Below, one piece after another: positions 1 to 64,000 of a stretch of 64,000 nt of DNA (positions within the stretch are counted from its first letter, which is position 1; every line of letters starts with the position of its first letter). The notes beneath the pieces are model-generated. The model saw only the letters and a program-made list of their open reading frames with translations, was not told the origin of the DNA and did not search any database. Source of the stretch: a virus; the IMG/VR virus record IMGVR_UViG_3300042453_004661, positions 1-64,000 of that record. One strand, written 5' to 3'. The translations under genes were made by a program, and so were the position numbers.

Positions 1-1
1 C

Positions 2-214
2 AATAAAGATAATGGGGCTCTGTCCACTTCTACTACTTCTTATCCCACTTCCGGAGCTGTTAAAACCTATGTAGATAATGGATTGGCAACCAAACAAGAC
101 TCTCTTGGCTTTACTCCAGAAGATGTATCTAATAAAGACAACGGGGCGCTATCTACTTCATCAACTAGCTATCCAACCTCTGGAGCTGTTAAAACCTATG
201 TAGATAATGGATTG
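2..214 (+). repeat. Tandem coding repeat, 129 bp period
   Basis: aataaaga...ggagctgttaaaacctatgtagataatggattg starts at both 2 and 131. Confidence 0.9.
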
Positions 215-763
215 TCTGGGAAGTCAGATACTGGCCATACACATACTACCGCAACCACATCATCAAGCGGATTTATGTCTAGCTCTGACAAGAATAAGCT
301 AGATCAGCTAAGGGCAAGAATTATTGGGCCAGGAACTTTATTGCAGTTTAGCGGTACGCTGTTTCAGAATAGTGGCTATGTTCCTGGAATAGGCGTAAAT
401 AGCACTCCATCTGCATTTGGATTCTTTTCTGTGCAAAATACCAATTTTTTATTTAATCCAGTTGAATTATTTGGGCCCAACAGGCAATACAGGATCAGGG
501 CAATCAGGAGACAGGATGGGGCATTTAACGATGGGACCCATTGTATGATTCGAGTCGTTTCAGGATCTTCTCCTGAAGCAGGGGTCCCAGGCCTTTTAGA
601 TTTTGGGTCCGGCATAAACTCTTACGCTCAAGCAGTATCAGACATCATAACTGCTCCATCTTCTTCAACAAATATGTGGTTCAGGGTGTATTTTGCCTCG
701 TATAATGGAGGTAATGGAGCCACAGTACAGGATGTCACTCTTTATATCGAAGAGGTAATATAA
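2..763 (+). CDS. Tail fibre protein, C-terminal part (5'-truncated by the window edge)
   Basis: The frame is open from position 2, so the TTG start at 83 is artefactual. It has a 43-aa repeat (NKDNGALSTSxTSYPTSGAVKTYVDNGL) and an HTH motif plus GFMSSSDKNKLD, both typical of phage fibres. Confidence 0.75.
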   Translation, partial: NKDNGALSTSTTSYPTSGAVKTYVDNGLATKQDSLGFTPEDVSNKDNGALSTSSTSYPTSGAVKTYVDNGLSGKSDTGHTHTTATTSSSGFMSSSDKNKLDQLRARIIGPGTLLQFSGTLFQNSGYVPGIGVNSTPSAFGFFSVQNTNFLFNPVELFGPNRQYRIRAIRRQDGAFNDGTHCMIRVVSGSSPEAGVPGLLDFGSGINSYAQAVSDIITAPSSSTNMWFRVYFASYNGGNGATVQDVTLYIEEVI

Positions 764-781
764 CAATAAGGGGAAATCAAA

Positions 782-3517
782 ATGGCTAATAAAAAGATCA
801 CAGAACTCAACGAACTTACAGCACCAGCAGGCGCAGATGCATTGCCAGTGGTTGATGTATCCTCTTCGGAAACCAAGAAGATTAAACTAGAAAATCTTCC
901 CGTTTCAATTCCCGCACAGGATGCTCTGAATTTAAAGGCAAATTCTGCCGATGTATATACAAAGGCTGAGCTAGATCAAAAAATTCGTAGAGCCAAAAAA
1001 ACCATAAGCATCCAGCTTGATACTCCAAGTCCAAATCCGTCCATAGCCCCTGGGGCATCTCATACTTATGTTATAGATCTTGGCGCCCAATATGAGCAAG
1101 TCGCCCTGACTAATTTCCAATGGGTAGCTCCCTCAAATATTTCCTCTGTTCCTGATGCAGTTGTTGCAAATGCATGTTTTCCAAAGCAATCTTATGGTGG
1201 CGTTTTGATCGTAAATAAAACCCCGGGAGGATGGGTTCGGTCTTTTGAGATGGCCGTTTCAGAATATCAAAGTGGAGACCCCTCTGATGTTGACGCACCC
1301 TGGTCTGCAGACTCTTCAGATATTGATGCTCCATTAGGATATGGAAGTAGCGCATTGCAAGTCCCAATCGACCATACCGCTGTTCAAACACTTCCCCCCA
1401 AAAAATTACAGATCGAAGACATCTACATTGATGGACAAAATCTAAAAGTAACAATTAAGAATTATGATTCTGTATCTATTGATCTGAGTCCATATGTAGG
1501 CGTTACCGGATTGTTTGACGAAGAAAGAAATGCTAACATTGGAGCAGTTTCAGAAAATGGGACCATTGCATATAGTGCATGGTGGAGCCCAGAGGTTAGG
1601 GTGTCCGAAGATGGTGGGAAAACTTTCTTTCATGTATTCCCAACTAAAAATCAACCCTCAGATTCTTCTAGCGTGCCCCAAAGATTGTCTTCAATGGCCT
1701 TAACAAACAATTCTACAAATACATTTTTGGGATTGTTTAATTATTCATTTGTAAAAGTTGCCCAGTCTCCAGGATATATTTTTGAAAATAGATATAATGT
1801 TAAAACAAATCTTGGAAACAACTTTAATCCAACATTAGTAGCCCCACTGAATGCCTCAAGGCCAGCCGGAGGTAAAACATTTGATTGGAAAAAAACAGAT
1901 TCAGAATCATGCTCATTATTTGCCGGATTCATGAATTATTATTCAATAGCTGTATACAAGTCTGTCGATGACTGCTATAGCTATGGCAATAATGCCCCTG
2001 ACTTTGACAACAACCAACCTATTTTTAATTCAGATGGATTTGTTTCAAGCGACCTTCCTGATTTTAGGAATGCCTCAACTCAATATGAATCTTATGGAAA
2101 TGTTGAACTGACAAAAGCTGAAGTTAAAGTAATCAATAATGATGTTCACTATTTGTCTCTTTCTTATTGGTCAAAAGATGAAACCTTCAATAACGGACTT
2201 CCATCAACTGATGTAATTATTGGACCCCAAACGATCATTGGACAATCTAGTGTCCCATTTGAATTACGCTCATGCGAAGTCGCATTCGTAGTCCCTTATT
2301 ATTTTAATTCTGCATTTGGAAAATTCAAGATAGAAGGATCAACTTTAGGAAACGATTCTTTGAATACGACCTACAGCACAGGCTTTAATGCGCCAATGGA
2401 AGTCTATTACGCTGGAGGAGGCATATTCGGTGCGGAAGCTGTAACGATGGAGTCAAGCGAGATTGCCATTCCAGAAGCCCAATGGAATGCCAATACAACG
2501 CATTCAATCAACTCTGTCACATATGGCCCTGCAGTAGGGGATGAAATAGAAACTTTCTACAACGCATCTGGAAACGCAAGAATTCTTGGAATTAGAACTG
2601 CGACTATTGATGGGCAACCGTATGTCATTATAAAGCAAGGAACAGTATTCCAGGGCGATTCAGTGCAATTCTTTACTTATTCAATAGAAGATGGCGGAGG
2701 AAGTCCATTACCATTTTGGTATGTAAGACACAAGATTTCTTCAGGTCGCTATTACAACATGAATGGAAAACAGTATTGGGTATTCGTCAGCTCAGGCACT
2801 ACTTTCAATTCGGAGTCATCGCCTACCGCCGACCCATCGTCCACAAGTCCAAATCTTAAACATACTTTCGTTTTAGATTGCGGAACCATGAAGCAGAAGC
2901 TGCTTAAGACGACAGATGGCGGAGATACCTGGGACAGCATTATGGAGCATGATGATTTTAGGTATGCAAATTATCACACTTTTTACTCATCAAATGATGG
3001 CCAAACACTAATGCTTGCGATCATGAAATATTGGAGTTCTATTGGATATGAAAAATTTCCATATCCAATGAACCCTTCTGAAATGGGTGGATATGCTCGT
3101 TTTAATATCTCTACCGATGGCGGAGCGACATGGAGAAATGCTCCCGGATCTTGGGATTACTTGGGTAAAAATCTTGTCAATACATCCGTAAGCTCAACTA
3201 ATAAGGCAATTTCAGGAAGATCTCCAGTCGGTCAAGTGATGGGAAAAATTGATAATGAAGTTTTAGCTATCATGATAAATGATGACCGAATTCCTGTTCT
3301 TTATCGGTCAACCGATAATGGCATAACTTGGTCTGCTCCGGTTCAGCTAAAAAATGTATCAAATACCCAAGGGGTATTTGAAGGATACTCACCAGATTCA
3401 AAAGATCAATTCCTGGCCTTTTTTGGACATCATTACAGCCTCAACTCAGATCAGTATATTTACTATGGAGCTAAAGTTGAAAGCTATACTCAATGGAAAG
3501 GTTTTGGCGTTAAATAA
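782..3517 (+). CDS. Putative receptor-binding/tail appendage protein with BNR/Asp-box (sialidase-like) repeats
   Basis: The N-terminus MANKKITELNEL...ALPVVD is typical of virion appendage proteins. Asp boxes: SEDGGKTF, TTDGGDTW, STDGGATW, STDNGITW. SD-like aagggg upstream. Confidence 0.65.
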   Translation: MANKKITELNELTAPAGADALPVVDVSSSETKKIKLENLPVSIPAQDALNLKANSADVYTKAELDQKIRRAKKTISIQLDTPSPNPSIAPGASHTYVIDLGAQYEQVALTNFQWVAPSNISSVPDAVVANACFPKQSYGGVLIVNKTPGGWVRSFEMAVSEYQSGDPSDVDAPWSADSSDIDAPLGYGSSALQVPIDHTAVQTLPPKKLQIEDIYIDGQNLKVTIKNYDSVSIDLSPYVGVTGLFDEERNANIGAVSENGTIAYSAWWSPEVRVSEDGGKTFFHVFPTKNQPSDSSSVPQRLSSMALTNNSTNTFLGLFNYSFVKVAQSPGYIFENRYNVKTNLGNNFNPTLVAPLNASRPAGGKTFDWKKTDSESCSLFAGFMNYYSIAVYKSVDDCYSYGNNAPDFDNNQPIFNSDGFVSSDLPDFRNASTQYESYGNVELTKAEVKVINNDVHYLSLSYWSKDETFNNGLPSTDVIIGPQTIIGQSSVPFELRSCEVAFVVPYYFNSAFGKFKIEGSTLGNDSLNTTYSTGFNAPMEVYYAGGGIFGAEAVTMESSEIAIPEAQWNANTTHSINSVTYGPAVGDEIETFYNASGNARILGIRTATIDGQPYVIIKQGTVFQGDSVQFFTYSIEDGGGSPLPFWYVRHKISSGRYYNMNGKQYWVFVSSGTTFNSESSPTADPSSTSPNLKHTFVLDCGTMKQKLLKTTDGGDTWDSIMEHDDFRYANYHTFYSSNDGQTLMLAIMKYWSSIGYEKFPYPMNPSEMGGYARFNISTDGGATWRNAPGSWDYLGKNLVNTSVSSTNKAISGRSPVGQVMGKIDNEVLAIMINDDRIPVLYRSTDNGITWSAPVQLKNVSNTQGVFEGYSPDSKDQFLAFFGHHYSLNSDQYIYYGAKVESYTQWKGFGVK

Positions 3518-4692
3518 TGCTTAATGTTGTCTATGTCCTCAGTGATTCTCCGGTAAAGCCATGCGGAGGCCTTGGTGAGCGTGTGTCGAAGATGATTCCA
3601 TTTCTTGAAAAAGAAATGAATATCTTTATATATTGTGCTGGCCAAGGCGGAAAAGTTTCAAATACTGAGTGCAAAGATCTACAAATAGAAGTACCTGATT
3701 ACGGAAACCCATATCCCCTTTTCTTTGCTAATTTTGTCATGGATAATCCCCCACCATTTAAGCCCGATGTGGTAATTGCAACAGACTATGGAACGATCAT
3801 GGCTGCAAAAACATTGGCAAAAATATATGGAGCAAAATTAGTAACAGAATTCCATTTAGCTTATTATTCTCTAAGAAAAGTAATAAATGAGTCTGAATTA
3901 GTTGGCGACATGAAGCTTGATCAGGCAGCTAAGATGGTTAGTTTAATTGAAGAGACTGGCGCAACATCTTCAGACTTGGTTATAGGGTGTTCTTCGTCTT
4001 ATGCAAAAGACTTGCCATGGCCCGCTAAAAAAGTCGTTGCCATACAGAACGGAATAGACTTTGATAAGTATCAAGTCCCGAGTGAGCCATATCAATTTAA
4101 GGGTGGCAAAAAGAAGAATATTGTTTTTATTGGGCGCATCAATACTCAAAAAGGCGTTAAGCATCTTCTTGATTACTATCATGTATTTGATGGCCACAAA
4201 AAAGCTCTTGTTTATATTCCGGATGAGCATAGACTTAAGCTTCCCGAAGATACAGCCCTACATTTTGTCGGGGGCCCGGTAGGAAGCGATCAGTTTCATG
4301 CCCTTATTGAAACTGTTAAAAATAGTGATCAAAAATTTCATATTCCATTTGTTAGCGGTCAAGAAAAGATCAATCTTCTTAAGTCAGCCGATGCCATAGT
4401 ATTTCCATCGATTCATGAGCCCTTCGGGATTGTTGGGCTAGAAGCTTTTGCTTCTGGCGTACCCCTTATCACCACGGGCGTCGATGGAATTGCAGACTAT
4501 GCAAATGAATCTAATTCCATTCTATGTTCTCCGTCAGCCCGGTCCGTTCGAGAGGCCATAGATAAGCTACTCTCTATGGATAAAGAAGACATTAAAAAGA
4601 TGACCGAGAATGGCAAGAAAGTGGCCAAAAAATTCCGGTGGGATGAAATAGCGAATCAAATGATCGCAGAGATTAAAAGCATAATGGATTAA
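3517..4692 (+). CDS. GT-B glycosyltransferase, family 4
   Basis: Motifs GGLG, FIGRINTQKG and PSIHEPFGIVGLEA (E-x7-E). Confidence 0.9.
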   Translation: MLNVVYVLSDSPVKPCGGLGERVSKMIPFLEKEMNIFIYCAGQGGKVSNTECKDLQIEVPDYGNPYPLFFANFVMDNPPPFKPDVVIATDYGTIMAAKTLAKIYGAKLVTEFHLAYYSLRKVINESELVGDMKLDQAAKMVSLIEETGATSSDLVIGCSSSYAKDLPWPAKKVVAIQNGIDFDKYQVPSEPYQFKGGKKKNIVFIGRINTQKGVKHLLDYYHVFDGHKKALVYIPDEHRLKLPEDTALHFVGGPVGSDQFHALIETVKNSDQKFHIPFVSGQEKINLLKSADAIVFPSIHEPFGIVGLEAFASGVPLITTGVDGIADYANESNSILCSPSARSVREAIDKLLSMDKEDIKKMTENGKKVAKKFRWDEIANQMIAEIKSIMD

Positions 4693-4695
4693 GCC

Positions 4696-5178
4696 ATGGA
4701 CGACAAAAAGGATCTAAAAAATCAGCTTTCAGAAATTGAGACATCACTAACGATGATGGATCATAAGATTGAAAATCACATTGAAAGCTCAAATAGATCC
4801 CATGAAATGGTTCGTTCAGATATTGAATCAATAGATCGTAGACAGGAGCGTCTTGAGGCTAAGATGGATTCATTTTTTGAATCGATATCTACGCTAAAGG
4901 AAGAGATGTCTAAGATGAATATCAACATGGCTACCTACAATGCCCAGCTTGCAGAGCATATGAGGCGCACAGCCCTAAACGAAGCCAGGCTAGATAAGAT
5001 GGAAGAGATAGCAGAGCTTCTGTCACAAAAGGACGCCGGGCATGAAAAAGAGCTTTCTAAGCTTAAAATTGTTAGCAGTACAGTGGTAAAAGTTTTTGTG
5101 GCAATCGCTGGTACAATAGGTATTGTTTGGACTCTAATGCAAATTTTGGATTTCATGTATAAAAGGATTTGGTCATGA
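4696..5178 (+). CDS. Coiled-coil protein with a C-terminal TM helix (XhlA/holin-associated-like)
   Basis: Heptad-rich N-terminus and hydrophobic VFVAIAGTIGIVWTLMQIL. Confidence 0.5.
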   Translation: MDDKKDLKNQLSEIETSLTMMDHKIENHIESSNRSHEMVRSDIESIDRRQERLEAKMDSFFESISTLKEEMSKMNINMATYNAQLAEHMRRTALNEARLDKMEEIAELLSQKDAGHEKELSKLKIVSSTVVKVFVAIAGTIGIVWTLMQILDFMYKRIWS

Positions 5179-5471
5179 ATGAAAAGCTAAAAGAGTTCAT
5201 TCAGAAATTAAACAAAAAAGGAATCCCGCTTCCGATGGTGCGAGATCCCAAAACTGGCGAAAGCTCAGTTACTTTGACTCTAGTGTTTATTAGCTTTAAT
5301 ACGGCACTGGTCGGACAGGTAGGTAAGATCGCCGGGATTCTTGGCGGTATAGACCTTACCCAAGCAAACTACTTGTTTTTAATGTGTCTGGGGGCATACC
5401 TTGGGCGCAAAATGCAAGGTGACAGTAGAAATTTAGAAATGGATGGAGATAAAGATGGCAAAAAAGAATAA
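5175..5471 (+). CDS. Small two-TM membrane protein, putative holin
   Basis: Two hydrophobic segments and a charged C-terminus. ATGA overlap with the upstream stop. Confidence 0.45.
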   Translation: MNEKLKEFIQKLNKKGIPLPMVRDPKTGESSVTLTLVFISFNTALVGQVGKIAGILGGIDLTQANYLFLMCLGAYLGRKMQGDSRNLEMDGDKDGKKE

Positions 5472-5808
5472 ATCGATAGACCCGGCCAAGATTGGCATTT
5501 CAAGCTATGATGCAAGGGCCCAAGTTCAGAAGAATTCTGATGCTGGACTCTCATGGAAGCCATTGGGATCAATCTCTACTGCTGTAAGGGTAGGAAAGAG
5601 TACCCCGGTTATGGTATTCAATAATTCAGGATCGGTCAATCTAGTGGCCTTTGGCGACGCTTCTGTTGCAGCCCCTACTGATCCATCCAATGGATTGCCA
5701 GTAAATGAATATGAGCGAGTCGTTTTCAATTCTGGCGAAAACGAATATATTAGATCCAATAGTGCATTGGTATTCGTTTACACCTCCGATCCAGAAATAA
5801 ATCAGTAA
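5455..5808 (+). CDS. Hypothetical protein, possibly virion structural
   Basis: ATG 5455 follows ggag; beta-rich composition. Confidence 0.55.
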   Translation: MAKKNKSIDPAKIGISSYDARAQVQKNSDAGLSWKPLGSISTAVRVGKSTPVMVFNNSGSVNLVAFGDASVAAPTDPSNGLPVNEYERVVFNSGENEYIRSNSALVFVYTSDPEINQ

Positions 5809-5817
5809 AAAAAGATA

Positions 5818-5847
5818 TTGACCCTGACCCCTATAGGGTGGTAATAT
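5818..5847 (+). promoter_or_regulatory. sigma70-like promoter
   Basis: TTGACC-18-TAATAT with an extended TG; the ATG lies 6 nt downstream. Confidence 0.55.
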
Positions 5848-5853
5848 GTTCTT

Positions 5854-6573
5854 ATGAATAAGACTTTTGCCATCCTGATGTCAGCACTTTTGGTTTCTAC
5901 TCCTTGCTACTCCAAGCCTAAAACTATCAAGGTAGCAGTAATTGATACAGGTTTGGATCGTAATGACCACAGATTTAAAAATGTTCTCTGCAAAGATGGC
6001 CACTTTAACTTTGTCAATAACTCTACTGACACCACTGATAACAATGGTCATGGAACCCACATTGCTGGCTTGATTAAACAGCATGCCGGAGTAAAGGGTT
6101 ATTGCCTTGTAATTCTTAAGTATTTTGACAACAGCTCAAAAGATACCTTGCCTGCATTCATCAAAGCTGTTAAGCACGCCAATTCTATCGGCGCAAATAT
6201 TGTAAACTTTTCTGGTGGAGGAAGTATGTTTGAAATTGCTGAGTTTGAAGCAATCAAACAGGCTAGTAAGGTAAAGTTCATTGTCGCTGCAGGCAATAAT
6301 GGTAGCGATATTTCGTCCTCTTTTTCTAAATTTTATCCGGCTTCATATGATCTTCCAAATGTAATGCCAGTAGGCAATCTTGACCAATCCATGCAAAGAG
6401 CCCCCTCCTCTAATTTTGGAGACTCTAGAATTATCTGGGAGGTTGGAACCGACCTCAATTCCACAGCTCCATGCAAAATTGTTCAAAAGTGTGAAGCCAA
6501 AGCTACTGGCACAAGCCAGGCTACGGCTGTGTATACAGGGAAAATGATCAGGGGGATGATGCATGGATACTAA
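5854..6573 (+). CDS. Subtilisin-like S8 serine protease with signal peptide
   Basis: VIDTG (Asp), HGTHIAG (His), AAGN (oxyanion Asn), GTSQAT (Ser), and a hydrophobic N-terminal leader. Confidence 0.92.
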   Translation: MNKTFAILMSALLVSTPCYSKPKTIKVAVIDTGLDRNDHRFKNVLCKDGHFNFVNNSTDTTDNNGHGTHIAGLIKQHAGVKGYCLVILKYFDNSSKDTLPAFIKAVKHANSIGANIVNFSGGGSMFEIAEFEAIKQASKVKFIVAAGNNGSDISSSFSKFYPASYDLPNVMPVGNLDQSMQRAPSSNFGDSRIIWEVGTDLNSTAPCKIVQKCEAKATGTSQATAVYTGKMIRGMMHGY

Positions 6574-7318
6574 TTTCAGAAGAATTTATGCTATCCCAGA
6601 CATCCATGGGATGCTTACCGTCCTTGAGCGTGGGTTCGAGATGATGGAAAAGGATGGATATGATCCACAAAAAGATGCCCTTGTATTCACAGGGGACCTG
6701 ATTGACCGTGGCCCGAATAGCTATGGGGTCGTTGAAAAAGTCATTTCTTTGGTTAGAAAAAATCCAAAGAGCGTTTTTGCTATCCGAGGCAATCATGAGG
6801 ACCTCCCCCTTAATTTTTATATTAAAAAAACCAATTCAGCATTTCAGACATGGCGATGGAATGGAATGGCATCTACTTTAAAATCTTATCCAAAACAGTC
6901 TGGTTTAGAGCCTATAATGACCAGGGAGCATCTGGCTTTTTTCCAAAGCAGACCTTATTATATCGAAATTCAAGGCTTTTTCTTTAGCCATGCCCCGGTT
7001 CCTATGGAGAGCGAGAGGCTCTTATCTAATACAGAATACACAGTAGAAGAATTGACCTGGAATTATCTTCATTTTCATGAAGAAATCTTTACCATGCCAC
7101 AACACCCGGGCCCCCTATCTAATGGAGGGGCTGGGGCTAAGCACCTTATTGGAATCTGTGGCCATATCCATAGGGGTCGGACTATGAATGATATAAGGCA
7201 ATACCCACAATATCGCCTGCTTGATTGCGGTTGCGGTAGCGTCCCGGGCTTCGGTAGGCTGGCTATCCATGAATGTATTTCTGGTAAAACCATGTATGTT
7301 GATACGGAAAAAGTTTGA
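6563..7318 (+). CDS. PPP-family metallophosphoesterase (lambda-PP/ApaH-like)
   Basis: Motifs DIHG, GDLIDRG, RGNHE, SHA and GHIH. Confidence 0.9.
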   Translation: MDTNFRRIYAIPDIHGMLTVLERGFEMMEKDGYDPQKDALVFTGDLIDRGPNSYGVVEKVISLVRKNPKSVFAIRGNHEDLPLNFYIKKTNSAFQTWRWNGMASTLKSYPKQSGLEPIMTREHLAFFQSRPYYIEIQGFFFSHAPVPMESERLLSNTEYTVEELTWNYLHFHEEIFTMPQHPGPLSNGGAGAKHLIGICGHIHRGRTMNDIRQYPQYRLLDCGCGSVPGFGRLAIHECISGKTMYVDTEKV

Positions 7319-7354
7319 TCCCTGTTCTGCCCTGTAGGCCTGATAATATAGTCT

Positions 7355-8227
7355 ATGGGCAAGAAAAACCCCGTCAAATCAAATCCCGGCGTCCTTAATA
7401 TGGGCCAAGTTCAACCCGGCTTCGAGCGGGTTGAGCCGATCATTAGCGTGGACAAGCTTAAGCGACAGTTTTTGTTCGGGATTCCACTCGTAAGTCAACT
7501 GACTGGCGAAGAGATGACTGACGATACGATCAAAGAAATTATCGGCCAAGCTATATCTGATTTTGAGACAGCAACCAGGGTTCCAGTTAGCCCTGTTAGG
7601 ATTAAAGATAGGTTTGACTTCAAGCGCCCTGATGACTTGGCTTTTTCTACTCGTCAGCTTACTCGCTGGCCAGTGATCGAGGTAGAAGCACTCCATGCCT
7701 TATTTCCGGGTCGCATGGACGGTCGCACAATGCCAAATGGTGATCCAATCAATGATCCAGAAAATCAAGCCAACAGCCAGGAGATTGAATATCCCTCAAG
7801 CTGGATTGAGATCGAGGGCGATTCCGGGCTCATGCGTATCATTCCCAAGTCCGGCTCTCTTGTAAATGCTGATATATCATTCATCGCAACCACAGGATAT
7901 CGCTCTATTCTCATGGGGGGCCTAAAGGAATGGCCATCTCTCTGGCGTATAACTTATAGAGCGGGGTTTGATCAGGATAAGATCCCCGGAGTCGTAAATA
8001 AGCTTATTGGTACTTTTGCAGCTATACAGGTAATCAGCAATTGCTACCCAGCTCTTGCCCCTACAAATTCTTTTGGGATTGGGCTAGATGGGATGTCACA
8101 ATCTGTAGGGATTCAGCTTGCCCAGCTTTTGATGGCCCGCATAAACGATCTCATTCAGGATCGAGATCGTCTAATCAATCAAATCAAAATGTATTACGGA
8201 ACTGACATGCAGTTCTCGATATTTTAA
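7355..8227 (+). CDS. Putative head-tail adaptor/neck protein
   Basis: Position among structural genes. LKRQFLFGIPL, ITYRAGF and GLDGMSQS resemble large-myovirus neck proteins. Confidence 0.55.
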   Translation: MGKKNPVKSNPGVLNMGQVQPGFERVEPIISVDKLKRQFLFGIPLVSQLTGEEMTDDTIKEIIGQAISDFETATRVPVSPVRIKDRFDFKRPDDLAFSTRQLTRWPVIEVEALHALFPGRMDGRTMPNGDPINDPENQANSQEIEYPSSWIEIEGDSGLMRIIPKSGSLVNADISFIATTGYRSILMGGLKEWPSLWRITYRAGFDQDKIPGVVNKLIGTFAAIQVISNCYPALAPTNSFGIGLDGMSQSVGIQLAQLLMARINDLIQDRDRLINQIKMYYGTDMQFSIF

Positions 8228-8235
8228 GGAGACAT

Positions 8236-8649
8236 ATGAGGCTACAAGTAAAGATGCTTTCCAGAAGCTCAAGCCTAAACTGCCTAAAGCATGTTTCAAC
8301 CGTAGAGTTTGCTAGGGGAGAAACTCTTAACTTAATGTTTCAGCTTTTTGATGCAGACACAGGACTTCGATATGTACCAGCATCGGGTGCAACTGTCCAG
8401 GTTCAAATACCACGGTATCTTGAGTACATTCCTACAATGCAGGATGAGCCAATCCCTACCGATTATTCTGTAAACCAACCAGCAACACAGCCTTATGCTG
8501 GAGATGCATCCATATGGTCTACCCCCCTTGTGGCTTCACAGACCTCCAAGATGACATCTCAAAATGTAAAATTCATCCTTACAGAAGGCACGAATGTAAC
8601 AATATCCTCAGTAAAGTTTGCTATCACAGTTTCTGGTGATCAGGAGTAA
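8236..8649 (+). CDS. Hypothetical virion protein
   Basis: ORF with SD aggag in the structural operon. Confidence 0.55.
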   Translation: MRLQVKMLSRSSSLNCLKHVSTVEFARGETLNLMFQLFDADTGLRYVPASGATVQVQIPRYLEYIPTMQDEPIPTDYSVNQPATQPYAGDASIWSTPLVASQTSKMTSQNVKFILTEGTNVTISSVKFAITVSGDQE

Positions 8650-8651
8650 GT

Positions 8652-9452
8652 ATGGCCCACATTAAGACAAAGCACTCAGAATTTGCTGTCGAGAGCCTGA
8701 TTAACGCCTCAAGAGCAATGAGAGAAGGAAGCCACGAAGAGGCCGAAAAGCATTTTGAAGCTGCAGACGCAGCCATCGGAAGGCATGTAGAGTACCTTAA
8801 CAGCATTGGTGAGACTGCAGAAGCAAATCATTCTAAGAACATGTATGAAGGCCAAAAAAGGGTAATGCGTAGTGCCCACAAGCTAAAAATTAAAGATGCA
8901 AAAAAGTCAGAGGCAAGCGTCAACCAAGTAGGTAAGGGCATATTCTTAAAGTCAGAATTTTCTAAACCAAAATCAACCCCATCAGGAAATCCACGGTACT
9001 CCTATAAGGGATTGCATGAACTTCATCCCGAGGACAGGCAGAAAGTTTTGGGAATGAGCGGAAGCCCATCCATGTATCCCGGGGCCGACCATCACAAATT
9101 TGTTTATCCTACCGATTCATCTGGTCGATTAGTTCATTCTCAAAGAATTTCAGCTCCAGCAGGACACGATTTCGAGGCTGCAAAAGCTTCTATGCAAGAA
9201 TCATCTGGTGGTATTAAGTATTCTGAAGGGCAAGGAGTTAGGGTTCATGATCCAGCCCATGAGCTTCACGGAAAACTAGGCCTAGTTCAATTGCCAAATC
9301 CATCATACCCCAATAAGGTTCAAGTCATGTTTGCTGGTGGCAGAAGAGAATTCCTGGACCAATCGAAGATTCAGCCGAGCGGATCAAAGATGGCAAAGGC
9401 TCTTGCCACAGTAATCAACATCAAATCGTACCTAGGTAAGAAAAAGATTTAA
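8652..9452 (+). CDS. His/Lys-rich hypothetical protein, candidate head-cargo protein
   Basis: Contains AKKSE, FLKSE and MAKA, plus an SH3/KOW-like C-terminal segment. Confidence 0.5.
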   Translation: MAHIKTKHSEFAVESLINASRAMREGSHEEAEKHFEAADAAIGRHVEYLNSIGETAEANHSKNMYEGQKRVMRSAHKLKIKDAKKSEASVNQVGKGIFLKSEFSKPKSTPSGNPRYSYKGLHELHPEDRQKVLGMSGSPSMYPGADHHKFVYPTDSSGRLVHSQRISAPAGHDFEAAKASMQESSGGIKYSEGQGVRVHDPAHELHGKLGLVQLPNPSYPNKVQVMFAGGRREFLDQSKIQPSGSKMAKALATVINIKSYLGKKKI

Positions 9453-9454
9453 CT

Positions 9455-10306
9455 ATGTCACGAAAGGGGATGCCAAAACTACCTCAAATTCCAATGAAGG
9501 GGATATCGCAGATCCAAATGCCCAGCAATATACCGCTAGGCACTTTTAATCCCCAGTCTTTTGAAAAGCTTATTGGCGAAATGGGCATTCGCCTTGTCCA
9601 TGCGAGGCCGATACCCAGCCCTCGAGTTAAGGATGTCCGTGGCGATGATATAGATCCATCAGACAACGAGGCTGAAAATGGATTTTTCTATTATGGCCAC
9701 AAAGACTTTACAGGCACATTCATGTCCAATAGTCTTGATCGTCGCTTTAATATAAATGGTACTTTTGATGGCGATCAGGCCGTAATAGTAATCCCAACAA
9801 AATATGCCGATGGGTCCGAAATGGACATTCAGATATTTGATCGCATCATAGCTCCAGATCTTACTGTCCGATACTATCAACGAGTAGAGCATGATCAGAC
9901 AGGAATCGATAGACTTCATTTCCCAGCCGTTAAAGTTGACTTTATTATGGATGCCCATGACCGTCAGTATGCAGAAGGCATCGACTTTCAAATAGACCCA
10001 AGAGGCAGAATCGAATGGCTTCCTGGAGGCAACAGGCCAGGATATGATCCGGTGATGAATTCTGGTGTTATTTACTCAGTAAACTATTATTGTAGACCAG
10101 TTTTTACCGTTATATCTCTACCTCACCAGCTTCGTGCTACACAGACTAGGGGCCCATCCGGTCCCGGGACTCCAAATGTTCAGCATAGATATCCACAACT
10201 TGCCGTTGTAAGGAAAGATTTTGTGCCATTTGATCCAAATGATCAAGTAGGGCCAAGAACTGGCGATGAGCCTGATTATGGATCTGTAAGGGGTCCAAGA
10301 AGATAG
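9455..10306 (+). CDS. Putative neck/head-closure protein
   Basis: Position in the neck cluster and motifs FDRII, EGIDF and YSVNY. Confidence 0.5.
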   Translation: MSRKGMPKLPQIPMKGISQIQMPSNIPLGTFNPQSFEKLIGEMGIRLVHARPIPSPRVKDVRGDDIDPSDNEAENGFFYYGHKDFTGTFMSNSLDRRFNINGTFDGDQAVIVIPTKYADGSEMDIQIFDRIIAPDLTVRYYQRVEHDQTGIDRLHFPAVKVDFIMDAHDRQYAEGIDFQIDPRGRIEWLPGGNRPGYDPVMNSGVIYSVNYYCRPVFTVISLPHQLRATQTRGPSGPGTPNVQHRYPQLAVVRKDFVPFDPNDQVGPRTGDEPDYGSVRGPRR

Positions 10307-10346
10307 TAGTAGACATTCTGCCAGATTTAGGGGATAATTAAATCGT

Positions 10347-11735
10347 ATGTTACCTAAGAATTTCACCATGATGTCGGCCCAAACAGGAAAAGATCATGAC
10401 CATCAGGCTCATGCTGGCCTTATGGCTGATATACATGCTTTAGGCTTAAAACATAAAGTTACTGAAATCAATGGAAAGTATGGATACCCAGAAAAGTCTT
10501 TGATGATAGAGCATAAGGGTCGTCCTCAAGACATTTCTGCATTAGACAATCTTGCCAGAAAATACAAGCAAGAGTCTGTTCTTCATTCTTCATGGGAACA
10601 AGGATCTAATGGCAAAGGCTCCCATAAGAATGAATTACGCTATACAGATGGCCGTCCTTCTGTATTTGGTAAAGGCTACAGAGTCAATCCAGAGGCTGAT
10701 GACTACTATAGTGACCACCCCAAGTTTGGTCGTATTCAAATGCATTTAGACTTTGACTCAAAAGAAGCTACAAAAGCAATTACTAGCCAGGGAAATTTGT
10801 CTATTCAAACTGCAGCCCCGGGCCCGGAAGTTCGCCCTGCCCCGCCAGCAATAGCGAAACCAGAAAAAACAGACAACCCTCCTAGGAAAAAGTTCAAAAA
10901 AGTTCCAGCAAATGCGCCGGAGACATCTCCTGAATCAAATGAGTCCCCAGCAAAGCCAGTAAAAGATCTTAACAAGACTATTCTCCATCAAGATGGCGAA
11001 ACCATGATTGACACTAAGTCTCAAGGGATAGCTATTTCTGCCTTGCCAAAATCAATGATTGCATGGGGAGTGACGCATATGGTCCCCATGAAATTAAATG
11101 AAGTAAAAGACTTGTCTATTGGGGATGCTCGTATTAAAATAGTTAAGAAGAGCCCGGATTTATATGCGGGATGGATTGAAAAAGAAGCCAATATTGGACA
11201 TAAGTTTGAGCGCCTTACCCTTCCACAGCTACTCATCCATCTTCAGAGCGCTCTTGAGACTTATGGCAGAGAAGATCAAGTTTTTGCAGTCCCTAGCAAA
11301 ACCGAGTCAGATTCTATTGAAGAAAAAATTCAACCAAAACTTCAAAAAAAGAACCTGACCGAAATAGGCAAAGCCATCTCTGATGCAATTGATGAAACAC
11401 CTGAATCTTCTGAGGCAGATCGTCAGGCTAAGATCTTAGAAAAGCTTGAAACTCTTAGGGCAAAGATACAGTCTGAAATTATCCCTTCTAAAGACCTTGC
11501 ACAAGGAATAGATGAGCCAGAAGAGTTTTGCTCTGCATGCGAAGCCGAAGCCGAAGAATGTTCATGCTACGAAGGATTAAGCGCACCAAGGCTAGAATTT
11601 GATGGCAAAAAGATCAAAATTTTCTTTAAGTCAGACTGGAGCCCCGAAGACAAAGACAATTTTAAGGATGACTTAAAGAAAAGAGCTGGTATAATCCTTA
11701 AGAAGAGGGAAGGCGCCAGGAAGACAAGAAAATGA
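10347..11735 (+). CDS. Multi-domain protein with an N-terminal SAM-lyase/DUF3293-like domain
   Basis: GKYGYPEKSLMI...LARKYKQESVLH in the first ~135 aa. A CxxCx6CxC motif lies near the C-terminus. Confidence 0.55.
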   Translation: MLPKNFTMMSAQTGKDHDHQAHAGLMADIHALGLKHKVTEINGKYGYPEKSLMIEHKGRPQDISALDNLARKYKQESVLHSSWEQGSNGKGSHKNELRYTDGRPSVFGKGYRVNPEADDYYSDHPKFGRIQMHLDFDSKEATKAITSQGNLSIQTAAPGPEVRPAPPAIAKPEKTDNPPRKKFKKVPANAPETSPESNESPAKPVKDLNKTILHQDGETMIDTKSQGIAISALPKSMIAWGVTHMVPMKLNEVKDLSIGDARIKIVKKSPDLYAGWIEKEANIGHKFERLTLPQLLIHLQSALETYGREDQVFAVPSKTESDSIEEKIQPKLQKKNLTEIGKAISDAIDETPESSEADRQAKILEKLETLRAKIQSEIIPSKDLAQGIDEPEEFCSACEAEAEECSCYEGLSAPRLEFDGKKIKIFFKSDWSPEDKDNFKDDLKKRAGIILKKREGARKTRK

Positions 11736-12919
11736 AAAAACCATTAAATCCAGTAGAAGTGCTTCGGGAGTTGCTCGGTAGAGTACAGGCCCGAAGGGCT
11801 CTTGAACAAGATCCAGAAACCCAAGAATCAATCGACCAAGTCCATGCGGCTGGCGGTGAAATGATGCCCGACTATAAGGGTAAAAGCGTATACATTTCAT
11901 TTGATGGCGATAATATTGGGAATGCAGTCGCTCGAGCCGAGAATATGGACGATGAGCAAACCCTTGCCCAGGTATCGCAAAAGATTCAGGCAGGGCAAGA
12001 TCTGTTTGTTAATTTTCTCACCCAACATCAGGGCAGGCTGATTCAGGCAGGGGGAGATGAAGGATTAGGAATTTGTAACTCAAACTGCCTTGTAGACCTT
12101 GAAGAATTCAGACAACAATACAAGGAATTAGTTGGAGCTACAGTTACCGTAGGGGTAGGCACAAAAATATCAGAAGCTACCAAGGCCAGGATGCTAGGCA
12201 AGCTTCGTGGAAAAGATCAAGTTTGCCATTTTGACGGATCAACAGAAAAAGAAATTGAGCTTAGAAGCCAAACAGAAGACCCAGAAGCCAAGAAGCTTGG
12301 CCAGGCTGGTCTGATTGGCGGTGTGCCTAAATTTGGGATTGATCAAGATCAGTCACAAGATCAGGACTGGCAACAAGACTATGACGCACCAGAGCAAGAA
12401 GAGTCGTCAGGCATTTCCGATCATGCAAGTCGATTTGGCGAAGCAGAAGACCCAGGCGTAGAAGACGAATACGATATGCCTTCAGGGCAAGAGCCAGAGG
12501 CCGAACAGCAGGCTCCTGACTCCCAAGATGAATTTGAAGACCCATGGGACCAGGCCAAGCATGAGCGAGAAGGCAGTAAGCCCCAATCCAAAGAAAGAAG
12601 GATTGTAGATAAAGAAACTGGAAGAGAATTTGTTCTTCATGGTCTAGACCACGGAGAGTCAGAAGAAGATTTCCAGCCAGAAATGCAACAGCCGGAGGAA
12701 GAAGAGCAAGAGCCTCAACAGGCCCAAGAGTCAGAAGAGCCCCAGCAAGAAGAGCAAGAGCTTTCTGATGAAGAAAAAGGATATGGGGACTACACTGATC
12801 TTCCTTTTGAAGAGCGTGATGATTTACAAAATCGATTGATTGCAGAAAAAATCGCCAAAGAAGAGGGTGTTAATCCAAATTTTCTTTATCTCGCCTCTAA
12901 AAAATTATCGAGGGATTAA
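11732..12919 (+). CDS. mCpol (minimal CRISPR polymerase)/GGDEF-like nucleotide cyclase with an acidic tail
   Basis: YISFDGDNIG...IQAGGDEG...VTVGVG...ARMLGKLRGKDQV. Confidence 0.75.
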   Translation: MKKPLNPVEVLRELLGRVQARRALEQDPETQESIDQVHAAGGEMMPDYKGKSVYISFDGDNIGNAVARAENMDDEQTLAQVSQKIQAGQDLFVNFLTQHQGRLIQAGGDEGLGICNSNCLVDLEEFRQQYKELVGATVTVGVGTKISEATKARMLGKLRGKDQVCHFDGSTEKEIELRSQTEDPEAKKLGQAGLIGGVPKFGIDQDQSQDQDWQQDYDAPEQEESSGISDHASRFGEAEDPGVEDEYDMPSGQEPEAEQQAPDSQDEFEDPWDQAKHEREGSKPQSKERRIVDKETGREFVLHGLDHGESEEDFQPEMQQPEEEEQEPQQAQESEEPQQEEQELSDEEKGYGDYTDLPFEERDDLQNRLIAEKIAKEEGVNPNFLYLASKKLSRD

Positions 12920-15427
12920 ATGGACTTTCGGGAGGCTGTTCGCAGACATCATGAGCATCTTAAAGATCCCACTAAAGAAAGTGGCAATGAATCTGCAGAA
13001 AATTTCATCAATATCCTACAAAGAGCAGAAGATCGCACACACCATGCATCCTCTCTTAGCTGGCTAAACGATCTTTTTCAAGATGGTCATCTATCTCAAG
13101 ATCAGCAAGATAGGATCATTAACCTTAAGCATATTCCTAAGACCAATCAATCCTCACAGCTCGTAGACGGCATAATGGAAAATATGCCTGATGAAAAAAG
13201 AAAACAAATACTTAACGACAAGTTAGGAATTACGGGCGGTAAAAAGATTCGTGATGTAGAAAAAGATCACGACTGGAATAACTGGGAATCCCCTCCAACA
13301 GGTGATGAATCCGATCCCTACGCAAGATTTTATAAAGGCATTGATTGGGAATCGTCAAAGCATCTTACGGATGATCAGGCCGAGCATATCAAGAGACATG
13401 GAAGCGTTGAGCAAAAGCTAAATCTATTTTCAAATCCACATATAGATCCAAGACATGGAATTGAAATGTGGAATAAATGGAGCGACAACGATACTCACCA
13501 CGGATACCATAGGCATCATTTATCAGATTATTTGATGCGCCATCAGGAAGATAACATAGAGGATGACATAGAAGATAGGGCTTATACAATAGCTCAAAAT
13601 CGTCTTCCAATTGATAAGTGGGCCAAAGAGACTTTGGCAAAAAATGGCTTAAAATATTTTAGACATAAAGATGAGCTTTTAAATCATATCAATGACAATC
13701 TAGACCTTTACGATACTGTAGGCCCAAATCCTGGATTCAATAAAGATGCCCCCGTAGACCCGGCTAATAATCCAGAAACAATAGATTACGCAGACCCCAA
13801 CAATCCTCAATCCAAGACTATTAACGATCACCCAAATCTTCCCCAGCTTCTCCAGCAGGCCGATAATCAGCTCATCAACACAAAAGGCTATCCTAGCGTC
13901 ATAGGGCAAAGAAGTGAAGGAATCCCAAAACTTCATGAGGGCGAATGGCATCATGATGCCGTAAGGGAAATGTCAAAAAATATTGCCGAAGACCTCCGTG
14001 AAGAAGCCATTTCTTCAGCTTATAAAAATGAAGACTATCTTCCAAAGCATCTCAGGGGCAAGATCTCTTCAATTAAAAATGAATTAACATCAAAATCTCA
14101 AATAGATACAAAAAACGCATTTGCCAACAACGGCTTAGATATTTCTAAATTTTCTTCAGATCATGAATACGCCCCTGGCTTGTACCATCTAAACATGCTC
14201 AAGGACCATACTGAAAATAATAAAGGCAAAATAGATCTAGGATCTATGGTCAAAAAATATCCGGACATGAAAGATGCCCTAAAGAGTGCATTCGGAGACA
14301 AGCAGTCATTGTCCTCAAAAGATATTGATTCAAAAATAAAATCTTTGCCAAAAACAAAATATTCAATTTCTGCAAGGAGCTGGGAGCCACAAAATCCTCA
14401 AAATCTTAACAGAAGAAATCAGCTTGTTTTAAGGCTAGAGCATACTCCCGAATCCATGGCCCAAATCAAATCAGATCCATCACTAGAAAATATATTCAAT
14501 AAGGTGCATAAGTCGTCAAAAGCTTCAGATCATCCTGTAGGGACAAACACGATAGGATGGGCAAGAATAGATACTTCCGACCCTTCTCATTGGGTAATAG
14601 ATGAGACTCAATCTGATTTTAGCGAATCATTGATTAGAACAATATCTGAAAATGAATACAATCCATCAAAGAGGCAGTCTATAGTAGATGGGATTCAAAA
14701 AATTAGAGACATTCATGGAAACTGGCAAGAAAATCTAATGAGCCATATTGTTGATTTGGCTAAAAAGCATGGGGTTGAAAAGCTTTCTATTCATACCCCG
14801 GAATCAAAAGCAAGTCAGCTTGGCGCCAGCAGAATCCATAGTGCGTATAGGGAAAACTATCAGAAAACCCCCAAGAGCATGGGATTCTCAAAAACAGAAG
14901 GCCTATCTTTGCCATTGACCGACCTTGGGAGAATAGCTTTTACTAAAAAAATCCCATACGATGATAAAGTAAGACAAGATACTCATTATTTTGCTATGGG
15001 CCATCATAGACAGCGATACCATGTACATAAAGCAATTGCAGATAGGATTAGATCAGAAAGCCCTGAAATTGCTGCCGAACACGATGAGACCGCAAAAAAG
15101 CATAAGATGCTTTTTTTCTCGCACCGAAGAAAAGGCCTACGAGTAAAGGCTCCGATTTTTATTGATAACCCACCAAACGATCTCAACGATAGAAGAAGAA
15201 GCGTATCATTTCATGAGCCTCCTCTTAACATGGAAGGGTTGTTAGCGTCAAAAAAAGATTTAAAAGAAGAACCTTCTGGTTTTGTAGGATATCATTCAGA
15301 CTCTATTGTTGATGGAAGCATGAAGCCCGAGTCTTTGCCAGCCCACACCCTAGAGATTGGGCAAAAAATGAAGAAATCAGTAAGGCTAGGGAAAATTCTA
15401 GCTCGTAAAATTATGGAGGCATTATGA
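12920..15427 (+). CDS. Large His-rich protein with a DETQSD motif domain, candidate internal virion/polyvalent protein
   Basis: IGWARID...WVIDETQSDF, with MKKS near the C-terminus. Confidence 0.45.
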   Translation: MDFREAVRRHHEHLKDPTKESGNESAENFINILQRAEDRTHHASSLSWLNDLFQDGHLSQDQQDRIINLKHIPKTNQSSQLVDGIMENMPDEKRKQILNDKLGITGGKKIRDVEKDHDWNNWESPPTGDESDPYARFYKGIDWESSKHLTDDQAEHIKRHGSVEQKLNLFSNPHIDPRHGIEMWNKWSDNDTHHGYHRHHLSDYLMRHQEDNIEDDIEDRAYTIAQNRLPIDKWAKETLAKNGLKYFRHKDELLNHINDNLDLYDTVGPNPGFNKDAPVDPANNPETIDYADPNNPQSKTINDHPNLPQLLQQADNQLINTKGYPSVIGQRSEGIPKLHEGEWHHDAVREMSKNIAEDLREEAISSAYKNEDYLPKHLRGKISSIKNELTSKSQIDTKNAFANNGLDISKFSSDHEYAPGLYHLNMLKDHTENNKGKIDLGSMVKKYPDMKDALKSAFGDKQSLSSKDIDSKIKSLPKTKYSISARSWEPQNPQNLNRRNQLVLRLEHTPESMAQIKSDPSLENIFNKVHKSSKASDHPVGTNTIGWARIDTSDPSHWVIDETQSDFSESLIRTISENEYNPSKRQSIVDGIQKIRDIHGNWQENLMSHIVDLAKKHGVEKLSIHTPESKASQLGASRIHSAYRENYQKTPKSMGFSKTEGLSLPLTDLGRIAFTKKIPYDDKVRQDTHYFAMGHHRQRYHVHKAIADRIRSESPEIAAEHDETAKKHKMLFFSHRRKGLRVKAPIFIDNPPNDLNDRRRSVSFHEPPLNMEGLLASKKDLKEEPSGFVGYHSDSIVDGSMKPESLPAHTLEIGQKMKKSVRLGKILARKIMEAL

Positions 15428-15648
15428 GAATTGGAAGATTAGAAATCGGAATTAGCAGAAAGCCAAGAACCAAAGCCATTGCATGGAGCCTAGATGTTTC
15501 ACTTACCAGGCCATCCTGCGGGTGCATCATGCTCGAGCTTGGGCCTATTCATATTACCTGGCTTTCTAGCGGTGAAAATGGATGCTATTCTTTTTCAATT
15601 TTTCACATTAAGAGAAAGAAGAAAGCCAAGAAGGGTAAGAAAAAATGA
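15424..15648 (+). CDS. Hypothetical protein
   Basis: SD ggagg; ATGA overlaps on both sides. Confidence 0.55.
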   Translation: MRIGRLEIGISRKPRTKAIAWSLDVSLTRPSCGCIMLELGPIHITWLSSGENGCYSFSIFHIKRKKKAKKGKKK

Positions 15649-16133
15649 AAAGCTTAAAAGGACAGCTTTTGTCGGATTTAACCCAGGTTGCTCATGATCT
15701 ATTTAAAAGCATCGATGAAAAAGGATGCGAATGCTCTCATTCTCAGGGCGATCTTCCGGATGATGAATACGAAGTATCTCTCTGGGATGATGGAACAGTA
15801 GAGGTCCTCCAATCTGACGATGAGGATCTCGATACCGCTCCTGTGTTCGAGGCTCTTTCTGATATGGGCTTTGAAGAAGATGAAGACGAGCCTCTCGAGA
15901 AGTTTAATTTCAAGTCTAAACATAAATCTAAAAAAGGTGGGCTAACAGAGGCTGGCCGTAAGGCATATAACAAGGCTACTGGCAGTAACCTTAAGCGCCC
16001 CCAGCCAGAAGGTGGGAAGCGTAAAAAGTCATTTTGCGCCAGGTCTGCTGGACAGATGAAGATGCATGGCATCAACTGTTCTAAGACCCCAGACAAAAGG
16101 GTATGCTTGGCTCGTCGTAGGTGGAAGTGCTAA
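15645..16133 (+). CDS. Acidic N-terminal region plus a DUF6321-like basic C-terminal domain
   Basis: GGLTEAGRKAYN...NLKRP...RKKSFCAR...RRWKC, preceded by PLEKF. Confidence 0.65.
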   Translation: MKSLKGQLLSDLTQVAHDLFKSIDEKGCECSHSQGDLPDDEYEVSLWDDGTVEVLQSDDEDLDTAPVFEALSDMGFEEDEDEPLEKFNFKSKHKSKKGGLTEAGRKAYNKATGSNLKRPQPEGGKRKKSFCARSAGQMKMHGINCSKTPDKRVCLARRRWKC

Positions 16134-16925
16134 ATGAAATTTGTTGTGGGCGTAGATCGCACCCTGGCCATGGCTATTGCGGAAGCTGCAAATCAGATCA
16201 ATGAACAGACCCAGGCTGCCGTCAATGAGATAGTGGCCCAGACTGCTATTGATGCTTTTGAGCAAGCAAAAGTCTACGCCATGAGCCGACTAGACACGAC
16301 AGCGAGGCAATATACGGATGCTCTCGAGTTTTCTCAAGTTGCTCCAGGTATTTTTTCGGTGGGCCTCCGGGAAGAAGCCAAGCATCTAGAGGAAGGCTAC
16401 GGCGGTTTTGATATGAAGCCTGGCCTGCTCAAAAATGCCAAGAAAGTATCCAAGTTAGGATTTAGGTACAGGTCTATCCCAATGGAGCAAAAAGGCAAGG
16501 GTAAACCTGGCACTACTCGAGGCGACATGCTTAGGGATTTAAGGACTTTGAGAAAAGCATTTGGTGATAAAGGAATTACCAAAAATGCATCGGGTAAGGC
16601 AATTTTGGGCAAGGCACTTACATTTAACAGGAACTCACTTGGAAGATGGTCAGCATCGGGGGCTGGGGCAGGCGCTCTGCCAAAGCAAGAGCTAGGCCAA
16701 ATGCCTATCCATGAAAATCTATCTGGAGTAGTTAAGTATCAATTCCAGTACAAAAGCGGAAAAGTCGGAAGTCAATTTGTTGTCTTTAGGACTGTATCTG
16801 AAAATCCAAACGCCAAAGGTAAATGGAAGCATCCAGGATTCGGCGGGATTAGGGCCTTTAATGATCTTGAAAACTGGGTAATTAGACAGCTAGAAACCAA
16901 GCTTAGAGAGCTTTTTGGCCAGTAG
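16134..16925 (+). CDS. Putative neck/tail-completion protein
   Basis: GFDMKPGLL and FRTVSE...WKHPG, as in large-myovirus neck proteins; genomic position. Confidence 0.55.
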   Translation: MKFVVGVDRTLAMAIAEAANQINEQTQAAVNEIVAQTAIDAFEQAKVYAMSRLDTTARQYTDALEFSQVAPGIFSVGLREEAKHLEEGYGGFDMKPGLLKNAKKVSKLGFRYRSIPMEQKGKGKPGTTRGDMLRDLRTLRKAFGDKGITKNASGKAILGKALTFNRNSLGRWSASGAGAGALPKQELGQMPIHENLSGVVKYQFQYKSGKVGSQFVVFRTVSENPNAKGKWKHPGFGGIRAFNDLENWVIRQLETKLRELFGQ

Positions 16926-16939
16926 AGTATAATAATCCT

Positions 16940-17857
16940 ATGAGCATACCTCTTTTAGATATTCATATCAAGTACCTAGTAGAGTACACTATAAAGGTCG
17001 TTCGCTCTAATCCGGACAAATATCTAAAAGAAATTTTTGGGGATGCCAGGCTGGCTCCTCATGACAATCTGTACGGAAACAGAATGCTTGATTCGGTCAA
17101 AAAATGGATCGAAACAACTAAAATAAATGTGGTGTTAGGTTATGACTTATCTCAAATGGAGCTTCCGGCTGTCACGGTTAATCTTGCGTCGTCTTCGCCA
17201 TCTTTGCCGTTTTTAGGCGATGTGGGAGACATATTGGAGGAAGAAGTTGTCCAATATGATCAGGAAATAGTAGTGGATGATTTTCAGGCCGAGTCTCTCG
17301 AGTATTCTGAAGACAAGCTTTTTAGATACCTTGAACTGAAAGATAGTATGGACCCAGCCAAGGCCGAGCTGGTACTCCCTGGCCTGCACTTAAAAGACGC
17401 AAAAGATCAGGAATTCCTTATTGGGTTTGATGATTACAAAAATAAGCTAACAGTTTCTGAGCTTTCCATACCAGTTGCAGACATAGACGCATCTACCCTA
17501 AAAGTCGTAAGTCCTTTAAAACAAAGGCGTTATCGTGGTGGGGTCATGCAATTCCAGGATACGGTTTCCGTCACTATCCATACCCATCAAAACAGGAATG
17601 AAGGAACTTATCTTTGGGCTATAGTGATTTGGGGATTACTCAAGTTTAGGCCACTTTTGATTGAGACTTTTGGCTATGATCTTGCCATGCCCAGCTCTTC
17701 TGATTTATCCATAGATCCCAGCTACATGGGAAATGCTGTCTGGGTTCGTCAGGTTACACTTACAGGTAAGACAGTATGGAGCTGGGAAGGTCCTAAGATG
17801 CAGGATATTATCGGTATGCTTTTGACAATAAATGTTGGACGGCGAGAAGATAAATGA
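16940..17857 (+). CDS. Putative tail terminator/completion protein
   Basis: LPAVTVNL motif; lies two genes upstream of the sheath gene. Confidence 0.5.
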   Translation: MSIPLLDIHIKYLVEYTIKVVRSNPDKYLKEIFGDARLAPHDNLYGNRMLDSVKKWIETTKINVVLGYDLSQMELPAVTVNLASSSPSLPFLGDVGDILEEEVVQYDQEIVVDDFQAESLEYSEDKLFRYLELKDSMDPAKAELVLPGLHLKDAKDQEFLIGFDDYKNKLTVSELSIPVADIDASTLKVVSPLKQRRYRGGVMQFQDTVSVTIHTHQNRNEGTYLWAIVIWGLLKFRPLLIETFGYDLAMPSSSDLSIDPSYMGNAVWVRQVTLTGKTVWSWEGPKMQDIIGMLLTINVGRREDK

Positions 17858-17889
17858 GCGTCTACACTAATAATGGGAGAATAAACTGT

Positions 17890-18120
17890 ATGGCAAAGGA
17901 TGTTCAAAAAGACTCCGAAAGTAAAAAAGAGCAAGTAAAAGCCAATAAGGAAAGTAGCTTGCTTAGTTTCAATGTCTGGTTCAGCGATGTAATCAATCGC
18001 CGGAAAGATGTTAAGGCGCATCACATGTCAGCTATCAAGGCTCATTTCAAGTCTATTGGCTTGGGAGAAATAGAGCGTCCTGAAGATTTTAACGAAGGCC
18101 TAAAGCATTACGGGCTATAA
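17890..18120 (+). CDS. Small hypothetical protein upstream of the sheath gene
   Basis: ATG 17890 follows gggag. Confidence 0.55.
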   Translation: MAKDVQKDSESKKEQVKANKESSLLSFNVWFSDVINRRKDVKAHHMSAIKAHFKSIGLGEIERPEDFNEGLKHYGL

Positions 18121-18132
18121 GGGGGAAAACAA

Positions 18133-19920
18133 ATGGCTATTATCGTAAACTTTGCTGGTGCTTCACTTCGTAAGCCCGGTGCATATTCTAGGACCAAAAT
18201 CGCATCCAGCGGTGCGGCTGAAGCCCAGTTGGGTGTTGTCGCCCTTATCGGTGAGGCAGATGAAGGTCCTGCATTTAACGCTTCCGATGTAGAGGCTTCT
18301 GCATACGGCCCAGATCAATTTTCTGATATTCAGAATCAATTTGGATCTGGAGAGCTTGTCGATATGGCTAAGCTTGCTTTGGCTCCTTCTGTAGATCCCC
18401 AGATTGCTGGTGGCGCACAAAAGCTTTATCTCTTGAAGACAAATGTCGGCTCCAAGGCAACTCTCGCCCTTCCTACTAGCTACGGCAGTCTATCTGCTAA
18501 GCTTGCCGGAAAGAATGGAAATAAGATCAGCGCACAAGTTCAAGTTACTGGATCAACCGTCGTGATTACAGTAGCCCGCTCCGATCTCGGAGTATCTGAG
18601 ATTTCTGAGCCACTCGGAAATAAAGTTGTAATGACCCTTCAGTGTACTGATGGCGTAGCTAGCGTTGCGACTGTCACTATCGCTGGCGGAGTATTGACCA
18701 CCTCTGTAACCGGAGGCTCAGCATCTCCTCTTAATATTAAGCTTTCTGACTTCGCCACTATTGGCCAGGTAGTAGAGTACATCAACTCTATCCCCCTCTA
18801 CTCTGCAGCCGTTGGCTCTGCTCCAGGCGCAGTCAATATGCCTACATCTGTTCTTGATTCTAAAACCGCAGTAGATATTCTTGCTGTCGCTAGTTGCAAA
18901 AGAGATCTTCAAGATGTTAAAGACTTTTTCGCTTCCAGCGGTCTAGTAGATTTCTCCCCAACCGCTACTGCCGGATTGCCTACCACCCTCGTCAAGTCTT
19001 TTTTGACTGGTGGAGCTAAAGGATCAACTACTGCTTCTCAAGTTACTGCTGCAATTGATGCTCTTGCAAAAGTTCGTGTGAACTTTATTGTTCCACTCTT
19101 TAGCCAAGACGCTACAGCAGACATTGCTTCAGGACATACCGAGGCAGGATCTACCTACACTATTGCAGGCGCAATCGCAGCTCTTAAGTCCCACTGTGCC
19201 CAGATGAGTACAGTTCGTGGTCGTAAAGAGCGCCAAGGATTTGCTGGTATCAAGGCTTCTTACGACGATGCAAAGCAAGCATCCTCAGATAATGCATTCA
19301 ATCGCCTTCAGTTGGTATTCCAAGAAGTTCAAGTTTTGGCTTCTGACGGATCTACTCCGTTTAAACAGCCTCACGCTCTAGCTGTAATTTCTGCAGCCAT
19401 GAAAGCGGCAGCTGTTGTTGGTCTTCCTAATACCTTTAAGGCTCCTAACATTCTAGCATTCAAGGCTCCTTCTGGAGACTTTGATCCAGAAACCCAAGCA
19501 GATGATGCAATCGATGCAAACCTTTGCTTCGTTGAAAGGGCTCCAGGCGGTGGATTCCGTTTCGTACTCGACAACTCAACCTACGCCCAGACAAAAGATG
19601 CATGGTTCAATGCTCGTCCGTCTGTAATCTATGCAGCAGATACCGCTGCATTGTCTATCCGATTGAACACCGAGACTCTCGTAGGGCTTCGCAATAGCGA
19701 TGTATCTGTAGAGAGCATCAAGAACCTTTTGATTGGTGTAATGGATAGCCTCAGAGCTTCAGGAATCATCGTTCCTGACGCATCCTCTGGCGGTCGTGGA
19801 TTTAAAGATTTGTCCGTTCGAATTGAAGGCAGTATTGTTCGCATTAGCGTAACTCTAATCCTTGTAGAAGGTCTCGAGTTTGTACTCAGCGACATTACCG
19901 TACAACGAGCTTCATCTTAA
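18133..19920 (+). CDS. Contractile tail sheath protein
   Basis: 595 aa; KPGAYS...VALIGEADEGP N-terminus; FLTGGAKG; sheath-like C-terminal domain. Confidence 0.9.
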   Translation: MAIIVNFAGASLRKPGAYSRTKIASSGAAEAQLGVVALIGEADEGPAFNASDVEASAYGPDQFSDIQNQFGSGELVDMAKLALAPSVDPQIAGGAQKLYLLKTNVGSKATLALPTSYGSLSAKLAGKNGNKISAQVQVTGSTVVITVARSDLGVSEISEPLGNKVVMTLQCTDGVASVATVTIAGGVLTTSVTGGSASPLNIKLSDFATIGQVVEYINSIPLYSAAVGSAPGAVNMPTSVLDSKTAVDILAVASCKRDLQDVKDFFASSGLVDFSPTATAGLPTTLVKSFLTGGAKGSTTASQVTAAIDALAKVRVNFIVPLFSQDATADIASGHTEAGSTYTIAGAIAALKSHCAQMSTVRGRKERQGFAGIKASYDDAKQASSDNAFNRLQLVFQEVQVLASDGSTPFKQPHALAVISAAMKAAAVVGLPNTFKAPNILAFKAPSGDFDPETQADDAIDANLCFVERAPGGGFRFVLDNSTYAQTKDAWFNARPSVIYAADTAALSIRLNTETLVGLRNSDVSVESIKNLLIGVMDSLRASGIIVPDASSGGRGFKDLSVRIEGSIVRISVTLILVEGLEFVLSDITVQRASS

Positions 19921-19933
19921 TTGAGAGGTAAAT

Positions 19934-20224
19934 ATGGCTCTAAGTAAACGCACTAAAGAAATCATGTTGATTGCCCTAGTAGACAAGGGCGTTAGAGATG
20001 AGATTGCTGACGCAATTGACGCAAATGTCCCAGTTGCTCTTTCTAAAAAAGCAAAGCAACATCTTGAAATTGCCTTACCTGACCGTAAGGTATATCAAGA
20101 AGTTCTTTCTAAAATAGAAGCAGGCGGTCCTTCTGTTTTGTCCAAAAATGCTAAAGCAGTATTGAACCAGGCCATGCCTGATCGTGAAGCTTTTGCAGAA
20201 ATCGTATCGGCTATAGAGGCTTAA
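19934..20224 (+). CDS. Small protein made of three ~33-aa helical repeats
   Basis: LSKxxKxxLxxAxxDx...IxA occurs three times. Confidence 0.7.
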   Translation: MALSKRTKEIMLIALVDKGVRDEIADAIDANVPVALSKKAKQHLEIALPDRKVYQEVLSKIEAGGPSVLSKNAKAVLNQAMPDREAFAEIVSAIEA

Positions 20225-20225
20225 T

Positions 20226-20444
20226 ATGAAGAAGCAAACCCCAGAACCTATGATGCCCGGTGCTGGAGATCATAATCATAGTAATCCAAAAAGTAAAAAA
20301 CCTACTATGCCACAAAAGATTGACCATGGTATTAAAATACCAGTCAAGGCCCCAAAATCAGATGGCGCTGTAGACCATAAGCCTAAAATGGTTCCAGGAA
20401 TGAGCTACAACAAGCTCAAGAAAATGGAATCTGAAAAAAAGTAA
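20226..20444 (+). CDS. Hypothetical Lys/Pro-rich protein
   Basis: ORF at the end of the operon. Confidence 0.55.
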   Translation: MKKQTPEPMMPGAGDHNHSNPKSKKPTMPQKIDHGIKIPVKAPKSDGAVDHKPKMVPGMSYNKLKKMESEKK

Positions 20445-20464
20445 TCGCATCCACAAAATGCAAC

Positions 20465-20494
20465 AAAAAGCCACTCCAAAAGGGTGGCTTTTTT
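20465..20494 (+). terminator. Rho-independent terminator
   Basis: aaaaagccac-tccaaaagg-gtggcttttt hairpin with a T-tract. Confidence 0.85.
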
Positions 20495-20499
20495 ATTTA

Positions 20500-20528
20500 T
20501 TGACACATAGACACGATTTTGGTAGAAT
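20500..20528 (+). promoter_or_regulatory. Strong sigma70-like promoter
   Basis: TTGACA-17-TAGAAT with an extended TG. Confidence 0.85.
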
Positions 20529-20546
20529 AGTAGCAGGAGATAAATT

Positions 20547-20888
20547 ATGTCTATGATTACAAGAGAAGATGAAGAAAAAATCAAGCAAGCATGGTCTCAG
20601 GGCCTGACCCGGGCTTCTTTCGGCGGAGGTAAGGGTACATGCCAGATTACCGGGTCTAAAAATGGATCGGTAGTTCTGTATGTTTTTAACGAAAAGAAGT
20701 CGTTTGCATCTAATGCTAAAGACGACGCTGTTCCTTATCTCCTAAGCGTGAATGCTTACCGGAGCCTAAAAAAGCGCATGGACAAGCAGTTCCCTCAAGC
20801 TACCCAGGTTCGTGAATCTAATGTCAAGAAGCCAGCCACAAAGACAAAGTCAGGCAAGGCTTTTAGCATCCTTAAGGTTGCCCAATAA
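20547..20888 (+). CDS. Hypothetical protein
   Basis: SD aggag downstream of a promoter. Confidence 0.7.
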   Translation: MSMITREDEEKIKQAWSQGLTRASFGGGKGTCQITGSKNGSVVLYVFNEKKSFASNAKDDAVPYLLSVNAYRSLKKRMDKQFPQATQVRESNVKKPATKTKSGKAFSILKVAQ

Positions 20889-20934
20889 ACATTCTGGTAT
20901 CCCATAAAGCACCAAGATAAGGGTAAAGAATAGA

Positions 20935-21201
20935 ATGAAAAAATATACTATACCAGAATCAGGATATTATCTAGTATCCGCACAAGTGCGACACGCTACT
21001 CCAGTGGGAGAGGCTAGAGTTATTCCGAATCCAGATAAGAAATGGTGGCAATTCTGGAAGCCGGATCATATTATTCATCAAGAATGGTCACACCATACTA
21101 CATATGACGGATCGAAAATCCTGCTTTGCTCGCAGGGTGAAGTCATCGATTCTGAAGTATTACCTGTCAGATTGTCGGCCATAGCAAAAGGAACAGATTG
21201 A
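20935..21201 (+). CDS. Hypothetical protein (KKWWQFW motif)
   Basis: ORF in a tightly packed + strand array. Confidence 0.6.
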   Translation: MKKYTIPESGYYLVSAQVRHATPVGEARVIPNPDKKWWQFWKPDHIIHQEWSHHTTYDGSKILLCSQGEVIDSEVLPVRLSAIAKGTD

Positions 21202-21202
21202 T

Positions 21203-21490
21203 ATGGACATGACTATTGAGGAATTAGCTCGTTTCTATTTTCAGGATAAATTGTCCAAGTTTTGTCCAGCAGACAAAAGCGAAAGACCAAATGGTTTTGA
21301 AAAGGAAATGTTTCGGTATGGATTGCAACACGCTCAAGCTGATACTGAAAAGCTCGAAGCCGAAAACGCAAGACTTAGAGAGGCGTTGGAGTTTTATGCA
21401 AAACTCGGAGACGAAACTTATCCGAATACTACAATTATCTACGATGAATGGGGTAAGTGCGCCCGTAAAGCGTTGAGGGGCGGGGAGTAA
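21203..21490 (+). CDS. Hypothetical protein
   Basis: ENARLREALEFYA...ARKAL phage-type motif. Confidence 0.65.
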   Translation: MDMTIEELARFYFQDKLSKFCPADKSERPNGFEKEMFRYGLQHAQADTEKLEAENARLREALEFYAKLGDETYPNTTIIYDEWGKCARKALRGGE

Positions 21491-21855
21491 TGTTTAGCTG
21501 TGCCAATCATGGGTGGACGCACCATCTTTATATGTGTCCAGTCTGCAACTCAACATATGTTCGATTCGATACAACATCCTCAAATACAGGCGTAGTATCT
21601 CAATGGAATATTACAGATGATAAGAAAATCGAAAGTCTTCAGCATAAGCTAGATGTAGCTGTTAAGGCCCTAGAGCTGTGTTCTGCCCAGGCTGGGACCG
21701 CTGATCCTGGCGATGGATGTCGTTTGGTAATCCAGACCGTAAAAGACGCATTAGCCCATATCAAATCTGACTCTAGCCCAGAAGTTCTCGAGGCTTATGC
21801 AAGAATAATTGAGCGATTTGGTCAGATGTTTAGGAATTTAGCGAAAGTAGATTGA
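21490..21855 (+). CDS. Hypothetical protein with an N-terminal Zn-binding motif
   Basis: CxxH...CxxC; SD ggag. Confidence 0.6.
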   Translation: MFSCANHGWTHHLYMCPVCNSTYVRFDTTSSNTGVVSQWNITDDKKIESLQHKLDVAVKALELCSAQAGTADPGDGCRLVIQTVKDALAHIKSDSSPEVLEAYARIIERFGQMFRNLAKVD

Positions 21856-21863
21856 TTTTCGTA

Positions 21864-22019
21864 ATGAAGGCTATATTTCAAAAGCTAACCGCATACTTCT
21901 TCTTGATGTCCACTATTTTGGGGTTTTTGAGCAAGCAATCCTTGGCGTCCCTTTTGGGGCTCATGGCCGGGGCATGTTTTTTTATAGATGTTGTTTTAAT
22001 TAAAGAAATTAGAAAATAA
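21864..22019 (+). CDS. Small two-TM membrane protein, 51 aa (below the ORF-track cutoff)
   Basis: Translated by hand as MKAIFQKLTAYFFLMSTILGFLSKQSLASLLGLMAGACFFIDVVLIKEIRK; it fills the gap. Confidence 0.5.
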   Translation: MKAIFQKLTAYFFLMSTILGFLSKQSLASLLGLMAGACFFIDVVLIKEIRK

Positions 22020-22062
22020 TTGTTGATGCAAACAGTGCATTTTGATATTCTTATTTCAGGAG
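22013..22062 (+). repeat. 50-bp promoter+SD direct repeat, copy 1
   Basis: One mismatch versus 25160-25209. Contains TTGATG-17-TATTCT and caggag. Confidence 0.9.
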
Positions 22063-22068
22063 CAGATT

Positions 22069-22275
22069 ATGGCTACAAAAAAAGTAAAAGAACTGGAAGA
22101 AAAACTTGCTATTGCAACTGAATTTCTTGATAATATAGTAGGGATGGAGAATCTTTCTAAAATGGAAGAGACCAAATTTTGGACAAAACAAAAAAAACAA
22201 ACATTGATTGATATCATTGTTGCTGACACACTTGAGGCTCAGGCTGTACTGAAGAAGATTAGGGGAATTAAATGA
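22069..22275 (+). CDS. Hypothetical protein
   Basis: ATG 22069 follows SD aggag. Confidence 0.65.
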   Translation: MATKKVKELEEKLAIATEFLDNIVGMENLSKMEETKFWTKQKKQTLIDIIVADTLEAQAVLKKIRGIK

Positions 22276-22475
22276 ATTTTTGGCTAAAGCTATCTGATGA
22301 TCTTTTTCTATTTGGCGCTGGGGGGATTACCTCTGTAAAGCAAATTGATTTACGAGATAAACCAAGCTCATATGCTTATAAGACTGAATTGTTTGCTGGC
22401 CCAACAAGGATAGCTTTGGTCATGGAGACAGTAGAAGAAATTAACGCTTGCATAAAAGAAAAAACTGTACGATAA
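22272..22475 (+). CDS. Hypothetical protein
   Basis: Overlaps the upstream stop; SD agggg. Confidence 0.55.
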   Translation: MNFWLKLSDDLFLFGAGGITSVKQIDLRDKPSSYAYKTELFAGPTRIALVMETVEEINACIKEKTVR

Positions 22476-22492
22476 TGGAGGAGGAGGAAATT

Positions 22493-22726
22493 ATGGATAA
22501 AATTGAAAAAATGGCTCATCAAATTCTTTCTGTTGACCCTTCTGAACTCAGTGGGTCTGAATTTAGAAATCTGCAAAGGAATGCCAGCATTGCAATGAAC
22601 CGGATTGAGTCCGAGATTGAGGACATCTGTTGCTTTGACAAATATCAAAATCTCTCTGAAGAAGACCAAGAGAAAGTAGATCGCCTGCTTGAGCTTAAGC
22701 ATGCATTGCACTATATTGCAGGATAA
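22493..22726 (+). CDS. Hypothetical protein
   Basis: ATG 22493 follows ggagg. Confidence 0.6.
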   Translation: MDKIEKMAHQILSVDPSELSGSEFRNLQRNASIAMNRIESEIEDICCFDKYQNLSEEDQEKVDRLLELKHALHYIAG

Positions 22727-22728
22727 TA

Positions 22729-22974
22729 ATGAACACTAACATCAATGAGGAGCTGTATTGGAATATGCCAGAGTATAACAATGTTGATTTGCCAGATCCT
22801 GTAGTTGAAGTTGTTTTTAAGTTTAGATCCCAAGAAGACTATGAAAAATTCCATGCCCTGGTAAAAGAGCATGTTTATGAGGGCAAGCGAGTCTTTGACG
22901 GGATGCAAAGAAAAGAGCGCAAGAGCGCCTGGTATCCTCTTCTAGAAAAGCCTTCCAACTATAAGTATGAATAA
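22729..22974 (+). CDS. Small partner protein of the TAGT-like glycosyltransferase
   Basis: WNMPEY...FRSQEDYEKF...SAWYP, a pattern I recall immediately upstream of this glycosyltransferase family. Confidence 0.55.
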   Translation: MNTNINEELYWNMPEYNNVDLPDPVVEVVFKFRSQEDYEKFHALVKEHVYEGKRVFDGMQRKERKSAWYPLLEKPSNYKYE

Positions 22975-23833
22975 GCCTAGATTCCCGGTATACATCGTCA
23001 GCAAGGGACGATACCAAAGAAGGCCAACCTCAAAATACTTAGAAAGTATTGGCGTCCATTATTACATCATAGTTGAAGAGAGCGAAGAGGAAGAGTATCG
23101 CAAAGTGGTCCAGGGCGAGGTTTTGGTACTGCCAGAGTCCTACAAGAAGCAGTACGATTGTTTCTGGAATGACGGCAACCCCAAAACTGGCCCAGGCCCG
23201 GCCCGAAACTTTGCCTGGGATCATGCAGTAGCTAATGGCCATGCGTGGCACTGGGTTCTGGACGACAATATTGAAGCATTCCAGAGATTCAATAACAACA
23301 TGAAAATCAAATGCGTAACCGGAAAGCCATTCTGGATTATGGAGGATTATGTCCTCAGATTTGAGAATATTGCATTAGCTAGTCCGGGATATTCCATTTT
23401 TTGCCCGTACTACGAAAGAAGACCGCCATTGCGCTGGAATACAAGAATATACTCTTGTCTTTTAATCAGGAATGATATCCCCTATCGCTGGCGTGGTCGA
23501 TACAATGAAGATACGGACTTATCTCTTCGAGTCCTCAAGGATGGGTGGTGTACTGTTGAATTCAATTGTTTTCTTCAAGAGAAAAGAGCTACCCAGACCG
23601 TCAAGGGTGGAAATGACAAAGAGTTCTACGCAGAAGAAGGCACATTAAATAAGTCTAAAATGCTTGTAGAGATGCACCCAGATGTGACCAGACTTACTCA
23701 AAAGTTTAATCGCTGGCATCATCATGTGGATTATGAAAGCTTTAGGCAAAACAATAAACCTATTTTGAAGCCAGGGATTGTTGTAGAGCCAAAGGTTAAT
23801 GATTTTGGAATGAAGCTCATAAAACTAAAGTGA
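22967..23833 (+). CDS. TET-associated/GREB1-like glycosyltransferase (DNA base hypermodification)
   Basis: PVYIVSKGR, ARNFAWDH, WVLDDNI, WRGRYNEDTDL and KGGN. Confidence 0.75.
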   Translation: MNKPRFPVYIVSKGRYQRRPTSKYLESIGVHYYIIVEESEEEEYRKVVQGEVLVLPESYKKQYDCFWNDGNPKTGPGPARNFAWDHAVANGHAWHWVLDDNIEAFQRFNNNMKIKCVTGKPFWIMEDYVLRFENIALASPGYSIFCPYYERRPPLRWNTRIYSCLLIRNDIPYRWRGRYNEDTDLSLRVLKDGWCTVEFNCFLQEKRATQTVKGGNDKEFYAEEGTLNKSKMLVEMHPDVTRLTQKFNRWHHHVDYESFRQNNKPILKPGIVVEPKVNDFGMKLIKLK

Positions 23834-23834
23834 C

Positions 23835-24266
23835 ATGGAAGACAAGAAACAACTAACGCCAGAACAGCTCAAAGAAATCGCTATCAAAAAGCGACAAAGA
23901 AAGATTGGATTTCGTGAACACAGAAAGAAAAAGAAAAGAGAACTTTGTGCCTACTGCAAGAAACGCCGGGCCACAACTACAGAGCATTTCATTCCCCAAT
24001 CAAGCGCCCTGGATATAGCGTTTAGAAAGATAAATCTTATCCCGGCATGCAGGCCATGCAACATGCATAAGGGAGGAAGATGGCCCAGCCAGAAAGAGAT
24101 CGACTGGTTTTTTGAATACTGGAAAAAAGAGTTAGAAGAAATTGAAAAGCACTTAAAAATAGCTCATGCAATCAAAAGAAACAAGCATGGGCATGTACCG
24201 GAGGAAGGCAATGATAAACGCAGAAGACCTAGGAATAAAAGAAGACACCGCAGAAATCCAGTTTAA
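23835..24266 (+). CDS. HNH endonuclease
   Basis: CAYC...EHFIP...NLIPACRPCNMHKG. Confidence 0.85.
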   Translation: MEDKKQLTPEQLKEIAIKKRQRKIGFREHRKKKKRELCAYCKKRRATTTEHFIPQSSALDIAFRKINLIPACRPCNMHKGGRWPSQKEIDWFFEYWKKELEEIEKHLKIAHAIKRNKHGHVPEEGNDKRRRPRNKRRHRRNPV

Positions 24267-24525
24267 TATTAAGGTATTTGACAACCGATTGCCAAATGTC
24301 TATGTGTCAAACGATGGAGGGCCAGTCTTCGGGGTCTTCTACTTGAAGGCCTCTGGCATAACGGGCAAGCCTAGTGAGTATCTTCTCGATCATTTTAGTA
24401 TATCCGGTGGGTCTACTCCTCTTCAGTACCAGGATGCCGTATCAATAGCCAAAGACTTTTTTGAAAAGTATCTTAGAAGTAAAATCCTTCAAAGGGCGTA
24501 TACCGCTAAAATTACTAGGATTTAA
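24211..24525 (+). CDS. Hypothetical protein
   Basis: ATG 24211 follows ggagg. Confidence 0.55.
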   Translation: MINAEDLGIKEDTAEIQFNIKVFDNRLPNVYVSNDGGPVFGVFYLKASGITGKPSEYLLDHFSISGGSTPLQYQDAVSIAKDFFEKYLRSKILQRAYTAKITRI

Positions 24526-24540
24526 TTTTTACAAAAAAAG

Positions 24541-24569
24541 TTGACCGCAGTATTGGATTTTGTTATTCT
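24541..24569 (+). promoter_or_regulatory. sigma70-like promoter
   Basis: TTGACC-17-TATTCT with an extended TG and an A/T-rich UP element. Confidence 0.8.
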
Positions 24570-24585
24570 ATTCTCAGGAGGCAAT

Positions 24586-25173
24586 ATGATTGCACTGAGA
24601 AACAACCAAGAACAACAAAACCAAGAAGTATTCCAATGGCTTGAAAATTATACCGGGACCTTTGAGTTCCTTTTGAGCCTGAAGACCCAGCTCCTTGTCA
24701 AGGGATATCTTTCAGACAAGCAGATCTCTGCTGCAGAGCGTTGCATGCAAAATGCAAGCAAGCCCAAGCTTGAAGTGGTCAAGCCTGAATTCTCTGTCAA
24801 GAATGGCCAAGTATTGGAAGTCAAAAAGTCTTTTGCCCAAAAGATTGCTGAATCCCATGACTCTTCTGTGACTTTCTTTAATTTTGAAGTCCTGGAAGTC
24901 AAAGCTGAAACTCATAGGGCCGTCCTGGTCAAGACCAGGGCCTCTGCCAAAGTTACCAGCCATTGCACTGTCTGTGGCAGGACCCTGACTGACCCGGCCT
25001 CTATCATGTCTGGGATTGGCCCAGTCTGTGCTGAAAAGCATGGAATCCCCTATGGTTCACTTGAAGCTACCAAGACCCACATGGAGCGTCTTGCAATTAA
25101 ACAGGCTGAATTTGAAACCTGGATTCCCAAGTCAGTAATTAAAAATTTTGAAGAATTGAAAAATAATTGTTGA
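24586..25173 (+). CDS. DUF6011-like zinc-finger protein
   Basis: CTVCGRTLTDPASIMSGIGPVCA; SD aggagg. Confidence 0.75.
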   Translation: MIALRNNQEQQNQEVFQWLENYTGTFEFLLSLKTQLLVKGYLSDKQISAAERCMQNASKPKLEVVKPEFSVKNGQVLEVKKSFAQKIAESHDSSVTFFNFEVLEVKAETHRAVLVKTRASAKVTSHCTVCGRTLTDPASIMSGIGPVCAEKHGIPYGSLEATKTHMERLAIKQAEFETWIPKSVIKNFEELKNNC

Positions 25174-25209
25174 TGCAAATAGTGCATTTTGATATTCTTA
25201 TTTCAGGAG
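25160..25209 (+). repeat. 50-bp promoter+SD direct repeat, copy 2
   Basis: One mismatch versus 22013-22062. Confidence 0.9.
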
Positions 25210-25215
25210 GAAGTT

Positions 25216-25533
25216 ATGATTAAGAAGGTTAAAGGTAGCATGGGCATTGAGTCAGAAGTTCGGTTCCAGAATGGAGTCTGGGTTTGGATCTCCAATGGCA
25301 GAGTTCCCCCTGCTGATGCCATCAAAGACTATGGCATTGACAAGCTTCCAAACTTTGACAAGGCCCGCCATGACCAAGTCAGAGACCAGCAAACTGCTGA
25401 ATTCCTTGACTCTTACAGAAAGAAGATGGAGTCCTGGGAGCCCTCTGCAGAAGAGATGTATGAGATGAGGGCTGCATATGGCAAAGGAGCCACTGTGATC
25501 AACTTGATCACTGGCAGAAAGTACAAGGTATGA
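25216..25533 (+). CDS. Hypothetical protein
   Basis: SD aggagg; EMRAAYGKGATVINLITGR phage-type motif. Confidence 0.7.
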   Translation: MIKKVKGSMGIESEVRFQNGVWVWISNGRVPPADAIKDYGIDKLPNFDKARHDQVRDQQTAEFLDSYRKKMESWEPSAEEMYEMRAAYGKGATVINLITGRKYKV

Positions 25534-25790
25534 CCTGTAAAAAATTAGCAGAGTTCTTGGCCTCGATGGGGGTGGAAACATCCCCATCGGAGCTAAGGCG
25601 AAGCTGTAGAAAACACAAGACCTGGACCAGGGAAGGCGTATTCTGCTTTGTCCCGGTTTTAGACATTGAAACCAGAAATGACCTGGAAGCATTCTTGATG
25701 CATAAGGGGTGGGTCGTAGATCGATCCTATATGATGGAGACCCCCCAAGTAGTTGTTAAAGTAAACTACAGATTAAAGGACAAAAAATGA
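25530..25790 (+). CDS. Hypothetical protein
   Basis: ATGA overlaps. Confidence 0.55.
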   Translation: MTCKKLAEFLASMGVETSPSELRRSCRKHKTWTREGVFCFVPVLDIETRNDLEAFLMHKGWVVDRSYMMETPQVVVKVNYRLKDKK

Positions 25791-26239
25791 AAAGACTCTT
25801 TATGTTGCTGGCCCTGGCCTGCTCCTGTGGCCCGAAGCCTCCTGTTATTGTTGACGATGCTTTGGCTCCATATGTTCATAAGTTTGAGAAAGACATCGAT
25901 GTTAAGGTATCGAATGTCAGCGTAGGATTTGGAGCCACCAGTGGCAATGTCGTTGGGAAATGCCTCATGTATGGGGGCCATCGGAAGATTATCATCAAAA
26001 AAGATTATTGGGATAGTGTATCTGAAGTGCAAAAGGAACAGTTAATGTACCATGAGCTAGGGCATTGCGCTCTGGGCCTGGGCCACGAAGATGGATTGCT
26101 TTCTGATTATTGCCCAGCTTCAATCATGTATCCGTTTGCTTTCGAGTATTGCTACAAAAACTTTCCCGAATATTACAAAAAAGAACTGAAGTTAAGAATC
26201 TTGAACCCCAGAAATGCATACAAAGTTGATAAGCTTTAA
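25787..26239 (+). CDS. Lipoprotein zinc metallopeptidase (metzincin-like)
   Basis: Lipobox-like LALAC, HELGHCALGLGH and Met-turn SIMYP. Confidence 0.8.
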   Translation: MKRLFMLLALACSCGPKPPVIVDDALAPYVHKFEKDIDVKVSNVSVGFGATSGNVVGKCLMYGGHRKIIIKKDYWDSVSEVQKEQLMYHELGHCALGLGHEDGLLSDYCPASIMYPFAFEYCYKNFPEYYKKELKLRILNPRNAYKVDKL

Positions 26240-26255
26240 CAAACAGGAGGTATCT

Positions 26256-26519
26256 ATGGACAACAGAGTAGACAAAACAGTTCTCATTAACCTTTTGATC
26301 AACAATGAAATCAATAAGCTGATGGACAATGGAGAATGGAGAGAAACGATAGCCTCCCTGATGCATAATGGGCACAAAGGGTATCAAAATTATTCTTTCC
26401 TCGAATTGTTCGAAGAGGCCCTTGATGTTTATGAGTTTGAAACCCTAGAAAATCCAGAAGAAAACATGGAAGCTTTCTTTGCCTGGTGCATCAATAACTC
26501 TTCTGCAAGCTGGACTTAA
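26256..26519 (+). CDS. Hypothetical protein
   Basis: ATG 26256 follows aggagg. Confidence 0.65.
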   Translation: MDNRVDKTVLINLLINNEINKLMDNGEWRETIASLMHNGHKGYQNYSFLELFEEALDVYEFETLENPEENMEAFFAWCINNSSASWT

Positions 26520-26533
26520 TCTCTAAAAAGATG

Positions 26534-26562
26534 TTGACCATTGCGATACATTTTGATAAAAT
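26534..26562 (+). promoter_or_regulatory. sigma70-like promoter
   Basis: TTGACC-17-TAAAAT with an extended TG. Confidence 0.8.
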
Positions 26563-26581
26563 TTAAGTGTAGGGAGGAATT

Positions 26582-26770
26582 ATGGAAAACAAAGGACCTA
26601 GCTTTGAAGATGTAATGAAGTATGAAGATGGAGACATGACTGAGGAAGAAGTTGTAGAGTTCTTCCAAAAGCTGATTGACTCTGGAATGGCCTGGAGCCT
26701 TCAGGGGCACTACGGCAGGACTGCTCAGTATTTGATCAAATCTGGCCGTTGTGTCAGGAAAGAGGGATAA
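26582..26770 (+). CDS. Conserved small phage protein
   Basis: FQKLIDSGMAWSLQGHYGRTA motif; SD ggagg. Confidence 0.7.
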   Translation: MENKGPSFEDVMKYEDGDMTEEEVVEFFQKLIDSGMAWSLQGHYGRTAQYLIKSGRCVRKEG

Positions 26771-26773
26771 TAT

Positions 26774-27049
26774 ATGGAAAAGATTGATGTCACCAATGCA
26801 GTTAAGTTAATTAAGAGTACCAAAGGCAAGATCTTTACAGTTTCTTTTATCAAGAAGGATGGGAGCCTTCGCAGGATGAACTGCAGGCTCGGAGTTAAAA
26901 AGCACCTGAAGGGTGGGGAAATGGCCTATGACCCTTCCGAGTATGACTTGCTCCCTGTATTTGATCTCCAGAATGAAGCATACAGGATGATCAATTTGGA
27001 GACCCTTAAAGAGATCACTGTTGATGGAGAGACCTTCTCCATTATCTAA
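26774..27049 (+). CDS. WYL/SH3-like small phage protein
   Basis: FTVSFIKKDGSLRRM...VFDL...YRMIN. Confidence 0.6.
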   Translation: MEKIDVTNAVKLIKSTKGKIFTVSFIKKDGSLRRMNCRLGVKKHLKGGEMAYDPSEYDLLPVFDLQNEAYRMINLETLKEITVDGETFSII

Positions 27050-27050
27050 C

Positions 27051-27401
27051 ATGAGGACAGCTAGAAGACAGGCCGAAAAAGCATCGGTCAAAGGAGAGCA
27101 TAAGATACATAGACTTGGGGCTGTGATTGCTTTTGGCAATGATATTGTTTCCGTAGGATGGAACAAATCAAAAACACACCCCAAGTCTACTCATCCTTGG
27201 AAGCATATCCATGCTGAAATGGACGCAATTATGAAGGCCGGACAGTGCGACGGGGCTGAATTGTATGTGGCTAGGATCGGTAATGACGGCCTGCTCCGGA
27301 ATGCCAAACCTTGCCCGGCATGTATGTCTTTGATTATTGCTAGTGGGATACGCAAGATCCACTTTACAGAAAACAATGACTGGTGTACTATAGAGCTATG
27401 A
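27051..27401 (+). CDS. Zinc-dependent cytidine/dCMP deaminase-like protein
   Basis: IHAE and KPCPAC. Confidence 0.85.
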   Translation: MRTARRQAEKASVKGEHKIHRLGAVIAFGNDIVSVGWNKSKTHPKSTHPWKHIHAEMDAIMKAGQCDGAELYVARIGNDGLLRNAKPCPACMSLIIASGIRKIHFTENNDWCTIEL

Positions 27402-27886
27402 ATATTTTTGTTACAGATCCATGCCCCAAGAAGTCAGCCCAGGCCCTCGATGACAAGAGGGTCATCAAGATGATCCTGGAGACTGCCCAGATTTTATCTA
27501 CAGTGATCCGTGGCCGTGATGTGGTCTATGCCGATGCTAATTCATTATATCGCCCTACCCACACTGGCCATCCCTGCGTCAAGTGGGCAGGCCAAAGCAA
27601 GGGCAATTATGTTTGGCTTTTGGACCACATGAAGGCCTTGCTTGATGAGTACACCGCCAGGTTCGGTAAAGAACATAAGTCTGGCTCTCTCTTGCAGGCT
27701 CTTGATAACTATGCAGACAGCATGCCTTCCCCAGAGATGACTCATTTTGTCAATTGCACAGACTTTAAACATATCCCAAATGTCTATGAGGCATACAAAC
27801 AAGCTTTGTCTAGTAAATGGGTAAAAGACAAAATCGTCCCCCGGTGGACTAAATCTAACCAGCCAGAATGGAGGTCTTATGGTTGA
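27398..27886 (+). CDS. Pyrimidine-dimer DNA glycosylase (DenV)-like family protein
   Basis: MNIF...DDKRVIKMILETAQ...HPCVKW...EYTARFGKEH. Confidence 0.7.
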   Translation: MNIFVTDPCPKKSAQALDDKRVIKMILETAQILSTVIRGRDVVYADANSLYRPTHTGHPCVKWAGQSKGNYVWLLDHMKALLDEYTARFGKEHKSGSLLQALDNYADSMPSPEMTHFVNCTDFKHIPNVYEAYKQALSSKWVKDKIVPRWTKSNQPEWRSYG

Positions 27887-28064
27887 CATTGAAAATCTAT
27901 TGGAAAAAATTCACAAAGAACTGTATCATGGTGATGGAGAGGTGGTTCTCGAGGGAGAGAATGCCAGCATTCAAGTCGAGAATGAGCTTCTCGAGGCGGG
28001 ACTTGATGTCGTCCGATATCGGTGTCCGGTCCTTCTCCGCTCAAAACTAAGGGTTACTCTGTAA
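27879..28064 (+). CDS. Hypothetical protein
   Basis: SD ggagg. Confidence 0.5.
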   Translation: MVDIENLLEKIHKELYHGDGEVVLEGENASIQVENELLEAGLDVVRYRCPVLLRSKLRVTL

Positions 28065-28076
28065 TCTGGAGGCATT

Positions 28077-28274
28077 GTGTTCGGCAAAATCAGATGGATA
28101 GATGAAAGAAAAGGCTATGGCTTCATCATCAGTGAATCATACAAAGATATCTTCTTTCATTATTCACAGGTCCTGGGTGGCAATTTCAGATCCCTCAAGC
28201 TTGGTCAAGAAGTTGAATTTGACCTGTATGAAGTCAAGAAGGGATATGAAGCAAAGTCAGTAAGAGGTCTCTAA
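28077..28274 (+). CDS. Cold-shock domain protein
   Basis: RNP1 KGYGFI and RNP2 DIFFHYS; GTG start after ggagg. Confidence 0.9.
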   Translation: MFGKIRWIDERKGYGFIISESYKDIFFHYSQVLGGNFRSLKLGQEVEFDLYEVKKGYEAKSVRGL

Positions 28275-29056
28275 TGAATCTAAGTGATTGTATTACTCAT
28301 TGTAAAGCTATGGTTGGCCAGAACAATGGCAATTATATGCTACCTATTACTGAGGAAGACGAAGTCATAGAGAATTCTAGTACAACTCGATCATTTAAAA
28401 AATATGATGTATGGGTCGGTCCTCATGGAGAACAACAGATTTGGTCAGTATGTTTTGCCGATGTTAATAATCACTCAACTTATTCGATATGGACCGGAGG
28501 TTACTCTACCCCAAGCGGTCCCGCAAAAGAAATAGGCGTAGTCTTCATGGATAAGAACGGAGTCTGTCGAGCCATGTCTGCTATGTCTATAGATTACTCC
28601 TGGCGCAAGGTGAATAATCCAGATATTTATTGGACTAATCATTGGGCCAAGGTCATGCATGATATTAGGAATGGCGTATCCAGGACGAAGCCGGATACTA
28701 TTCTTGAAAGCTACGGACTGCTCCAGGCTGGCCAAACAGTATTGATCAGTGACCCAGGTACACTTAGCAATGGGGCCAGGGGGAAAATATTGTCATTCAT
28801 TACATACAAGAATACATACGGATTCCATACCGATGCCCTTGTTGTAGTGGGTGATCTGAATAGAAAAGATCATGGGCATTTTGTTCCCACAAAAGCCGTT
28901 AGCGTCGTTCCTGATGGATCTTTTTCAAAAAATGTTGACAAAAAAGATAAAGATGGAGATAATGATAGTGACTTGATGCTAAAGTTTTTTGCATCGAGCC
29001 AACACGACCCAAGTAATCCTTGGTACAAAGACTACAAAGATAAAGGAAGGAAATAG
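28274..29056 (+). CDS. Hypothetical protein
   Basis: 260-aa ORF translationally coupled to the upstream gene. Confidence 0.7.
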   Translation: MNLSDCITHCKAMVGQNNGNYMLPITEEDEVIENSSTTRSFKKYDVWVGPHGEQQIWSVCFADVNNHSTYSIWTGGYSTPSGPAKEIGVVFMDKNGVCRAMSAMSIDYSWRKVNNPDIYWTNHWAKVMHDIRNGVSRTKPDTILESYGLLQAGQTVLISDPGTLSNGARGKILSFITYKNTYGFHTDALVVVGDLNRKDHGHFVPTKAVSVVPDGSFSKNVDKKDKDGDNDSDLMLKFFASSQHDPSNPWYKDYKDKGRK

Positions 29057-29058
29057 CC

Positions 29059-29451
29059 ATGTCAGTTACTAGAATCGATTCTCATCCGAAGTTCAGCCGG
29101 AATAAACCGTCTACCCCAGTCGAGCATGATCCTATCGTTACTCTTGATGGGCATCTTTCTGCCAATGAGTTCATGAAAGAGACTTTTGAATGGCTTGCCG
29201 TAAAGAAATTCCTTTGCGACATGGGCTTTGCTATTGTGGATAACAAGGCCGAATTCATCTCAGAAAAAGCCTGTTTTAGCATCGAGCTTCCTCCAACATT
29301 TAATTCCCTCTCTTTTGCATGTGGATTTCATGGATTCCATCGGCATGGCGGGCTGTCCAAAGATGTCAAGGTAATGATTGGAAAGCTTGGAGTAGCATCT
29401 AATCTTGCCGGAGCAATGTGGAAATCTTTGGTTAAGCAGTCTGTCGCATAA
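29059..29451 (+). CDS. Hypothetical protein
   Basis: ORF in the array. Confidence 0.6.
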   Translation: MSVTRIDSHPKFSRNKPSTPVEHDPIVTLDGHLSANEFMKETFEWLAVKKFLCDMGFAIVDNKAEFISEKACFSIELPPTFNSLSFACGFHGFHRHGGLSKDVKVMIGKLGVASNLAGAMWKSLVKQSVA

Positions 29452-29491
29452 GAGTATAATAAAAATAGGACCTTCTATGTAAAGGGGGCAA

Positions 29492-30649
29492 ATGTCTACT
29501 TTGAAATCTACCAAATCAATCCCTATTTGCAGTTTTTGTGGAGCAGACGCAGGCGACTCTCTTCTAGTGAGAGGGCAGGACCTGTCTCATATTTGCGAGA
29601 GCTGTATTGATGAATGTACGGAAATAGTTAAAGAACAGCGCAATAAGAAAGAGATGAAATCCAGCAGGCCTTCATTGACTCCTGCTACGATCAAAAAGCA
29701 TCTAGATCAGTATGTTGTTGGTCAAGACGATGCAAAGCGGGTTATCTCTATTGCCATATATTCTCACTACAAAAGAATCAACAAATATGACACAGGGGGA
29801 GTCGAGATCCAGAAATCCAATATCCTTATGTTGGGGCCTACCGGATCTGGCAAAACCCATATGGTCAAACAGCTTGCTCGACTCCTCAAGGTCCCCGTAG
29901 CGATATCTGATGCGACCTCTATTACCCAGGCCGGATATGTAGGAGATGATGTTGAATCGATCCTATCCAGGCTTGTAATGGCCGCAAACGGAAATATCGA
30001 GCTAGCCCAAAAAGGCATCGTATATGTTGACGAAATTGATAAGATAGCAAAGGTCGTAAGCGATAGAGGCCGGGATGTATCTGGGGAAGGCGTACAGCAA
30101 GGCCTTCTAAAGATCCTTGAGGGTAGTGAGGTATTCATTAACCCAGAAGGTGGCAAAAAGAACTCTACTAGCAGAGAAGTTTCATTTAAGACCGATGATG
30201 TCTTGTTTATTTGCGGAGGAGCCTTCGGTGGCATCTCTGAGACTAGAAAGAAAAAGAAACTTGGGATTGGCTCTACTGAAGAAGAAGACCCGCATGCCCC
30301 GGTCGAGTCAAAAGACTTGGTTAAGTTTGGTCTAATTCCTGAGTTTGTTGGTCGTCTTCCGGTCATCGCCCAGCTCAAGCCTCTATCTGTAGAGGATTTG
30401 GTAAAGATCCTTACAGAAACCAAGAACAATTTGACAGAGCAGTATAAAGCACTATTAAAGATAGATGGTGTAAATGTTGATTTCTCAAAGGATTTCCTTC
30501 ATAAGGTGGCTGAAAAAGCCCAAAGGGAAGGAACCGGGGCTCGAGGCCTGAGAACTATTATGGAAAAGAACATGGAAGACATCCTGTTCAGCGGTCCAGA
30601 TCTTAAGGATAAAGAGATCAGCATAACAGATAAGGATTTCAAGGAGTAA
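29492..30649 (+). CDS. clpX: ClpX AAA+ unfoldase
   Basis: CSFC...ICESC zinc-binding domain, GPTGSGKT, GYVG pore loop, VDEIDK, RDVSGEGVQQ and GARGLR. Confidence 0.95.
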   Translation: MSTLKSTKSIPICSFCGADAGDSLLVRGQDLSHICESCIDECTEIVKEQRNKKEMKSSRPSLTPATIKKHLDQYVVGQDDAKRVISIAIYSHYKRINKYDTGGVEIQKSNILMLGPTGSGKTHMVKQLARLLKVPVAISDATSITQAGYVGDDVESILSRLVMAANGNIELAQKGIVYVDEIDKIAKVVSDRGRDVSGEGVQQGLLKILEGSEVFINPEGGKKNSTSREVSFKTDDVLFICGGAFGGISETRKKKKLGIGSTEEEDPHAPVESKDLVKFGLIPEFVGRLPVIAQLKPLSVEDLVKILTETKNNLTEQYKALLKIDGVNVDFSKDFLHKVAEKAQREGTGARGLRTIMEKNMEDILFSGPDLKDKEISITDKDFKE

Positions 30650-30651
30650 TA

Positions 30652-30933
30652 ATGTCCGACGAAAACAGTACGGTTATCGAGGCTCCTGCAATTGGGGTCC
30701 GTAGAGAATTTGAAAAATTAAAAGAACGCTTCTACGAAATGGAGCTATTAAATCAACAACATGCAGCGACCATGGTTGATTTTACAAAGGCGCACAATGG
30801 GCATGTTATTTCTAGCCAGAAAACTATTACTTTACTGGCTAAAACTCTCGACGAACAATCAAAGGAAATAAAATCTCTTAGAGATCAAATAGATACGATC
30901 ATATCTAAATTGCAGGAAAAGGAGATTATTTAA
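30652..30933 (+). CDS. Hypothetical coiled-coil protein
   Basis: SD aggag. Confidence 0.65.
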   Translation: MSDENSTVIEAPAIGVRREFEKLKERFYEMELLNQQHAATMVDFTKAHNGHVISSQKTITLLAKTLDEQSKEIKSLRDQIDTIISKLQEKEII

Positions 30934-30936
30934 ACA

Positions 30937-31365
30937 ATGGAAAACAAAGAGAAAAAAGAAGACTCATACCCATACAAGAGATTTAGCCAGCCCGCATATT
31001 TTGTCCATATGCCAGAATACCGCAGGACCATAGCGATGCATGCCGTAGAGGTATCTGACCTTAACTTTGCCGTAAATGAATTTGTAGATGGGACTATTGG
31101 TCCTGACAAGAAGCCAGAATACCGGACCCCAGGCCGTTTTGTGTTATGTGTAGGCCAGTCCAAGGTACACCCGGACGACAACTACGATAGGTCTATAGGC
31201 CGGGAGATGTCCATGAACAAGATGGAAATCACCCATGCCACCATCCTAAATACCTTTATTGACAGAAAAGGTATCCTATACCAAGTTAAGCCGGATAATA
31301 TTGATTTTTATATCTATCTGTATGCCAGACATGGAGACAAGTTAGCCTACCCTGTAAATGCGTAG
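30937..31365 (+). CDS. Hypothetical phage protein
   Basis: GQSKVHPDDNYDRSIGR motif; SD aggag. Confidence 0.65.
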   Translation: MENKEKKEDSYPYKRFSQPAYFVHMPEYRRTIAMHAVEVSDLNFAVNEFVDGTIGPDKKPEYRTPGRFVLCVGQSKVHPDDNYDRSIGREMSMNKMEITHATILNTFIDRKGILYQVKPDNIDFYIYLYARHGDKLAYPVNA

Positions 31366-31450
31366 TAAATTGCTATCGTCTACGCTGGGCGGGTAATAAT
31401 ATCCCTATAAGCTTGTAACAGCTCAGGCGACAGGCAAGGAGATTAAATTC

Positions 31451-31915
31451 ATGGCTATGAAACCGCAATTATTTTCGGGTGCGAGAGGCAAACTAATTAT
31501 CAACGGCACTACCACGATTGCCTATGTAACCGAAGTATCAGTTACTGTTAATTCAAATGTAAGAGCAGTTCATACCTTCGGGGCCCCAAACGCCCGTAGC
31601 GTAGAGCCACTCTCGACTTCATGCTCGGTTTCAATCGGGCGAGTCGTCCCTGTTAATAAGCCGACCGGAGAAGCTGCAAATACTTCTGCGATCAATAACG
31701 GGATTGAACCAATCATCAATCAGATGCTTTACGCCGAAGATATCAGCGTAGAACTTCAGGACAGCATCACTGGAGCAACTATCGCTAGCGTTAAGAATTG
31801 TCGATTCACTGGCAGGACCTTGAGCGTAGGCGCAGGCAATATTGCTTCTGAGCGTATTACCCTTATGGGAATCTACGATTCCGCAAATGGCAATACTGCC
31901 CAAACAGGCGTTTAA
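31451..31915 (+). CDS. Tail tube protein (paralogue 1)
   Basis: FSGARGKL...beta-rich...CRFTGR...ASERITLMGI; size and position. Confidence 0.7.
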   Translation: MAMKPQLFSGARGKLIINGTTTIAYVTEVSVTVNSNVRAVHTFGAPNARSVEPLSTSCSVSIGRVVPVNKPTGEAANTSAINNGIEPIINQMLYAEDISVELQDSITGATIASVKNCRFTGRTLSVGAGNIASERITLMGIYDSANGNTAQTGV

Positions 31916-31928
31916 TTAGGAGACATAT

Positions 31929-32507
31929 ATGGCAATTCAACCACAATTACTTTCTGGTGCAAGAGGAATCATCAAAACAGGCAAGTCATCTGGCGTTTCA
32001 GAAACTCTTGCTATCGCTATGGATATCAGCGTTAGTGTTCGCAGTTCAGTAAGAGAGACTTATGTGATGGGCGAACTAAATCCAGTCGCACTAGATCCTG
32101 TTGCAATTGATGTTGATTGCTCAATCGGTCGAGTAATTCCTGTTAATGCATCAACTCCAACAAGCGGTCCAAATTCTGAGCCCCCTGCCAAGAGGCCAGA
32201 AGGAACTGCTGCAGAACCTTCAACTGGTAAAGACAGTGCCAGGGGTGGAAGTACAGCGACTTCAGCTATCCAGTTAGGCCTTGAAGATCAAATCAATAAA
32301 ATCCTTACCGCAGACACTATCCAGATTGAAATAGTCGATAAGATAAGCGGAGCAACTATCGCTGTTGTCAAAGAGGCTCGCTTTGCTGGTCGTTCGATCT
32401 CTACTGGAGCTGGCGATGTCGCTTCTGAGCGTCTTAATTTTGTTGGAATTTACGATGCCGGATACGGCGGAAATGAAAATCCAACCACAACTGGTTACGG
32501 ACTATAA
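31929..32507 (+). CDS. Tail tube protein (paralogue 2)
   Basis: Aligns with the upstream gene (PQLxSGARG, SIGRVxPVN, GATIA, RFxGR, ASER). Confidence 0.7.
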   Translation: MAIQPQLLSGARGIIKTGKSSGVSETLAIAMDISVSVRSSVRETYVMGELNPVALDPVAIDVDCSIGRVIPVNASTPTSGPNSEPPAKRPEGTAAEPSTGKDSARGGSTATSAIQLGLEDQINKILTADTIQIEIVDKISGATIAVVKEARFAGRSISTGAGDVASERLNFVGIYDAGYGGNENPTTTGYGL

Positions 32508-32517
32508 GAGGTAGTTT

Positions 32518-33483
32518 ATGAAACGCTTTGGCGATTTTATTTTGATTGGTGATCAAGATCTAAAGAAGGGCGAAAAGCAAGAGAGCCCTAAAACAGATCG
32601 CATTGCCAAGGCAAAAGATATCTTGGAAAAAGCCAAGATCAAAAAAGAAAAATTGGCTGGGCCAAATGACTTCATGAATGACCCAAAGAACGAGGCATCA
32701 AATGTTAAAAAGTATGATGAACTCGTTTCTGCATCTACCAGCCCGGGCGGTGGTGGAGCTACTGGCAAGTCTATGGATCAGTCCAAGAAGAAAATAGACG
32801 CACAAAAAGCTGGTTATACCATGAAAGACGACAAGCCTCACCCAAAAGACTCTCCTGAAGATAAGGCCCACGATGTCGTAGAAGGTGGCGAAAAAGTTTC
32901 TGATGCTGTTGACGAAGTAAAAGGCGACCCAAAAGAAATGTTTGGACACCTTCGTTCTTATCGTGAGATGAAGCAACAAGGCAAAGGCGATGAATGGAAA
33001 AGATCTCCAGACAATGCTGAAGTTGGCAAATCTGGCGTATCAGATCCTATGCTTATGTCTCTTAAGCAACAGAAAGAAGAGATGGACAAGCGTTGCTGGG
33101 AAGGCTACGAGCCTACCCCAGGCAAGAAAGCTTATGAAAAAGGATCTTGCCAGCCTGCCAAGAAAGCAATGGACAAGAATGATCCTGCTGTCTCCGGAAC
33201 TAAAGTAGAGTCTCAGCAGTCTGGTGAAATTGGTAATCATGCCAAGGCAAAAGAAGACTCACTCAGTCCTCTTATGCATGAGCCTAAGCAGATGATTGCT
33301 GAACCAGTAGGCGACAAGTACGCAAAAGGTTCGATGAAGAAATCAATGAAAGAAGGCGGAGGTATTGAATGGACCGATGCAGACCTCAAGCTCGGGCTTG
33401 CCTTCTCTGCAGGAGCTAAAGTAGGGGCAACCGAAGGCCCTAACCTTTCTGCTCAGCCATTGGGGAATAAAGATAAAAAGTAA
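32518..33483 (+). CDS. Low-complexity charged protein with a CWxGY motif, candidate head-cargo/scaffold-like protein
   Basis: KRCWEGYEP...SC, plus LKKG, LEKA, GKSM, AKKA and MKKS. Confidence 0.5.
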   Translation: MKRFGDFILIGDQDLKKGEKQESPKTDRIAKAKDILEKAKIKKEKLAGPNDFMNDPKNEASNVKKYDELVSASTSPGGGGATGKSMDQSKKKIDAQKAGYTMKDDKPHPKDSPEDKAHDVVEGGEKVSDAVDEVKGDPKEMFGHLRSYREMKQQGKGDEWKRSPDNAEVGKSGVSDPMLMSLKQQKEEMDKRCWEGYEPTPGKKAYEKGSCQPAKKAMDKNDPAVSGTKVESQQSGEIGNHAKAKEDSLSPLMHEPKQMIAEPVGDKYAKGSMKKSMKEGGGIEWTDADLKLGLAFSAGAKVGATEGPNLSAQPLGNKDKK

Positions 33484-33573
33484 TCAAGCTTCGTCCCCGG
33501 GCGGGGGCGCTGTTGAGCGACGCTCCAAAACGCAACTTGCCTTGTCTCTGGTTGCGACCGCCCAAGATTCAAT

Positions 33574-34062
33574 ATGAGACCATTAGTAATATCAGGACAA
33601 AGAGTAGTGGTTTCGCTAGACGCAGAGCCTTATGCTTTTGGCGCTGTATTAGATTATACAATCGATACCCAGGTTTCTGAGTTCGGCGGTATAGATTCTA
33701 TGCTTCCAATTGAATTATCTCCAGAAAGACTCCGGGTCACAATGTCCATGAGAATCTTCAGGACAATTGATAATGATCCATCTGCCACTGGCGTATACTT
33801 CCAAAAAAGCACCAAGGCAGAAAAAGATCAAGAAGACTTTGCCTCCAAAAAGTACATCACTATTGAGATTAGAGACAGGCAAACAGACCAGACGATCATG
33901 TTTATCCCTAGGGCTCTCGTATCTGCCCGTAGCGCCTCTGTCGATGCAGAAGGCCTTATGACCGAGAACTGGTCTATTGTAGGGATTGGATTCATAGGTT
34001 CAGAATCGTCTGCCCAGGGCATCCTGGATAGGGCAATCAACACCTTCAAGAATCCTGTATAA
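33574..34062 (+). CDS. Tail tube-like protein (paralogue 3 / tube initiator)
   Basis: ISGQRV...PIEL...IEIRDR...RS.SVDA...ENWSIVGI follows the tube-fold pattern. Confidence 0.55.
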   Translation: MRPLVISGQRVVVSLDAEPYAFGAVLDYTIDTQVSEFGGIDSMLPIELSPERLRVTMSMRIFRTIDNDPSATGVYFQKSTKAEKDQEDFASKKYITIEIRDRQTDQTIMFIPRALVSARSASVDAEGLMTENWSIVGIGFIGSESSAQGILDRAINTFKNPV

Positions 34063-34069
34063 ACTTCTG

Positions 34070-34098
34070 TTGACATATCAGATCTCCTTTGGTATCAT
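34070..34098 (+). promoter_or_regulatory. sigma70-like promoter inside the tail module
   Basis: TTGACA-17-TATCAT with an extended TG. Confidence 0.8.
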
Positions 34099-34116
34099 AT
34101 TCCTTAAGGAGACCCT

Positions 34117-34623
34117 ATGTATAACCCATCCCCCAAACTCGTTAGTGAAGCAAGAGACCATGAGCTTTCGGCTGTTCAAGAAGTCGTAGCTAAGCTTGAC
34201 CCCCAACCCAACAAAGAAGTCGATACCGACATGCTTTTCAAAGAGTCAGAAAATGCTATGGTCAAGTATGGATTCATTGAAAAAGGTGATGGCACAGTCG
34301 GGATTACAGAGAAAGGCCAGATCCTTCTCTCTATCTTGTTCGCCCGGACCCAGGCTCTCTCCGAGTTTGTACTGCATGTAGATATGCCTCCCCAGGACAT
34401 GAAAAAGATCATTTCCTCCTTGTCTGATAAGGAATTGTCAGAAGAAGGCATTGCCACAGCAGTCATGACTTTGCTCAAGCATAGCAAGTCAGGACAGCCT
34501 GGTCTCTTGCTTAACTTCTTCAGCTTCTTGGTCTATAGGGCTATTGCAAGAGTCTCTGAAGTCTATGGCGACGACGATGGGACTACCCCTACCGGAGCCC
34601 CAAGTGGCACGACTCTCCATTAA
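34117..34623 (+). CDS. Hypothetical protein (moron-like)
   Basis: Has its own promoter and SD aaggag. Confidence 0.65.
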   Translation: MYNPSPKLVSEARDHELSAVQEVVAKLDPQPNKEVDTDMLFKESENAMVKYGFIEKGDGTVGITEKGQILLSILFARTQALSEFVLHVDMPPQDMKKIISSLSDKELSEEGIATAVMTLLKHSKSGQPGLLLNFFSFLVYRAIARVSEVYGDDDGTTPTGAPSGTTLH

Positions 34624-34650
34624 GGTATAATAGAACTAAGGAGAATCATT

Positions 34651-35070
34651 ATGCTTTTGCCACAGATTGAAACCCAGATCGAGTTTGAATGTACTGGAGA
34701 AACGACCAGTAAAAGGTATTCAGGCTCGTTCACAGTAAAGAGTGTCTTAAATAATTTTGAGGCAACAGAAGTAGCTCTACGCACAGATCGTTACAATGGA
34801 GGTAGTCAGACGATTCCTGTTCAGATTGCACTCTTCAACAGAGCAGTAGCTGAGCTTGAACTTCGAGTCAAATCTTCTCCTGAGTGGTGGTCCAAGTCCG
34901 ACTCGGGAAGGCTGATCTTTGACCAAAATGTGGTCTTTGAACTTTTCAACAAAGTTCTCGAAGCTCAAAAAGAATGGAAAGATCGCCTCAATCAAGAAGC
35001 GGTAAAGTCTGAGTCTGCAAGCAAATCCAAGAAAAACAAAAAAGAATCAGATCAAGAAGGCCAAGGCTGA
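34651..35070 (+). CDS. Putative tail assembly chaperone
   Basis: YSGSFTVK...AELELRVKSSPEWW; lies upstream of the tape measure gene. Confidence 0.6.
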   Translation: MLLPQIETQIEFECTGETTSKRYSGSFTVKSVLNNFEATEVALRTDRYNGGSQTIPVQIALFNRAVAELELRVKSSPEWWSKSDSGRLIFDQNVVFELFNKVLEAQKEWKDRLNQEAVKSESASKSKKNKKESDQEGQG

Positions 35071-35132
35071 GCCTTTCTTGGATTAGCTCATCGCAGTTAT
35101 AAAGCAGACCGTTATGCTCTGCTATCCTACAA

Positions 35133-35591
35133 ATGAGCAAGACAGTACACTGGGCAGAGATAGATAGATTAGTTCTAGCGCATCACAGGGAGGACCCCAC
35201 CTCTTCTCTGGATGCGCTTGAGCGTTATTTGCGTAAGTGGTGGTGCATCACTTATGAGCGCCCGTTTAAAGATCCCCTACTCGACCAGTACACCCTTGAC
35301 GAGCTGGTCTATGAATTCCTGAGTAAACACTACCTAAAGCCTGAGAACGACCCTGACAAGATCGAGGCCGAGCGTAAAAAGGCTAGCGAAGACGAAGAGT
35401 GGGCGTCTAGGATGGTAGAGCAAGAGCTTAAAAAGATGCAGGCCAATGTAAATCAATTAGCCGAAGTAGCATCTGATAAAACCCCCAAAAAATCAAGGGC
35501 TAAGAAGAAGAAGCAAGATATTGCGGAAGAGTTGCCGGATATCATCTCTACCAAATTTGACTTGCCCGATCCAGGCGATAATAAGACTTGA
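35133..35591 (+). CDS. Putative second tail chaperone
   Basis: WWCITYERPFKDPLL; lies immediately before the tape measure gene. Confidence 0.5.
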   Translation: MSKTVHWAEIDRLVLAHHREDPTSSLDALERYLRKWWCITYERPFKDPLLDQYTLDELVYEFLSKHYLKPENDPDKIEAERKKASEDEEWASRMVEQELKKMQANVNQLAEVASDKTPKKSRAKKKKQDIAEELPDIISTKFDLPDPGDNKT

Positions 35592-35598
35592 GGTCTAA

Positions 35599-38292
35599 AT
35601 GGCAGGCAATAAATATAGCTCAGAATTATTACTACAAGGCAAGTTTGAGTTCGACCAGAACTCTTTGTCGGTCGCTGCACAGTTTACCCAGGAGCTAGTA
35701 AAAGTCATCGAAGGCCCTCTCCAGGAGATGAGCCAGAGGATTGTTAATAATCTATTTGGCCGTCAAGGCATCGGCGGTGGGATGCCTTCCGGGATGCTCC
35801 AGCACCAGAGCGGATTGGCAGTTCCTAGCCATATGGTCCCAGGCGCAGGCGCATCAGGCCCTACCCCGCCCCCTCCTCCGATACAGCAATTAGGGGTTCA
35901 TGGCATAGTAGGCGGGCCCATGGCTCAGCTTCCTCCTCAATTGCAGTCCTACATGGAAAGGTTTGCAAGTCCTCACGATGTCGGATTGCAAGAGCGATTA
36001 TTATCACAGAGTCCTTATACTGGGCAAAGAAATATCGCCATGATGATGCAAAAGGCCCAAAGGTCCGGGCTTGATGTCTATAGCAATCTAAGCGAAGAGC
36101 AAAAGAAAAGCTTTGCAAAAGAGGCAGAATCTGTTCAGGGCGATATTGCCACATTGATAAAGCAGGGGACCGATTTACAGAAACAATATACAACCAGCAT
36201 TCAAAAGGCCCAGTCTGAAGTCGGCACACTACGAAGCTATAGTGAGGCACTCCAAAAAGATCCGAATATGGCTCAGGAAATGTATAAGGGCATGTCGGAG
36301 AATCTTAAAAAAGTAATTGACGAATACAATACAGCAGATCCTAAGACCAGGAGAGATCCTGTGGTAGCTGTCCTCGAGAGAATAGAAAGACTACAACAAG
36401 AGAGCGTAGAGTCTGAAAGACAAACTTCTGCTGGCATTCAAAAGCTAAAAGGCGAAAGAGAAGCCCTACTTGCTCCGACCGAAGCAGACGAGGAGACGAG
36501 GGGCGCAAGAAGAGCCAGAAGAATACAGACTATGGCAAATGTCGCCGGACTCGTTGGGTCTGCAGTTGCTTTTGGCGCACAAGTTCCATACATGATGGAA
36601 GAAAGAGAAGCTTCTGCAGCAGAGCTTGAAAGAGGATCAGCAAGGGCCCTACAATCTGGGAATATCAATAGATATATGGCCATGCAAGAGCTTGGTGGGG
36701 ATACTGCCTTGACCGAAAGATCTAGAAGATCCGCACTTCTAAGCGGTGTTGGGCAAATCCTTGGAGGTGTCGGTATAGGTGCAGCTGGGATTATGTCCGG
36801 GATTGGTGCTGTTCCAGCCGTTATTGCTGGTGGAGGCATGGCGATCAGTGGGGCCCACACTCTAATGAACATGGAGTCCCAAGCCGTATCGTTTAGAGAA
36901 AGAGAAATAGAATCCAGGCTTGGTCAAACAAGAGAATTTCGAGATGCTTCGTCCCGGGCCAGAGCCCAAGCCATACAGTCTTTTGAGACAGCAAGAGGTA
37001 TGGGCGATCAATCTCTTGAAGATTTATTGTACGGCGGAGTCAGTATTGGATCTGCTCGAAGTCAATTGAGGGCCGGGATCGCAGGGGCCGGGACCAGGGA
37101 GCAAGAGGCTGAAGCCATAAGAAGATTTCGTGACGCATCTGCGGGCGGAACAAGAGCCTTGAGCGGGCAGTCATTAAGAGAATACGCTGCAGAGAGGGGC
37201 ATAGATTATGGACAGCTTGCCCCAGTGATTGGCGAAATGGGAGGCAGGGCGAGGACAGCAGGCGGATACTCTCCCATGCAGGAATCTATCAATCTAGCTA
37301 CTCTTGGGATCGGGGCCGGGACTCAAGCTGAACTATTGTATGGCCAAGGCCGTGGCGCAGATGGCGCTCGGATGGACCCAAGGCAAGCATTTGCTCAGAT
37401 TAAAGATATGTATGCCGAGACTTTTGCCACTGGAATTGAAAAGAGCCAGCTCCCCAGGGCCATGGAAAGATTTGGCCAGATGGCTGCATCGATTGGGTAT
37501 GGCGGTACTGCAGTAGCTCAAGAACAGATGCGTCGAGCCACGACTATGGCTGGCGGTATGTTTGGTGAAGGATACGGTGGGGCCCAGCTTGATTTTGCAA
37601 ATAGGATGCAAAGGTTTCAATTTGGCGGTGGGCCACTAGGCTCTGGCGGTCTCGGAAATGCCATGGCGATGTCTGCAATGGGTAATATTCTTCAGGGGAC
37701 CCAAGTCGGCGGAAAAAGTTTGCAAGATACACTCGGAGGAAATGCTGGCGTTGTATCTATGATGCTTGCTCAGCAGGGCCAAACCGATGAGAGCATGAAA
37801 ACCATCTTAATGAAAGCGGGCGGGATGAGCGAGCAAGATGCGGCCGCCGCAGTTAAGCAGTTGGGTGGAGCAAAAGGCCTTGAATCCATGCGAACAAAAG
37901 GCATGGTTGGGGCATATGGCGGTATAGGTGAAGGACCTCTTGGTTTCCTAACTGCCATGATGACAGGGGCAGAAGGTGGAGCGCAAATGGAAGCCGCACT
38001 AAAATCCCCTTCCGCAATGCAGAAACTAACTCAGCCCAAAACTGCCGAAGAGATGGCAAAAGAAGCAGACGCCAGGAAGCTCGCAGATGCTGGTATAATT
38101 CCAGACTCTCTTGGTGGCAAAGCTAGGGCGCAAGAGCTTGGCGTTGAGTCAGCAGAATTATCTGCAGCATTCTCTACACTTAAAGCAGAGCTTCCTACTT
38201 TTGCAAACTCAATAAGAATAGTCAATGAAGCAATTGAGAATGCGGTAAAGACGATGCAAGAAAAGAAAGCATCTAATTCGTTCGGGAATTGA
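35599..38292 (+). CDS. Tape measure protein
   Basis: 897 aa, helical and Ala/Gly/Gln-rich with hydrophobic segments; position after the chaperones. Confidence 0.7.
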   Translation: MAGNKYSSELLLQGKFEFDQNSLSVAAQFTQELVKVIEGPLQEMSQRIVNNLFGRQGIGGGMPSGMLQHQSGLAVPSHMVPGAGASGPTPPPPPIQQLGVHGIVGGPMAQLPPQLQSYMERFASPHDVGLQERLLSQSPYTGQRNIAMMMQKAQRSGLDVYSNLSEEQKKSFAKEAESVQGDIATLIKQGTDLQKQYTTSIQKAQSEVGTLRSYSEALQKDPNMAQEMYKGMSENLKKVIDEYNTADPKTRRDPVVAVLERIERLQQESVESERQTSAGIQKLKGEREALLAPTEADEETRGARRARRIQTMANVAGLVGSAVAFGAQVPYMMEEREASAAELERGSARALQSGNINRYMAMQELGGDTALTERSRRSALLSGVGQILGGVGIGAAGIMSGIGAVPAVIAGGGMAISGAHTLMNMESQAVSFREREIESRLGQTREFRDASSRARAQAIQSFETARGMGDQSLEDLLYGGVSIGSARSQLRAGIAGAGTREQEAEAIRRFRDASAGGTRALSGQSLREYAAERGIDYGQLAPVIGEMGGRARTAGGYSPMQESINLATLGIGAGTQAELLYGQGRGADGARMDPRQAFAQIKDMYAETFATGIEKSQLPRAMERFGQMAASIGYGGTAVAQEQMRRATTMAGGMFGEGYGGAQLDFANRMQRFQFGGGPLGSGGLGNAMAMSAMGNILQGTQVGGKSLQDTLGGNAGVVSMMLAQQGQTDESMKTILMKAGGMSEQDAAAAVKQLGGAKGLESMRTKGMVGAYGGIGEGPLGFLTAMMTGAEGGAQMEAALKSPSAMQKLTQPKTAEEMAKEADARKLADAGIIPDSLGGKARAQELGVESAELSAAFSTLKAELPTFANSIRIVNEAIENAVKTMQEKKASNSFGN

Positions 38293-38294
38293 TT

Positions 38295-39971
38295 ATGAGC
38301 GGAAGTATACATTCAACAGCACCTGACGCATTTGTTCAGTTTTGGTCATTCAATATGGAGAAGCTTACTGACAAAGACGGGAATGCTGTTCCAAACAACT
38401 CCGCAGTCATGGGTGTATCTGAAGTAATCGCCCAAAAAGAAATTATCAGCATCAATACATCTAAGTCCAAATCGTCTGGTGGGACATTTCAAATTGTCCT
38501 CGCTTCTGATGTCAATTGGAAGAAAGCAGTACCAGTAGGATCTTGGTGCTTTATTCACATTAGCGATAATCAACTCACAGGGAAAGAAGGCGTCGAGCCT
38601 TACGGCGGGCTAAAGATGATTGGCATTGTAAAGTCCGTGAGAAGAAAAGAAACGATCATGCCAGAGATTGGGACTAGGACAGTCAGGTATGTAATATCTG
38701 GCGAAGACTTTCAGTCCATGTTTTCGGCAAAAGTATTCATCAGTCCCGAGATTACAGAAGGTAACGGCCAAAATGCAGTTACATCTCTTGCTGTGCTTGG
38801 CAAGCTTTTTACGGACACGATAGCAAAGTCCCCAGATGTTATCGTGAATAGCTTAATCGATGCAATCCTGGGCGATGCCGGGACCACTTTTGATGTCAAG
38901 GATACAGACGGTAAAGTCAGTAAAAAGAAGAGCATTGTATCTTCATTCAGGGCCGGGTTTGGTATAGAAGTACCGCAAGAGGTATTCAAGAAGATTAGAG
39001 GAGAAAATGGTGTGCTTTTCTCCAAGATGATAAATAGATATATCTTCAAGCCACTACTTGGAAAGATATCGTCTTTTATTCCCAGCTTTTCTGATCAAAC
39101 AGAGCTATGGAGTGCAATTCACACATACTCTAATCCGGTATTGAACGAAGTCTACACCGAGCTACTTCCTGCGAATGTAAACGGAAAGACCAGGCTTATG
39201 CCCAGTTTTATCATGAGGCCAGTTCCATTCTCCATGAACCCCCCAAAAGGGACGGAGGCTTCTACGATAAAATTCTTGTCATCAGTCAAGAGGGCCAAGC
39301 CAATCGATCCGAATAAGTTAGGTAGGAACAAGGCAGAAGAGCAAAGAAAGAAATCGACTGAAGTGACACAAAATGTCGGGAATCATTTCTATGTCTCGAG
39401 GCAAATATTTGAGGACGAGATCTTATCGTTCGACGACGGCAAATCAGATACAGAGCGTTTGAATTTCTTTTTGGTGTCATCGACTATTGCAGGATCTGCG
39501 GATGCTATTATCCAAATCAATAATGCCAAAGGCATATCCAACATGGCCAACCCCGCCTCGGCTAAGCGCCATGGCTTGAGGCCTTTCATCTTCACAACCA
39601 ACTACGATACTCTACAGCAAGGCGATACGACTTTTGCAATCATGACTAATATAGTCAAAGATATGTATCAAAATGGCCATCTATATGAAAATGGGTTCAT
39701 GACTATTGTTGGAACGCCTAGCCATATCCCCGTGGGGACAAACATCTTGTTGCCAGAGCGTGGATGGATTGCCCATGTCGAAGCCGTCACGCATGAGTTC
39801 AATGTAGAGCCCAGCGTCGGCCATAAAAGCTATTACACCAATATTGCCTTTACCCGCCTGATGAGAACTGACGGAAATCCAATCGATAATTCTAATGGCG
39901 CAGTCACCGAGGGTAAATTAGGAGAATGGGACCGGGGAGTTACCGCAGTACCTAAAAGGAAGGGCACATGA
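38295..39971 (+). CDS. Baseplate hub-like protein
   Basis: INTSKS...GTFQIVL, NEVYTE, RHGLR and HVEAVTHEF; position after the tape measure gene. Confidence 0.6.
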   Translation: MSGSIHSTAPDAFVQFWSFNMEKLTDKDGNAVPNNSAVMGVSEVIAQKEIISINTSKSKSSGGTFQIVLASDVNWKKAVPVGSWCFIHISDNQLTGKEGVEPYGGLKMIGIVKSVRRKETIMPEIGTRTVRYVISGEDFQSMFSAKVFISPEITEGNGQNAVTSLAVLGKLFTDTIAKSPDVIVNSLIDAILGDAGTTFDVKDTDGKVSKKKSIVSSFRAGFGIEVPQEVFKKIRGENGVLFSKMINRYIFKPLLGKISSFIPSFSDQTELWSAIHTYSNPVLNEVYTELLPANVNGKTRLMPSFIMRPVPFSMNPPKGTEASTIKFLSSVKRAKPIDPNKLGRNKAEEQRKKSTEVTQNVGNHFYVSRQIFEDEILSFDDGKSDTERLNFFLVSSTIAGSADAIIQINNAKGISNMANPASAKRHGLRPFIFTTNYDTLQQGDTTFAIMTNIVKDMYQNGHLYENGFMTIVGTPSHIPVGTNILLPERGWIAHVEAVTHEFNVEPSVGHKSYYTNIAFTRLMRTDGNPIDNSNGAVTEGKLGEWDRGVTAVPKRKGT

Positions 39972-40984
39972 TTAAACGAGATGGCCATGGTGGCGTATTG
40001 CCGACTTCTATACCCTCATTTGAATCAAAGTCTGTTGAGCAAGAGTTCATGGCCAACAATACCATATACGAGGCCGAGATCGAAAAGGTATATGCGGTAG
40101 ACGACCCCGACAATAAATTCCAAAGTGCAAACTTTACAGTATGCGACATCATCCTTCGCAAGGCCAATGGATCTTCCGAGCCAGTTAAGAATTGCAGGCT
40201 AATGCAGCCAGCATGGGGCGGGACTCCCAACAACTTTCTCGAAACTCTCCAGGTAGATCCGGGCCCAAGCGCATCGTCGGCCAAGAACCCCAGATCCCAA
40301 AAAAGATCCAACTATGTTCTCGTCGCCTTTATCAACGGACGCAAAGACTATGGCGTTATCCTGGGCGGGCTTCCTCATGCCAATCCGGTAGCCAGGAAAA
40401 GGCGTCCGTCCAAGAAGAAAGGCGTATACCTCGAGGCAGAGTTCCAGGGCCTGAATTGGAAGATTAACAATGACGGCTCTATGGAAATGATATTCAATGG
40501 GCCCAGGAACGACAAAGGCGAGATCGTTGGCAAAGATGGCCCCACCACAGTAAAGATCGACCCAAAAGGTAACTTCCAGATCAGCACCAATAATCAACAG
40601 ACATTCAGTATTGATAGAGAAAAACAGACCGTATCGGTCGATTGTGGCCCTACCAAGTTTGTCATGGACGGCAAGGCCGACAAGATCACGGCCAAGTCAA
40701 AGACTGTAGAAACATTAGGGTCTGCGACCAACAGAGTCCATGGCGATAAGGTTAAGATATCCAAGTCTCCAACATCAGAACCTACCGAGCCTTTTGTCCT
40801 TGGCAATGTATTTGTCCAGATGATGCAGAAGCTCATCACGGCTATATCTAATCATCAGCATATCGGAAACCTAGGCGTCCCAACTCCTCCGCCTATTAAC
40901 AAGGCCGAATTCGAGAGCCTAAAGTCCTCGCCTATTGCAGACAAGAAGATCCTGTCAGACTTCATTACGGGTGAAAAAGGGTAA
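39968..40984 (+). CDS. Baseplate central spike (gpV/gp5-like)
   Basis: OB-fold VLVAFING...VILGGL, beta-helix repeats, and a tip HQH motif. Confidence 0.75.
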   Translation: MIKRDGHGGVLPTSIPSFESKSVEQEFMANNTIYEAEIEKVYAVDDPDNKFQSANFTVCDIILRKANGSSEPVKNCRLMQPAWGGTPNNFLETLQVDPGPSASSAKNPRSQKRSNYVLVAFINGRKDYGVILGGLPHANPVARKRRPSKKKGVYLEAEFQGLNWKINNDGSMEMIFNGPRNDKGEIVGKDGPTTVKIDPKGNFQISTNNQQTFSIDREKQTVSVDCGPTKFVMDGKADKITAKSKTVETLGSATNRVHGDKVKISKSPTSEPTEPFVLGNVFVQMMQKLITAISNHQHIGNLGVPTPPPINKAEFESLKSSPIADKKILSDFITGEKG

Positions 40985-40987
40985 TGT

Positions 40988-41680
40988 ATGCCAGTGCCCC
41001 AGGGATCAGCCTTGTATTCTGGTGTAGTGTCTAGATTGCCAAAGGAATTCGATACTTCTCACGGTCCCTTGAAGGATTTTATCCAAAATCTATGCCAAGA
41101 CATAGCATTGGCCTGGACTCTTTGGCATGCTGGTCTGCTCGGGGGAAGTAATAATGTAAGTGGATTAGGCATAGGTGGATGGGTTGGTAGTGGCGGTGGG
41201 GGAAAGTTGACCCAAACAGTACCATTCAATATCATCCATACCTGGCCAAAATCCGATCCAGATGGCTATTGGAATATTTTTAAGTCTGCAATAACGGCTG
41301 ACTACAAAGAAAAGTTTTCCAAATACGCCGACAGCTTTTCGTTTTCATCAGTACCATATGTTGGAGTTTGTGCAGCGACACCGTTAAGCCCGGGGCCGTT
41401 TTTCGCAACCAATATCCCTGGTCCTCTTGTGGCGTACAAAGCATCAGCAAGCGATCCCAAACAAATAGCAGAAGGAATAAGAGGCAAATTGCCGTCTAAG
41501 TGGTCAGAAAATAAAGATCCATTACAGAAATGGCTCGTTGCCCTCGAGGGGGCGACCGTAGAGCAGTTCGCCATATGGGAAAGCACTTCCCAGTTTGTTG
41601 GCGATACTGTGGCAGGGACAGGATCTCCAGGAGCAGGGGCAGGGTCCGGAACATCTAACGGAACAGGAAAGATAGTATAA
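40988..41680 (+). CDS. Gly-rich baseplate-associated protein
   Basis: Position after the spike gene; C-terminal GxG repeats. Confidence 0.5.
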   Translation: MPVPQGSALYSGVVSRLPKEFDTSHGPLKDFIQNLCQDIALAWTLWHAGLLGGSNNVSGLGIGGWVGSGGGGKLTQTVPFNIIHTWPKSDPDGYWNIFKSAITADYKEKFSKYADSFSFSSVPYVGVCAATPLSPGPFFATNIPGPLVAYKASASDPKQIAEGIRGKLPSKWSENKDPLQKWLVALEGATVEQFAIWESTSQFVGDTVAGTGSPGAGAGSGTSNGTGKIV

Positions 41681-44217
41681 TGTCGAGCAAAAAATCAAAA
41701 AAAACATCATTGACAAGAGGGATCAGGTACGACAATGCATTGAAGTCTGCTGGATTTCAAGATAATTATCGTTACTATTTTAGAATAAAAGAAGCGAGAG
41801 CAGATGGGACTACCGAGCAGAGCGACCCCACCAATGCTTCGCAAACCTCATCCTTTAAGAAAGAAGACAATACTGGAGCGATAATTATTAAAGAGGTTCA
41901 GGCCTGGGCAGATCCTGGGACAGAGTCTATTATCGCATTAGACATTCCTCCTTCCGCAGTAACAATTACCTCGCCATTTGCCATTTCTGTTATCGCAACA
42001 AACAAAGGCATTCTCGAGGAGCATAACGGTCTTGTATTTAAGACAATCGTAATATCAGGTAATACTGGCATACTCCCAAGAGACCGACAAGGTGCGCTTT
42101 CCGGCAAGGCTAAAAACACCTGGCTCAGCAACTATCTTCCAGAAACTGGAGCATCAGTCAATAAGCTTGTGGGGTCAATAAAGAAACTGGTCAATCCATC
42201 GAATAGCGATATACCCAGTGAAGCAGACTACAATCGGTTTGCAACAAACCCCAGCACCGGATATGCAAAATTTTGGAGATTACACAATTTCTTAGTTTCT
42301 TATGCAGACGCAAAAAAGAGTGGGCGATGGAAGAATGCTCGCTTAGTTTTTGGATGCCCTAAAGACAACATTGAATATGTTTGCACTCCTATTCAATTTG
42401 AGATGAAGAGAGATGCATCGAGGCCTCTTACATACAATTACATGATTGTATTGAAGGCCTGGGAGCTGACAAAGCCATTCTTCCCGGCGATTAAAGATCT
42501 ACAGATTCCTAGTCCCCGAAACCCTGGAGCCATAAAGGATCTTGCCAATTCTGTTATGTCTGCAAGAGATGTTATACAGAATGGCCGAAATGTATTGCTT
42601 GGTGTCAATAATGATATTCAATCAGTCCTAAATGTAGCTTCACAAGTTATTTTCTTTACCAAGGACCTGGCTGGGCTTGCGACTGATATTCTTGATTTTC
42701 CTACATTATTTCTCAATAATATAGATCAAATGATCGTAGGATCTTGGGAGCAAATGGCTGCGGCCATGGAGACTGCATTTCAGAGCGGTGACGAGAGGCT
42801 AAAAAGGGTTCTTGGTGGGGTCAGGCCGTTTGATAATTCAGCGTCGGAAGCTGTTGGCGCCGGGTCGTCTGTAGCCTCTGCTCAATCAAACTCCCCAACA
42901 GGAACATCTTTTGACCCAAAGACTTCCCAAAGCACTCCCGCAAAATTATCTGCAGAAAGTTTTGCTCGATATGCCCTTCAGAATTCGGCAATCGGGTCAA
43001 GCATCAATTTGGACTCAATCGCTCTTCCTGACAATCTTAAACAGGATTTAGAATCACAAAAAGAAGAAGCCAGGAATATAACAACTGGTGACATTCGGGA
43101 TCTGCAGGCTGATTTGCAGAATACATCGGATAATCTTGCCCAGTCTATCGGGCTAATGGATGAAGCCTATGCGACTACCTATGGATTGCCCCCACCAGAC
43201 CTTGGTCGGGCTCCAACAGAGGATGACATCATATTGATGGCTTCATTGCAAGAGCAGAAAGACGGATTTGGATCTCTTCTTTCTACCGGAGAGCTATTGA
43301 AAGAAGCCTCTGCAGATCCTTTTGTGTCGGCCAATAATAATCTTCCAGAAGATGATGCAATAAATGCTCCTCCTTCAGCCTTCTTGACAAGGATCAATAA
43401 CGGGGAAAACTTACAAGATGTTGCAGGAAGGACCTTGGGGGATTCCTCTAGGTGGAGAGAGATCGCAATCCTCAATGACCTAAAGCCCCCATATGTTACA
43501 TCTCAGCTTCTGTCTAAGACTTTTACAGCTCCGTTTGGCCGGACGGTATTGGTATCAGATGCCAGCGATTTAGCCATTGGGGAATATGTGACTATATTTG
43601 CCACATCATCAACTCGGCGTAAGATTTTAAATATAGAAAATTTTGACTCATCATTCAGGATTACTTTTGACGGCCCAGATAATCTTTCGGCTTTTGTGTC
43701 CTCACCTGTCAAGAATCTATTGTATGCCCAGGCTGGCACTGTTGTTTCTGGAGATCCTATCCTAATTCCATCAGCAGGAGAAGCAGAAGATCTATCTACA
43801 CTTAGGCCAACTCCTCTTAATTCCCGACTCAGTAACGCTGAAAAGATCTTTAAAATCGATCTAGCGGTTAATGATTCTGGCGACTTTATCCTAAGTGGAG
43901 ATGGAGACATCAAGAGAAGTTATGGATATGACAATGCTATTCAGGCCATAAAGCTTGCCTTATCGGTTGAAAAAGGCGAACTTGAAAGGCATCCAAGCTA
44001 TGGCGTAGGCATTCCAATTGGATCTAGAAACAGCGACTTAGGCGTAAATCAGCTTGATAATCTTGTAAGGGAGCAAATCACATCAGATCCTAGATTTACC
44101 GATGTTGATACTCAGGTTAAGGTAAATGGATCTGAGGTCAGGATTGAAGTATTAGCTAGAGGGGCAGAAAGCACTGGACTTATCCCGATTGAATTCAGGG
44201 TTGGAGATCCAGAGTAG
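41680..44217 (+). CDS. Baseplate protein with a LysM-like domain and a C-terminal gp25/gpW-like domain
   Basis: GENLQDVAGRTLGDSSRWREIAILNDL; NAIQAIKLALSVEKGELERHPSYG...DPRF. Confidence 0.65.
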   Translation: MSSKKSKKTSLTRGIRYDNALKSAGFQDNYRYYFRIKEARADGTTEQSDPTNASQTSSFKKEDNTGAIIIKEVQAWADPGTESIIALDIPPSAVTITSPFAISVIATNKGILEEHNGLVFKTIVISGNTGILPRDRQGALSGKAKNTWLSNYLPETGASVNKLVGSIKKLVNPSNSDIPSEADYNRFATNPSTGYAKFWRLHNFLVSYADAKKSGRWKNARLVFGCPKDNIEYVCTPIQFEMKRDASRPLTYNYMIVLKAWELTKPFFPAIKDLQIPSPRNPGAIKDLANSVMSARDVIQNGRNVLLGVNNDIQSVLNVASQVIFFTKDLAGLATDILDFPTLFLNNIDQMIVGSWEQMAAAMETAFQSGDERLKRVLGGVRPFDNSASEAVGAGSSVASAQSNSPTGTSFDPKTSQSTPAKLSAESFARYALQNSAIGSSINLDSIALPDNLKQDLESQKEEARNITTGDIRDLQADLQNTSDNLAQSIGLMDEAYATTYGLPPPDLGRAPTEDDIILMASLQEQKDGFGSLLSTGELLKEASADPFVSANNNLPEDDAINAPPSAFLTRINNGENLQDVAGRTLGDSSRWREIAILNDLKPPYVTSQLLSKTFTAPFGRTVLVSDASDLAIGEYVTIFATSSTRRKILNIENFDSSFRITFDGPDNLSAFVSSPVKNLLYAQAGTVVSGDPILIPSAGEAEDLSTLRPTPLNSRLSNAEKIFKIDLAVNDSGDFILSGDGDIKRSYGYDNAIQAIKLALSVEKGELERHPSYGVGIPIGSRNSDLGVNQLDNLVREQITSDPRFTDVDTQVKVNGSEVRIEVLARGAESTGLIPIEFRVGDPE

Positions 44218-44243
44218 CCTAGATAAGGTAAAATAGTAATAAT

Positions 44244-47200
44244 ATGGCAGATATAGTTCTAAGAAGTCTACAGCAAATTGAGGGCCGGATGATTGCCAAG
44301 CTATTGGCTGAAACCGACCTAAACGATCTATCTCCCGGGTCTGTATGGCTCACCATGATCGAGGCAGCTGCCGGGTCAGACTTTCAGACTGAAGGCAAGC
44401 TTCTTCAGTTGATGAATATCAGAAACCTTGACAAGACCACGGGGACAGACCTTGAGAAGCTGGCCCTAGAGCTTGGCGTAACGCCCAGCCGGATTGGGGC
44501 TAGTCCAGCTCGAGCCAAGGTTACTATAGGCGATTCTGCGTTTACCAAAGTTTTTTCAAATATCTACTCAGGCCTATCGAGCCCCGTCGCTGGCGATACA
44601 TCTATTGCGATTGTCGATGGATCAGGATTCTCGGCATCTGGCACTATCTACATCGCCCGTGGCTTTGCTTCTTACGAAGCCGTATCTTATATTTCTGCCG
44701 TTGACAGTGGCCCGTACTGGACCCTCACTCTATCAAGTCCTCTCGGCAAAGATCACTTGGTAGGCGAAGAGGTTGTTTTGGCCCAGGGAGGCAATCGCCT
44801 TATCCCTGCCGGGACAACAGTCAGTGCAGGATCTGGGGTCGATTTTAACACCATTGTTGACTACACGATTCTTGATGGAGAAGATTCTCTTCCTAATATT
44901 GATGTAACAGCAAGTACACCAGGAGAATCTGGCAATGTAGGCCGTAACAAGATTACGCAGTTTAGCGGATCTCCATTCTCGACGGCCACAGTCACTAACC
45001 CAGATCCCGCTAACGGCGGTAAAGAATCTGAAACCGATGCTGAACTTAGGCAACGGGTAAAAGATCATGTCCACAATCTTGGCCGTGGTACAAAGAAAGC
45101 TATTTATCGTGCCGTAATCGGCGTGTCTGATCCAGACGAAGGCAAGAGGGTTATCTCTGCATTCCTTCGTGAGCCAGCCGAGGCAGGACAGATTGGTGTA
45201 TTGTTTATCGATGACGGCACAGGATTCGCACCAACATTCTCCGGAATAGGCGAAGAAGTCCTCGTCACCTCTGCAGCTGGAACCGAGCAATTCCTTCAGC
45301 TCCAGAAATGGCCAGTCGTTAAGGCCCAGGCAGCTTCTATCTCTCTCGAGCCCTTTAAGTTGGTAGGCGGGGAGCAATTCTTGTTCGAGGTAGATGGCAC
45401 TACTGAGACCCAAACAATTCCATCTTCTTATTTCCGCTCTCCAGGTGTCGTAACTGCTCAGGAAATAGCCGAAGCTATCAATACTATCTATACAACAGTC
45501 GAGGCCCGGGCCAAAGACGGTAGGCTATTTGTTACCCCCACCGCAAGCGACCCTGACTATATCCGAGTCGGCGTTGCAACAAACGATGCAAATGCATCAG
45601 TTCGATTCCCTACCAATCGCCAATACACTATCCGCCTCTATAAGAACGATGTCCTTCTAGAGAAGTCTGGTCGTGCAGGAAGCCTTCAGTCCAAGCCTAA
45701 CAGCCAGTGGCCAGTATTTGCTAGCTCCGAAACTATCCAGCTCCAGGTAGACGGGATTGCATTCGGCATGTTGATTACTTTTACCGATGCAGACTTTGCG
45801 GCCAATACATCCTCGCTCACTATCAATGGCGCAAGTGCCAGCGATTGGGTCAAGATCTTCAATCTTAGAATCCCTGGCATCCAGGCAAAAGCTAATGACG
45901 ATGGATCTTTCACCCTCACATCAAACCTTGGGAATAACGACAAGTCCGAAGTCAAGATAATCGGTGGGTCGCTAAACGGGACCTTATTCGAGCCATTTGC
46001 AGGAACTACTGGTAAAGGATCTGACTTCAAACTCAATAGATTGCTTGGCCAGATCGAACTAGCTGAAAGGCTTGTGGAAGGCGATGAGTTAAAAGCTGGG
46101 ACAGTAAATACTCGAGCATTCTTTGACACAACAGAAAATGCCAGCTTCAATCTTCCTCTTACTCTCGGGTCTCCCGGGCGCATGGTTATCGTAGCTAATG
46201 CGACTACCGCAAGCGTTGCCGTGGCTCAGACCGGAGTCATTACTTTTACAATTCCGACCGCAGGAGTCCAGAGAATCGCTGGATCTGCAGGCCAATTCTC
46301 GTCTGTGCGTAAAGACGATTATGCATTCCTATACAATACTCCAAGGAATGCATTGCTCAAGGTTAAAGATGTCGATCCTGCTGGGGCATATGTAGACTTT
46401 TTTGATCCTGCCCCTACCGGAGGATCTGCAACTATTAACGGAGCAAGTATCCGTATTAGTTTCTTTAGGACATCTGGCATTCCACAGGTATTTGAGCTTC
46501 CAGTTGGCCCAGAAGTGACTGGGTCTGATCTAGCTACTGCATTTAATGCTCAGATTACTGGAGCAAAAGCAAGCATCACAAATGGTGGAGCCGTCAGGTT
46601 CCAGACTCTTAGGTTTTCTTCTGAAGGAGGCCTAGGTCTTCCAGTCATTGCCGGGTCTGCATTCAATCTTGGAATTGATGAAGGAAGCTTGCAGTCAAAC
46701 GATCCGCATGTCGCATCTATTGAGTCTGCAGATTTGGCCGGATATCCGACTGGTCGATTCACAATAGCAACAGCCGACAATACTTTGCCATATACCCAAC
46801 TAAACGCAAGCGGAACCCCATTCCCTGATGTCTCATTTGCCAATAGGCCAGTATTGACCTATATCGGATCGGCCCAGGCGATTATCCGTCAGCCACAAGA
46901 AAAGCTTAGCTCGAGCCAGCTATTGCTCAGAAACTATACCCCATTCCAGAATATCGGCTTAGGTGCTGACATGAGAGGCACAACCTCTGACGGTCTCGAG
47001 CTTGGCGAAAAAGACAATATCGTATTCTTGATTGACGACGATGCGACCCAAAAGACTTTTGATATCCCGATGAACCTCCAGGGTCAAGTGGCTGGCCCAT
47101 CTGTACCAAACCTTTTCCAGTTTGATGCCAATGATTCGTCTGGCGCTAATCTAGGAACTTCTAGCCGTTGGCTTGGATATGAGTTTGCAGACTATAAGCT

Positions 47201-50033
47201 TCTATTGAGGGCTAGAAAAGACCTCGTCACACAAGGTCCAAATACCGGAATTAGGATCAGGTCTGTCGGATATGGCGATAATGGCAAAAAGATTCGGGCA
47301 GGATTGGTTTATCCATCGGCTCCTCTTACTGCCCCATCTGCAAGTTATGAGTTTGATGCAGTCAATGAAACAATCAGCATCAATTCTGTTATGGGATCTG
47401 GCGCCGAAAGAATCATCGGCATGGGCCCAAATGCCCCTATCTATGTTTCGTATACGGGCTCTGGCCCATATACCTACAGAGTCCAGATGATTCCTCCTGT
47501 CGATCTTTCTAGCGTATTAGTCAATGACATGTGCGCCTTGGCTGATCAGACATTCAGCTCTGCCAACAGAGCAACCATGAGAGTGACAGCAATCACTAAC
47601 TTGGTAGACTCGGCAAAGACTTTCCAGCATTTGGTTGAGGAAGCCAAGGGCGATATCGTTGGCGGTACAAGCTTGTCGCTTACGACCTCTACTACTCAGA
47701 CTATTCGTCCAGGCGATAAGATTGTTAAAAAGTCATTGTATGCCCAGGCGTCAGTGATCGGGGCATCTACGGTCGATGTTCCTGTAGCTTCTAACTTCTC
47801 TGCTGGCCCATCAACTTTTACAGCAAATGCTATTACATTCAACTATACTTCATACACCAGTGCGACTGGTCAGTTTGCCGGGGTCACTCCTGCGCCTACA
47901 GGCTTGATTAACCCGGGCGATGATATTGTTCAGAGTGTAGCAAATGAAACTTCTTATGTAGTTTCTGGATCTGGGCCCTACACTATCTCCCCATCAATTG
48001 GAAGTGGTTCCAATTTCATTTACGAGATTACCCACGCTTCTTTGACCGCAAATGCTCCGATCTCTTTTTCTCCTGCTGTCAATGACAAGCTCCAGGTTCT
48101 TTCAAATATCTACAACATAAATACCATATTCTCTGCTACAGAATTTGGTGTTAATAATCCATTCCAGTTCACTGGATCTCAGGCGGGTGTATTTAGCAGG
48201 GTCATCCTTACCCTTAGCAGGCAACAGCCTGGGGTCAACGAGAGCGTCAATGCATTGAGTGCCCAATCTTTAAGGGTATTTGAGCTAGATGCAACGGTTA
48301 ATAATGCCCAGGCCATGATCGACGCTATCAACAATACTGCAGGAGTAAATCTTCTTGTAGAAGCCCTTAGCTCTAGTGGCTCAGATGGTACGGGAGTATT
48401 GACTCAGTCTACCGAAGATGTATTAGGCTCTGCATACGAATCACTCCTCAATGGGTCAGGAGTCATCTCTAGTTCGGCAAACTCTAGTCCCAATATGACA
48501 CTTAAGTATGCTCTAGATATGCCTCTTGAAATCGGGGAATTATTTAAAATTCAGCCAATCACGCCGAAGAACGCTGCAGACCATCTTGCAAAGAAGCAGA
48601 TTTCTGGTCTCTCTGTTGCAGCTGATGTCGCACTCGTCAATGTAGGCCGTAGCGTCCAGGTCAGCTCCAAGGTTCCTGGGGGATTTGGTCAGGTTTATGC
48701 GGTTGGCGGAAGAGCATCAAGCTCAACATTCCTTGATGTCAAGAATAATATCCAGGAAATCAGTGCCACCAAAGCAATTATCGAGCTAGATGCTTCTGCT
48801 CGAGAAGTCGTCCAGCCAGGCCATTTGGTGAAAGTTAGCCAGACTGGTCTTGCCAAGAAAGAATGGACCGCTGGAAGCCCGACCCCTACTGACACTATTG
48901 AGATCACGATCCCGTCTACAGGCGTAGGTCAGATTACTTGCTCAAAACCTTTTGCTTCTATTTATTCTTACACCCACACCGGAACAGTAGTATGGGCGGT
49001 AAGAAAACTGTCAAGGAATAGATACAGGTATGAGGCAATCTCTGGCACAGCAACTCTTCCTGCAGGCTATCAGTCTGGCGACTGGGTGCTTGTCGGGAAC
49101 GGATCAGCATATGCAGGGATTACACCTCCTAGCCTCTTCGCAAGTGCCAACCAAGGACTATTCCAGATAGTAGAAGCAGGATCTGTCTATTTTGATGTCG
49201 ATAATTCTTCTGGTGTAGAAGAGTATGTTTCTGCAAGTGCTAGCCCATTCTTGTTTGCGCCTTACCATTCTGCCCAGGTAGGCGACAAGATCGTACTCGA
49301 TGCCGAGGCCCCGGTTGCTACAGCCAACAAGGGCACATTCACTATTACTGAAGTAGTTGATGCGAATACAGTTAAGTATACTAATCCATCAGTTGAAATC
49401 CAGGCCCCAGTTGCGTTTGGGCCAATAACATCTTCTGTATATCTTTTGGACAGGGGATATTCAACTTATCGTCGAGTCGTTATGGTTCTACCGAAACCTT
49501 CCGATCCTTCTACACGATCTCTCATGGTCGTTACACCAGGGTACGATATGGCATTATTCAGCGAGTCTGCTAGTGCCCGAATTGAATTGCCAAACCGCCT
49601 CGGGTTCTCTTCCCAGCCAGTCCCGGGCATGAACGGGTATTCCTACTGGATCGGCCTCAAGCAAAGGGTTCAATACACCCTGGACGGATATGCTCCAGAC
49701 TCTGCTACATTCCCAGGTGTACGAGCTGCAGGGGTAGCGATTGAAGCAAGGGAGCCCCAGATCCAACGGGTTAGCTTGTCTATCAGGATCAAGACCAAAG
49801 AAGGGGTAGCCCTAAGTAGCATCTCTGACAGCATCAAGAATGCCGTAGTCGGATATGTCAACTCACTTGGTCTTGGCCAAGATGTTGTAATCTCAGAGAT
49901 TATTTCTTTGATTCAACAGACATCCGGGGTCGATGCGGTAGTATTTTTAATTCCAGCACCCGGCACTGAGCGTATTACAATAGCAGATAAGGCTATTGCA
50001 AGAACTAGCTCTAATGATGTGGTGTTGTCATGA
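44244..50033 (+). CDS. Giant baseplate wedge protein (gpJ/T4 gp6-like) with large insertions
   Basis: GSVWLTMIEA, TGTDLE, PGESGNV, GGKESETDAELRQR, and C-terminal YVNSLGLGQDVVISEI. Confidence 0.85.
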   Translation: MADIVLRSLQQIEGRMIAKLLAETDLNDLSPGSVWLTMIEAAAGSDFQTEGKLLQLMNIRNLDKTTGTDLEKLALELGVTPSRIGASPARAKVTIGDSAFTKVFSNIYSGLSSPVAGDTSIAIVDGSGFSASGTIYIARGFASYEAVSYISAVDSGPYWTLTLSSPLGKDHLVGEEVVLAQGGNRLIPAGTTVSAGSGVDFNTIVDYTILDGEDSLPNIDVTASTPGESGNVGRNKITQFSGSPFSTATVTNPDPANGGKESETDAELRQRVKDHVHNLGRGTKKAIYRAVIGVSDPDEGKRVISAFLREPAEAGQIGVLFIDDGTGFAPTFSGIGEEVLVTSAAGTEQFLQLQKWPVVKAQAASISLEPFKLVGGEQFLFEVDGTTETQTIPSSYFRSPGVVTAQEIAEAINTIYTTVEARAKDGRLFVTPTASDPDYIRVGVATNDANASVRFPTNRQYTIRLYKNDVLLEKSGRAGSLQSKPNSQWPVFASSETIQLQVDGIAFGMLITFTDADFAANTSSLTINGASASDWVKIFNLRIPGIQAKANDDGSFTLTSNLGNNDKSEVKIIGGSLNGTLFEPFAGTTGKGSDFKLNRLLGQIELAERLVEGDELKAGTVNTRAFFDTTENASFNLPLTLGSPGRMVIVANATTASVAVAQTGVITFTIPTAGVQRIAGSAGQFSSVRKDDYAFLYNTPRNALLKVKDVDPAGAYVDFFDPAPTGGSATINGASIRISFFRTSGIPQVFELPVGPEVTGSDLATAFNAQITGAKASITNGGAVRFQTLRFSSEGGLGLPVIAGSAFNLGIDEGSLQSNDPHVASIESADLAGYPTGRFTIATADNTLPYTQLNASGTPFPDVSFANRPVLTYIGSAQAIIRQPQEKLSSSQLLLRNYTPFQNIGLGADMRGTTSDGLELGEKDNIVFLIDDDATQKTFDIPMNLQGQVAGPSVPNLFQFDANDSSGANLGTSSRWLGYEFADYKLLLRARKDLVTQGPNTGIRIRSVGYGDNGKKIRAGLVYPSAPLTAPSASYEFDAVNETISINSVMGSGAERIIGMGPNAPIYVSYTGSGPYTYRVQMIPPVDLSSVLVNDMCALADQTFSSANRATMRVTAITNLVDSAKTFQHLVEEAKGDIVGGTSLSLTTSTTQTIRPGDKIVKKSLYAQASVIGASTVDVPVASNFSAGPSTFTANAITFNYTSYTSATGQFAGVTPAPTGLINPGDDIVQSVANETSYVVSGSGPYTISPSIGSGSNFIYEITHASLTANAPISFSPAVNDKLQVLSNIYNINTIFSATEFGVNNPFQFTGSQAGVFSRVILTLSRQQPGVNESVNALSAQSLRVFELDATVNNAQAMIDAINNTAGVNLLVEALSSSGSDGTGVLTQSTEDVLGSAYESLLNGSGVISSSANSSPNMTLKYALDMPLEIGELFKIQPITPKNAADHLAKKQISGLSVAADVALVNVGRSVQVSSKVPGGFGQVYAVGGRASSSTFLDVKNNIQEISATKAIIELDASAREVVQPGHLVKVSQTGLAKKEWTAGSPTPTDTIEITIPSTGVGQITCSKPFASIYSYTHTGTVVWAVRKLSRNRYRYEAISGTATLPAGYQSGDWVLVGNGSAYAGITPPSLFASANQGLFQIVEAGSVYFDVDNSSGVEEYVSASASPFLFAPYHSAQVGDKIVLDAEAPVATANKGTFTITEVVDANTVKYTNPSVEIQAPVAFGPITSSVYLLDRGYSTYRRVVMVLPKPSDPSTRSLMVVTPGYDMALFSESASARIELPNRLGFSSQPVPGMNGYSYWIGLKQRVQYTLDGYAPDSATFPGVRAAGVAIEAREPQIQRVSLSIRIKTKEGVALSSISDSIKNAVVGYVNSLGLGQDVVISEIISLIQQTSGVDAVVFLIPAPGTERITIADKAIARTSSNDVVLS

Positions 50034-50233
50034 AAGAATTTAAAAAACTACTCGATTGTCTTAACCGTCAAGTTTCTGAGCTAGAGCTATCTTGTAAAGC
50101 CAAAGATGCTAAGATAGCGGAACTTGAAAAGAAGTTGACAGAAGTCAATAAAAAAGGTATAAAAGATAAGTGGGACAAGCCACAGGAAGACCAGGCGGAG
50201 ACTGCCCACGCAAAAGCTAGCAAAAGTCAATAG
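50030..50233 (+). CDS. Small coiled-coil protein
   Basis: ATGA overlap. Confidence 0.55.
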   Translation: MKEFKKLLDCLNRQVSELELSCKAKDAKIAELEKKLTEVNKKGIKDKWDKPQEDQAETAHAKASKSQ

Positions 50234-50242
50234 AAATAGTTT

Positions 50243-51562
50243 ATGAGCAAACTACCTCCATTTTTTTCTAAGACCCAAGACCTTCAAAAAGCCGAGGATG
50301 AGACTATCAATCCTACGCTTGGCCTTGAGACTCCAAAGAAAATCATCAAGCTTAAAGAAGGACACAATAAAGGCCGTCAGGCTAAGGTAGTAGCTGAAAA
50401 CTCCCAAGAATTTAAGATCGTCCCCAGGACCAATCAAAAACCATTTAAGGTAGCTGGGGGGCCAGCCGATACTGCTGGTCAAATTCTTGATGAAGCAAAT
50501 AGTCCAATTGTATGGGAAAAGAATCGTAAACATGATATTTTGGCCCCAGGTGGGATTCACAAGAAAGAACACGAAGAAAAAGTAAAGAATATCTACCAAC
50601 CTAAAAAGGCCGAGCCTAATTTTGTATTTACAAAAGACAATCACCACCAAGGCATCCCTCATGATGAAGATCAAAAGAATCTAATTCATGGCATTGATCT
50701 TCGTGAGATTAAAAAGCTTGGCGATGCGGGAGGCGACTCAGATGACCTTGGATGGACCGCCGAGTGGGCAGCTTGTGGTGTTGGCAAGAATAAAGCCGGG
50801 AAAAGCTGTCTCGTCAAGGGTAGGATGCCGGATGAATTTCTAGATAAAAATTCTGGCATTGGTCGAGAGATGGCGTCAGATTATAAGTTATTCAGTACGG
50901 CACAGAGAGAAGCCGTTTATTACAATATAGCAAAAGCATTAGGGCTTCATAAATACATTCCTGTTACATCTGTTGTCCACGATCAAACCAAGGCCCCTGT
51001 AAAAAACTTTAAGAGGGCCCCACAGGATCATGGCCAGGCTGGCAATCATTACTCTGTCATGGAAATGATTCCAAATGCCAAGCATTACTCGGGCCTCCCC
51101 TCACAACTCGGCACAATGAAGAGAGCCCATGACAGTGGGGACCTACACAAGCTTGGCCTTATGAATGCTTTTTTGTATAATACAGATAGACATGGCAAGA
51201 ACTTCATGTTTAGTGAAAATAACAATAATTTTCACCTGATTGACCATGGCCTTACTTTTGGATATCGTGGAAGGCCATTTGTTATGCCTGCCTATCTTAG
51301 GATCGCCCATCTCGAGCATCGGCTTCCTGATGAAATACATCCGGAAGCCAGAAACTGGATCAATAATCTCAATATTGATGACATAAAAAAAGAGCTAGAC
51401 TCCCACGACATACCTATTCAGCACAAAAGAGCTACATTGGCTGCAATTCGAAAAGCAAAAGAATCGATTGGTGGAGATCCAGAGAATAAAAGAGCGTTTA
51501 GCTCACATCTAAGAGAGATAAGTAATGCAGGATTAAGATCATTCCTTAGAGGAGATGATTAA
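50243..51562 (+). CDS. PI3K/PI4K-like (HipA-like) kinase
   Basis: REAVYYNIAKALG...IPVT, catalytic NTDRHGKN, and LIDHGLTF. Confidence 0.8.
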   Translation: MSKLPPFFSKTQDLQKAEDETINPTLGLETPKKIIKLKEGHNKGRQAKVVAENSQEFKIVPRTNQKPFKVAGGPADTAGQILDEANSPIVWEKNRKHDILAPGGIHKKEHEEKVKNIYQPKKAEPNFVFTKDNHHQGIPHDEDQKNLIHGIDLREIKKLGDAGGDSDDLGWTAEWAACGVGKNKAGKSCLVKGRMPDEFLDKNSGIGREMASDYKLFSTAQREAVYYNIAKALGLHKYIPVTSVVHDQTKAPVKNFKRAPQDHGQAGNHYSVMEMIPNAKHYSGLPSQLGTMKRAHDSGDLHKLGLMNAFLYNTDRHGKNFMFSENNNNFHLIDHGLTFGYRGRPFVMPAYLRIAHLEHRLPDEIHPEARNWINNLNIDDIKKELDSHDIPIQHKRATLAAIRKAKESIGGDPENKRAFSSHLREISNAGLRSFLRGDD

Positions 51563-53401
51563 ATGATCAAATTAGGGTATTACAAATTTGGACATATTGA
51601 TCATGAATCTGGAGCCATGGCCGATGAAGGTATCGTGCATGTTGATGGAGAACATGTATCTGTAGTAGACGACCATGCGGGATACTTGGCGACTATTATC
51701 CCAGACGGATCTGTTGGTATGGAAGAAGGTGAGCATATTATGCGAAGCATCAATATGAATCAGTATTCCAGGTTTGTCTACATAGGCGATAAAGAAGAAG
51801 ATATTGCCGAGCATTATAATCCAGTTAATGCCAGTCCCGAACTCGAGAAGGGCATCAAGGACATGATGGCAGGAGCCATGATGGGTATTGCAGGCGCAGG
51901 CGGGATGCTGTATGCGCCTAGCGCAACAAACCAATCTGCAGTATCTAGCCCATCAGTTCCTGTTAGCCGGGCCAGCTCTGACTCTGAAATTGTTGACAAC
52001 CTTGCAAGGATCGAGTCTAGCGGTGGAAAGAATGTAGTCCACGGCATGACCGGAGACTCTGTCCATACAGATATTCAAAGAGCAGTTGGGCATACCGGAA
52101 ACCTCCCGTCTTCTGTAATTGAAGAGTCTGCAAAGAATCCGTATTTAAAAAATACCGATATCGGTCAAGGCGTTAGAAGAATTGCTGGGCTTGAGGGCTT
52201 TGCAACAGGAAACACATACAACACCAGATCCTATATTGAAAAGACTCCGGCAAAAGAAAAGTCAAAACATTACGCCAAGATCAACAAAATTACTCAGAAT
52301 CCTGAAAATGACCGAAAGATTACTGAGGCTCGAATCAAAAACCACCGAGACATATTTTCCGAACTCACCAAAGACCCGCATGAGCTAGAACTTTTGATTG
52401 CTCATGCTCATCATAATTATTACCTAAATACCAAGAAAATCTTCAGAAAGCATGGCATTAAAGGGATTATCAATCATGCCGGGGCAGAAGGTAATTATGT
52501 GAAAAAGTATGCCGAGACACTTCCTGATGGACATCCTACTAAAAACCTTTTTAATAAGCATTACAAGAAGAAATTCTTCAAGAAAAGCATTGCCGAAGAT
52601 TATGAGCTAGAGGATCTTCAAAAGTCTACCAAGCAATATAAAGAAATGCTTGGCGATGTAACCCAACACAAAGAAGCTTTTGATGTTGCAAAGAAAATGC
52701 CCAATTCAAACTGGGGAACTTGGGTCATTAGAAACTACAAGCAAAATCCAGAAAAATTTCATAGCTTAAAAGAAGAAATTGTAAATCATGCCGGACTTCA
52801 TGAGAATCTCGAATATTCTGGCGTTAGATTTGATAAAGAGCATGACTTTGATCATGGCATAGGCATGCTTAGGGATGCAAATAAGAAATTTGAAGAAAGA
52901 TTCTCTAAAGATACGCACATCATAATCCCGCAAGGTGAAAAAAAGGTCATGGATGCTGGAGATGGAATGGCTTGGTTTTCGGCTGGGAAATCATGGTGTC
53001 CCAGGGAAGCCAAAGCTATGGGCCATTGTGGGAATCAGCCTTCCGCAAGGCCTTTTCATGACTTATTTTCATTAAGAACTGTCCACAAGGTAAATGGCAA
53101 GGAATACCATGAGCCTCATGTCACTTTTATTCTTGATAAAGAAAATAACACTTTTGGAGAAATGAAGGGCCGGACAAACAAAAAACCAACTAAGCAATAT
53201 CATAATGCAATTGCCCAATTGTTGGCTAGGGGATATGTTCCGTTTGGTGGAGTCCATGCCCCAGACCAAGATTTTCATATTGACGATTTGAGTCCGGAAT
53301 TGAAGAAATTTGTTGCCGAAAAAAATATACGAGCCTTTATCAACTCTTCTGATCCAGAGTTGTCAGCAAAAGCTCTAGAGGCATCTATGGGGCGTTCTTA
53401 A
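51563..53401 (+). CDS. Multi-domain protein with lysozyme/SLT-like and PcfJ-like domains
   Basis: LARIESSGG...YVKK; EAKAMGHCG...FSLR...PHVTF...EMKGRTNKKP. Confidence 0.6.
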   Translation: MIKLGYYKFGHIDHESGAMADEGIVHVDGEHVSVVDDHAGYLATIIPDGSVGMEEGEHIMRSINMNQYSRFVYIGDKEEDIAEHYNPVNASPELEKGIKDMMAGAMMGIAGAGGMLYAPSATNQSAVSSPSVPVSRASSDSEIVDNLARIESSGGKNVVHGMTGDSVHTDIQRAVGHTGNLPSSVIEESAKNPYLKNTDIGQGVRRIAGLEGFATGNTYNTRSYIEKTPAKEKSKHYAKINKITQNPENDRKITEARIKNHRDIFSELTKDPHELELLIAHAHHNYYLNTKKIFRKHGIKGIINHAGAEGNYVKKYAETLPDGHPTKNLFNKHYKKKFFKKSIAEDYELEDLQKSTKQYKEMLGDVTQHKEAFDVAKKMPNSNWGTWVIRNYKQNPEKFHSLKEEIVNHAGLHENLEYSGVRFDKEHDFDHGIGMLRDANKKFEERFSKDTHIIIPQGEKKVMDAGDGMAWFSAGKSWCPREAKAMGHCGNQPSARPFHDLFSLRTVHKVNGKEYHEPHVTFILDKENNTFGEMKGRTNKKPTKQYHNAIAQLLARGYVPFGGVHAPDQDFHIDDLSPELKKFVAEKNIRAFINSSDPELSAKALEASMGRS

Positions 53402-53425
53402 TATTAGATTGGTAATATAAGGTGT

Positions 53426-56400
53426 ATGGCTATCCCGCCCAAAAAAATCTATACCCAGATGCAAAAGTCTGATTCAGATGGCCAGGCTCCTATCTCTTTT
53501 AATTTTAAAAGCCTTAAGCCGGAGCAGAAAGCAAAATTCCTTCAAAATCCTAATCTTCATCCAGATATACTTCATAAGTTAAGTGAGGATGATAATTTAA
53601 AGTTGTCAATAGCAGAGAATCCTAATACTCGCTCAGACACACTTCATAGGCTAAGCGATAGTGAGTATGGGATTGTAAGGGGTGCAGTAGCAGAGCATCC
53701 AAATACCCACCCAGACACGCTTCATAAGTTAAGTGAAGATAGGGATGATGATGTGAGGAGGATGGTAGCAGAGAATCCCAATGCCCATCCGGATACAATT
53801 CATAAGCTGAGTGGGGATAAGAATTCGCGTGTAAGGGAGGCAGTAGCAAAGCATCCTAACACCCATCCAGATATACTTCATAAGTTAAGTGGGGATAATT
53901 CTTTTATTGTAAAAGGAGCAGTAGCGAGAAATCCTAATGCCCATCCAGACACGCTTCGTAAGTTGAGTGAAGATGAGGGGGATTGGTCTGTAAGGGAGGC
54001 GGTAGCAAAGCATCCTAATATTCATCCGGACACGCTTCATAGGCTAAGTGAGAGTGAGTATGAGACTGTAAGGGAGGCAGTAGCAAGGAATCCAAATGCC
54101 CACCCAGATATACTTCATAAGTTGTGGAAAGACAAGTGGCCAAGAGTAAGATCTGCAGTAGCAGAGCATCCTAATACCCGCTCAGATATACTTTTTGGAT
54201 TATGTTACGATAGGGATTTTGAAGTAAGGGCTGGGGCAGCAAGAAATCCAAATATTCGTCCAGCTCTACTTGATAAGTTAAGTAGGGATACTCATTGGCC
54301 TGTAAGACAGGCAGCAGCAGAGCATCCTAATAACCATCCGGATATGCTTGATAAGTTAAGTAGGGATGTGGAGTGGGATGTAAGAGAAGCAGCCCGTAAA
54401 AACCCTAACCATCCAAATAACCAGATGAAAAAGTCTGATTCAGATAGCCAGACCCCTATCTCTTTTAATTTTGCAAACCTTAAGCCGGAGCAGAAAGCAA
54501 AATTCCTTCAAAACCCCAATGTTCATCCTAATGCGCTTCATGCTTTAAGCGGGGATGAGAATCATGAAGTAAGATTTGCAGTAGCAAAGCATCCTAATGC
54601 CCATCCAGATACACTTCATGGACTAAGTGAAAGAGAAGATGAGAATGAAAGTATAAGGCAGGCAGTAGCAAAACATCCAAATACCCATCCAGACACGCTT
54701 CATAAATTGAGTAAGGATGACGATTTAAAGCGGTTTGTGGCAATTCACCCAAATACCCATCCAGACACGCTTAATAGGTTAAGTAAAGACAAGTGGTCAG
54801 GAGTAAGAAGGGAGGTAGCAAGGAATCCAAATGCCCATCCAGATCTACTTCATAAGCTGAGCGAGGACAGGGATGTGTATGTAAGGGAAGGGGCAGCAAG
54901 GAATCCAAATGCCCATCCAGATCTACTTCATAAGTTAAGCGGGGATGAGAATCATGAAGTAAGATTTGCAGTAGCAAAGCATCCTAATGCCCATCCAGAT
55001 ACACTCCATAAGTTGAGTGGGGATAGCTTCGACTACAGCATAAGGGAGGCGGTAGCAATTCATCCCAATACCCATCCAGACATACTTCATAATTTAAGCG
55101 AGGATGAACATCTTTATGTAAGAGATGCAGTAGCAAAGAATCCAAATACCCGTCCAGATACTCTTCATAAATTGAGCGGGGATGAGGATGTAGATATAAG
55201 ACAGATAGTGGCCAGGAGTGCTAATGCTGGTCCAGAAACACTTCATAAGCTGAGTGGGGATAGGTCTTTTATTGTAAAAATGGAAGTGGCAAGGAATCCT
55301 AATACTCACCCAGATACACTTCATAAGCTGAATGGGGATGAGTCTTTTACTATAAGAGAGGCGGCCCGTAAAAACCCTAACCATCCAAATAACCAGATGA
55401 AAAAGTCTGATTCAGATAGCCAGACCCCTATCTCTTTTAATTTTGCAAGCCTTAAGCCGGAGCAGAAAATAAAATTCCTTCGAAACCCCAATGTTCGGCT
55501 TGATCTACTTCAGCAGTTAAGTGAGGATGAGGATGGAGATGTAAGGCAGGCAGTAGCGAAACATCCTAATACCCATCTAGATATAATTCATAAGTTGAGT
55601 GGGGATGAGCATAGCGGTACAAGGGCTATAGTAGCAAGGAATCCCAATATCCGTCCAAATATACTTCATGCATTAAGTCACGATAGGGATTTTGAAGTAA
55701 TGGCTGGGGCAGCAAGGAATCCAAATGCACATCCAGAAATACTTCAGAGGTTGAGTGAACATGAACATCCGTATGTAAGAATAGCGGTAGCAGAGAATCC
55801 TAATACCCATCCAGATATACTTCATAAGCTTAGTCAGGATGCGTATCAGCCTGTAAGAATGGCGGTAGCAAACCATAAAAATACCCACCCAGATATACTT
55901 AATGTGCTGAGTGATGATAAGGACGAGCTTATAAGAGAGGGGGTAGCAAAGAATCGCAATACCCATCCAGATACAATTCATAAGCTGAGTGGCGATAAGG
56001 ATGAGGATGTAAGATATGCGGTAGCAAGGAATCCAAATGCCCACCCAGATATACTTCATAGGCTGAGTCAAGACGATAATAGGTATGTAAGACAGGCGGT
56101 AGCACGACATCCCAGCACCCATCCAGACACGCTTCATAAATTAAGTGGGGATGAATTTTCTAGCGTAAGACAGGGATTGGCAATGAATCCTAATACTCAT
56201 CCGGATATGCTCAATAAGTTGGGCGGGGACAGAGATGGAGATGTAAGAGAAGCAGTAGCAAAACATCCAAATACCCATCCAGACACGCTTCGTAGGTTAG
56301 GTGGAGATTTAGATGTAGATGTAAGATATGCAGCCCTTCAACATCCTAACCATCCAAATAACCAGATGAAAAAGTCCGGTTCTACTCAGTTTGAAGACCC

Positions 56401-58762
56401 ATGGGACCAGGCTAAATACGATAGGGAAGAAGAGCAGTCTCTTGATAAAGCAGAATTCCTCACCGATGAAGATATTGCTTCAGATGACAAGGCTGATGGC
56501 ATTTATTTAATACCCCATAGCCATGAAAAAGATAGGATTGCTTCTTCAAGCAAATTTCATGGCACAGAGCTTAAGAGCGCATCAACACTATACAGGCATT
56601 ACAAGCATACTCCCCACCATCCTGTATCTCTTGGTCTCAAGTATTTGATTCATAGAATAGAAAATGCAAAAGACTATGACGAGGGGAATGCAGAAGAGCT
56701 AGATAATGATTTCTTGCAATTACATCAAGCGGGTAAGGCTTCAGAGAAAAACGGGTGGGTTAAATCTAGAGATTTGCAAGAATTTTATGAGAATCATGGC
56801 AAAAGACTAATTCCCCAGCTTATTGGTCACAAAAATAAGCTAGCAGAAGTCATCATGAAGCATCATCCGGAGTCAGTTGTCTATATTGATGGAAAACCGC
56901 ATGTAGCATTGACCAGGGGTCTAAATACTAAGATGCCAACCCAAGACCATGCATTGGCTAGCTATGCAGATAAAGACAATACTGGATTTGGCAGTCATAT
57001 GCATCATAGGTTTGTACCTCTTGATAATCTTTGGTATTCATATGCGTACGGCCCATACCCAGCTACAAGCCCAAGTTTTGGAAACGAACACGAATATCTT
57101 GTTTCTCCCCATAAGATCGTACCAGCAAAAAAAGAAGATATTAAAGAGATAGCCGGGAATAGAACTCTGTCACATGGATATATGCCTAATCTGGAAAGTG
57201 ACATAATAAATAACAAATTGTCTTTGGAAGATTTGCGTAAGGTTCATCCAGCATTGCTAGGAAGGGTCGTAATGAATTCTCTGGGCAATCGAGACCAGGA
57301 AACTCATGAGAAAGTTATTGATCATGTTTTGGACAAATTAGATCAACAAATTAAGTCTCCCAACATGAATAGCGACCTGGTCGGTTCCTTGCTCAATTCT
57401 TTGAAAAATGGCACTCTCAATACCTCAAAAGACATGACACATAGGGTTATACAAAAGATATCTGAAATTAACCATCGAGATCATGGGCATGTCTTGGCAA
57501 ATGATGCAACTTCCAAAATGAATGAAATAATAAGTAGGGAAGCGGGCGGCCTTCACGAAAAGACCTACAGAACTGCATTCGATCATGCGAAGTCGGCTTT
57601 TACATTAGAGGCTCAGAATTTAATGTTTGGCCTTGCTCAAAATCCATTCAGTCCTCAAGATGTGCTTCATGAATTATCCAATAGCGAAGTGCCTGGCATG
57701 AAAGAAAAAGTGGCAAGCAATTCAAATACTCATTCCGACACGCTCCATATCCTGTCTAATTTAGAAGACAATAGAGTTAAGCTTGCTGTTGCAGATAATC
57801 GATCTACTCACCCCAATACACTTCATGATATGGTAAAAAAGACAAAAACTCCAAAATCAATACACGGAACTTTGCCTCTTCCGGAAGATCATGATAATCT
57901 TAAGTTGCATAAAGTAATTGCTACCAATCCAAATACAATGGATGAAACTCATCATTTATTGATGGATAAATACCCATACTCAAGCCTTCCCGCACAAGCG
58001 ACTGATATCGGCATGCGTATTGCTTCTAATCCAAATATTTCAGATTCAATGATGAATAAGTTAAGCGTGAGTAGTTCGCCTGGAGTAAGGCGGAATATTG
58101 CCAGTAACTTAAAAACTAATGCAGATCTACTCCATAAACTAAGTGAAGATAATGATGATCATGTTAAATTCGCAGTAGCAAGCAATGAGAATACCCGCTC
58201 AGACACACTTCATAAACTAAGTGAAGATAGATATAATTTTGTAAGAACTGCAGTAGCAGAGCATCCCAATACCCATCCAGATACTCTTCATGCGATGAGT
58301 GAAGATCCAGTTGATGGAGTAAGGCGATCAGTAGCGGGAAGGTTAAATACTCGTCAAGATACGCTTCATAAAATGAGTGAGGATAAGTGGGCAGGAGTAA
58401 GGCAAGAGGTAGCAAGGAATCGCAATGCCCATCCAGACACACTTCATAAATTGAGCAATGATGAATATCTTGGCGTAAGAGAAGTGTTAGCAAGAAATCC
58501 AAGTATCCGCCAGGACACGCTTCATGTTTTAAGTAAGGATAAGGAAGATATGATAAGGCGGTCGGTAGCAAATCATCCTAATACCCATCCAGATACACTT
58601 CATGAGCTTAGTCAGGATTATAATGAGTTTGTAAGGGGGTCGGTGGCAAAAAATCCAAATACTCACCCAGACCTACTGGATAAGCTAAGTAAAGATGAAA
58701 GTCATGATGTAAGATGGGCAGTAGTAAATAATCCTAACTATAAGCCTAAGAATATGGGATAA
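53426..58762 (+). CDS. LRV/HEAT-like repeat polyprotein with an internal ADP-ribosyltransferase domain
   Basis: About 46 repeats of ~26 aa ([NH]PNTHPDxLHKLSxDxxxxVRxAVAx). ART motifs LTRG, LASYA and NEHEYLV. Confidence 0.8.
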   Translation: MAIPPKKIYTQMQKSDSDGQAPISFNFKSLKPEQKAKFLQNPNLHPDILHKLSEDDNLKLSIAENPNTRSDTLHRLSDSEYGIVRGAVAEHPNTHPDTLHKLSEDRDDDVRRMVAENPNAHPDTIHKLSGDKNSRVREAVAKHPNTHPDILHKLSGDNSFIVKGAVARNPNAHPDTLRKLSEDEGDWSVREAVAKHPNIHPDTLHRLSESEYETVREAVARNPNAHPDILHKLWKDKWPRVRSAVAEHPNTRSDILFGLCYDRDFEVRAGAARNPNIRPALLDKLSRDTHWPVRQAAAEHPNNHPDMLDKLSRDVEWDVREAARKNPNHPNNQMKKSDSDSQTPISFNFANLKPEQKAKFLQNPNVHPNALHALSGDENHEVRFAVAKHPNAHPDTLHGLSEREDENESIRQAVAKHPNTHPDTLHKLSKDDDLKRFVAIHPNTHPDTLNRLSKDKWSGVRREVARNPNAHPDLLHKLSEDRDVYVREGAARNPNAHPDLLHKLSGDENHEVRFAVAKHPNAHPDTLHKLSGDSFDYSIREAVAIHPNTHPDILHNLSEDEHLYVRDAVAKNPNTRPDTLHKLSGDEDVDIRQIVARSANAGPETLHKLSGDRSFIVKMEVARNPNTHPDTLHKLNGDESFTIREAARKNPNHPNNQMKKSDSDSQTPISFNFASLKPEQKIKFLRNPNVRLDLLQQLSEDEDGDVRQAVAKHPNTHLDIIHKLSGDEHSGTRAIVARNPNIRPNILHALSHDRDFEVMAGAARNPNAHPEILQRLSEHEHPYVRIAVAENPNTHPDILHKLSQDAYQPVRMAVANHKNTHPDILNVLSDDKDELIREGVAKNRNTHPDTIHKLSGDKDEDVRYAVARNPNAHPDILHRLSQDDNRYVRQAVARHPSTHPDTLHKLSGDEFSSVRQGLAMNPNTHPDMLNKLGGDRDGDVREAVAKHPNTHPDTLRRLGGDLDVDVRYAALQHPNHPNNQMKKSGSTQFEDPWDQAKYDREEEQSLDKAEFLTDEDIASDDKADGIYLIPHSHEKDRIASSSKFHGTELKSASTLYRHYKHTPHHPVSLGLKYLIHRIENAKDYDEGNAEELDNDFLQLHQAGKASEKNGWVKSRDLQEFYENHGKRLIPQLIGHKNKLAEVIMKHHPESVVYIDGKPHVALTRGLNTKMPTQDHALASYADKDNTGFGSHMHHRFVPLDNLWYSYAYGPYPATSPSFGNEHEYLVSPHKIVPAKKEDIKEIAGNRTLSHGYMPNLESDIINNKLSLEDLRKVHPALLGRVVMNSLGNRDQETHEKVIDHVLDKLDQQIKSPNMNSDLVGSLLNSLKNGTLNTSKDMTHRVIQKISEINHRDHGHVLANDATSKMNEIISREAGGLHEKTYRTAFDHAKSAFTLEAQNLMFGLAQNPFSPQDVLHELSNSEVPGMKEKVASNSNTHSDTLHILSNLEDNRVKLAVADNRSTHPNTLHDMVKKTKTPKSIHGTLPLPEDHDNLKLHKVIATNPNTMDETHHLLMDKYPYSSLPAQATDIGMRIASNPNISDSMMNKLSVSSSPGVRRNIASNLKTNADLLHKLSEDNDDHVKFAVASNENTRSDTLHKLSEDRYNFVRTAVAEHPNTHPDTLHAMSEDPVDGVRRSVAGRLNTRQDTLHKMSEDKWAGVRQEVARNRNAHPDTLHKLSNDEYLGVREVLARNPSIRQDTLHVLSKDKEDMIRRSVANHPNTHPDTLHELSQDYNEFVRGSVAKNPNTHPDLLDKLSKDESHDVRWAVVNNPNYKPKNMG
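53459..56377 (+). repeat. Three ~970-bp macro-units, each with 11 ~78-bp repeats
   Basis: QMxKS boundaries at 53459, 54425, 55397 and 56366. Linkers 54392-54524 and 55364-55496 are nearly identical. Confidence 0.9.
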
Positions 58763-58819
58763 TTGCATTTACCCCCGTAAGGGTATAATGTTCTTGTCGG
58801 CACAAAATCAATAACCCAT

Positions 58820-61800
58820 ATGTCAAAATCCCATAAAAAACAAGATGTTAAGAATGCAAGCTCGGGAAATCCTAGTTCTGGTATGCCAGAAAAGGTCCCA
58901 GGCGGTCTCTCGTCCGGCAAAAGCCCCAAGGATTTTGATCAACAGAAGCTAGCTGACGGTATCAAGGTCGAAATGGAGCATACGACAGATAAGGACATAG
59001 CTCAAGAGATTGCTATGGACCATCTGAGCGAAGATCCTGACTACTACAAGAAGCTCAAGGCTATTGAGGCAAAAAAGTCCGAACCACTTTCAAAGCCATA
59101 CGCTTCCGAGGCTCAGCGTCGATGGGCTCATACCCCGGCTGGCAAAGAAGCCCTGGGTGGAGAAAAAGCTGTAGCTCATTGGAATAAGGAGTCAAAAGGT
59201 AAGAAATTGCCAGAGCGGGTAGAGAAGTCCGAGACCGCACCATCCGAAGCTCCTTCACAAGAAGATCTATCTCAGCAATATGAAAAGCTATTGCATAATC
59301 ATTATCCAAAAGACTTTGTCGATACCGTAATCCGTGGAGACAAAGCATCTGCCCAATTTCTGGGAGGTCCGATATCTCATGAAAAGCATGGCAATTTGAT
59401 TGTCCGATACGCCGAAGGCCCGAAGAGTCTTGGCATTATGGGGCTATTTTCTGCTACTGGTCGTATCCGCCCATCGGAAGCAGAAGGCATTAAGAGCTGG
59501 CTTGGCCGAGCAAGATCGTCGTTAGATCAGGGCAAAGATGTTTATGTCAGCTTAAATCATCATTCTGAGCCTATTTTTATGAGGGCTCTCAAGGGTGGCG
59601 ATTTTGACTCAGAAACATTGTCTTCTCACGATTTTCCCTGGGGTACTTGGAAAACAGTAAAAGTTAGTAAGAAAAACATGGCTAAATCTGAAGACTTTGA
59701 AAAAGGAGCTAAGGGCGATTGGCAAAAGGAAGGCTACACAATCCACTATACCACCCCCAAAACAAGGCGAGCTTTTGCAACAAAAATTGGCTCACCACTT
59801 GTGGAAGATGGGGCAGTAAATGGCGATCACACTATTTGGGCTGTAAGCCCATCTGGAAAGAAGGTTGGGCATTTAGATATCGATAACCACCAAGATAATA
59901 GCATGTTTGCTCTTGAGACAGAAGTTGATGAAGATCATCAGAGAAAAGGCCTAGCCTCGGCCATGTACCGATTGGCAGAAGAAAAAACGGGAAGAAAATT
60001 CTCACCAAGCCCTCATCAAACAGATGAAGGTGCAGCTATCTGGAACCAGCCTAACCGCCCATTTGGTAAATCTGAAGATTTTGAAAAGGCGAGAGAGCCA
60101 GAGCCGGACTTTGATGTTGGGGCTGTATCAACGAGTAGCGATACCGAAAAAAAGCCCAAAGCTTCTGAATTAAATATCACGGTCAAAGGCAAGCCTGTTG
60201 CTCCTAATCTAGACATCAAAAATGCCGTTAAGTCTGAATTTGATCACAAAAACGGAATACTCCATACACCCAGAGGAAGCTTTCAGTTAAGGTTTCCAGA
60301 AAAAGGTGACAAGAAATATAAGAAGATTTTGAATTCCCCAGAAATTCAAGAAGTCCATAGAAGAGCTATGAAGAATTGGTTTAGGCTCAACGAAGTAGTT
60401 AGAAATGGCGGGCATCTTCCTGACGAGGTTGTGGCTCATGCAAATTTATTTTCTATCTTGTCTGCCAATACACCAGTTCCACAAACTGAACTTCTTTACT
60501 CAAGATTAAAAGATGTAATGGGACAACAAGGGCTTGATCCTAGAACAAAGAAATTTGGAGAAGCATTTTTGCCTGGCGGTGAAGGCCGGGAAGGCTGGAG
60601 AGCATCCGATAGCCCAACAGAAATGCCAGAACACTCGAGGGAATACTGGGAAGGAAGAGCAAAACCCACTATCACACAAATGAGGGCCAGTAAAGGAACT
60701 GGAAGGCAGGCCGGAGATATTGTTAAGCTCGGGTCTCTTGATGCATTTAGTGACAGGATTCAAAAATACCCACAGGCCCATAGATATATTGCAGATCTAG
60801 TTGCTCAGCATGGTGGGGATACCCAAAAGATCGTATCCCAGATGATGGCCGATAGATCAAATGGAAAACTCCCCGATGATCATCCAATGCAAATTGGCGT
60901 AGGCCTTGGATCTAAGACTTCACGATTTGCCGTATCAATGATGGGCGGAGGCCAATCTGTTGTCCCTGATACCCATTTTGTAAGGCACATATTTGGACTT
61001 GATTCAAATACGGATTCAGATACAATCCACTATCTCAAGAATGTTTTGTGGAAATACAAAAATCATCATATTTTGAACTCATTGGATCAATTTTACAGAG
61101 AAAATCATCCTGCCGTAGATTTTGTCAAGAATGCATACTTTGGCGGTAAGGATGATCCTCATTCGGTATTTCCGGCATTCTGGCTACACTGGCTAGGCAT
61201 TTCTCCGCACGAAAGAGAACAAGGGATTGGCAAGCCAGAAGGGGCCAAAAACATTAGCGATCATACTCCTTACTTCGACACCGCAAACGAGATCCTTGAT
61301 AGGCATGGGCTTGGAAATATTATTACCAAGTCCGAAGACGAGGAAAGACCACTGGTTCATAGAACTGCAAGTGCAGTTCATGAAATTGCCGAGAAGCTCG
61401 GAACATCTTTTGCTTCTATGATTTACTACTCCCATATCGTTCCTAAGCTTTTGGGAGAAACAACAGAAGATCATCATACGCATGCGATAGATGTAAATAA
61501 AGCCAAAAAAGTTCTTAAGCTTGCTAAGAGCCTGCTTATGGAAAAAATTGGTCAAATGACTCACAATACCCAGCCACTCTCTGTTGGGCATGATGTTTTT
61601 CAAAAAGAACTAGAATCTATCATGGGCGGATTCTCTGTTGACAACGGAGGACTTAGGTCAATGAATGACAAGAAAAAGTCTGAAGATCGTTCAAATTCAT
61701 TGAGTCAAGTTCCCAAAAAACACAGAAAGAAATTTGAAAAAGCGATGGACGAGGCCAAAAAGAAAGACAGCGTGTATGGCAGGCTCGTAATGCTTAAGTC

Positions 61801-61822
61801 CAAGATTAAGGATAAAAAGTAA
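58820..61822 (+). CDS. Polyvalent protein with DUF5661-like, GNAT and HhH-GPD DNA glycosylase-like domains
   Basis: GIKVEMEHT...IAMDHLSEDPDYY; EVDEDHQRKGLASAMY; GLGSKTSRF...VVPDTHFVR. Confidence 0.75.
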   Translation: MSKSHKKQDVKNASSGNPSSGMPEKVPGGLSSGKSPKDFDQQKLADGIKVEMEHTTDKDIAQEIAMDHLSEDPDYYKKLKAIEAKKSEPLSKPYASEAQRRWAHTPAGKEALGGEKAVAHWNKESKGKKLPERVEKSETAPSEAPSQEDLSQQYEKLLHNHYPKDFVDTVIRGDKASAQFLGGPISHEKHGNLIVRYAEGPKSLGIMGLFSATGRIRPSEAEGIKSWLGRARSSLDQGKDVYVSLNHHSEPIFMRALKGGDFDSETLSSHDFPWGTWKTVKVSKKNMAKSEDFEKGAKGDWQKEGYTIHYTTPKTRRAFATKIGSPLVEDGAVNGDHTIWAVSPSGKKVGHLDIDNHQDNSMFALETEVDEDHQRKGLASAMYRLAEEKTGRKFSPSPHQTDEGAAIWNQPNRPFGKSEDFEKAREPEPDFDVGAVSTSSDTEKKPKASELNITVKGKPVAPNLDIKNAVKSEFDHKNGILHTPRGSFQLRFPEKGDKKYKKILNSPEIQEVHRRAMKNWFRLNEVVRNGGHLPDEVVAHANLFSILSANTPVPQTELLYSRLKDVMGQQGLDPRTKKFGEAFLPGGEGREGWRASDSPTEMPEHSREYWEGRAKPTITQMRASKGTGRQAGDIVKLGSLDAFSDRIQKYPQAHRYIADLVAQHGGDTQKIVSQMMADRSNGKLPDDHPMQIGVGLGSKTSRFAVSMMGGGQSVVPDTHFVRHIFGLDSNTDSDTIHYLKNVLWKYKNHHILNSLDQFYRENHPAVDFVKNAYFGGKDDPHSVFPAFWLHWLGISPHEREQGIGKPEGAKNISDHTPYFDTANEILDRHGLGNIITKSEDEERPLVHRTASAVHEIAEKLGTSFASMIYYSHIVPKLLGETTEDHHTHAIDVNKAKKVLKLAKSLLMEKIGQMTHNTQPLSVGHDVFQKELESIMGGFSVDNGGLRSMNDKKKSEDRSNSLSQVPKKHRKKFEKAMDEAKKKDSVYGRLVMLKSKIKDKK

Positions 61823-61824
61823 AT

Positions 61825-64000
61825 ATGCCAGTAATCACGGTTGCATCAGTAACGCCAGCCACGATAACAGTTCCAGCTACTTCTCCATTTGCTGTAGGGC
61901 CAGATGCTATTGTGATTAAAGATCAATTCATGACTTACGAGTCGTATAATTCAGCCACTGGCTTATTTGTTGGCGTAGTGCCAAATCCAATTAGCCTTGG
62001 CGTAACTGTTGGCGATGTGATTGAGCAGGCTACCCAGGAGCAAAAAAGAGTCAATTCAGCCTATGAAAGACTGCTATCAAAGTTTCCTAAGAGATACCAA
62101 GTCAAGGGCACAAAGTATCTAAAAGCTTTATTGCAGGCATTGGCTAAGGGCGACGGGTTTATCGATTATGAGGTTGAGGCCGTCAGGGATAATCTTCTTG
62201 TGATGTCAGCAATCGGTAAATATCTAGATCGATTGGCTGGGCAATACGGCGTAGTCCGTGGCCAAGGTAGTGGCGTTCAAGATCCTGACTTCAGAAAGCT
62301 TGTTCCATTGGTCGGGATGAGCCCAAAGCAGATCACAAATATCCTAAATAAAGTTATCGATGTTGTATATGGTCCTTTTGCTTCTCATGCAAATGTTACC
62401 TGTTCTTTACCGGAGCCATACAATTTTCAAAACGGATGGAGCTTGCTACTTGTCGTTGACGGCAGAGAGACCCAGGTTAAGTTTCAGTCTTCAGACTTTG
62501 CTTCTATATCAAATGCATCTGCCGAAGAAGTCGCCAATATCATTACCCAAAGAACAGATGGAAAAGTTACGGGCCAAGTTATTACGAATGTAAGGACTGG
62601 GGAAAAGTTTGTCAACATCAGGACATCAACGGTAGGCGCCCAGGGCTTTATCCGGGTGTTGGGTGGGGAATGCCAAAGCAAGATGAGGTTTCCAATAATT
62701 CGCCCCACCATCATGAGTAGTGCGGTATGGAATGTCGTCCGGGTTGGTGGAACAGACGAAGTCGAATTCCAGCTAGTTTCTGGTCTTTCTCCTGCCATGA
62801 AAAATGCTGGTGTTCAAGCTGGAGACTATGTCACGATCAGGCCTGATTCCGGATTCAATGTTGCAAACGCAGGAAGCTTTGAAGTAACCTACGCCGACAA
62901 CAATGTATTCAGAGTCAAAAACCCTACCGGAGTTCCAGAGTCTGGGATCACGAATGTAAATATGGATGATTTTACATTCTTCCAGTCTAGAACAGCCAAT
63001 ATTCTCCTTTCAAGCAGGCCTGCCACAGTTATCGAGACTGCTCCGAATGAGCTAACTGTTATCTTGCCAGTGACTTCGCCTCTCGTTAAAAGGACGCTGA
63101 AGGGATCTCACCATTTGCGTGGCGGTCTAACAAATTGCATCTCAGTCACATCCAATACTGTTGAGCTTGGATCTTCTGCAGAGTTTCCTGCAGACGGAGG
63201 TTGCGTCCAGCCTACATCTTCCAGGAATACGGCAAGAGGTATTGTTTCAGCAAAAACATCTACCACGATTAGCCTTATTTCAGCAGAAGGGTGGCCGACC
63301 CGTGGCGCTGTGTGGTCCCAGGTAACTGGTGATTTTTATTACTATTCTGGAATATCTGGCAACACACTTACTGGCGTATCTCCATCTCCGCCTAACTCAA
63401 TCATCAGCGGAGAGTGCAAGTATTCGGAAAGATATTCTTTTACAGCGATTTCAGGCAACACTTTGACAGGCGTCTATCCTGATCCTGTTAATCTACTTAA
63501 TAGAGAGGTAACACAAGGATCGTCCCAGCTCGTAGATGAATACGAGGGATCTTTCTTGTATGATCTTTCTGCTCCTTTTATCGGCGCCTCAGAAAACACA
63601 ACAATATCAGAACAAATTGATCAGGGATCTGCCAGGACCGTAATCCAGGTAGGAAATGTATCTGACTTCCCGGACAAAGGATATATTGTGTTCCGCTTTG
63701 GTGAAGACGGGCAAGAAGGCCCGGTTCGGTATCAGGCAAAAGTAGGAACAGAAGCTTTAGTTATTGACCCTGGTCATGTGTTCAAAAATACACACCGATC
63801 TGGGGCAGGAATAAGACTCGTAAGGAAAATCGGGTCATACATACCTAGAGCAACGGGAGATGATCTAGCTGTCTATCTGACATCTACATCCCCTGCTAGG
63901 GATCTAATCGCAAATTACCTAAGAAGCATCGCTGCATCCGGAGTAAAAGTAAAGTTTGAAATTAGAATTCCTGACCAAAAATGGGAAGTATTGCCTAATC
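61825..64000 (+). CDS. Baseplate wedge protein (gpI/gp7-like), runs off the window and is absent from the ORF track
   Basis: Hand translation MPVITV...SAIGKYLDRLAGQYGVVR...DPDFRK. The last ~100 nt read in the same frame (SIAASGVKVKF). I did not check every codon in between. Confidence 0.75.
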   Translation, partial: MPVITVASVTPATITVPATSPFAVGPDAIVIKDQFMTYESYNSATGLFVGVVPNPISLGVTVGDVIEQATQEQKRVNSAYERLLSKFPKRYQVKGTKYLKALLQALAKGDGFIDYEVEAVRDNLLVMSAIGKYLDRLAGQYGVVRGQGSGVQDPDFRKLVPLVGMSPKQITNILNKVIDVVYGPFASHANVTCSLPEPYNFQNGWSLLLVVDGRETQVKFQSSDFASISNASAEEVANIITQRTDGKVTGQVITNVRTGEKFVNIRTSTVGAQGFIRVLGGECQSKMRFPIIRPTIMSSAVWNVVRVGGTDEVEFQLVSGLSPAMKNAGVQAGDYVTIRPDSGFNVANAGSFEVTYADNNVFRVKNPTGVPESGITNVNMDDFTFFQSRTANILLSSRPATVIETAPNELTVILPVTSPLVKRTLKGSHHLRGGLTNCISVTSNTVELGSSAEFPADGGCVQPTSSRNTARGIVSAKTSTTISLISAEGWPTRGAVWSQVTGDFYYYSGISGNTLTGVSPSPPNSIISGECKYSERYSFTAISGNTLTGVYPDPVNLLNREVTQGSSQLVDEYEGSFLYDLSAPFIGASENTTISEQIDQGSARTVIQVGNVSDFPDKGYIVFRFGEDGQEGPVRYQAKVGTEALVIDPGHVFKNTHRSGAGIRLVRKIGSYIPRATGDDLAVYLTSTSPARDLIANYLRSIAASGVKVKFEIRIPDQKWEVLPN

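Follow-up and report, generated by a model that had tools for sequence, protein, structure and literature searches.

In the T4 prohead core, the gp21 protease cuts after [L/I]-x-E in gp23, the scaffold, IPI-III and Alt. The cleavage motif of phiKZ and SPN3US has the form A-x-E, while HK97 gp5 and A511 Cps are cleaved after lysine, the capsid protein of Listeria phage A511 being cut at a Lys-Ser bond. Polyvalent proteins of phages and conjugative elements have been described by Iyer, Burroughs, Anand, de Souza and Aravind (2017; PMC5512222), who cite the packaging of T4 Alt and suggest that assemblin-like peptidase domains in polyvalent proteins process them during virion assembly. The prohead protease of phiKZ (gp175) and SPN3US (gp245) trims ejection proteins; mass spectrometry shows that it cuts many head-internal or ejected proteins, including the portal and the protease itself, at a short motif (PMC10052503). 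HK97/D3-type capsid maturation is treated in PMC12749128.

The DNA analyzed here, a window of 64,000 nt, is the first part of a partial 124.6-kb Mx1-like myovirus contig, whose source, judged by sequence, is a large uncultured phage akin to Myxococcus phage Mx1. The head-completion block occupies 8652-16133, and the large polyprotein genes sit after baseplate genes, outside the head block. Comparison with relatives supports the view that these large genes encode modular polyvalent proteins, and that a specific motif, hydrophobic-x-K↓S/A (the arrow marks the predicted cut), occupies the joints of these proteins, bearing out the modular polyproteins of the earlier note. We consider it moderately probable that the proteins are head-packaged and cut by a prohead protease at [LIVMF]-x-K↓[S/A]-[E/D]. 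The motif signal is clearest in the 58820-61822 protein, whose predicted pieces and junctions are as follows.

58820-61822, + strand: 1000-aa polyvalent protein (Pfam, KS[DE] excess, BLAST ends, AlphaFold models)
58820-59077, + strand: predicted piece 1-86, ending at 59077, DUF5661 (Pfam E 6.6e-12)
59069-59083, + strand: junction AKK↓SE, K86↓S87, immediately past the last DUF5661 helix
59078-59227, + strand: predicted piece 87-136
59219-59233, + strand: junction VEK↓SE, K136↓S137, within low-confidence segment 113-145
59228-59686, + strand: predicted piece 137-289
59678-59692, + strand: junction MAK↓SEDFEK, K289↓S290, left border of the GNAT cassette
59687-60070, + strand: predicted piece 290-417, GNAT cassette (Pfam GNAT E 2e-4)
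60062-60076, + strand: junction FGK↓SEDFEK, K417↓S418, right border of the GNAT cassette
60071-60232, + strand: predicted piece 418-471
60224-60238, + strand: junction AVK↓SE, K471↓S472, start of the HhH-GPD domain
60233-61330, + strand: predicted piece 472-837, HhH-GPD glycosylase-like domain
61322-61336, + strand: junction ITK↓SE, K837↓S838, disordered loop of the HhH-GPD domain model
61331-61819, + strand: predicted piece 838-1000

KSE occurs at K86, K136, K289, K417, K471 and K837, and also at K953 with a non-hydrophobic P3; LAKS lies at residue 901. As noted earlier, the two KSEDFEK words bracket the GNAT domain, enclosing residues 290-417 with the Pfam match (332-389) inside. BLAST alignment ends on this protein cluster at 83-92, 136-145, 285-293 and 416-424, and K86, K136, K289 and K417 match these four clusters. 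The word NRPFGKSE at the K417 junction is found again in many homologues. Five of the seven KS[DE] sites lie in or adjoin segments with pLDDT below 50, and K289 falls in a predicted helix of modest confidence.

The central domain, residues 472-837, has no Pfam match, and its model adopts an HhH-GPD DNA-glycosylase fold, in keeping with the earlier label of glycosylase. VIA-align places it against the 8-oxoguanine glycosylase Tm1821 Ogg with Z 14.4 and rmsd 3.4 Å (207/209 residues), and the best 23 rows of the structure comparison all belong to the HhH-GPD superfamily. A hairpin lysine (G-x-G-x-x-K-T/I) and the PDTH..R Asp motif are retained in 18/18 central-domain sequences. K837 lies in the sole disordered loop of the model (mean pLDDT 89); the lysine shows conservation of 90% or more across 18 sequences, and K-S-E persists although loop length and neighbouring residues vary.

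The neighbouring repeat protein is similarly divided.

53426-58762, + strand: 1778-aa repeat polyprotein (Pfam LRV E 9.4e-152); predicted pieces are a propeptide (1-14), LRV/HEAT cassettes (15-336, 337-660, 661-984), a spacer (985-1008), and 1009-1778, where an R-S-ExE module (~1051-1248, window 56576-57169) is accompanied by a fourth LRV array
53459-53473, + strand: MQK↓SD, K14↓S15, putative N-terminal propeptide cut
54425-54439, + strand: MKK↓SD, K336↓S337, joint of cassettes 1 and 2
55397-55411, + strand: MKK↓SD, K660↓S661, joint of cassettes 2 and 3
56441-56455, + strand: LDK↓AE, K1008↓A1009, after MKK↓SG at K984 and before the R-S-ExE module

Joints of the form MKK↓S thus recur at K336, K660 and K984, between MQK↓S at K14 and LDK↓A at K1008. 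The LRV cassettes are 54-59% identical overall, and the first 30 residues past each joint are 80-90% identical. The R, S, E and E of the R-S-ExE module are invariant in 42 homologues; the label ART given to it earlier draws on just these residues, and the module has no Pfam match. No homologue of the LRV protein itself turned up in the head-module sets that were compared.

All motif strings quoted in the earlier note are present where it placed them. The loose form x-x-K-[S/A/G] that it had proposed is not enriched: in shuffle tests most of the named proteins show K[SAG] no more often than expected, with 16 observed against 22.5 shuffled in 53426-58762, 9 against 13.1 in 51563-53401, 9 against 9.2 in the kinase 50243-51562 and 15 against 14.3 in 12920-15427. 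Moreover, dozens of unrelated contig ORFs have loose sites close to protein ends. Chance, in proteins rich in Lys, Ser and Glu, stands as an account only of the sites in the 12920, 15645 and 32518 proteins, which are indistinguishable from chance. For the strict motif, chance is contradicted. The sharper [LIVMF]-x-K-S-[E/D] is enriched and located at module borders in 58820-61822, in 53426-58762 and in two independent homologue sets; KS[DE] occurs 7 times in 58820-61822 against 1.2 expected, a count reached by 0/300 shuffles. The contig's 130 ORFs hold 21 [LIVMFA]xKS[DE] sites against 8.9 ± 2.9 shuffled (0/500 shuffles reach 21), 12 of them in four named proteins; 3 of these 12 are copies of one duplicated junction. 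Among 48 non-self homologues of 58820-61822 there are 79 occurrences of KSE, whereas its five permutations each reach 28-43; E follows KS 79 times against 30.5 expected, and 77 of 104 sites have L, I, V, M or F at P3, for an expectation of 22.9. The second set comprises 106 independent cluster representatives that contain the R-S-ExE module. It gives 130 motifs where shuffling gives 39.5 ± 6.2 (100 shuffles, maximum 57), with K the sole enriched P1 residue. With this order-specific excess, and with enrichment repeated in both sets and in 44 loci of relatives, we regard chance as a very improbable explanation overall.

The earlier claim that the motif marks domain boundaries holds for this strict form: of 78 motif lysines, 43 have a BLAST alignment end no more than 5 residues away, as do 1229 of the 4787 lysines outside the motif (p = 6e-8, Fisher test; many of the counted sites are homologous and so not independent). 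Natural variants show cassettes moving between sites. P0002, ~99% identical to the 58820 protein, lacks precisely the 128 aa of the GNAT cassette that separate the two KSEDFEK words, whose coding stretches are near-identical direct DNA repeats, and the polyproteins of L014 and L015 differ by one 183-aa module between two sites. Such variants would also be expected if the motif were an uncut seam of exchangeable modules (a conserved linker, a recombination word, or a tag for packaging or docking) in proteins that act as intact multidomain enzymes, and the N4 virion RNAP, ArdC and TraC1 polyvalent proteins are described as transferred unprocessed (Iyer et al., PMC5512222). We judge this reading unlikely. 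A recombination word leaves unexplained the K-S-E conservation in the otherwise variable K837 loop, and equally the same peptide signal at capsid N-termini, the scaffold-like and near-C-terminal portal sites, and the avoidance of the motif within capsid proteins.

These head proteins come from relatives. The partial 124.6-kb contig carries no protease, capsid, portal or scaffold gene; the portal, prohead protease and capsid genes lie past its end, and the capsid motif was therefore examined in relatives, which are only 30-60% identical. Forty-four metagenome loci yielded 19 capsid proteins, and all 19 open with a variable stretch of 10-14 residues that leads into hydrophobic-x-K↓A[LMV]E[AG]G, a K↓A-x-E site that differs from K↓S-E. 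The motif that the earlier note suggested looking for at the capsid N-terminus is found in the relatives. Elsewhere in these proteins, only 2 further loose sites occur in 8760 aa, against ~21 expected. By observed/expected count, the motif is over-represented 5-16 times in scaffold-like (57/3.6), portal (21/2.6), protease (88/17.5) and cyclase-like (20/3.1) proteins, and the terminase shows no enrichment (2/2.0). The 300-aa scaffold-like proteins hold up to 9 loose sites (hydrophobic-x-K-[S/A]), and portals carry a site close to the C-terminus. [quoted passage not shown]

The prohead protease that the earlier note suggested seeking elsewhere in the genome is likewise seen in relatives, whose protease proteins carry the motif and are fused to homologues of window domains. 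The Mx1 'prohead protease' protein holds a homologue of the 58820 central domain (E 3.4e-68). Of 27 further central-domain homologues (P0051-P0077), 17 also match the Mx1 protease protein in its N-terminal domain, among them P0051, which is 61% identical to the window's central domain. That N-terminal domain hits neither a Pfam protease family nor, by sequence, any solved structure. Its one match is PHROG 1028 'head maturation protease' (residues 13-59, E 4.9e-6), and the protease proteins gave no sequence match to S78 or another protease family. H40 and S123 are invariant in 17 of these protease proteins. The portal protein P0038 carries DUF5661 at its C-terminus, after two KSE sites. The customary head anchor, MuF, went undetected here.

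The proteins might instead be cut at the same sites by another phage or host protease while being tail- or baseplate-associated or cytoplasmic. Genes 50243-61822 are flanked by baseplate and fibre genes, an S8 subtilase is encoded on the same contig, and the prohead protease family is not established. However, homologous polyproteins are located in the head block of Mx1, L007 and L014, with 21/30 of the sites in cultured Mx1 falling inside its head block (5597-39282), and homologous domains are covalently fused to head protease or portal. The subtilase bears a signal peptide by sequence reading and is therefore expected to act outside the cytoplasm. The contig's tail proteins have 0 strict KS[DE] sites, except the 67393-70707 protein, a 1104-aa head-decoration/tail-fibre-like protein with two in a duplicated unit. 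We consider this reading, cutting of proteins that are not head cargo, quite unlikely.

The remaining candidate members vary in how closely they resemble these cargo proteins.

50243-51562, + strand: 439-aa HipA/PI3K-like protein kinase (Pfam PI3_PI4_kinase E 9.3e-6, HipA_C E 2.9e-5, both under curated cut-offs)
50282-50296, + strand: kinase LQK↓AE, K16↓A17
51563-53401, + strand: 612-aa protein of three modules (1-96; 97-341, SLT-like with an ES motif; 342-612); joints of the loose form at LEK↓G (51842-51853) and FKK↓S (52577-52588), and a further LQK↓S (52616-52627)
8652-9452, + strand: 266-aa head-module protein, strict sites AKK↓SE (8898-8912) and FLK↓SE (8943-8957)
10347-11735, + strand: 462-aa head-module protein, weak SAM-lyase-like N-terminus (Pfam S-AdoMet_lyase E 0.0043, under cut-off)
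11622-11636, + strand: FFK↓SD, one strict site of the 10347 protein
11732-12919, + strand: 395-aa mCpol (minimal CRISPR-polymerase-like cyclase) protein with acidic tail (Pfam mCpol E 1.7e-13)
12920-15427, + strand: 835-aa protein, only loose site MKK↓SV (15368-15379), near the C-terminus
15645-16133, + strand: 162-aa protein, C-terminal DUF6321 domain (Pfam E 5.3e-19)
15699-15710, + strand: LFK↓S, only loose site of the 15645 protein, indistinguishable from chance
32518-33483, + strand: 321-aa Lys-rich protein, loose sites only, LEKA among them

The kinase has a homologue in the C-terminal part of the Mx1 prohead-protease protein (E 1.6e-16); the kinase's LQKA close to the N-terminus, pointed out earlier, recurs as LQK↓A at the corresponding position of the Mx1 kinase. 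Nearly all of its 42 BLAST matches among related proteins are in protease-fusion or polyvalent proteins. In the 51563 protein, which has no Pfam family, LEKG lies at residue 94, FKKS at 339 and LQKS at 352; its modules align separately with P0010 (2-87), P0017 (93-196) and P0003 (339-581, E 1e-38), and the alignment ends fall at the quoted joints. The lysozyme-like label given to the bracketed domain corresponds to a single SLT-like profile match (E 1.7e-7, 130-ORF database). For the 10347 protein, SAM lyase is a weak label, and both halves are found within relatives' polyvalent or head-module proteins. The mCpol protein has zero motif sites and is fused to an HhH-GPD domain in P0059, P0060 and L017. 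DUF6321 is a module of the polyvalent proteins P0034, P0045 and P0052.

The 8652, 12920, 15645 and 32518 proteins, four of the ten named as members, are without statistical support, and the first, second and fourth have little or no homology support either. The 8652 protein has no homologue in any set examined, so its membership is tentative, its two strict sites being all that may tie it to the system. Membership of the 12920 protein, which falls in no Pfam or PHROG family, matches P0022 once over 70 aa and has a site not above chance, is not supported; nor is that of the 32518 protein, which has no family, no homologue and the motif at chance level.

In the reading we favour, of head-packaged and cleaved cargo, genes 50243-61822 and several of the 8652-16133 block would encode polyvalent cargo of the Mx1-like myovirus, carried into the prohead as polyproteins. 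A prohead protease encoded past the contig end would cut this cargo after Lys in [LIVMF]-x-K↓[S/A]-[E/D], and the same signal would trim the capsid protein, portal, scaffold-like protein and the protease itself. The modules freed may include three LRV repeat cassettes, the R-S-ExE ART-like module fused to the fourth LRV array, DUF5661, the GNAT acetyltransferase, the HhH-GPD DNA-glycosylase-like domain, the HipA/PI3K-like kinase and the SLT-like module, which would enter the host along with the DNA. Packaging, cleavage, injection and effector roles are what we infer from these sequence patterns.

Like the polyvalent proteins of PMC5512222, the proteins here are long, join 2-15 unrelated effector-type domains and are encoded among virion genes, with packaging and injection proposed in both cases; homologues here also carry families defined in that paper, ART-PolyVal PF18760, ddrB-ParB PF18763 and InPase PF18823. 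The protease domain differs in being N-terminal or in a separate gene. In that paper 'linker' has 0 occurrences, and the parts consulted describe no junction motif. The central domain shares fold and motifs with HhH-GPD glycosylases (Ogg2/AGOG, EndoIII, AlkA, MutY), from which it differs in ~150 extra residues and in its setting, either inside the polyvalent protein of a phage or joined to a head protease.

In phiKZ and SPN3US, phages unrelated to this one, a single short motif is common to head-internal cargo, portal and protease, as proposed here. Their logo, as given in PMC10052503, differs in favouring valine at P4 and serine at P1', and of the 14 sites described there 13 remove N-terminal propeptides, whereas sites here would separate enzyme modules. 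HK97/D3-type maturation (PMC12749128) offers the likeness of a His/Ser-type head protease enclosed in the prohead, H40 and S123 being invariant here. Cutting after Lys, as in HK97 gp5 and A511 Cps, is a further likeness to the proposed system; the capsid propeptide of the relatives is only 10-14 residues, compared with a 100-residue scaffold domain. Compared with T4, P1 is Lys rather than Glu, the cargo forms polyproteins in which many sites are internal, and relatives have cargo domains fused to their protease, which sequence matching did not place in the gp21 (S77) family. T4 and the proposed system nevertheless have in common cargo proteins with short N-terminal propeptides and a three-residue hydrophobic-x-charged signal common to capsid, scaffold and injected enzymes.

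The candidate cargo genes of this phage sit between baseplate and fibre genes, and homologues of these polyprotein genes lie in the head block of Myxococcus phage Mx1 and of two further loci, L007 and L014. The window covers the first 64,000 bases of one contig of 124,585 bases, on which nearly all genes are on the plus strand, and PHROG and Pfam scans of the contig identify a contractile-tail phage. The nearest named relative is the cultured phage Mx1 (34% identity in the sheath), with which the head-completion block is syntenic: genes 7355, 9455, 10347, 11732, 16134 and 16940, named like all genes here by their start in the window, each have an Mx1 counterpart. The first ORF (window 1-763) encodes a fibre-like repeat protein and is entered mid-gene.

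Landmarks and principal cargo candidates of the contig
18133-19920, tail sheath (PHROG/Pfam)
41680-50033, baseplate proteins, with fibres downstream (PHROG/Pfam)
50243-51562, kinase
51563-53401, protein of three modules
53426-58762, LRV protein, including an ART-like R-S-ExE module
58820-61822, polyprotein whose residues 472-837 form the central domain
Near the contig end, DNA polymerase and terminase (PHROG/Pfam)

The contig is incomplete and lacks the portal, protease, scaffold and capsid genes. It stops one partial gene past the large terminase (122183-124585, the final part of the contig, L004), and this partial gene matches the Mx1 gene located between terminase and portal. The next genes in Mx1 encode the portal, a 1239-aa 'putative prohead protease', a 290-aa scaffold-like protein and the capsid protein; blastp and tblastn found no homologues of the Mx1 capsid, portal or protease N-terminal domain on the contig. 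A capsid gene spanning both contig ends was considered and rejected, as the ORFs at the two ends do not share a frame and neither is related to the Mx1 capsid protein. Because the portal-to-capsid genes lie off the contig, the capsid motif and the protease were checked in relatives instead. No match was obtained for the LRV gene by megablast against phage records or for 16940-17857 by tblastn, and the whole 58820 protein as query found no relative among viral contigs.

An earlier note proposed that these genes encode polyproteins cut after Lys in the prohead at a loose x-x-K-[S/A/G] motif. All the strings it quoted are present, and the enrichment it expected is not: observed and shuffled counts are 16 and 22.5 in the LRV protein, 9 and 13.1 in the 51563 protein, 9 and 9.2 in the kinase, and 15 and 14.3 in the 12920 protein. 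The loose motif was also rejected as an N- or C-terminal tag, since the same words occur near the ends of dozens of unrelated ORFs. A sharper form, [LIVMF]-x-K-S-[E/D], behaves differently. KS[DE] occurs seven times in 58820-61822 against 1.2 expected, a count reached in none of 300 shuffles, and [LIVMFA]-x-K-S-[DE] occurs 21 times in the contig's 130 ORFs against 8.9 +/- 2.9 in shuffled sequence (0 of 500 shuffles reach 21). Twelve of the 21 sites fall in 58820 (six), the LRV protein (three, all copies of one junction), 8652 (two) and 10347 (one). The 120 ORFs outside the ten proteins first singled out show no excess, with KSE at 8 against 4-10 for its permutations. The sharper form is real and the loose form stands at chance level; a chance origin, compatible with the loose counts, is very improbable in the face of the shuffles and would apply only to weak sites. 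Separately, a 1104-aa head-decoration/fibre-like protein at contig 67393-70707 (7393-10707 of L001, a later part of the contig) carries two copies of YF[ST]K↓SEFINS (the arrow marking the predicted cut) in a duplicated unit, which are probably unrelated to the cargo system.

The 58820-61822 query retrieved 50 proteins, most of which combine DUF5661 with varying partners, including NUDIX, GNAT, PI3/PI4-kinase, ParB, SAM-lyase, ART-PolyVal, ddrB-ParB, InPase and, once, a portal domain. Motif counts among homologues include many inherited sites and overstate independent events; in the 48 non-self homologues the order KSE is found 79 times, and each of its five permutations 28-43 times. Glu follows KS in those 79 cases (30.5 expected), L, I, V, M or F fills P3 in 77 of the 104 KS[DE] sites (22.9 expected), and Gly and Lys are favoured at P2. 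The junction word NRPFGK↓SE, found at the end of the GNAT domain, is repeated in many homologues. A second, independent set of 106 cluster representatives with the R-S-ExE module contains the motif 130 times against 39.5 +/- 6.2, and there Lys is the sole enriched P1 residue.

These sites coincide with module borders. Homologue alignment ends on 58820 cluster at residues 83-92, 136-145, 285-293 and 416-424, corresponding to K86, K136, K289 and K417, and in the family as a whole an alignment end lies no more than five residues away from 43 of 78 motif lysines, compared with 1229 of 4787 other lysines (Fisher p 6e-8). Five of the seven KS[DE] sites of 58820 are in or beside segments of pLDDT <50, which cover 36% of residues (binomial p 0.06), in a whole-protein AlphaFold model that is itself weak (mean pLDDT 60); K289 is placed inside a predicted helix. 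Residues 473-883 modelled alone give a pLDDT of 89.2 and a pTM of 0.83, and the sole disordered stretch of this model (model residues 362-371) contains K837↓S838. The K837 loop varies in length and sequence among 18 sequences down to 36% identity, reading K-[S/T/A/N]-E in 16 and K-S-E in 11.

Comparisons between close relatives show modules coming and going at the same points. The KSEDFEK pair reported to bracket the GNAT domain does so precisely. The homologue P0002, ~99% identical, lacks exactly the 128 residues between both words, and the coding words are near-identical DNA repeats. One 183-residue module, flanked by two sites, distinguishes the polyproteins of the loci L014 and L015. The joints proposed for 51563-53401 are likewise sustained: its three modules align separately to three polyvalent proteins, with ends at LEK↓G and FKK↓S. 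The three LRV cassettes share 54-59% identity overall and 80-90% in the 30 residues after each joint. A border position would also suit a motif that is an uncut seam or a docking tag, a reading we regard as unlikely; the argument for cleavage comes from the motif pattern, which extends to the head proteins of relatives.

In the Mx1 capsid protein the first 14 residues end in L-R-K and AMEAGNFNA comes next, and this capsid word is repeated in the Mx1 protease protein after F-A-K at residue 239; of 12 related protease proteins inspected, 10 carry it behind the protease domain. Scanning metagenomes with an alignment of the central domain yielded 44 loci, and all 19 capsid proteins found in them begin with 10-14 variable residues and then hydrophobic-x-K↓A-[LMV]-E-[AG]-G. 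Other loose sites number only two in 8760 capsid residues, against ~21 expected. The suggestion that the capsid N-terminus carries the motif holds in relatives, the capsid gene of this phage being off the contig. In Mx1 13002-16721 (locus L006) and the homologues P0061-P0077, the first ~30-70 residues of the mature capsid protein are copied just after the protease domain as K↓A-[LM]-E-A-G-x-Y-N-A-A-P-x-x-L, and this stretch may be how the protease gets built into the shell.

Sites of the form [LIVMF]xK[SA][DE] in the 44 loci, observed and shuffled
Scaffold-like proteins: 57 observed, 3.6 shuffled
Portal: 21 observed, 2.6 shuffled
Protease proteins: 88 observed, 17.5 shuffled
Cyclase-like proteins: 20 observed, 3.1 shuffled
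Polyprotein: 5 observed, 0.6 shuffled
Terminase: 2 observed, 2.0 shuffled
Capsid: 0 observed, 2.0 shuffled
Unclassified: 21 observed, 13.2 shuffled

Enrichment among the relatives' head proteins is 5-16 fold by class. Scaffold-like proteins contain up to nine loose sites per ~300 residues, and 8 of 11 portals have a site among their last 70 residues. Mx1 has 30 sites against 15.9 +/- 3.9 in positions 1-161,999 of its 169,621-base record, and its head block (5597-39282) contains 21 of the 30. Such a distribution, with frequent sites in proteins degraded or trimmed in the prohead, a single one on the capsid and none beyond the shuffled level in the terminase, is the one expected of a maturation-protease signal.

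A prohead protease elsewhere in the genome, also anticipated earlier, is encoded in relatives and absent from the contig. The protease proteins of relatives have an invariant His and Ser, and their protease domain gives a short match (47 residues, E 4.9e-6) to PHROG 1028, 'head maturation protease'; in Mx1 and 17 relatives it matches no protease family in Pfam, and no PDB sequence, so that neither an HK97-type (S78) nor a T4-type (S77) assignment gains a family match. It is quite unlikely that the proteins are cut without being head cargo, or that another protease cuts them, given the fusions of homologous domains to head proteins in relatives. The window itself encodes, among virion genes, an S8 subtilisin-like protease (5854-6573; D-T-G, H-G-T-H and G-T-S motifs) with an N-terminal signal/lipoprotein-like peptide, and this subtilase was set aside as the cutting enzyme since it carries a signal peptide.

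Fusions in relatives tie homologues of window genes to the prohead. In the Mx1 protease protein, the protease domain is followed by a counterpart of 58820 residues 450-878 (E 3.4e-68), and a kinase homologous to that of 50243 is present as well (E 1.6e-16). The N-terminal domain of this Mx1 protein is matched by 17 of 27 further central-domain homologues, among them P0051, a protein with a central domain 61% identical to that of the window. Homologues also join the central domain to mCpol, GGDEF, SAM-lyase-like, DUF6321, GNAT and kinase domains, and each partner domain is a separate gene in the window. Similarly, the R-S-ExE module co-occurs with kinase, NUDIX, LRV, mCpol, DUF5661, GNAT and ART-PolyVal domains among its 42 homologues. 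Membership of the system, once extended to 8652, 32518 and 12920, finds no such backing: the first two have no fusion links to polyvalent or head proteins, and 12920 has none beyond one 70-residue match. P0038, a 780-aa metagenome portal protein, carries a C-terminal DUF5661 after two K↓SE sites, which makes DUF5661 look more like cleavable cargo than like an anchor. P0074 (1422 aa), a protease-glycosylase fusion, contains an intein (Pfam Intein_splicing, E 3.9e-9).

The glycosylase named in the earlier note corresponds to the central domain (window 60233-61330), which adopts a predicted HhH-GPD DNA-glycosylase fold. VIA-align superposes it on Tm1821 with a Z of 14.4 and an rmsd of 3.4 A over 207 of 209 residues, the top 23 rows are all HhH-GPD-superfamily glycosylases, and Foldseek agrees weakly. 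A hairpin Lys (G-x-G-x-x-K-T/I) and the Asp of P-D-T-H-x-x-R are kept in 18 of 18 central-domain sequences. Modelled fold and conserved residues together place the central domain in the HhH-GPD DNA glycosylase superfamily, whose signature is a helix-hairpin-helix and then a loop bearing a conserved Asp. A DNA glycosylase would be unusual as head cargo. Window 22967-23833 encodes a homologue of beta-glucosyl-HMC alpha-glucosyltransferase (PHROG 842, E 1.3e-51), which hints that the phage DNA is hypermodified and could bear on the target of a packaged DNA glycosylase.

The GNAT assignment is upheld by Pfam (Acetyltransf_1, 22.0 bits against a cut-off of 20.7) and by fold, the best Foldseek rows all being GNATs (probability 1.00, E 0.014). 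The 50243 kinase is widely conserved and scores under the Pfam cut-offs. The 'SAM lyase' label (T3 SAMase type) for 10347-11735 falls below threshold (17.4 bits against 28, E 0.0043), and its homologue P0008 reaches E 1.6e-5, still under the cut-off. In the head-completion block, the product of 11732-12919 pairs a clear mCpol (minimal CRISPR polymerase) match (E 1.7e-13) with a long acidic tail; cyclase-like head-block proteins of related loci are rich in the cut motif. R-S-E ADP-ribosyltransferases (Alt and cholera-toxin type) combine a conserved Arg, Ser-x-Ser and Glu-x-Glu with an ART fold; the R-S-ExE module, a candidate member, has its R, S, E and E invariant in 42 homologues and lacks a Pfam match even at E 10. 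At that threshold Pfam returned neither an ART nor a lysozyme nor any other family for the middle part of the LRV protein, 12920, 8652, 32518, 51563 or the central domain; the SLT-like label of 51563 is a profile match in a small database, and the protein Atlas gave no usable match for LRV residues 1009-1400. The mCpol protein and the LRV polyprotein spacer share a 13-residue word, FEDPWDQAK[HY].RE (~12533-12574 and ~56390-56431), and FEDPWDQAK was found nowhere else in the sets examined.

We consider it fairly probable that polyvalent cargo proteins enter the prohead and are cut after Lys by the prohead protease; fusions and gene context in relatives argue for packaging, and the motif pattern argues for cleavage. 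More tentatively, and with the odds somewhat against it, the Mx1-like code hydrophobic-x-Lys↓Ser/Ala-Glu/Asp may define, readably from sequence alone, the whole head-cargo proteome. Polyproteins, or the prohead protease itself, would carry strings of effector cassettes (kinase, GNAT, ART-like module, cyclase, HhH-GPD DNA glycosylase and LRV binders). Phages would exchange these cassettes through recombination at junction-coding words; in the prohead the cassettes would be separated, and they would then be injected as a pre-transcriptional takeover or anti-defence kit, with tandem LRV cassettes setting dose in a polyubiquitin-like manner. If the code holds, sequence would suffice to predict head cargo across a large clade of soil and sediment phages, most of them uncultured, and every joint becomes an exact mass-spectrometry prediction. 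Polyvalent proteins would then be true polyproteins matured by the capsid protease, joining the literatures on prohead proteolysis and on effectors of inter-genomic conflict. The code would also indicate packaging of three kinds of product with no known precedent as phage head cargo: an HhH-GPD DNA glycosylase, an mCpol-type cyclase and LRV repeat arrays. These signals are present in cultured Mx1 too, which can be studied directly by experiment.

In the main texts searched we found neither a defined hydrophobic-x-K↓S-E junction code common to capsid, scaffold, portal and cargo polyproteins of Mx1-like phages nor any fusion of a head protease with HhH-GPD and kinase domains. The literature search returned no paper for 'DUF5661', and the Mx1 genome note does not mention terms on virion cleavage. 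The individual elements have precedents. The T4 prohead protease cuts internal proteins at short motifs, and T4 internal proteins are one analogue of packaged cargo. Cutting of internal proteins by prohead proteases at short motifs is established, and SPN3US ejection proteins are an analogue, in passages of a giant-phage study (PMC10052503). Passages of Iyer et al. 2017 (PMC5512222) set out the polyvalent-protein concept, suggest processing by assemblin-like peptidases, and describe packaged Alt in T4 and the P1 Dar proteins. By analogy with T4 Alt, SPN3US ejection proteins and P1 Dar, the cargo modules may be injected and act as effectors. The domain network of polyvalent proteins (ART-PolyVal, ddrB-ParB, InPase, NUDIX, kinase and others) is shared by the homologues, as judged from precomputed Pfam domains of 50 + 35 proteins, and the Mx1 polyprotein itself contains ART-PolyVal (E 2.8e-16). 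Polyvalent proteins join at least two unrelated effector-type domains, as do 58820-61822 (DUF5661, GNAT and an HhH-GPD fold) and 53426-58762 (LRV arrays and an R-S-ExE module), and in phages or conjugative elements they are encoded among virion or packaging genes, as are the window genes and their homologues in Mx1, L007 and L014.

What the first reader, a model, noticed from the sequence alone, without database searches (positions are those of the whole stretch)
11885..12240. Phage-encoded stand-alone mCpol/GGDEF-like cyclase within the virion gene region
Seen: DGDNIG and GGDEG metal-binding motifs plus xGVG...GK in a ~120-aa domain, followed by a long acidic tail. No CARF or TM effector gene is adjacent. 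Established: mCpol is a minimal Cas10-like palm domain of bacterial nucleotide-signalling defence; in Panoptes it makes a cyclic dinucleotide that keeps an effector off. Inference: the phage may make decoy or repressing cyclic nucleotides to mute signalling immunity. This protein lacks clear flanking K-S sites; its link to the cargo class is the shared FEDPWDQAK motif.
Basis: partly seen in the sequence, partly recalled or inferred. Interest (0 to 1): 0.8.

Follow-up and report, generated by a model that had tools for sequence, protein, structure and literature searches.

The report
Phage neck-module mCpol nucleotide cyclase
An uncultured freshwater phage carries, among its head-to-tail joining genes, an apparently working copy of mCpol, the small signal-nucleotide enzyme so far studied only in a bacterial anti-phage guard, so the phage may make immune-type nucleotides itself, though activity and purpose are untested.

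Summary
ORF 11732-12919 (+, 395 aa) carries an mCpol palm domain at residues 52-166. Pfam PF18182 scores 51.4 bits against a cut-off of 26.4. The AlphaFold model (pLDDT 91) matches the solved Panoptes OptS mCpol best (TM 0.84-0.86). Both metal-binding acidic motifs are intact and conserved across the family, and a symmetric dimer is predicted.

A 200-residue acidic tail follows. It ends in a conserved C-terminal peptide.

The gene is not an isolated oddity. It belongs to a virus-only clade of 451 clusters at E<=1e-10. This clade holds a fixed place in the neck gene block of Mx1-like myoviruses.

In relatives the same domain is fused to a Mu-type portal plus pyrophosphatase, or to NUDIX, SAM-lyase-like, GNAT, ParB_N or kinase modules. 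These fusions are the signature of virion-delivered polyvalent proteins.

No CARF or transmembrane effector is adjacent, so this is not a Panoptes system.

The decoy or anti-Panoptes reading remains inference. Three points argue against it:
- No sponge or nuclease gene was found in the 75%-complete record.
- The gene is core rather than accessory.
- The Myxococcus phage Mx1 ortholog has lost its catalytic residues.

This scan has noted the family before on other DNA, in at least 46 genomes.

The parts
11732..12919 (+). Whole gene, 395 aa (P0001). Its ATG overlaps the stop of the upstream gene (ATGA at 11732-11735). Its TAA stop is at 12917-12919.
11750..11848 (+). N-terminal helical hairpin (residues 7-39), conserved in the close subfamily
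   Evidence: AlphaFold model helices 7-25 and 28-39; alignment A1
11885..12229 (+). mCpol palm domain (residues 52-166)
   Evidence: PF18182 51.4 bits; model pLDDT 97-98 over this part; Foldseek top hits OptS mCpol 9pd0, 9mnr and 9nwn
11903..11911 (+). D58-G59-D60, the first metal-binding motif. D58 aligns with the catalytic Asp6 of KpOptS.
   Evidence: alignment; paper passages; D58 in 192 of 200 and D60 in 197 of 200 family domains
11975..11977 (+). Ser82. It aligns with the base-contact residue S30 of KpOptS. Serine is the adenine-type choice.
   Evidence: S in 172 of 200 domains; lies in the predicted dimer interface
12050..12061 (+). G107-G108-D109-E110 hairpin. D109 aligns with the catalytic Asp57 of KpOptS.
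   Evidence: G108 in 199, D109 in 195 and E110 in 189 of 200 domains
12242..12304 (+). Two conserved helices after the domain (residues 171-191; E174 and K188 invariant in A1)
12317..12781 (+). Acidic E/Q/D-rich tether of variable length and sequence (residues 196-350)
12533..12559 (+). FEDPWDQAK short motif inside the tether
   Evidence: relative P0004 carries two copies of a like motif
56390..56416 (+). Second copy of FEDPWDQAK, in the 1778-aa repeat polyprotein gene 53426-58762
12782..12916 (+). Conserved C-terminal peptide YGDYTDLPF...EEGVNPNFLYLASKKL (residues 351-395); candidate docking signal
   Evidence: profile of the last 55 residues of 10 close relatives finds the extreme C-termini of further members: P0027 8.3e-9, P0090 3.3e-6, P0009 to P0011 <=5e-4
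10968..11732 (+). C-terminal part (residues 208-462) of upstream gene 10347-11735. It is a conserved partner lying directly upstream of mCpol in relatives, with four invariant Cys. Fold unknown.
   Evidence: fold searches gave nothing clear
12920..15427 (+). Next gene, 835 aa, no family. It is in the same reading frame as mCpol, separated only by the TAA, and is not conserved next to mCpol in relatives.
16134..17857 (+). Two conserved downstream genes (263 aa and 305 aa): an HK97 gp10-like lead and a tail or neck terminator lead

Best explanation
The gene encodes an active, dimeric mCpol-type nucleotide cyclase built as 'enzyme, floppy acidic tether, short C-terminal peptide'.

Shown by computation:
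- A genuine mCpol palm fold with the full catalytic set, conserved across a large virus-only clade.
- A predicted symmetric dimer. In it the base-contact Ser82 of one chain faces the GGDE strand of the other, as in the solved OptS enzyme.
- A fixed gene position in the neck block of Mx1-like myoviruses.
- Fusion in relatives to a portal protein and to other enzyme modules.

Inferred:
- Two ATP are condensed into a cyclic di- or oligo-adenylate. Serine at the base-contact site is the adenine-type choice.
- The protein is made late and is probably carried in the particle through its C-terminal peptide, then delivered with the DNA.
- Its nucleotide product interferes with host cyclic-nucleotide signalling. 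The most attractive target is guard systems of the Panoptes kind, which stay silent only while their own nucleotide is present.

My odds: active cyclase about 0.8; virion-associated about 0.55; acts on host immune signalling about 0.4; specifically anti-Panoptes about 0.15-0.2. The confidence given is for the statement as a whole, without the last step.
For: Domain and fold:
- PF18182 51.4 bits against cut-off 26.4.
- AlphaFold model of residues 1-200 with 127 aligned sequences: pLDDT 91.1, pTM 0.75.
- The five best Foldseek PDB rows are all OptS mCpol chains: E 5e-7 to 4e-6, TM by target 0.82-0.86, rmsd 1.7-2.0 over 115-117 columns, 22-23% identity. GGDEF and Cas10/Csm1 palms come next.

Catalysis:
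- The catalytic Asp6 and Asp57 of KpOptS and its base contacts S30 and N34 (passages of PMC12657218) align with D58, D109, S82 and Q86.
- Of 200 domain instances in 197 of 198 stored proteins, 178 keep D-D-G-G-D-E exactly. Most of the 22 others are conservative (AGDE in 6, GGDD in 3).
- One relative places an inorganic pyrophosphatase next to mCpol.

Dimer:
- ipSAE 0.67 against a best control of 0.02. That mark was reached by 20 of 30 proteins solved as pairs of one chain and by 1 of 23 solved as single chains.
- The runs agree in at least 68% of contacts and pLDDT is at least 76.
- The interface covers residues 66-86, 103-112 and 145-150.
- A like complex (OptS) has been solved, so the pass may be from memory.
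- Three relatives carry two mCpol domains in tandem, one of them degenerate, as in Cas10.

Clade:
- 72 of 72 word-index hits carry PF18182, on contigs up to 326 kb.
- 672, 451 and 43 cluster representatives at E<=1e-3, 1e-10 and 1e-30.
- 35 IMG/VR loci.
- No relative in a pattern scan of 185,579 species genomes.

Position. 31 of the 35 loci have a BLASTP-detectable mCpol ORF (L027/L029 and L026/L030 are near-duplicates). Among those 31:
- the 16134 homolog is present in 26, and within 1 kb downstream in 21;
- the 16940 homolog is present in 22;
- the tail sheath is present in 20.

Virion link. 55 long members were chosen from the 198 stored proteins. In them mCpol co-occurs with GNAT (9), DUF5661 (8), NUDIX (3), ParB_N (3), SAM-lyase/DUF3293 (2) and PI3/4-kinase (2). 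P0125 is Portal_Mu 76-472 + InPase 599-731 + mCpol 769-881.

The C-terminal peptide is conserved at the extreme end of many members.

The gene is near-identical in contigs of two further freshwater runs, with 2 differences in 1371 bases and the stop codon unchanged.
Against: - No product, activity, expression or packaging has been measured for any member.
- Sequence identity to OptS is only 22-23%, and phmmer E is only 0.007 in a PDB-sized search.
- OptS lacks the GGDE motif that this clade keeps, so the product may differ.
- NCBIfam's mCpol model scores 39.4 bits, just under its cut-off of 40.
- The only cultured relative, Myxococcus phage Mx1, keeps the syntenic protein (BLASTP E 3e-25 to family member P0066) with DGD changed to SID, GGDE to LGAV and KLRGK to QINGG. 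The protein can therefore persist without catalysis.
- A core gene at a fixed position in a broad clade is unlike typical accessory counter-defence genes.
- No Tad2-like, STIV_B116/AcrIII-1-like or 2H phosphoesterase gene was found in the record. The phage thus shows no known activity that would trip a Panoptes guard. However, the record is only 75% complete, and the Acb2-type search rang in no control either.
- This copy is not fused to any portal or packaging domain.
- The virion link is contextual only.
Confidence: 0.5

Rival explanations
1. Mainly a structural or assembly protein of the neck or capsid. The palm domain would be a retained building block, and the nucleotide chemistry would be dispensable or vestigial.
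For: - Fixed position between the neck-type genes in most relatives.
- The Mx1 ortholog has lost the catalytic residues. It keeps the overall architecture, including the helix after the tether and the C-terminal block.
- The non-catalytic C-terminal peptide is conserved.
Against: - 178 of 200 domains keep the exact D-D-G-G-D-E set, and most of the rest are conservative changes. Such purifying selection on metal ligands is not expected for a pure building block.
- The base-contact Ser is kept in 172 of 200.
- One relative is fused to a pyrophosphatase.
Confidence: 0.12
2. An active cyclase that rewires ordinary host physiology rather than immunity. It would flood the cell with a c-di-AMP-like or c-di-GMP-like messenger. 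Possible aims are to change envelope, motility or osmotic state, or to block superinfection.
For: - Same enzymology as the best explanation.
- Phage GGDEF cyclases exist as annotations: uncultured Caudovirales phages, Bacillus phage G gp350 and Bacillus phage SP-15 in BFVD, and an intact GGDEF 'nucleotide cyclase' in Mx1.
- A core gene fits a general takeover role.
- Iyer et al. 2017 (PMC5512222, passages seen) raised cyclic-nucleotide use by invasive elements in general terms.
Against: - The fold is closest to the immune mCpol and Cas10 branch, not to housekeeping GGDEF or DAC enzymes.
- The modules fused to it in relatives (SAM-lyase-like, NUDIX, GNAT, ParB_N, kinase) have a counter-defence or polyvalent-protein flavour.
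Confidence: 0.2
3. The product signals to a phage-encoded receptor. It would be a private phage circuit, for example timing of lysis or exclusion of rival phages, with the conserved upstream Cys4 protein as sensor or regulator.
For: - A homolog of the C-terminal part of gene 10347 lies directly upstream of mCpol in 9 of 31 loci, often with overlapping stop and start codons, as here.
- It has four invariant cysteines and no known fold.
Against: - The partner is absent or undetected in 19 of 31 loci.
- No known nucleotide-sensor family was found in it.
- Its best fold match, Z 6.0, lies within the noise range stated by the tool.
Confidence: 0.1
4. Not a cyclase but a template-independent or nucleic-acid-directed nucleotidyl transferase. 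It would act on the genome end that sits in the neck, in the manner of Thg1-type palm enzymes.
For: - mCpol, GGDEF and Thg1 share the palm fold (PMC12657218 passage).
- The gene lies among neck genes, and one relative is fused to a portal.
Against: - The nearest structures are cyclases.
- The predicted symmetric dimer with facing active sites is the cyclase arrangement.
- No nucleic-acid-binding domain was detected.
Confidence: 0.06

Closest known systems
Panoptes OptS / mCpol (KpOptS, PDB 9mnr and 9pd0; ECOR31 mCpol, 9nwn; Pfam PF18182; PMC12657218, PMC12657230, PMC13577387)
   Same: - Single minimal palm domain of about 115 residues.
- Best structural match: TM by target 0.82-0.86.
- The catalytic Asp pair and the base-contact Ser align.
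- A dimer with shared active sites is predicted.
   Different: - Encoded by a virus, in a virion gene block. It is not in a bacterial defence locus.
- No 2TM-beta or CARF-TM effector beside it.
- It keeps the canonical GGDE hairpin, which the paper says is nearly absent from OptS.
- It carries an N-terminal hairpin, a 200-residue acidic tail and a C-terminal peptide.
- Only 22-23% identity.
Polyvalent proteins of phages and conjugative elements (Iyer et al. 2017, PMC5512222; passages seen)
   Same: - Relatives string mCpol together with unrelated enzyme modules and a portal.
- The paper notes GGDEF domains in such proteins. It proposes cyclic-nucleotide interference with host responses.
   Different: - This copy is a single-enzyme protein, with the other modules in separate genes.
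- The term mCpol does not occur in that paper.
- No MuF or portal domain is present in this protein.
Cas10 (Csm1/Cmr2) cyclase palm of type III CRISPR
   Same: - PF22335 palm2 hit, 31.8 bits against a cut-off of 27.
- GGDD/GGDE hairpin.
- Serine-type adenine contact.
- Csm1 structures are among the fold matches.
   Different: - One palm only.
- No HD, zinc-ribbon or helical domains.
- No CRISPR context.
- No RNA-guided activation.
Myxococcus phage Mx1 protein WNM70340 (OR576727.2, 33963-35369)
   Same: - Same gene position between the neck-type genes and the tail sheath.
- Homologous to family member P0066, BLASTP E 3e-25.
- It is the only hit among 50,697 phage records.
   Different: - The catalytic motifs are degenerate (SID, LGAV).
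- The mCpol score is only 21 bits, below the cut-off.
- It has a C-terminal block that this phage's protein lacks.

Membership tests
mCpol domain (Pfam PF18182) | Score over Pfam's gathering threshold across the whole model | tested here: met
   51.4 bits against 26.4, model positions 1-112 of 114; 54.6 bits in the six-frame search
mCpol domain (Pfam PF18182) | Minimal palm fold matching solved mCpol structures | tested here: met
   Model pLDDT 91.1; 9pd0, 9mnr and 9nwn are the best rows, TM by target 0.79-0.86, rmsd 1.7-2.2
mCpol domain (Pfam PF18182) | Two catalytic acidic positions (KpOptS Asp6 and Asp57) | tested here: met
   D58 and D109 align with them; conserved in 192 and 195 of 200 family domains
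mCpol domain (Pfam PF18182) | Synthesis of a cyclic di- or oligonucleotide | not testable with these tools
   Needs an enzyme assay
NCBIfam NF033576 mCpol domain-containing protein | Score over NCBI's curated cut-off | tested here: not met
   39.4 bits against a cut-off of 40, E 8.1e-10, positions 2-116 of 118: 0.6 bits short
Panoptes defence system (types I and II) | mCpol gene paired with a 2TM-beta (OptE) or CARF-TM effector gene | tested here: not met
   No CARF or other sensor family in 15 neighbouring products; no hydrophobic segment above 1.6 in any ORF from 8652 to 18120
Panoptes defence system (types I and II) | Encoded in a bacterial genome as host defence | tested here: not met
   The record is a 124,585-base virus contig. 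No relative was found in the pattern scan of 185,579 species genomes. That scan used only two peptide patterns.
GGDEF diguanylate cyclase (PF00990) | Match to the GGDEF model | tested here: not met
   Not among the families listed at E<=1; no PF00990 match in the whole record
GGDEF diguanylate cyclase (PF00990) | Guanine-type Asn at the base-contact position | tested here: not met
   Ser82 stands at the position that aligns with KpOptS S30. The paper states that Ser goes with adenine and Asn with guanine.
Cas10 of type III CRISPR | Two palm domains with HD and accessory domains, in a cas operon | tested here: not met
   Only one palm hit, PF22335 at 31.8 bits; no cas genes among the neighbours
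Polyvalent proteins (Iyer et al. 2017) | Several unrelated enzymatic domains in one polypeptide | tested here: not met
   This protein has a single known domain. The feature is met in relatives: P0083 is NUDIX + mCpol + SAM-lyase, and P0125 is portal + InPase + mCpol.
Polyvalent proteins (Iyer et al. 2017) | Packaging into the virion and delivery into the host | not testable with these tools
   Only context is available: the neck gene block, a portal fusion in one relative and the C-terminal peptide

The most novel reading that the evidence does not exclude
The phage brings its own mCpol, possibly pre-loaded in the particle, to make the very nucleotide that Panoptes-type guards use as their 'all is well' signal (2',3'-c-di-AMP, cA3 or a relative). 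The effector would then stay off while the phage drains or ignores host signals. This would be the 'anti-anti-anti-defence' that the Panoptes authors expected to exist (PMC12657218, discussion passage). It would be encoded as a core gene of a whole clade of large environmental myoviruses.
Probability: 0.17. Interest if true: 0.9.

Novelty: new variant of a known kind. Interest (0 to 1): 0.65.

Why it matters
mCpol has been studied only as the sensor half of a bacterial guard system. A virus-only clade of the same enzyme, with its active site conserved, would show that phages also write immune-type nucleotide signals rather than only erasing or sponging them. The clade has hundreds of clusters and is fixed in the particle-building genes.

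The claim is directly testable, because the domain is small, soluble-looking and has solved relatives. A simple NTP assay and co-expression with Panoptes, CBASS or type III reporters would decide it.

The layout 'enzyme, acidic tether, C-terminal peptide', the portal fusion, and the catalytically dead copy in cultured phage Mx1 also offer a handle on how large phages load and deliver enzymes.

Tried and rejected
Protease processing at Lys-Ser type joints. The only K-S next to the domain (K51-S52) is not conserved in the close relatives, which have GR-D, GA-D and GE-N there. I found no support for cutting of this protein.

A 'carrier' made in two lengths by frameshifting, as earlier scan notes describe for relatives:
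- This protein ends right after its C-terminal peptide.
- The C-terminal block of the long relatives (seen in P0066 and Mx1) was not found anywhere in the 124.6-kb record.
- The next ORF is in the same frame behind a single TAA, but it has no detectable similarity to the tails of the stored relatives.
- I did not show read-through.

Fold of the conserved upstream partner (residues 208-462 of gene 10347):
- AlphaFold with 17 sequences gave pLDDT 70.7.
- Foldseek PDB gave no row at E<=0.001.
- VIA-align wide gave a best Z of 6.0 (YkuJ), inside the tool's stated noise range.
- A row for SPO1 Acb4 at E 0.44 is chance level and is not used.

Cultured phages:
- Megablast of 9000-20000 against 50,697 phage records gave no match.
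- tblastn of P0001 against the same records gave no match.
- No PHROG family matched.

Known sponge or nuclease families in the record: PF11195, PF08960 and PF13563 gave no match. PF13876 gave no match either, but it rang in no control genome, so that search says nothing.

Promoter and terminator scan of 7000-20500: counts were below the shuffled expectation. The only strong hairpin is at 20465-20493. It was not used beyond noting that nothing separates the genes.

Expression: no RNA holder was listed.

Literature:
- 'mCpol' + 'phage' gave 22 papers.
- In three of them (PMC12657230, PMC12657218, PMC13577387) I searched for phage-encoded or stand-alone mCpol terms and found no mention.
- 'minimal CRISPR polymerase' + 'polyvalent' gave 0 papers.
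- 'phage-encoded' + 'diguanylate cyclase' + 'virion' gave 19 papers, none on this by title or abstract start.
- The Mx1 genome note (PMC10720576) does not mention the cyclase.
- Burroughs et al. 2015, which defined mCpol, is not held. It may mention phage copies.
- Supplementary files were not consulted.
Full report
WHAT IS THERE

The window is the first 64 kb of a 124,585-base IMG/VR virus record that is estimated 75% complete. Nearly all long ORFs lie on the + strand. PHROG hits include a tail sheath (18133-19920, E 5e-40), a tail fibre and a virion structural protein. The closest cultured phage is Myxococcus phage Mx1. SPO1-like Bacillus phages are more distant.

The finding's span, 11885-12240, is residues 52-170 of ORF 11732-12919 (395 aa, P0001).
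- DGDNIG at residues 58-63
- GGDEG at residues 107-111
- VGVG...GKLRGK at residues 140-161

A tail follows with 39 E, 24 Q and 23 D in 200 residues, pI 4.05.

The gene's ATG overlaps the stop of the upstream gene (ATGA). Its TAA is followed at once by the ATG of an 835-aa ORF in the same frame.

IS IT mCpol?

Yes, by sequence and by fold.
- Pfam PF18182 gives 51.4 bits (cut-off 26.4) over nearly the whole model.
- Cas10 palm2 (PF22335) gives 31.8 bits.
- GGDEF (PF00990) does not appear, even at E<=1.
- NCBIfam's mCpol model falls 0.6 bits short of its cut-off.
- PADLOC gives only weak Cas10 and CARF_HEPN_mCpol rows.

An AlphaFold model of residues 1-200, built on 127 aligned relatives, has pLDDT 91.1. 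Its five best PDB matches are all chains of the solved Panoptes OptS mCpol: TM by target 0.82-0.86, rmsd 1.7-2.0 over 115-117 columns. GGDEF cyclases and Cas10/Csm1 come next.

IS IT LIKELY ACTIVE, AND ON WHAT?

The Panoptes paper names Asp6 and Asp57 of KpOptS as catalytic. It names S30 and N34 as base contacts, with Ser going with adenine and Asn with guanine (passages of PMC12657218). In the HMMER alignment to OptS these positions fall on D58, D109, S82 and Q86.

I counted conservation over 200 domain instances in 197 of the 198 proteins stored at that point:
- D58 is kept in 192, D60 in 197, G108 in 199, D109 in 195, E110 in 189 and S82 in 172.
- 178 of 200 keep D-D-G-G-D-E exactly.
- The 22 exceptions are mostly AGDE (6) or GGDD (3).
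- Truly degenerate copies are few. They are the Mx1 protein and the second domains of three proteins that carry two mCpol domains in tandem. That is the Cas10 arrangement, in which one palm is inactive.

A two-copy complex prediction supports a symmetric dimer:
- The score is 0.67 against a best control of 0.02.
- The mark was reached by 20 of 30 solved homo-pairs and by 1 of 23 single chains.
- The runs agree in at least 68% of contacts, and pLDDT is at least 76.
- Ser82 of one chain touches residues 103-106 of the other, next to the GGDE hairpin.
- This matches the paper's description of a pocket built from two protomers.
- Because the OptS oligomer is solved, the pass may reflect likeness only.

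From this I infer an adenine-based cyclic di- or oligonucleotide. I have not shown it.

HOW WIDESPREAD, AND WHERE IN THE GENOME?

- The word-index search found 72 relatives, all with PF18182, on contigs up to 326 kb.
- The exhaustive search found 672, 451 and 43 cluster representatives at E<=1e-3, 1e-10 and 1e-30.
- IMG/VR gave 35 loci on contigs up to 176 kb.
- A pattern scan of one genome from each of 185,579 prokaryote species gave no relative. That scan used two peptide patterns only.
- Among 50,697 cultured-phage records only Mx1 matches, and only when queried with a long family member.

I called ORFs in the 35 loci and compared them with the window's ORFs. Thirty-one loci have a detectable mCpol ORF of 194-1992 aa. 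Among those 31:
- 26 hold a homolog of gene 16134, 21 of them within 1 kb downstream;
- 22 hold a homolog of gene 16940;
- 20 hold the tail sheath;
- 13 hold a homolog of the virion protein gene 9455;
- 12 hold a homolog of gene 10347, 9 of them directly upstream.

Two pairs of loci are near-duplicates.

Atlas look-ups give leads only. They point to a tail or neck terminator for 16940 and an HK97 gp10-like connector for 16134.

The mCpol gene is therefore a core, fixed-position member of the head-to-tail joining block. The two genes between it and 16134 in this phage (12920-15427 and 15645-16133) are local insertions, each seen in 1 of 31 loci.

LINK TO VIRION-DELIVERED ENZYMES

I picked 55 long members (about 500 aa or more) from the 198 stored proteins. 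In them mCpol co-occurs with GNAT (9), DUF5661 (8), NUDIX (3), ParB_N (3), SAM-lyase/DUF3293 (2), PI3/4-kinase (2), a pyrophosphatase (1) and a Mu-type portal (1).
- P0125 is Portal_Mu 76-472 + InPase 599-731 + mCpol 769-881.
- P0083 is NUDIX + mCpol + SAM-lyase-like.

Several of these partner modules are separate genes in this phage:
- the SAM-lyase-like N-terminus of the upstream gene 10347;
- the kinase part of 50243;
- a block of 51563;
- residues 26-87 of 58820.

This is the pattern described for polyvalent proteins. That paper noted GGDEF domains and suggested interference with host nucleotide responses (PMC5512222, passages). The word mCpol does not occur in it.

That motif itself is confirmed:
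- there are two copies in the window;
- they share a 23-base exact run;
- relative P0004 carries two like copies.

ARCHITECTURE OF THIS COPY

After the domain come, in order:
- two conserved helices (171-191);
- an acidic tether of variable length;
- a conserved extreme C-terminal peptide (YxDY[ST]D...[DN]PxF...L).

A profile of the last 55 residues of ten close relatives finds the very ends of further members: P0027 at 8e-9, P0090 at 3e-6, and P0009 to P0011 at 5e-4 or better. The layout 'enzyme, flexible linker, short terminal peptide' resembles the way cargo is docked in other protein shells. That comparison comes from my own knowledge, not from a test here.

WHAT ARGUES AGAINST THE DECOY READING

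- The Mx1 ortholog keeps the position and architecture but has SID, LGAV and QINGG in place of DGD, GGDE and KLRGK. The protein can survive without chemistry. Mx1 also has a separate intact GGDEF gene near its capsid gene.
- A core gene of a broad clade is unlike the patchy distribution usual for counter-defence genes.
- I found no Tad2-like, AcrIII-1-like or 2H phosphoesterase gene in the record. The record is incomplete, and the Acb2-type search was uninformative.
- No activity, expression or packaging data exist. No RNA run was listed.

INDEPENDENT SAMPLES

Contigs of two further freshwater runs from another study carry the gene with 2 differences in 1371 bases. One is a synonymous change at 11806. 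The stop at 12917-12919 is unchanged. These contigs become unlike the window exactly upstream of 11730. This fits the 69%-identical upstream protein P0200, which is recorded on a contig of the same length. The start of the gene is thus a mosaic boundary.

VERDICT

The identity is an mCpol-type cyclase in a virion gene block with no effector. That identity is supported.

It is not a Panoptes system and not a classical GGDEF. It works like OptS or Cas10 at the level of the active site and dimer. In genomic role it belongs with phage polyvalent or cargo enzymes.

The purpose is open. I put about 0.8 on catalysis, 0.55 on virion association, 0.4 on immune-signal interference and 0.15-0.2 on a specific anti-Panoptes decoy.

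The scan has noted this family before on other DNA: 68 notes in at least 46 genomes. This copy adds several things:
- a short form without the long carrier;
- the terminal peptide;
- the portal-pyrophosphatase fusion;
- the tandem-domain relatives;
- the adenine-type serine;
- the dimer prediction.

Noticed in passing
window 12917-12922: The mCpol ORF and the following 835-aa ORF (12920-15427) are in the same reading frame, separated only by TAA and then ATG. This could be termination-reinitiation coupling, a gene fission, or rare read-through giving a 1231-residue product. The stop is unchanged in contigs of two other runs.
   Followed up: partly
window 11730: Contigs of two independent freshwater runs match the window almost perfectly from 11730 onward but are unlike it upstream. 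The upstream gene there is only about 69% identical at protein level (P0200). A recombination boundary therefore sits exactly at the mCpol start codon.
   Followed up: partly
window 10347-11735: The upstream gene combines a weak SAM-lyase/DUF3293-like N-terminus (residues 14-80, below cut-off) with a conserved C-terminal part. That part has four invariant cysteines and no recognisable fold. In relatives the two halves occur in different genes.
   Followed up: partly
L036 (Myxococcus phage Mx1, OR576727.2) 95-826 and 16885-18291: Mx1 has an intact GGDEF 'nucleotide cyclase' just upstream of its capsid genes. It also has a catalytically degenerate mCpol-family protein, annotated only as hypothetical, in the neck block. 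A PI3/4-kinase-like 'kinase' and a 1479-aa 'NUDIX hydrolase' lie beside them.
   Followed up: partly
proteins P0077, P0102, P0106 (metagenomic relatives): Three family members carry two mCpol domains in tandem, one of them with degenerate metal ligands. This recalls the active and inactive palm pair of Cas10.
   Followed up: no
protein P0125 (metagenomic relative, 936 aa): A single polypeptide combines a Mu-type portal, an InPase-family inorganic pyrophosphatase and an mCpol domain with a GGDD motif.
   Followed up: no
window 5854-7318: A subtilase-family (Peptidase_S8, 82 bits) protease gene overlaps the start of a NinI-like metallophosphatase gene, just upstream of the tail-fibre-like gene. 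Neither was examined further.
   Followed up: no
window 15645-16133: A 162-aa protein whose C-terminal 70 residues are DUF6321 (69 bits). In PHROG profiles this domain sits at the end of much longer phage proteins. In locus L023 a 963-aa protein with this domain directly follows the mCpol gene.
   Followed up: no
window 58895-59080 (residues 26-87 of ORF 58820-61822): A roughly 55-residue module is 45-62% identical to a segment found behind the mCpol domain in at least 17 stored relatives. It is possibly the DUF5661 seen in 8 of 55 long members. I did not check which family it is.
   Followed up: no

What the first reader, a model, noticed from the sequence alone, without database searches (positions are those of the whole stretch)
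53459..56377. Three capped cassettes of exactly 11 shuffled LRV/HEAT-like repeats, resembling a variable binder library
Seen: each cassette has a constant N-cap (SDSDxQxPISFNFxxLKPEQKxKFL), exactly 11 repeats by my count, and a C-cap ([NH]PNHPNNQMKKS). Cassette lengths are 322, 324 and 323 aa. The caps are nearly identical in DNA, but repeat order is not collinear. DRDFEVxAGAAR is unit 9 in cassette 1 and unit 3 in cassette 3. DxSFIVK is unit 5 in cassette 1 and unit 10 in cassette 2. The short DDxLK unit is 1 in cassette 1 and 3 in cassette 2. DENHEVRFAVAK is duplicated at 54551 and 54941. Variation concentrates in the DxxxxVRxx positions while the framework is fixed, as in alphaRep- or VLR-like binders. 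Inference: recombinational shuffling diversifies a binding surface under a strict length constraint, and cleavage at MKKS would release three different solenoids, for example against host defence proteins.
Basis: partly seen in the sequence, partly recalled or inferred. Interest (0 to 1): 0.88.

Follow-up and report, generated by a model that had tools for sequence, protein, structure and literature searches.

The report
Three variable repeat modules in phage effector
One large gene of a freshwater phage encodes three tandem helical-repeat modules, probably protein-binding, ahead of a likely ADP-ribosylating enzyme domain, and the modules differ sharply between close strains while the rest of the gene does not.

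Summary
Window 53459-56365 is the front of one 1778-aa ORF (53426-58762, +). It encodes three modules of 322, 324 and 323 aa. Each has an N-cap, 11 Pfam-LRV units and a C-cap. AlphaFold gives a confident HEAT/LRV solenoid with a disordered MKKSDSDSQTPI linker.

Caps are 90-95% identical in DNA with no synonymous differences. Unit interiors show no positional homology (p=0.16). A few units match at non-equivalent positions, including a 71-nt exact copy.

- The count of 11 is best explained by triplication of a whole module bounded by linker-coding direct repeats.
- Unit number is not conserved. Distant relatives carry 4, 10 and 18 units. In a close strain (97-99.8% identical flanks), a contig joins N-cap to C-cap across about 7 units.
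- Recombination does occur in this protein family.
- Cleavage at MKKS and an anti-defence role remain inference.

The gene resembles a phage polyvalent effector: an R-S-ExE ART-like domain and a 13-unit LRV array follow the modules. The scan had already noted this stretch from an overlapping window of the same genome.

The parts
53426..58762 (+). Single 1778-aa ORF (P0001): three LRV modules, an ART-like domain and a C-terminal LRV array
53459..54424 (+). Module (cassette) 1, aa 12-333: N-cap 53459-53545, 11 units 53546-54400, C-cap 54401-54424
54425..55396 (+). Module 2, aa 334-657: N-cap 54425-54511, 11 units 54512-55372, C-cap 55373-55396. AlphaFold pLDDT 92.4; the first 12 residues are disordered
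55397..56365 (+). Module 3, aa 658-980: N-cap 55397-55483, 11 units 55484-56341, C-cap 56342-56365
54377..54527 (+). Junction block between modules 1 and 2 (end of unit 11, C-cap, linker, N-cap, start of unit 1). It is 93% identical over 151 nt to 55349-55499
55349..55499 (+). Junction block between modules 2 and 3, partner of 54377-54527
54545..54615 (+). 71-nt exact direct repeat, copy 1 (unit 2.1 into 2.2). The partner is 390 nt (5 units) downstream
54935..55005 (+). 71-nt exact direct repeat, copy 2 (unit 2.6 into 2.7)
56366..57235 (+). Central domain shared with 13 polyvalent phage proteins. Invariant residues are R1164, S1179, E1221 and E1223 (R184, S199, E241, E243 in domain numbering). 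Probably an R-S-ExE ADP-ribosyltransferase
57641..58729 (+). C-terminal LRV array of 13 units (two carry insertions), followed by the C-cap NPNYKPKNMG
51563..53401 (+). Upstream ORF. Its residues 323-586 are homologous to the domain that directly precedes the LRV array in relatives P0022 and P0015

Best explanation
The stretch is the N-terminal 970 aa of one late-module gene of a roughly 125-kb tailed phage whose near-identical DNA is held in lake and freshwater metagenome runs.

What it encodes. There are three tandem, separately folding LRV (HEAT-like) alpha-solenoids. Each has an N-cap helix, 11 two-helix units and a C-cap. Disordered linkers of about 12-15 aa (...HPNNQ-MKKSDSDSQTP...) join them. 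An R-S-ExE ADP-ribosyltransferase-like domain and a 13-unit LRV array follow. The protein belongs with the polyvalent (multi-effector) proteins of phages. These are thought to be packed in the virion and delivered with the DNA.

How it arose. The three modules came from tandem duplication of a whole module bounded by linker-coding direct repeats, which is why each has 11 units. Since then the unit interiors have sat at the family's background divergence and have been patched by non-allelic gene conversion. The junction blocks have been kept alike by conversion among themselves.

What varies. Between close strains the module region is rearranged or replaced, while the enzyme domain and the C-terminal array stay collinear. 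Variation sits in the A-B loop and on one side of helix B.

Inferred function. The modules are variable protein-binding parts, either target or substrate recognition or decoys, of a delivered effector. They may be freed at the linkers by a protease.

Shown versus inferred. Architecture, fold, duplication signature, conversion patches and strain variability are shown. Packaging, cleavage, binding and enzymatic activity are inferred.
For: Architecture and family: (LRV E 9.4e-152).

Fold: one search gives pLDDT 92.4 with residues 1-3 and 5-12 below 50. One search matches the PP2A A subunit at E 1.8e-9, alphaRep entries, and 1lrv at TM 0.67 with rmsd 4.1 over 227 columns.

Duplication signature: CCAGATGMAAAAGTC is present at all 4 junctions.

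Caps against interiors: 92 of 92 same-residue codons are identical in the caps, against 296 of 440 in the interiors.

No positional signal: 0.670 against a null of 0.664 +/- 0.007, p=0.16. Units 2-10 alone give p=0.88. Identity within modules (0.65-0.67) equals identity between modules (0.66) and is close to identity with the C-terminal array (0.64).

Conversion: the 71-nt exact patch, and 5 of 5 differences between L002 and L003 lying within 44 nt of one unit.

Strain variability: a 2,644-nt contig in X2 and X3 has 484 nt where the window has 2,746 nt (53587-56332). It then runs collinear over 56333-58393 with 44 differences and 0 gaps. The joint 53974->56333 also appears in X4, which is from another study.

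Variable positions. In the homogenised array of relative L003, variable codons give pN/pS 2.3-2.7 while framework pS is 0-0.03.

Polyvalent context: homologues of the central domain are fused to GNAT, NUDIX, PI3_PI4-kinase-like, DUF5661, ART-PolyVal and LRV domains. The gene lies between a baseplate-J gene and a virion or tail-fibre-like gene.

ART-like domain: invariant R, S and ExE across 14 sequences. The top 8 VIA matches are all R-S-E ARTs, at Z 4.0-4.7.
Against: - No Pfam ART family matches the central domain at E<=1. The structural Z scores are below 5, which the tool itself calls weak.
- Packaging, delivery and cleavage have no direct evidence.
- [LIVMF].K[SAG] is not enriched in this ORF: 6 observed against 5.1 expected.
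- In the window, variable codons give pN/pS 0.93 at saturation. That fits relaxed constraint as well as it fits diversifying selection.
- The pN/pS above 1 in L003 comes from non-independent paralogous units.
- The close-strain evidence rests on short-read contigs laid at 85% likeness. A collapsed repeat could shorten a module, and the number of modules in that strain is unknown.
- Old triplication with cap homogenisation cannot be told firmly from recent triplication with interior overwriting.
- No protein with the same caps exists in the databases searched, so no orthologous set is available.
Confidence: 0.55

Rival explanations
1. This is a selected binder library: recombinational shuffling diversifies a binding face under a strict 11-unit constraint, and cleavage at MKKS releases three different solenoids that act on host defence proteins.
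For: Equal counts of 11, 11 and 11 with lengths within 2 aa. Non-collinear related units. Variable positions with alphaRep-like periodicity on helix B (the alphaRep positions are recalled, not tested). A disordered linker. KKS[DE] in relatives P0015, P0022 and P0002, by my reading of their sequences at domain borders. A strain-variable module region.
Against: Unit number is not held: 4, 10 and 18 in relatives, 13 in the same protein's C-terminal array, and about 7 in a close strain's module. The equal count is explained by module triplication. Only 3 pairs stand clearly above chance. No dedicated diversifier was found: no reverse transcriptase (0 matches), no LRV copy elsewhere in the record, and no meaningful inverted repeats. 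The target is unknown.
Confidence: 0.15
2. A structural or spacer role. The solenoids are inert rods or packing and ejection elements of a virion-internal protein. Their surface residues vary only because they are unconstrained, and module number and length drift freely.
For: Window variable codons give pN/pS 0.93, as expected for neutral surface sites. Unit and module numbers vary among relatives and strains. Net charge is near neutral at -4 to -6 per module. The gene lies in the structural gene block.
Against: pN/pS of 2.3-2.7 at variable codons of a recently homogenised relative array. The C-terminal LRV array of the same protein is conserved and collinear between strains while the N-terminal modules are not, so the variability is local rather than a general property of the repeats.
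Confidence: 0.2
3. An assembly artefact. The three modules are a mis-assembled or mis-ordered repeat from short reads.
For: In X1 no contig spans a whole module. Contigs break at the caps and at the 71-nt repeat. X1 may be the sample the record was assembled from.
Against: X1 contigs cover 6 distinct stretches inside the module region (records 2-7) with 0 differences. The three interiors are only about 67% alike, so they are distinct sequences and not copies of one. The reading frame stays open over 5.3 kb. The order of modules could still be wrong.
Confidence: 0.05

Closest known systems
Pfam LRV (PF01816) repeat proteins; the Azotobacter vinelandii LRV structure 1lrv
   Same: The repeat matches the family profile (E 9.4e-152, 21 stretches). 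The predicted fold matches 1lrv at TM 0.67 normalised to 1lrv, rmsd 4.1 A.
   Different: Here the repeats form three capped 11-unit modules in a phage multi-domain protein beside an enzyme-like domain. Most long LRV proteins found in the searches are cellular, many of them cyanobacterial, and have a single long array.
Phage polyvalent proteins (Iyer et al. 2017, PMC5512222; passages read by term search)
   Same: A large multi-domain protein in the late or virion gene block. Homologues of the central domain are fused to GNAT, NUDIX, kinase-like and ART-PolyVal domains. The paper proposes delivery with the DNA and proteolytic processing.
   Different: A term search of that paper found 0 occurrences of 'LRV' or 'HEAT'. 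No MPTase domain was detected in this protein. Tandem capped solenoid modules are not among the passages I saw.
T4 Alt, a packaged R-S-ExE ADP-ribosyltransferase (recalled; also cited in PMC7824862 passages)
   Same: R, S and ExE residues are invariant in the central domain. The fold weakly matches R-S-E ARTs. The gene sits in a virion gene block.
   Different: No sequence match to any Pfam ART family. Activity and packaging are untested. As far as I recall, Alt has no repeat arrays.
alphaRep artificial HEAT-like binders
   Same: alphaRep structures are among the Foldseek matches (6fsq, 6bzx, 4zv6). Variable residues sit at i, i+1, i+4, i+8 of the second helix, much like the randomised alphaRep positions, which I recall and did not test.
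   Different: This is natural rather than designed. Binding is not shown. The entropy pattern is usual for the natural family from which such scaffolds were derived.
Concerted evolution of tandem repeat arrays by gene conversion and unequal crossing-over
   Same: A 71-nt exact non-allelic patch, clustered differences in one unit between L002 and L003, homogenised arrays in P0015 and P0022, and junction blocks kept alike.
   Different: In the window the units are not homogenised (51-85% DNA identity). Only the caps are.

Membership tests
Pfam LRV (PF01816) / HEAT-like alpha-solenoid | Significant match of the repeats to the family profile above the curated cut-off | tested here: met
   483.9 bits against a cut-off of 21.6, E 9.4e-152, 21 stretches. 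LRV_2 scores E 3.5e-87.
Pfam LRV (PF01816) / HEAT-like alpha-solenoid | Right-handed superhelix of paired helices | tested here: met
   The AlphaFold model has pLDDT 92.4 and 11 helix pairs. Foldseek matches 1lrv at TM 0.67 and PP2A-A at E 1.8e-9. Handedness itself was not inspected.
Phage polyvalent proteins (Iyer et al. 2017) | Several unrelated effector-type domains in one polypeptide | tested here: met
   LRV modules plus an ART-like domain here. 13 homologues of the central domain carry GNAT, NUDIX, kinase-like, DUF5661 and ART-PolyVal domains.
Phage polyvalent proteins (Iyer et al. 2017) | Gene placed among late or virion genes | tested here: met
   Baseplate J lies upstream (PF04865 E 4.3e-19). 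A virion or tail-fibre-like ORF lies downstream.
Phage polyvalent proteins (Iyer et al. 2017) | Packaged in the virion and delivered with the DNA | not testable with these tools
   Needs virion proteomics.
Phage polyvalent proteins (Iyer et al. 2017) | Processing peptidase (MPTase) domain in the same protein (frequent, not universal) | tested here: not met
   No peptidase family among the Pfam matches of P0001 at E<=0.1. A separate subtilase ORF exists at 5854-6573.
R-S-ExE ADP-ribosyltransferases | Conserved Arg, Ser(-x-Ser/Thr) and Glu-x-Glu in order | tested here: met
   R184, S199, E241 and E243 are invariant in 14 of 14 sequences.
R-S-ExE ADP-ribosyltransferases | ART fold or profile match | tested here: inconclusive
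   The top 8 VIA matches are all ARTs, but at Z 4.0-4.7 only. Foldseek E is at least 0.7. No Pfam ART match at E<=1.
Diversity-generating retroelement target | Reverse transcriptase and a template repeat elsewhere | tested here: not met
   RVT_1 gives 0 matches in the record (the record is estimated 75% complete). No LRV-like copy outside this gene.
Shufflon or invertase-type switching | Inverted recombination sites flanking segments | tested here: not met
   Only 4 inverted pairs of 18-20 nt at 79-85% complementarity, with no pattern.

The most novel reading that the evidence does not exclude
The three modules are a natural, recombination-diversified repertoire of HEAT-like binders carried by a virion-delivered phage effector. 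Their variable A-B loop and helix-B residues are under diversifying selection. Strains swap or remodel modules to track changing host targets such as defence proteins or ART substrates. Linker-coding repeats serve both as protease sites and as in-frame recombination points for gaining and losing modules.
Probability: 0.2. Interest if true: 0.8.

Novelty: new variant of a known kind. Interest (0 to 1): 0.55.

Why it matters
LRV arrays are common in bacteria and their function is poorly known. I found no paper holding both 'leucine rich repeat variant' and 'phage', and no 'LRV' or 'HEAT' in the main polyvalent-protein paper.

If these modules are variable binding parts of a delivered phage effector, they would be a compact, stable, naturally diversified binder scaffold. 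They would also mark where the phage-host conflict is fought. The strain comparison already shows that variability is concentrated in the modules while the enzyme-like domain and the second array are conserved. That makes the locus a testable example of modular effector evolution through linker-coded repeats.

Tried and rejected
Searches for the same caps elsewhere all failed.
- Viral contigs with cap peptides: 14 stretches and 116 stretches matched a pattern, and none was a relative.
- Protein database, lengths 977-3112 aa: 161 hits among 8000 scored candidates, best 48% identity. Lengths 178-567 aa: 109 hits among 5479 candidates, best 46% for the top-scoring hit.
- Of the 242 other stored proteins (243 including P0001), 0 carried the N-cap motif.
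- Proteins of 568-976 aa and above 3112 aa were not searched.

Close relatives through the central domain were not found in viral contigs, metagenome contigs or genome contigs. The tools warn that records very near the window may be left out.

The metagenome scan with alignment A2 gave 21 loci. Only L006 and L009 showed LRV arrays to my unit HMM, with 4 units in a neighbouring ORF. My first regex count was too strict and I discarded it.

Other negative or dropped lines:
- An RNA structure in the junction block is rejected (z -0.55, 54 of 200 shuffles fold as well).
- Internal translation starts: no Shine-Dalgarno-like run precedes the internal ATGs. This was judged by eye only.
- DNA mimicry is rejected: net charge is -4 to -6 per module.
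- Head genes of L001 found only one homologue in this genome, so I could not check a capsid-maturation cleavage motif.
- KS[DE] is not enriched genome-wide (36 against 27.3 +/- 5.2) and [LIVMF].K[SAG] is not either (166 against 158.6).
- Megablast of the gene against the phage collection gave no match.
- The central domain against PDB sequences gave only E 1.7.

Read laying. Several bins of the module interiors have no cover at 85% or more in X2-X4. I do not use that as evidence, only the contigs that join across. No listed holder is on record as RNA.

Supplementary files of papers were not opened.
Full report
CONTEXT. The window is the first 64 kb of a single 124,585-bp virus record. The record is linear and estimated 75% complete. 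Nearly all long ORFs are on the + strand. The neighbourhood includes a tail sheath gene (18133-19920) and a 1929-aa baseplate-J/wedge gene (44244-50033). Beyond the window lies a virion or tail-fibre-like ORF (67393-70707). The finding lies between these, in one ORF, 53426-58762, 1778 aa.

Its neighbours look like effector-type proteins. One has weak PI3_PI4-kinase/HipA-like matches below the curated cut-offs (50243-51562). One is a 612-aa ORF (51563-53401). One is a 1000-aa ORF with DUF5661 and GNAT (58820-61822).

OBSERVATION. Three modules of 322, 324 and 323 aa run from the M of M[QK]KS to the Q of NNQ. Each holds a 29-aa N-cap, 11 units of 24-28 aa and an 8-aa C-cap. Pfam LRV matches at E 9.4e-152 in 21 stretches. 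The duplicated DENHEVRFAVAK lies in a 71-nt exact repeat, 54545-54615 and 54935-55005, which is 5 units apart. Per-position entropy is highest at alignment positions 14, 16, 17, 20, 21, 24 and 28, and low in the framework.

STRUCTURE. AlphaFold2 on module 2, with the three modules as the alignment, gives pLDDT 92.4 and pTM 0.81. The model has an N-cap helix (residues 21-27) and 11 helix pairs. Residues 1-3 and 5-12 (MKKSDSDSQTPI) have pLDDT below 50. The junction is therefore a flexible linker between separately folded solenoids.

Foldseek matches the PP2A A subunit (E 1.8e-9), alphaRep binders and 1lrv (TM 0.67, rmsd 4.1 A over 227 columns). Mapped on the helices, the most variable positions are the A-B loop and positions i, i+1, i+4 and i+8 of helix B. 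That periodicity fits one exposed stripe. I had no coordinates, so this is inference.

CAPS AGAINST INTERIORS. N-caps differ at 4-9 of 87 nt and C-caps at 0-2 of 24 nt. The longest junction match is 151 nt at 93%. In the caps, all 92 codon pairs that encode the same residue are identical. In the interiors the figure is 296 of 440 for positional pairs, with fractions of 0.64-0.70. Non-positional pairs give the same, 0.66-0.68. Fisher's test gives p 1.4e-14.

Mean DNA identity of same-position units across modules is 0.670, against a permutation null of 0.664 +/- 0.007 (p=0.16). For units 2-10 alone, p=0.88. Units are as alike within a module (0.65-0.67) as between modules (0.66), and nearly as alike to the C-terminal array (0.64). 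The interiors therefore carry no trace of collinear descent, and the caps are far younger or are homogenised.

NON-COLLINEAR RELATIONS. Using eight variable positions, pairs sharing at least 6 residues number 3, against 0.27 expected (p=0.005). Pairs sharing at least 4 number 34, against 21.0 expected (p=0.0075). None of the 34 is positional. The clear cases are 2.1=2.6, 1.9~3.3 and 2.2~3.1, followed by 1.5~2.10. Most units have no recognisable partner.

If a recent triplication had been scrambled by many conversions, I would expect many near-identical non-positional patches. Beyond the caps I see one 71-nt exact patch and a few patches of 60-70 nt at 85-86%. I therefore favour an old triplication whose junctions are kept alike by conversion, with occasional conversion patches in the interiors. 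I cannot exclude the other order of events.

WHY 11, 11 AND 11. All four junctions share CCAG ATG MAA AAG TC. These are the gene start into module 1, the junctions 1/2 and 2/3, and module 3 into the central domain. A module flanked by such a direct repeat is a ready substrate for tandem duplication, and each copy inherits its unit count. No selection on length is needed. The diverged units (51-85% identity) also offer little substrate for unequal crossing-over.

RELATIVES.
- The nearest proteins in a 5.8-billion-protein database are P0015 (48% identity) and P0022 (50%). DNA for this group came from four viral contigs.
- Their LRV arrays have 18, 10, 10 and 4 units. Each is a single array.
- The array follows a domain homologous to the window's upstream ORF 51563-53401 (33% identity, E 2e-30).
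- Their units are nearly identical to one another, which is concerted evolution.
- L002 and L003 are 99.9% identical over 5,891 nt. All 5 differences lie within 44 nt of the last LRV unit, a conversion-like tract.
- In the L003 array, variable codons give pN/pS 2.3-2.7, while framework pS is 0.00-0.03. This hints at diversifying selection, with the caveat that the paralogous units are not independent.
- In the window, variable codons give 0.93 at saturation and framework codons 0.38.

CLOSE STRAIN. Six runs hold parts of the stretch. X1 holds 0.93 of the sampled words and may be the source sample. Its contigs match with 0 differences but break at the repeats.

X2 and X3 (one study) and X4 (another study) hold a close strain. 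It shows 16 differences over 53000-53479, 44 differences and 0 gaps over 56333-58393, and 1 difference over 58375-59000.

In X2 and X3 one 2,644-nt contig aligns its bases 1-99 to 53488-53586 (N-cap and the start of a unit) and its bases 584-2644 to 56333-58393. It therefore has 484 nt where the window has 2,746 nt. From N-cap to C-cap that leaves 534 nt of units, or about 7 units. Between short framework matches lie stretches of 3-37 nt unlike the window. The joint 53974->56333 is also present in X4.

A second contig also starts at the N-cap, and a third contig runs from a C-cap into an N-cap. The strain therefore has at least two modules.

Caveats. These are k=31 short-read contigs laid at 85% likeness. 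A repeat collapse cannot be excluded, and I could not read the contigs themselves. Taken at face value, the module region is the strain-variable part of the gene, and the enzyme-like domain and the 13-unit C-terminal array are conserved and collinear.

REST OF THE PROTEIN. Residues 981 to about 1270 are shared with 13 large proteins that also carry GNAT, NUDIX, PI3_PI4-kinase-like, DUF5661, ART-PolyVal or LRV domains. In P0006 this domain is a different region from its PF18760 match. In the 14-sequence alignment, R184, S199, E241 and E243 are invariant.

The AlphaFold model has pLDDT 76.4. Foldseek finds nothing below E 0.7. The exhaustive aligner ranks eight R-S-E ADP-ribosyltransferases first, at Z 4.0-4.7, rmsd 4.2-4.9 and 117-132 aligned residues. 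These values are weak. I call the domain a probable ART. A 13-unit LRV array follows it.

MECHANISMS CONSIDERED AND NOT FOUND. There is no reverse transcriptase in the record. There is no LRV copy outside this gene. There are no meaningful inverted repeats. There is no RNA structure at the junction.

CLEAVAGE. In favour:
- The linker is disordered.
- KKS[DE] occurs in P0015, P0022 and P0002. By my reading of their sequences the sites fall between domains; this was not measured.
- Five of the six [LIVMF].K[SAG] sites in this ORF lie at module borders.
- The paper on polyvalent proteins argues for proteolytic processing (PMC5512222, passages).
- A subtilase ORF is present at 5854-6573.

Against: the motif is not enriched, and there is no direct evidence. 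I rate cleavage at about one in three.

LITERATURE. No paper in the library holds both 'leucine rich repeat variant' and 'phage'. 'LRV' does not occur in either PMC5512222 or PMC7824862. 'HEAT' does not occur in PMC5512222 and occurs once in PMC7824862, in an unrelated passage on a phage RNA polymerase subunit.

EARLIER NOTES OF THIS SCAN. The same stretch was noted from an overlapping window. I confirmed the 71-bp block. I had reached the R-S-ExE reading independently. The linker-repeat idea, noted there for the GNAT module, fits the junction repeats that I found here.

VERDICT. This is a new variant of a known kind, a phage polyvalent effector with tandem, strain-variable LRV solenoid modules.

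Noticed in passing
window 11732-12919 (+): A 395-aa phage ORF with a minimal CRISPR polymerase domain (mCpol PF18182, E 1.7e-13) and Cas10/Cmr2 palm2 (E 1.7e-07). It may be a phage-encoded nucleotide-signal enzyme.
   Followed up: no
window 5854-6573 (+): A 239-aa subtilase (Peptidase_S8, E 6e-23). It is a candidate protease for processing the large multi-domain proteins. No link has been shown.
   Followed up: no
window 56366-57235 (+): The central domain has invariant R, S and ExE residues and weak structural matches only to R-S-E ADP-ribosyltransferases. It matches no Pfam family and is shared by 13 polyvalent proteins.
   Followed up: partly
window 58820-61822 (+): A 1000-aa ORF with DUF5661 and GNAT domains and seven KS[DE] motifs, including KSEDFEK twice. 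It looks like a chain of modules joined by the same kind of linker.
   Followed up: partly
window 50243-51562 (+): A 439-aa ORF with PI3_PI4-kinase (26.2 bits, just under the cut-off) and HipA_C-like matches. It sits directly after the baseplate gene.
   Followed up: no
L002 vs L003 (L003 6191-6234): Two viral contigs are 99.9% identical over 5,891 nt. They differ at 5 sites, all within 44 nt of the last LRV unit of a P0022-like protein, which looks like a gene-conversion tract.
   Followed up: yes
window 22967-23833 and 6563-7318 (+): A beta-glucosyl-HMC-alpha-glucosyltransferase-like ORF (PHROG E 1.3e-51), which suggests modified DNA, and a NinI-like Ser/Thr phosphatase (E 1e-33).
   Followed up: no
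window 51563-53401 and 53426 (+): The upstream ORF ends 24 nt before the LRV gene. In relatives P0015 and P0022 its homologous domain and the LRV array are one polypeptide, so this is a split or fusion difference between lineages.
   Followed up: partly
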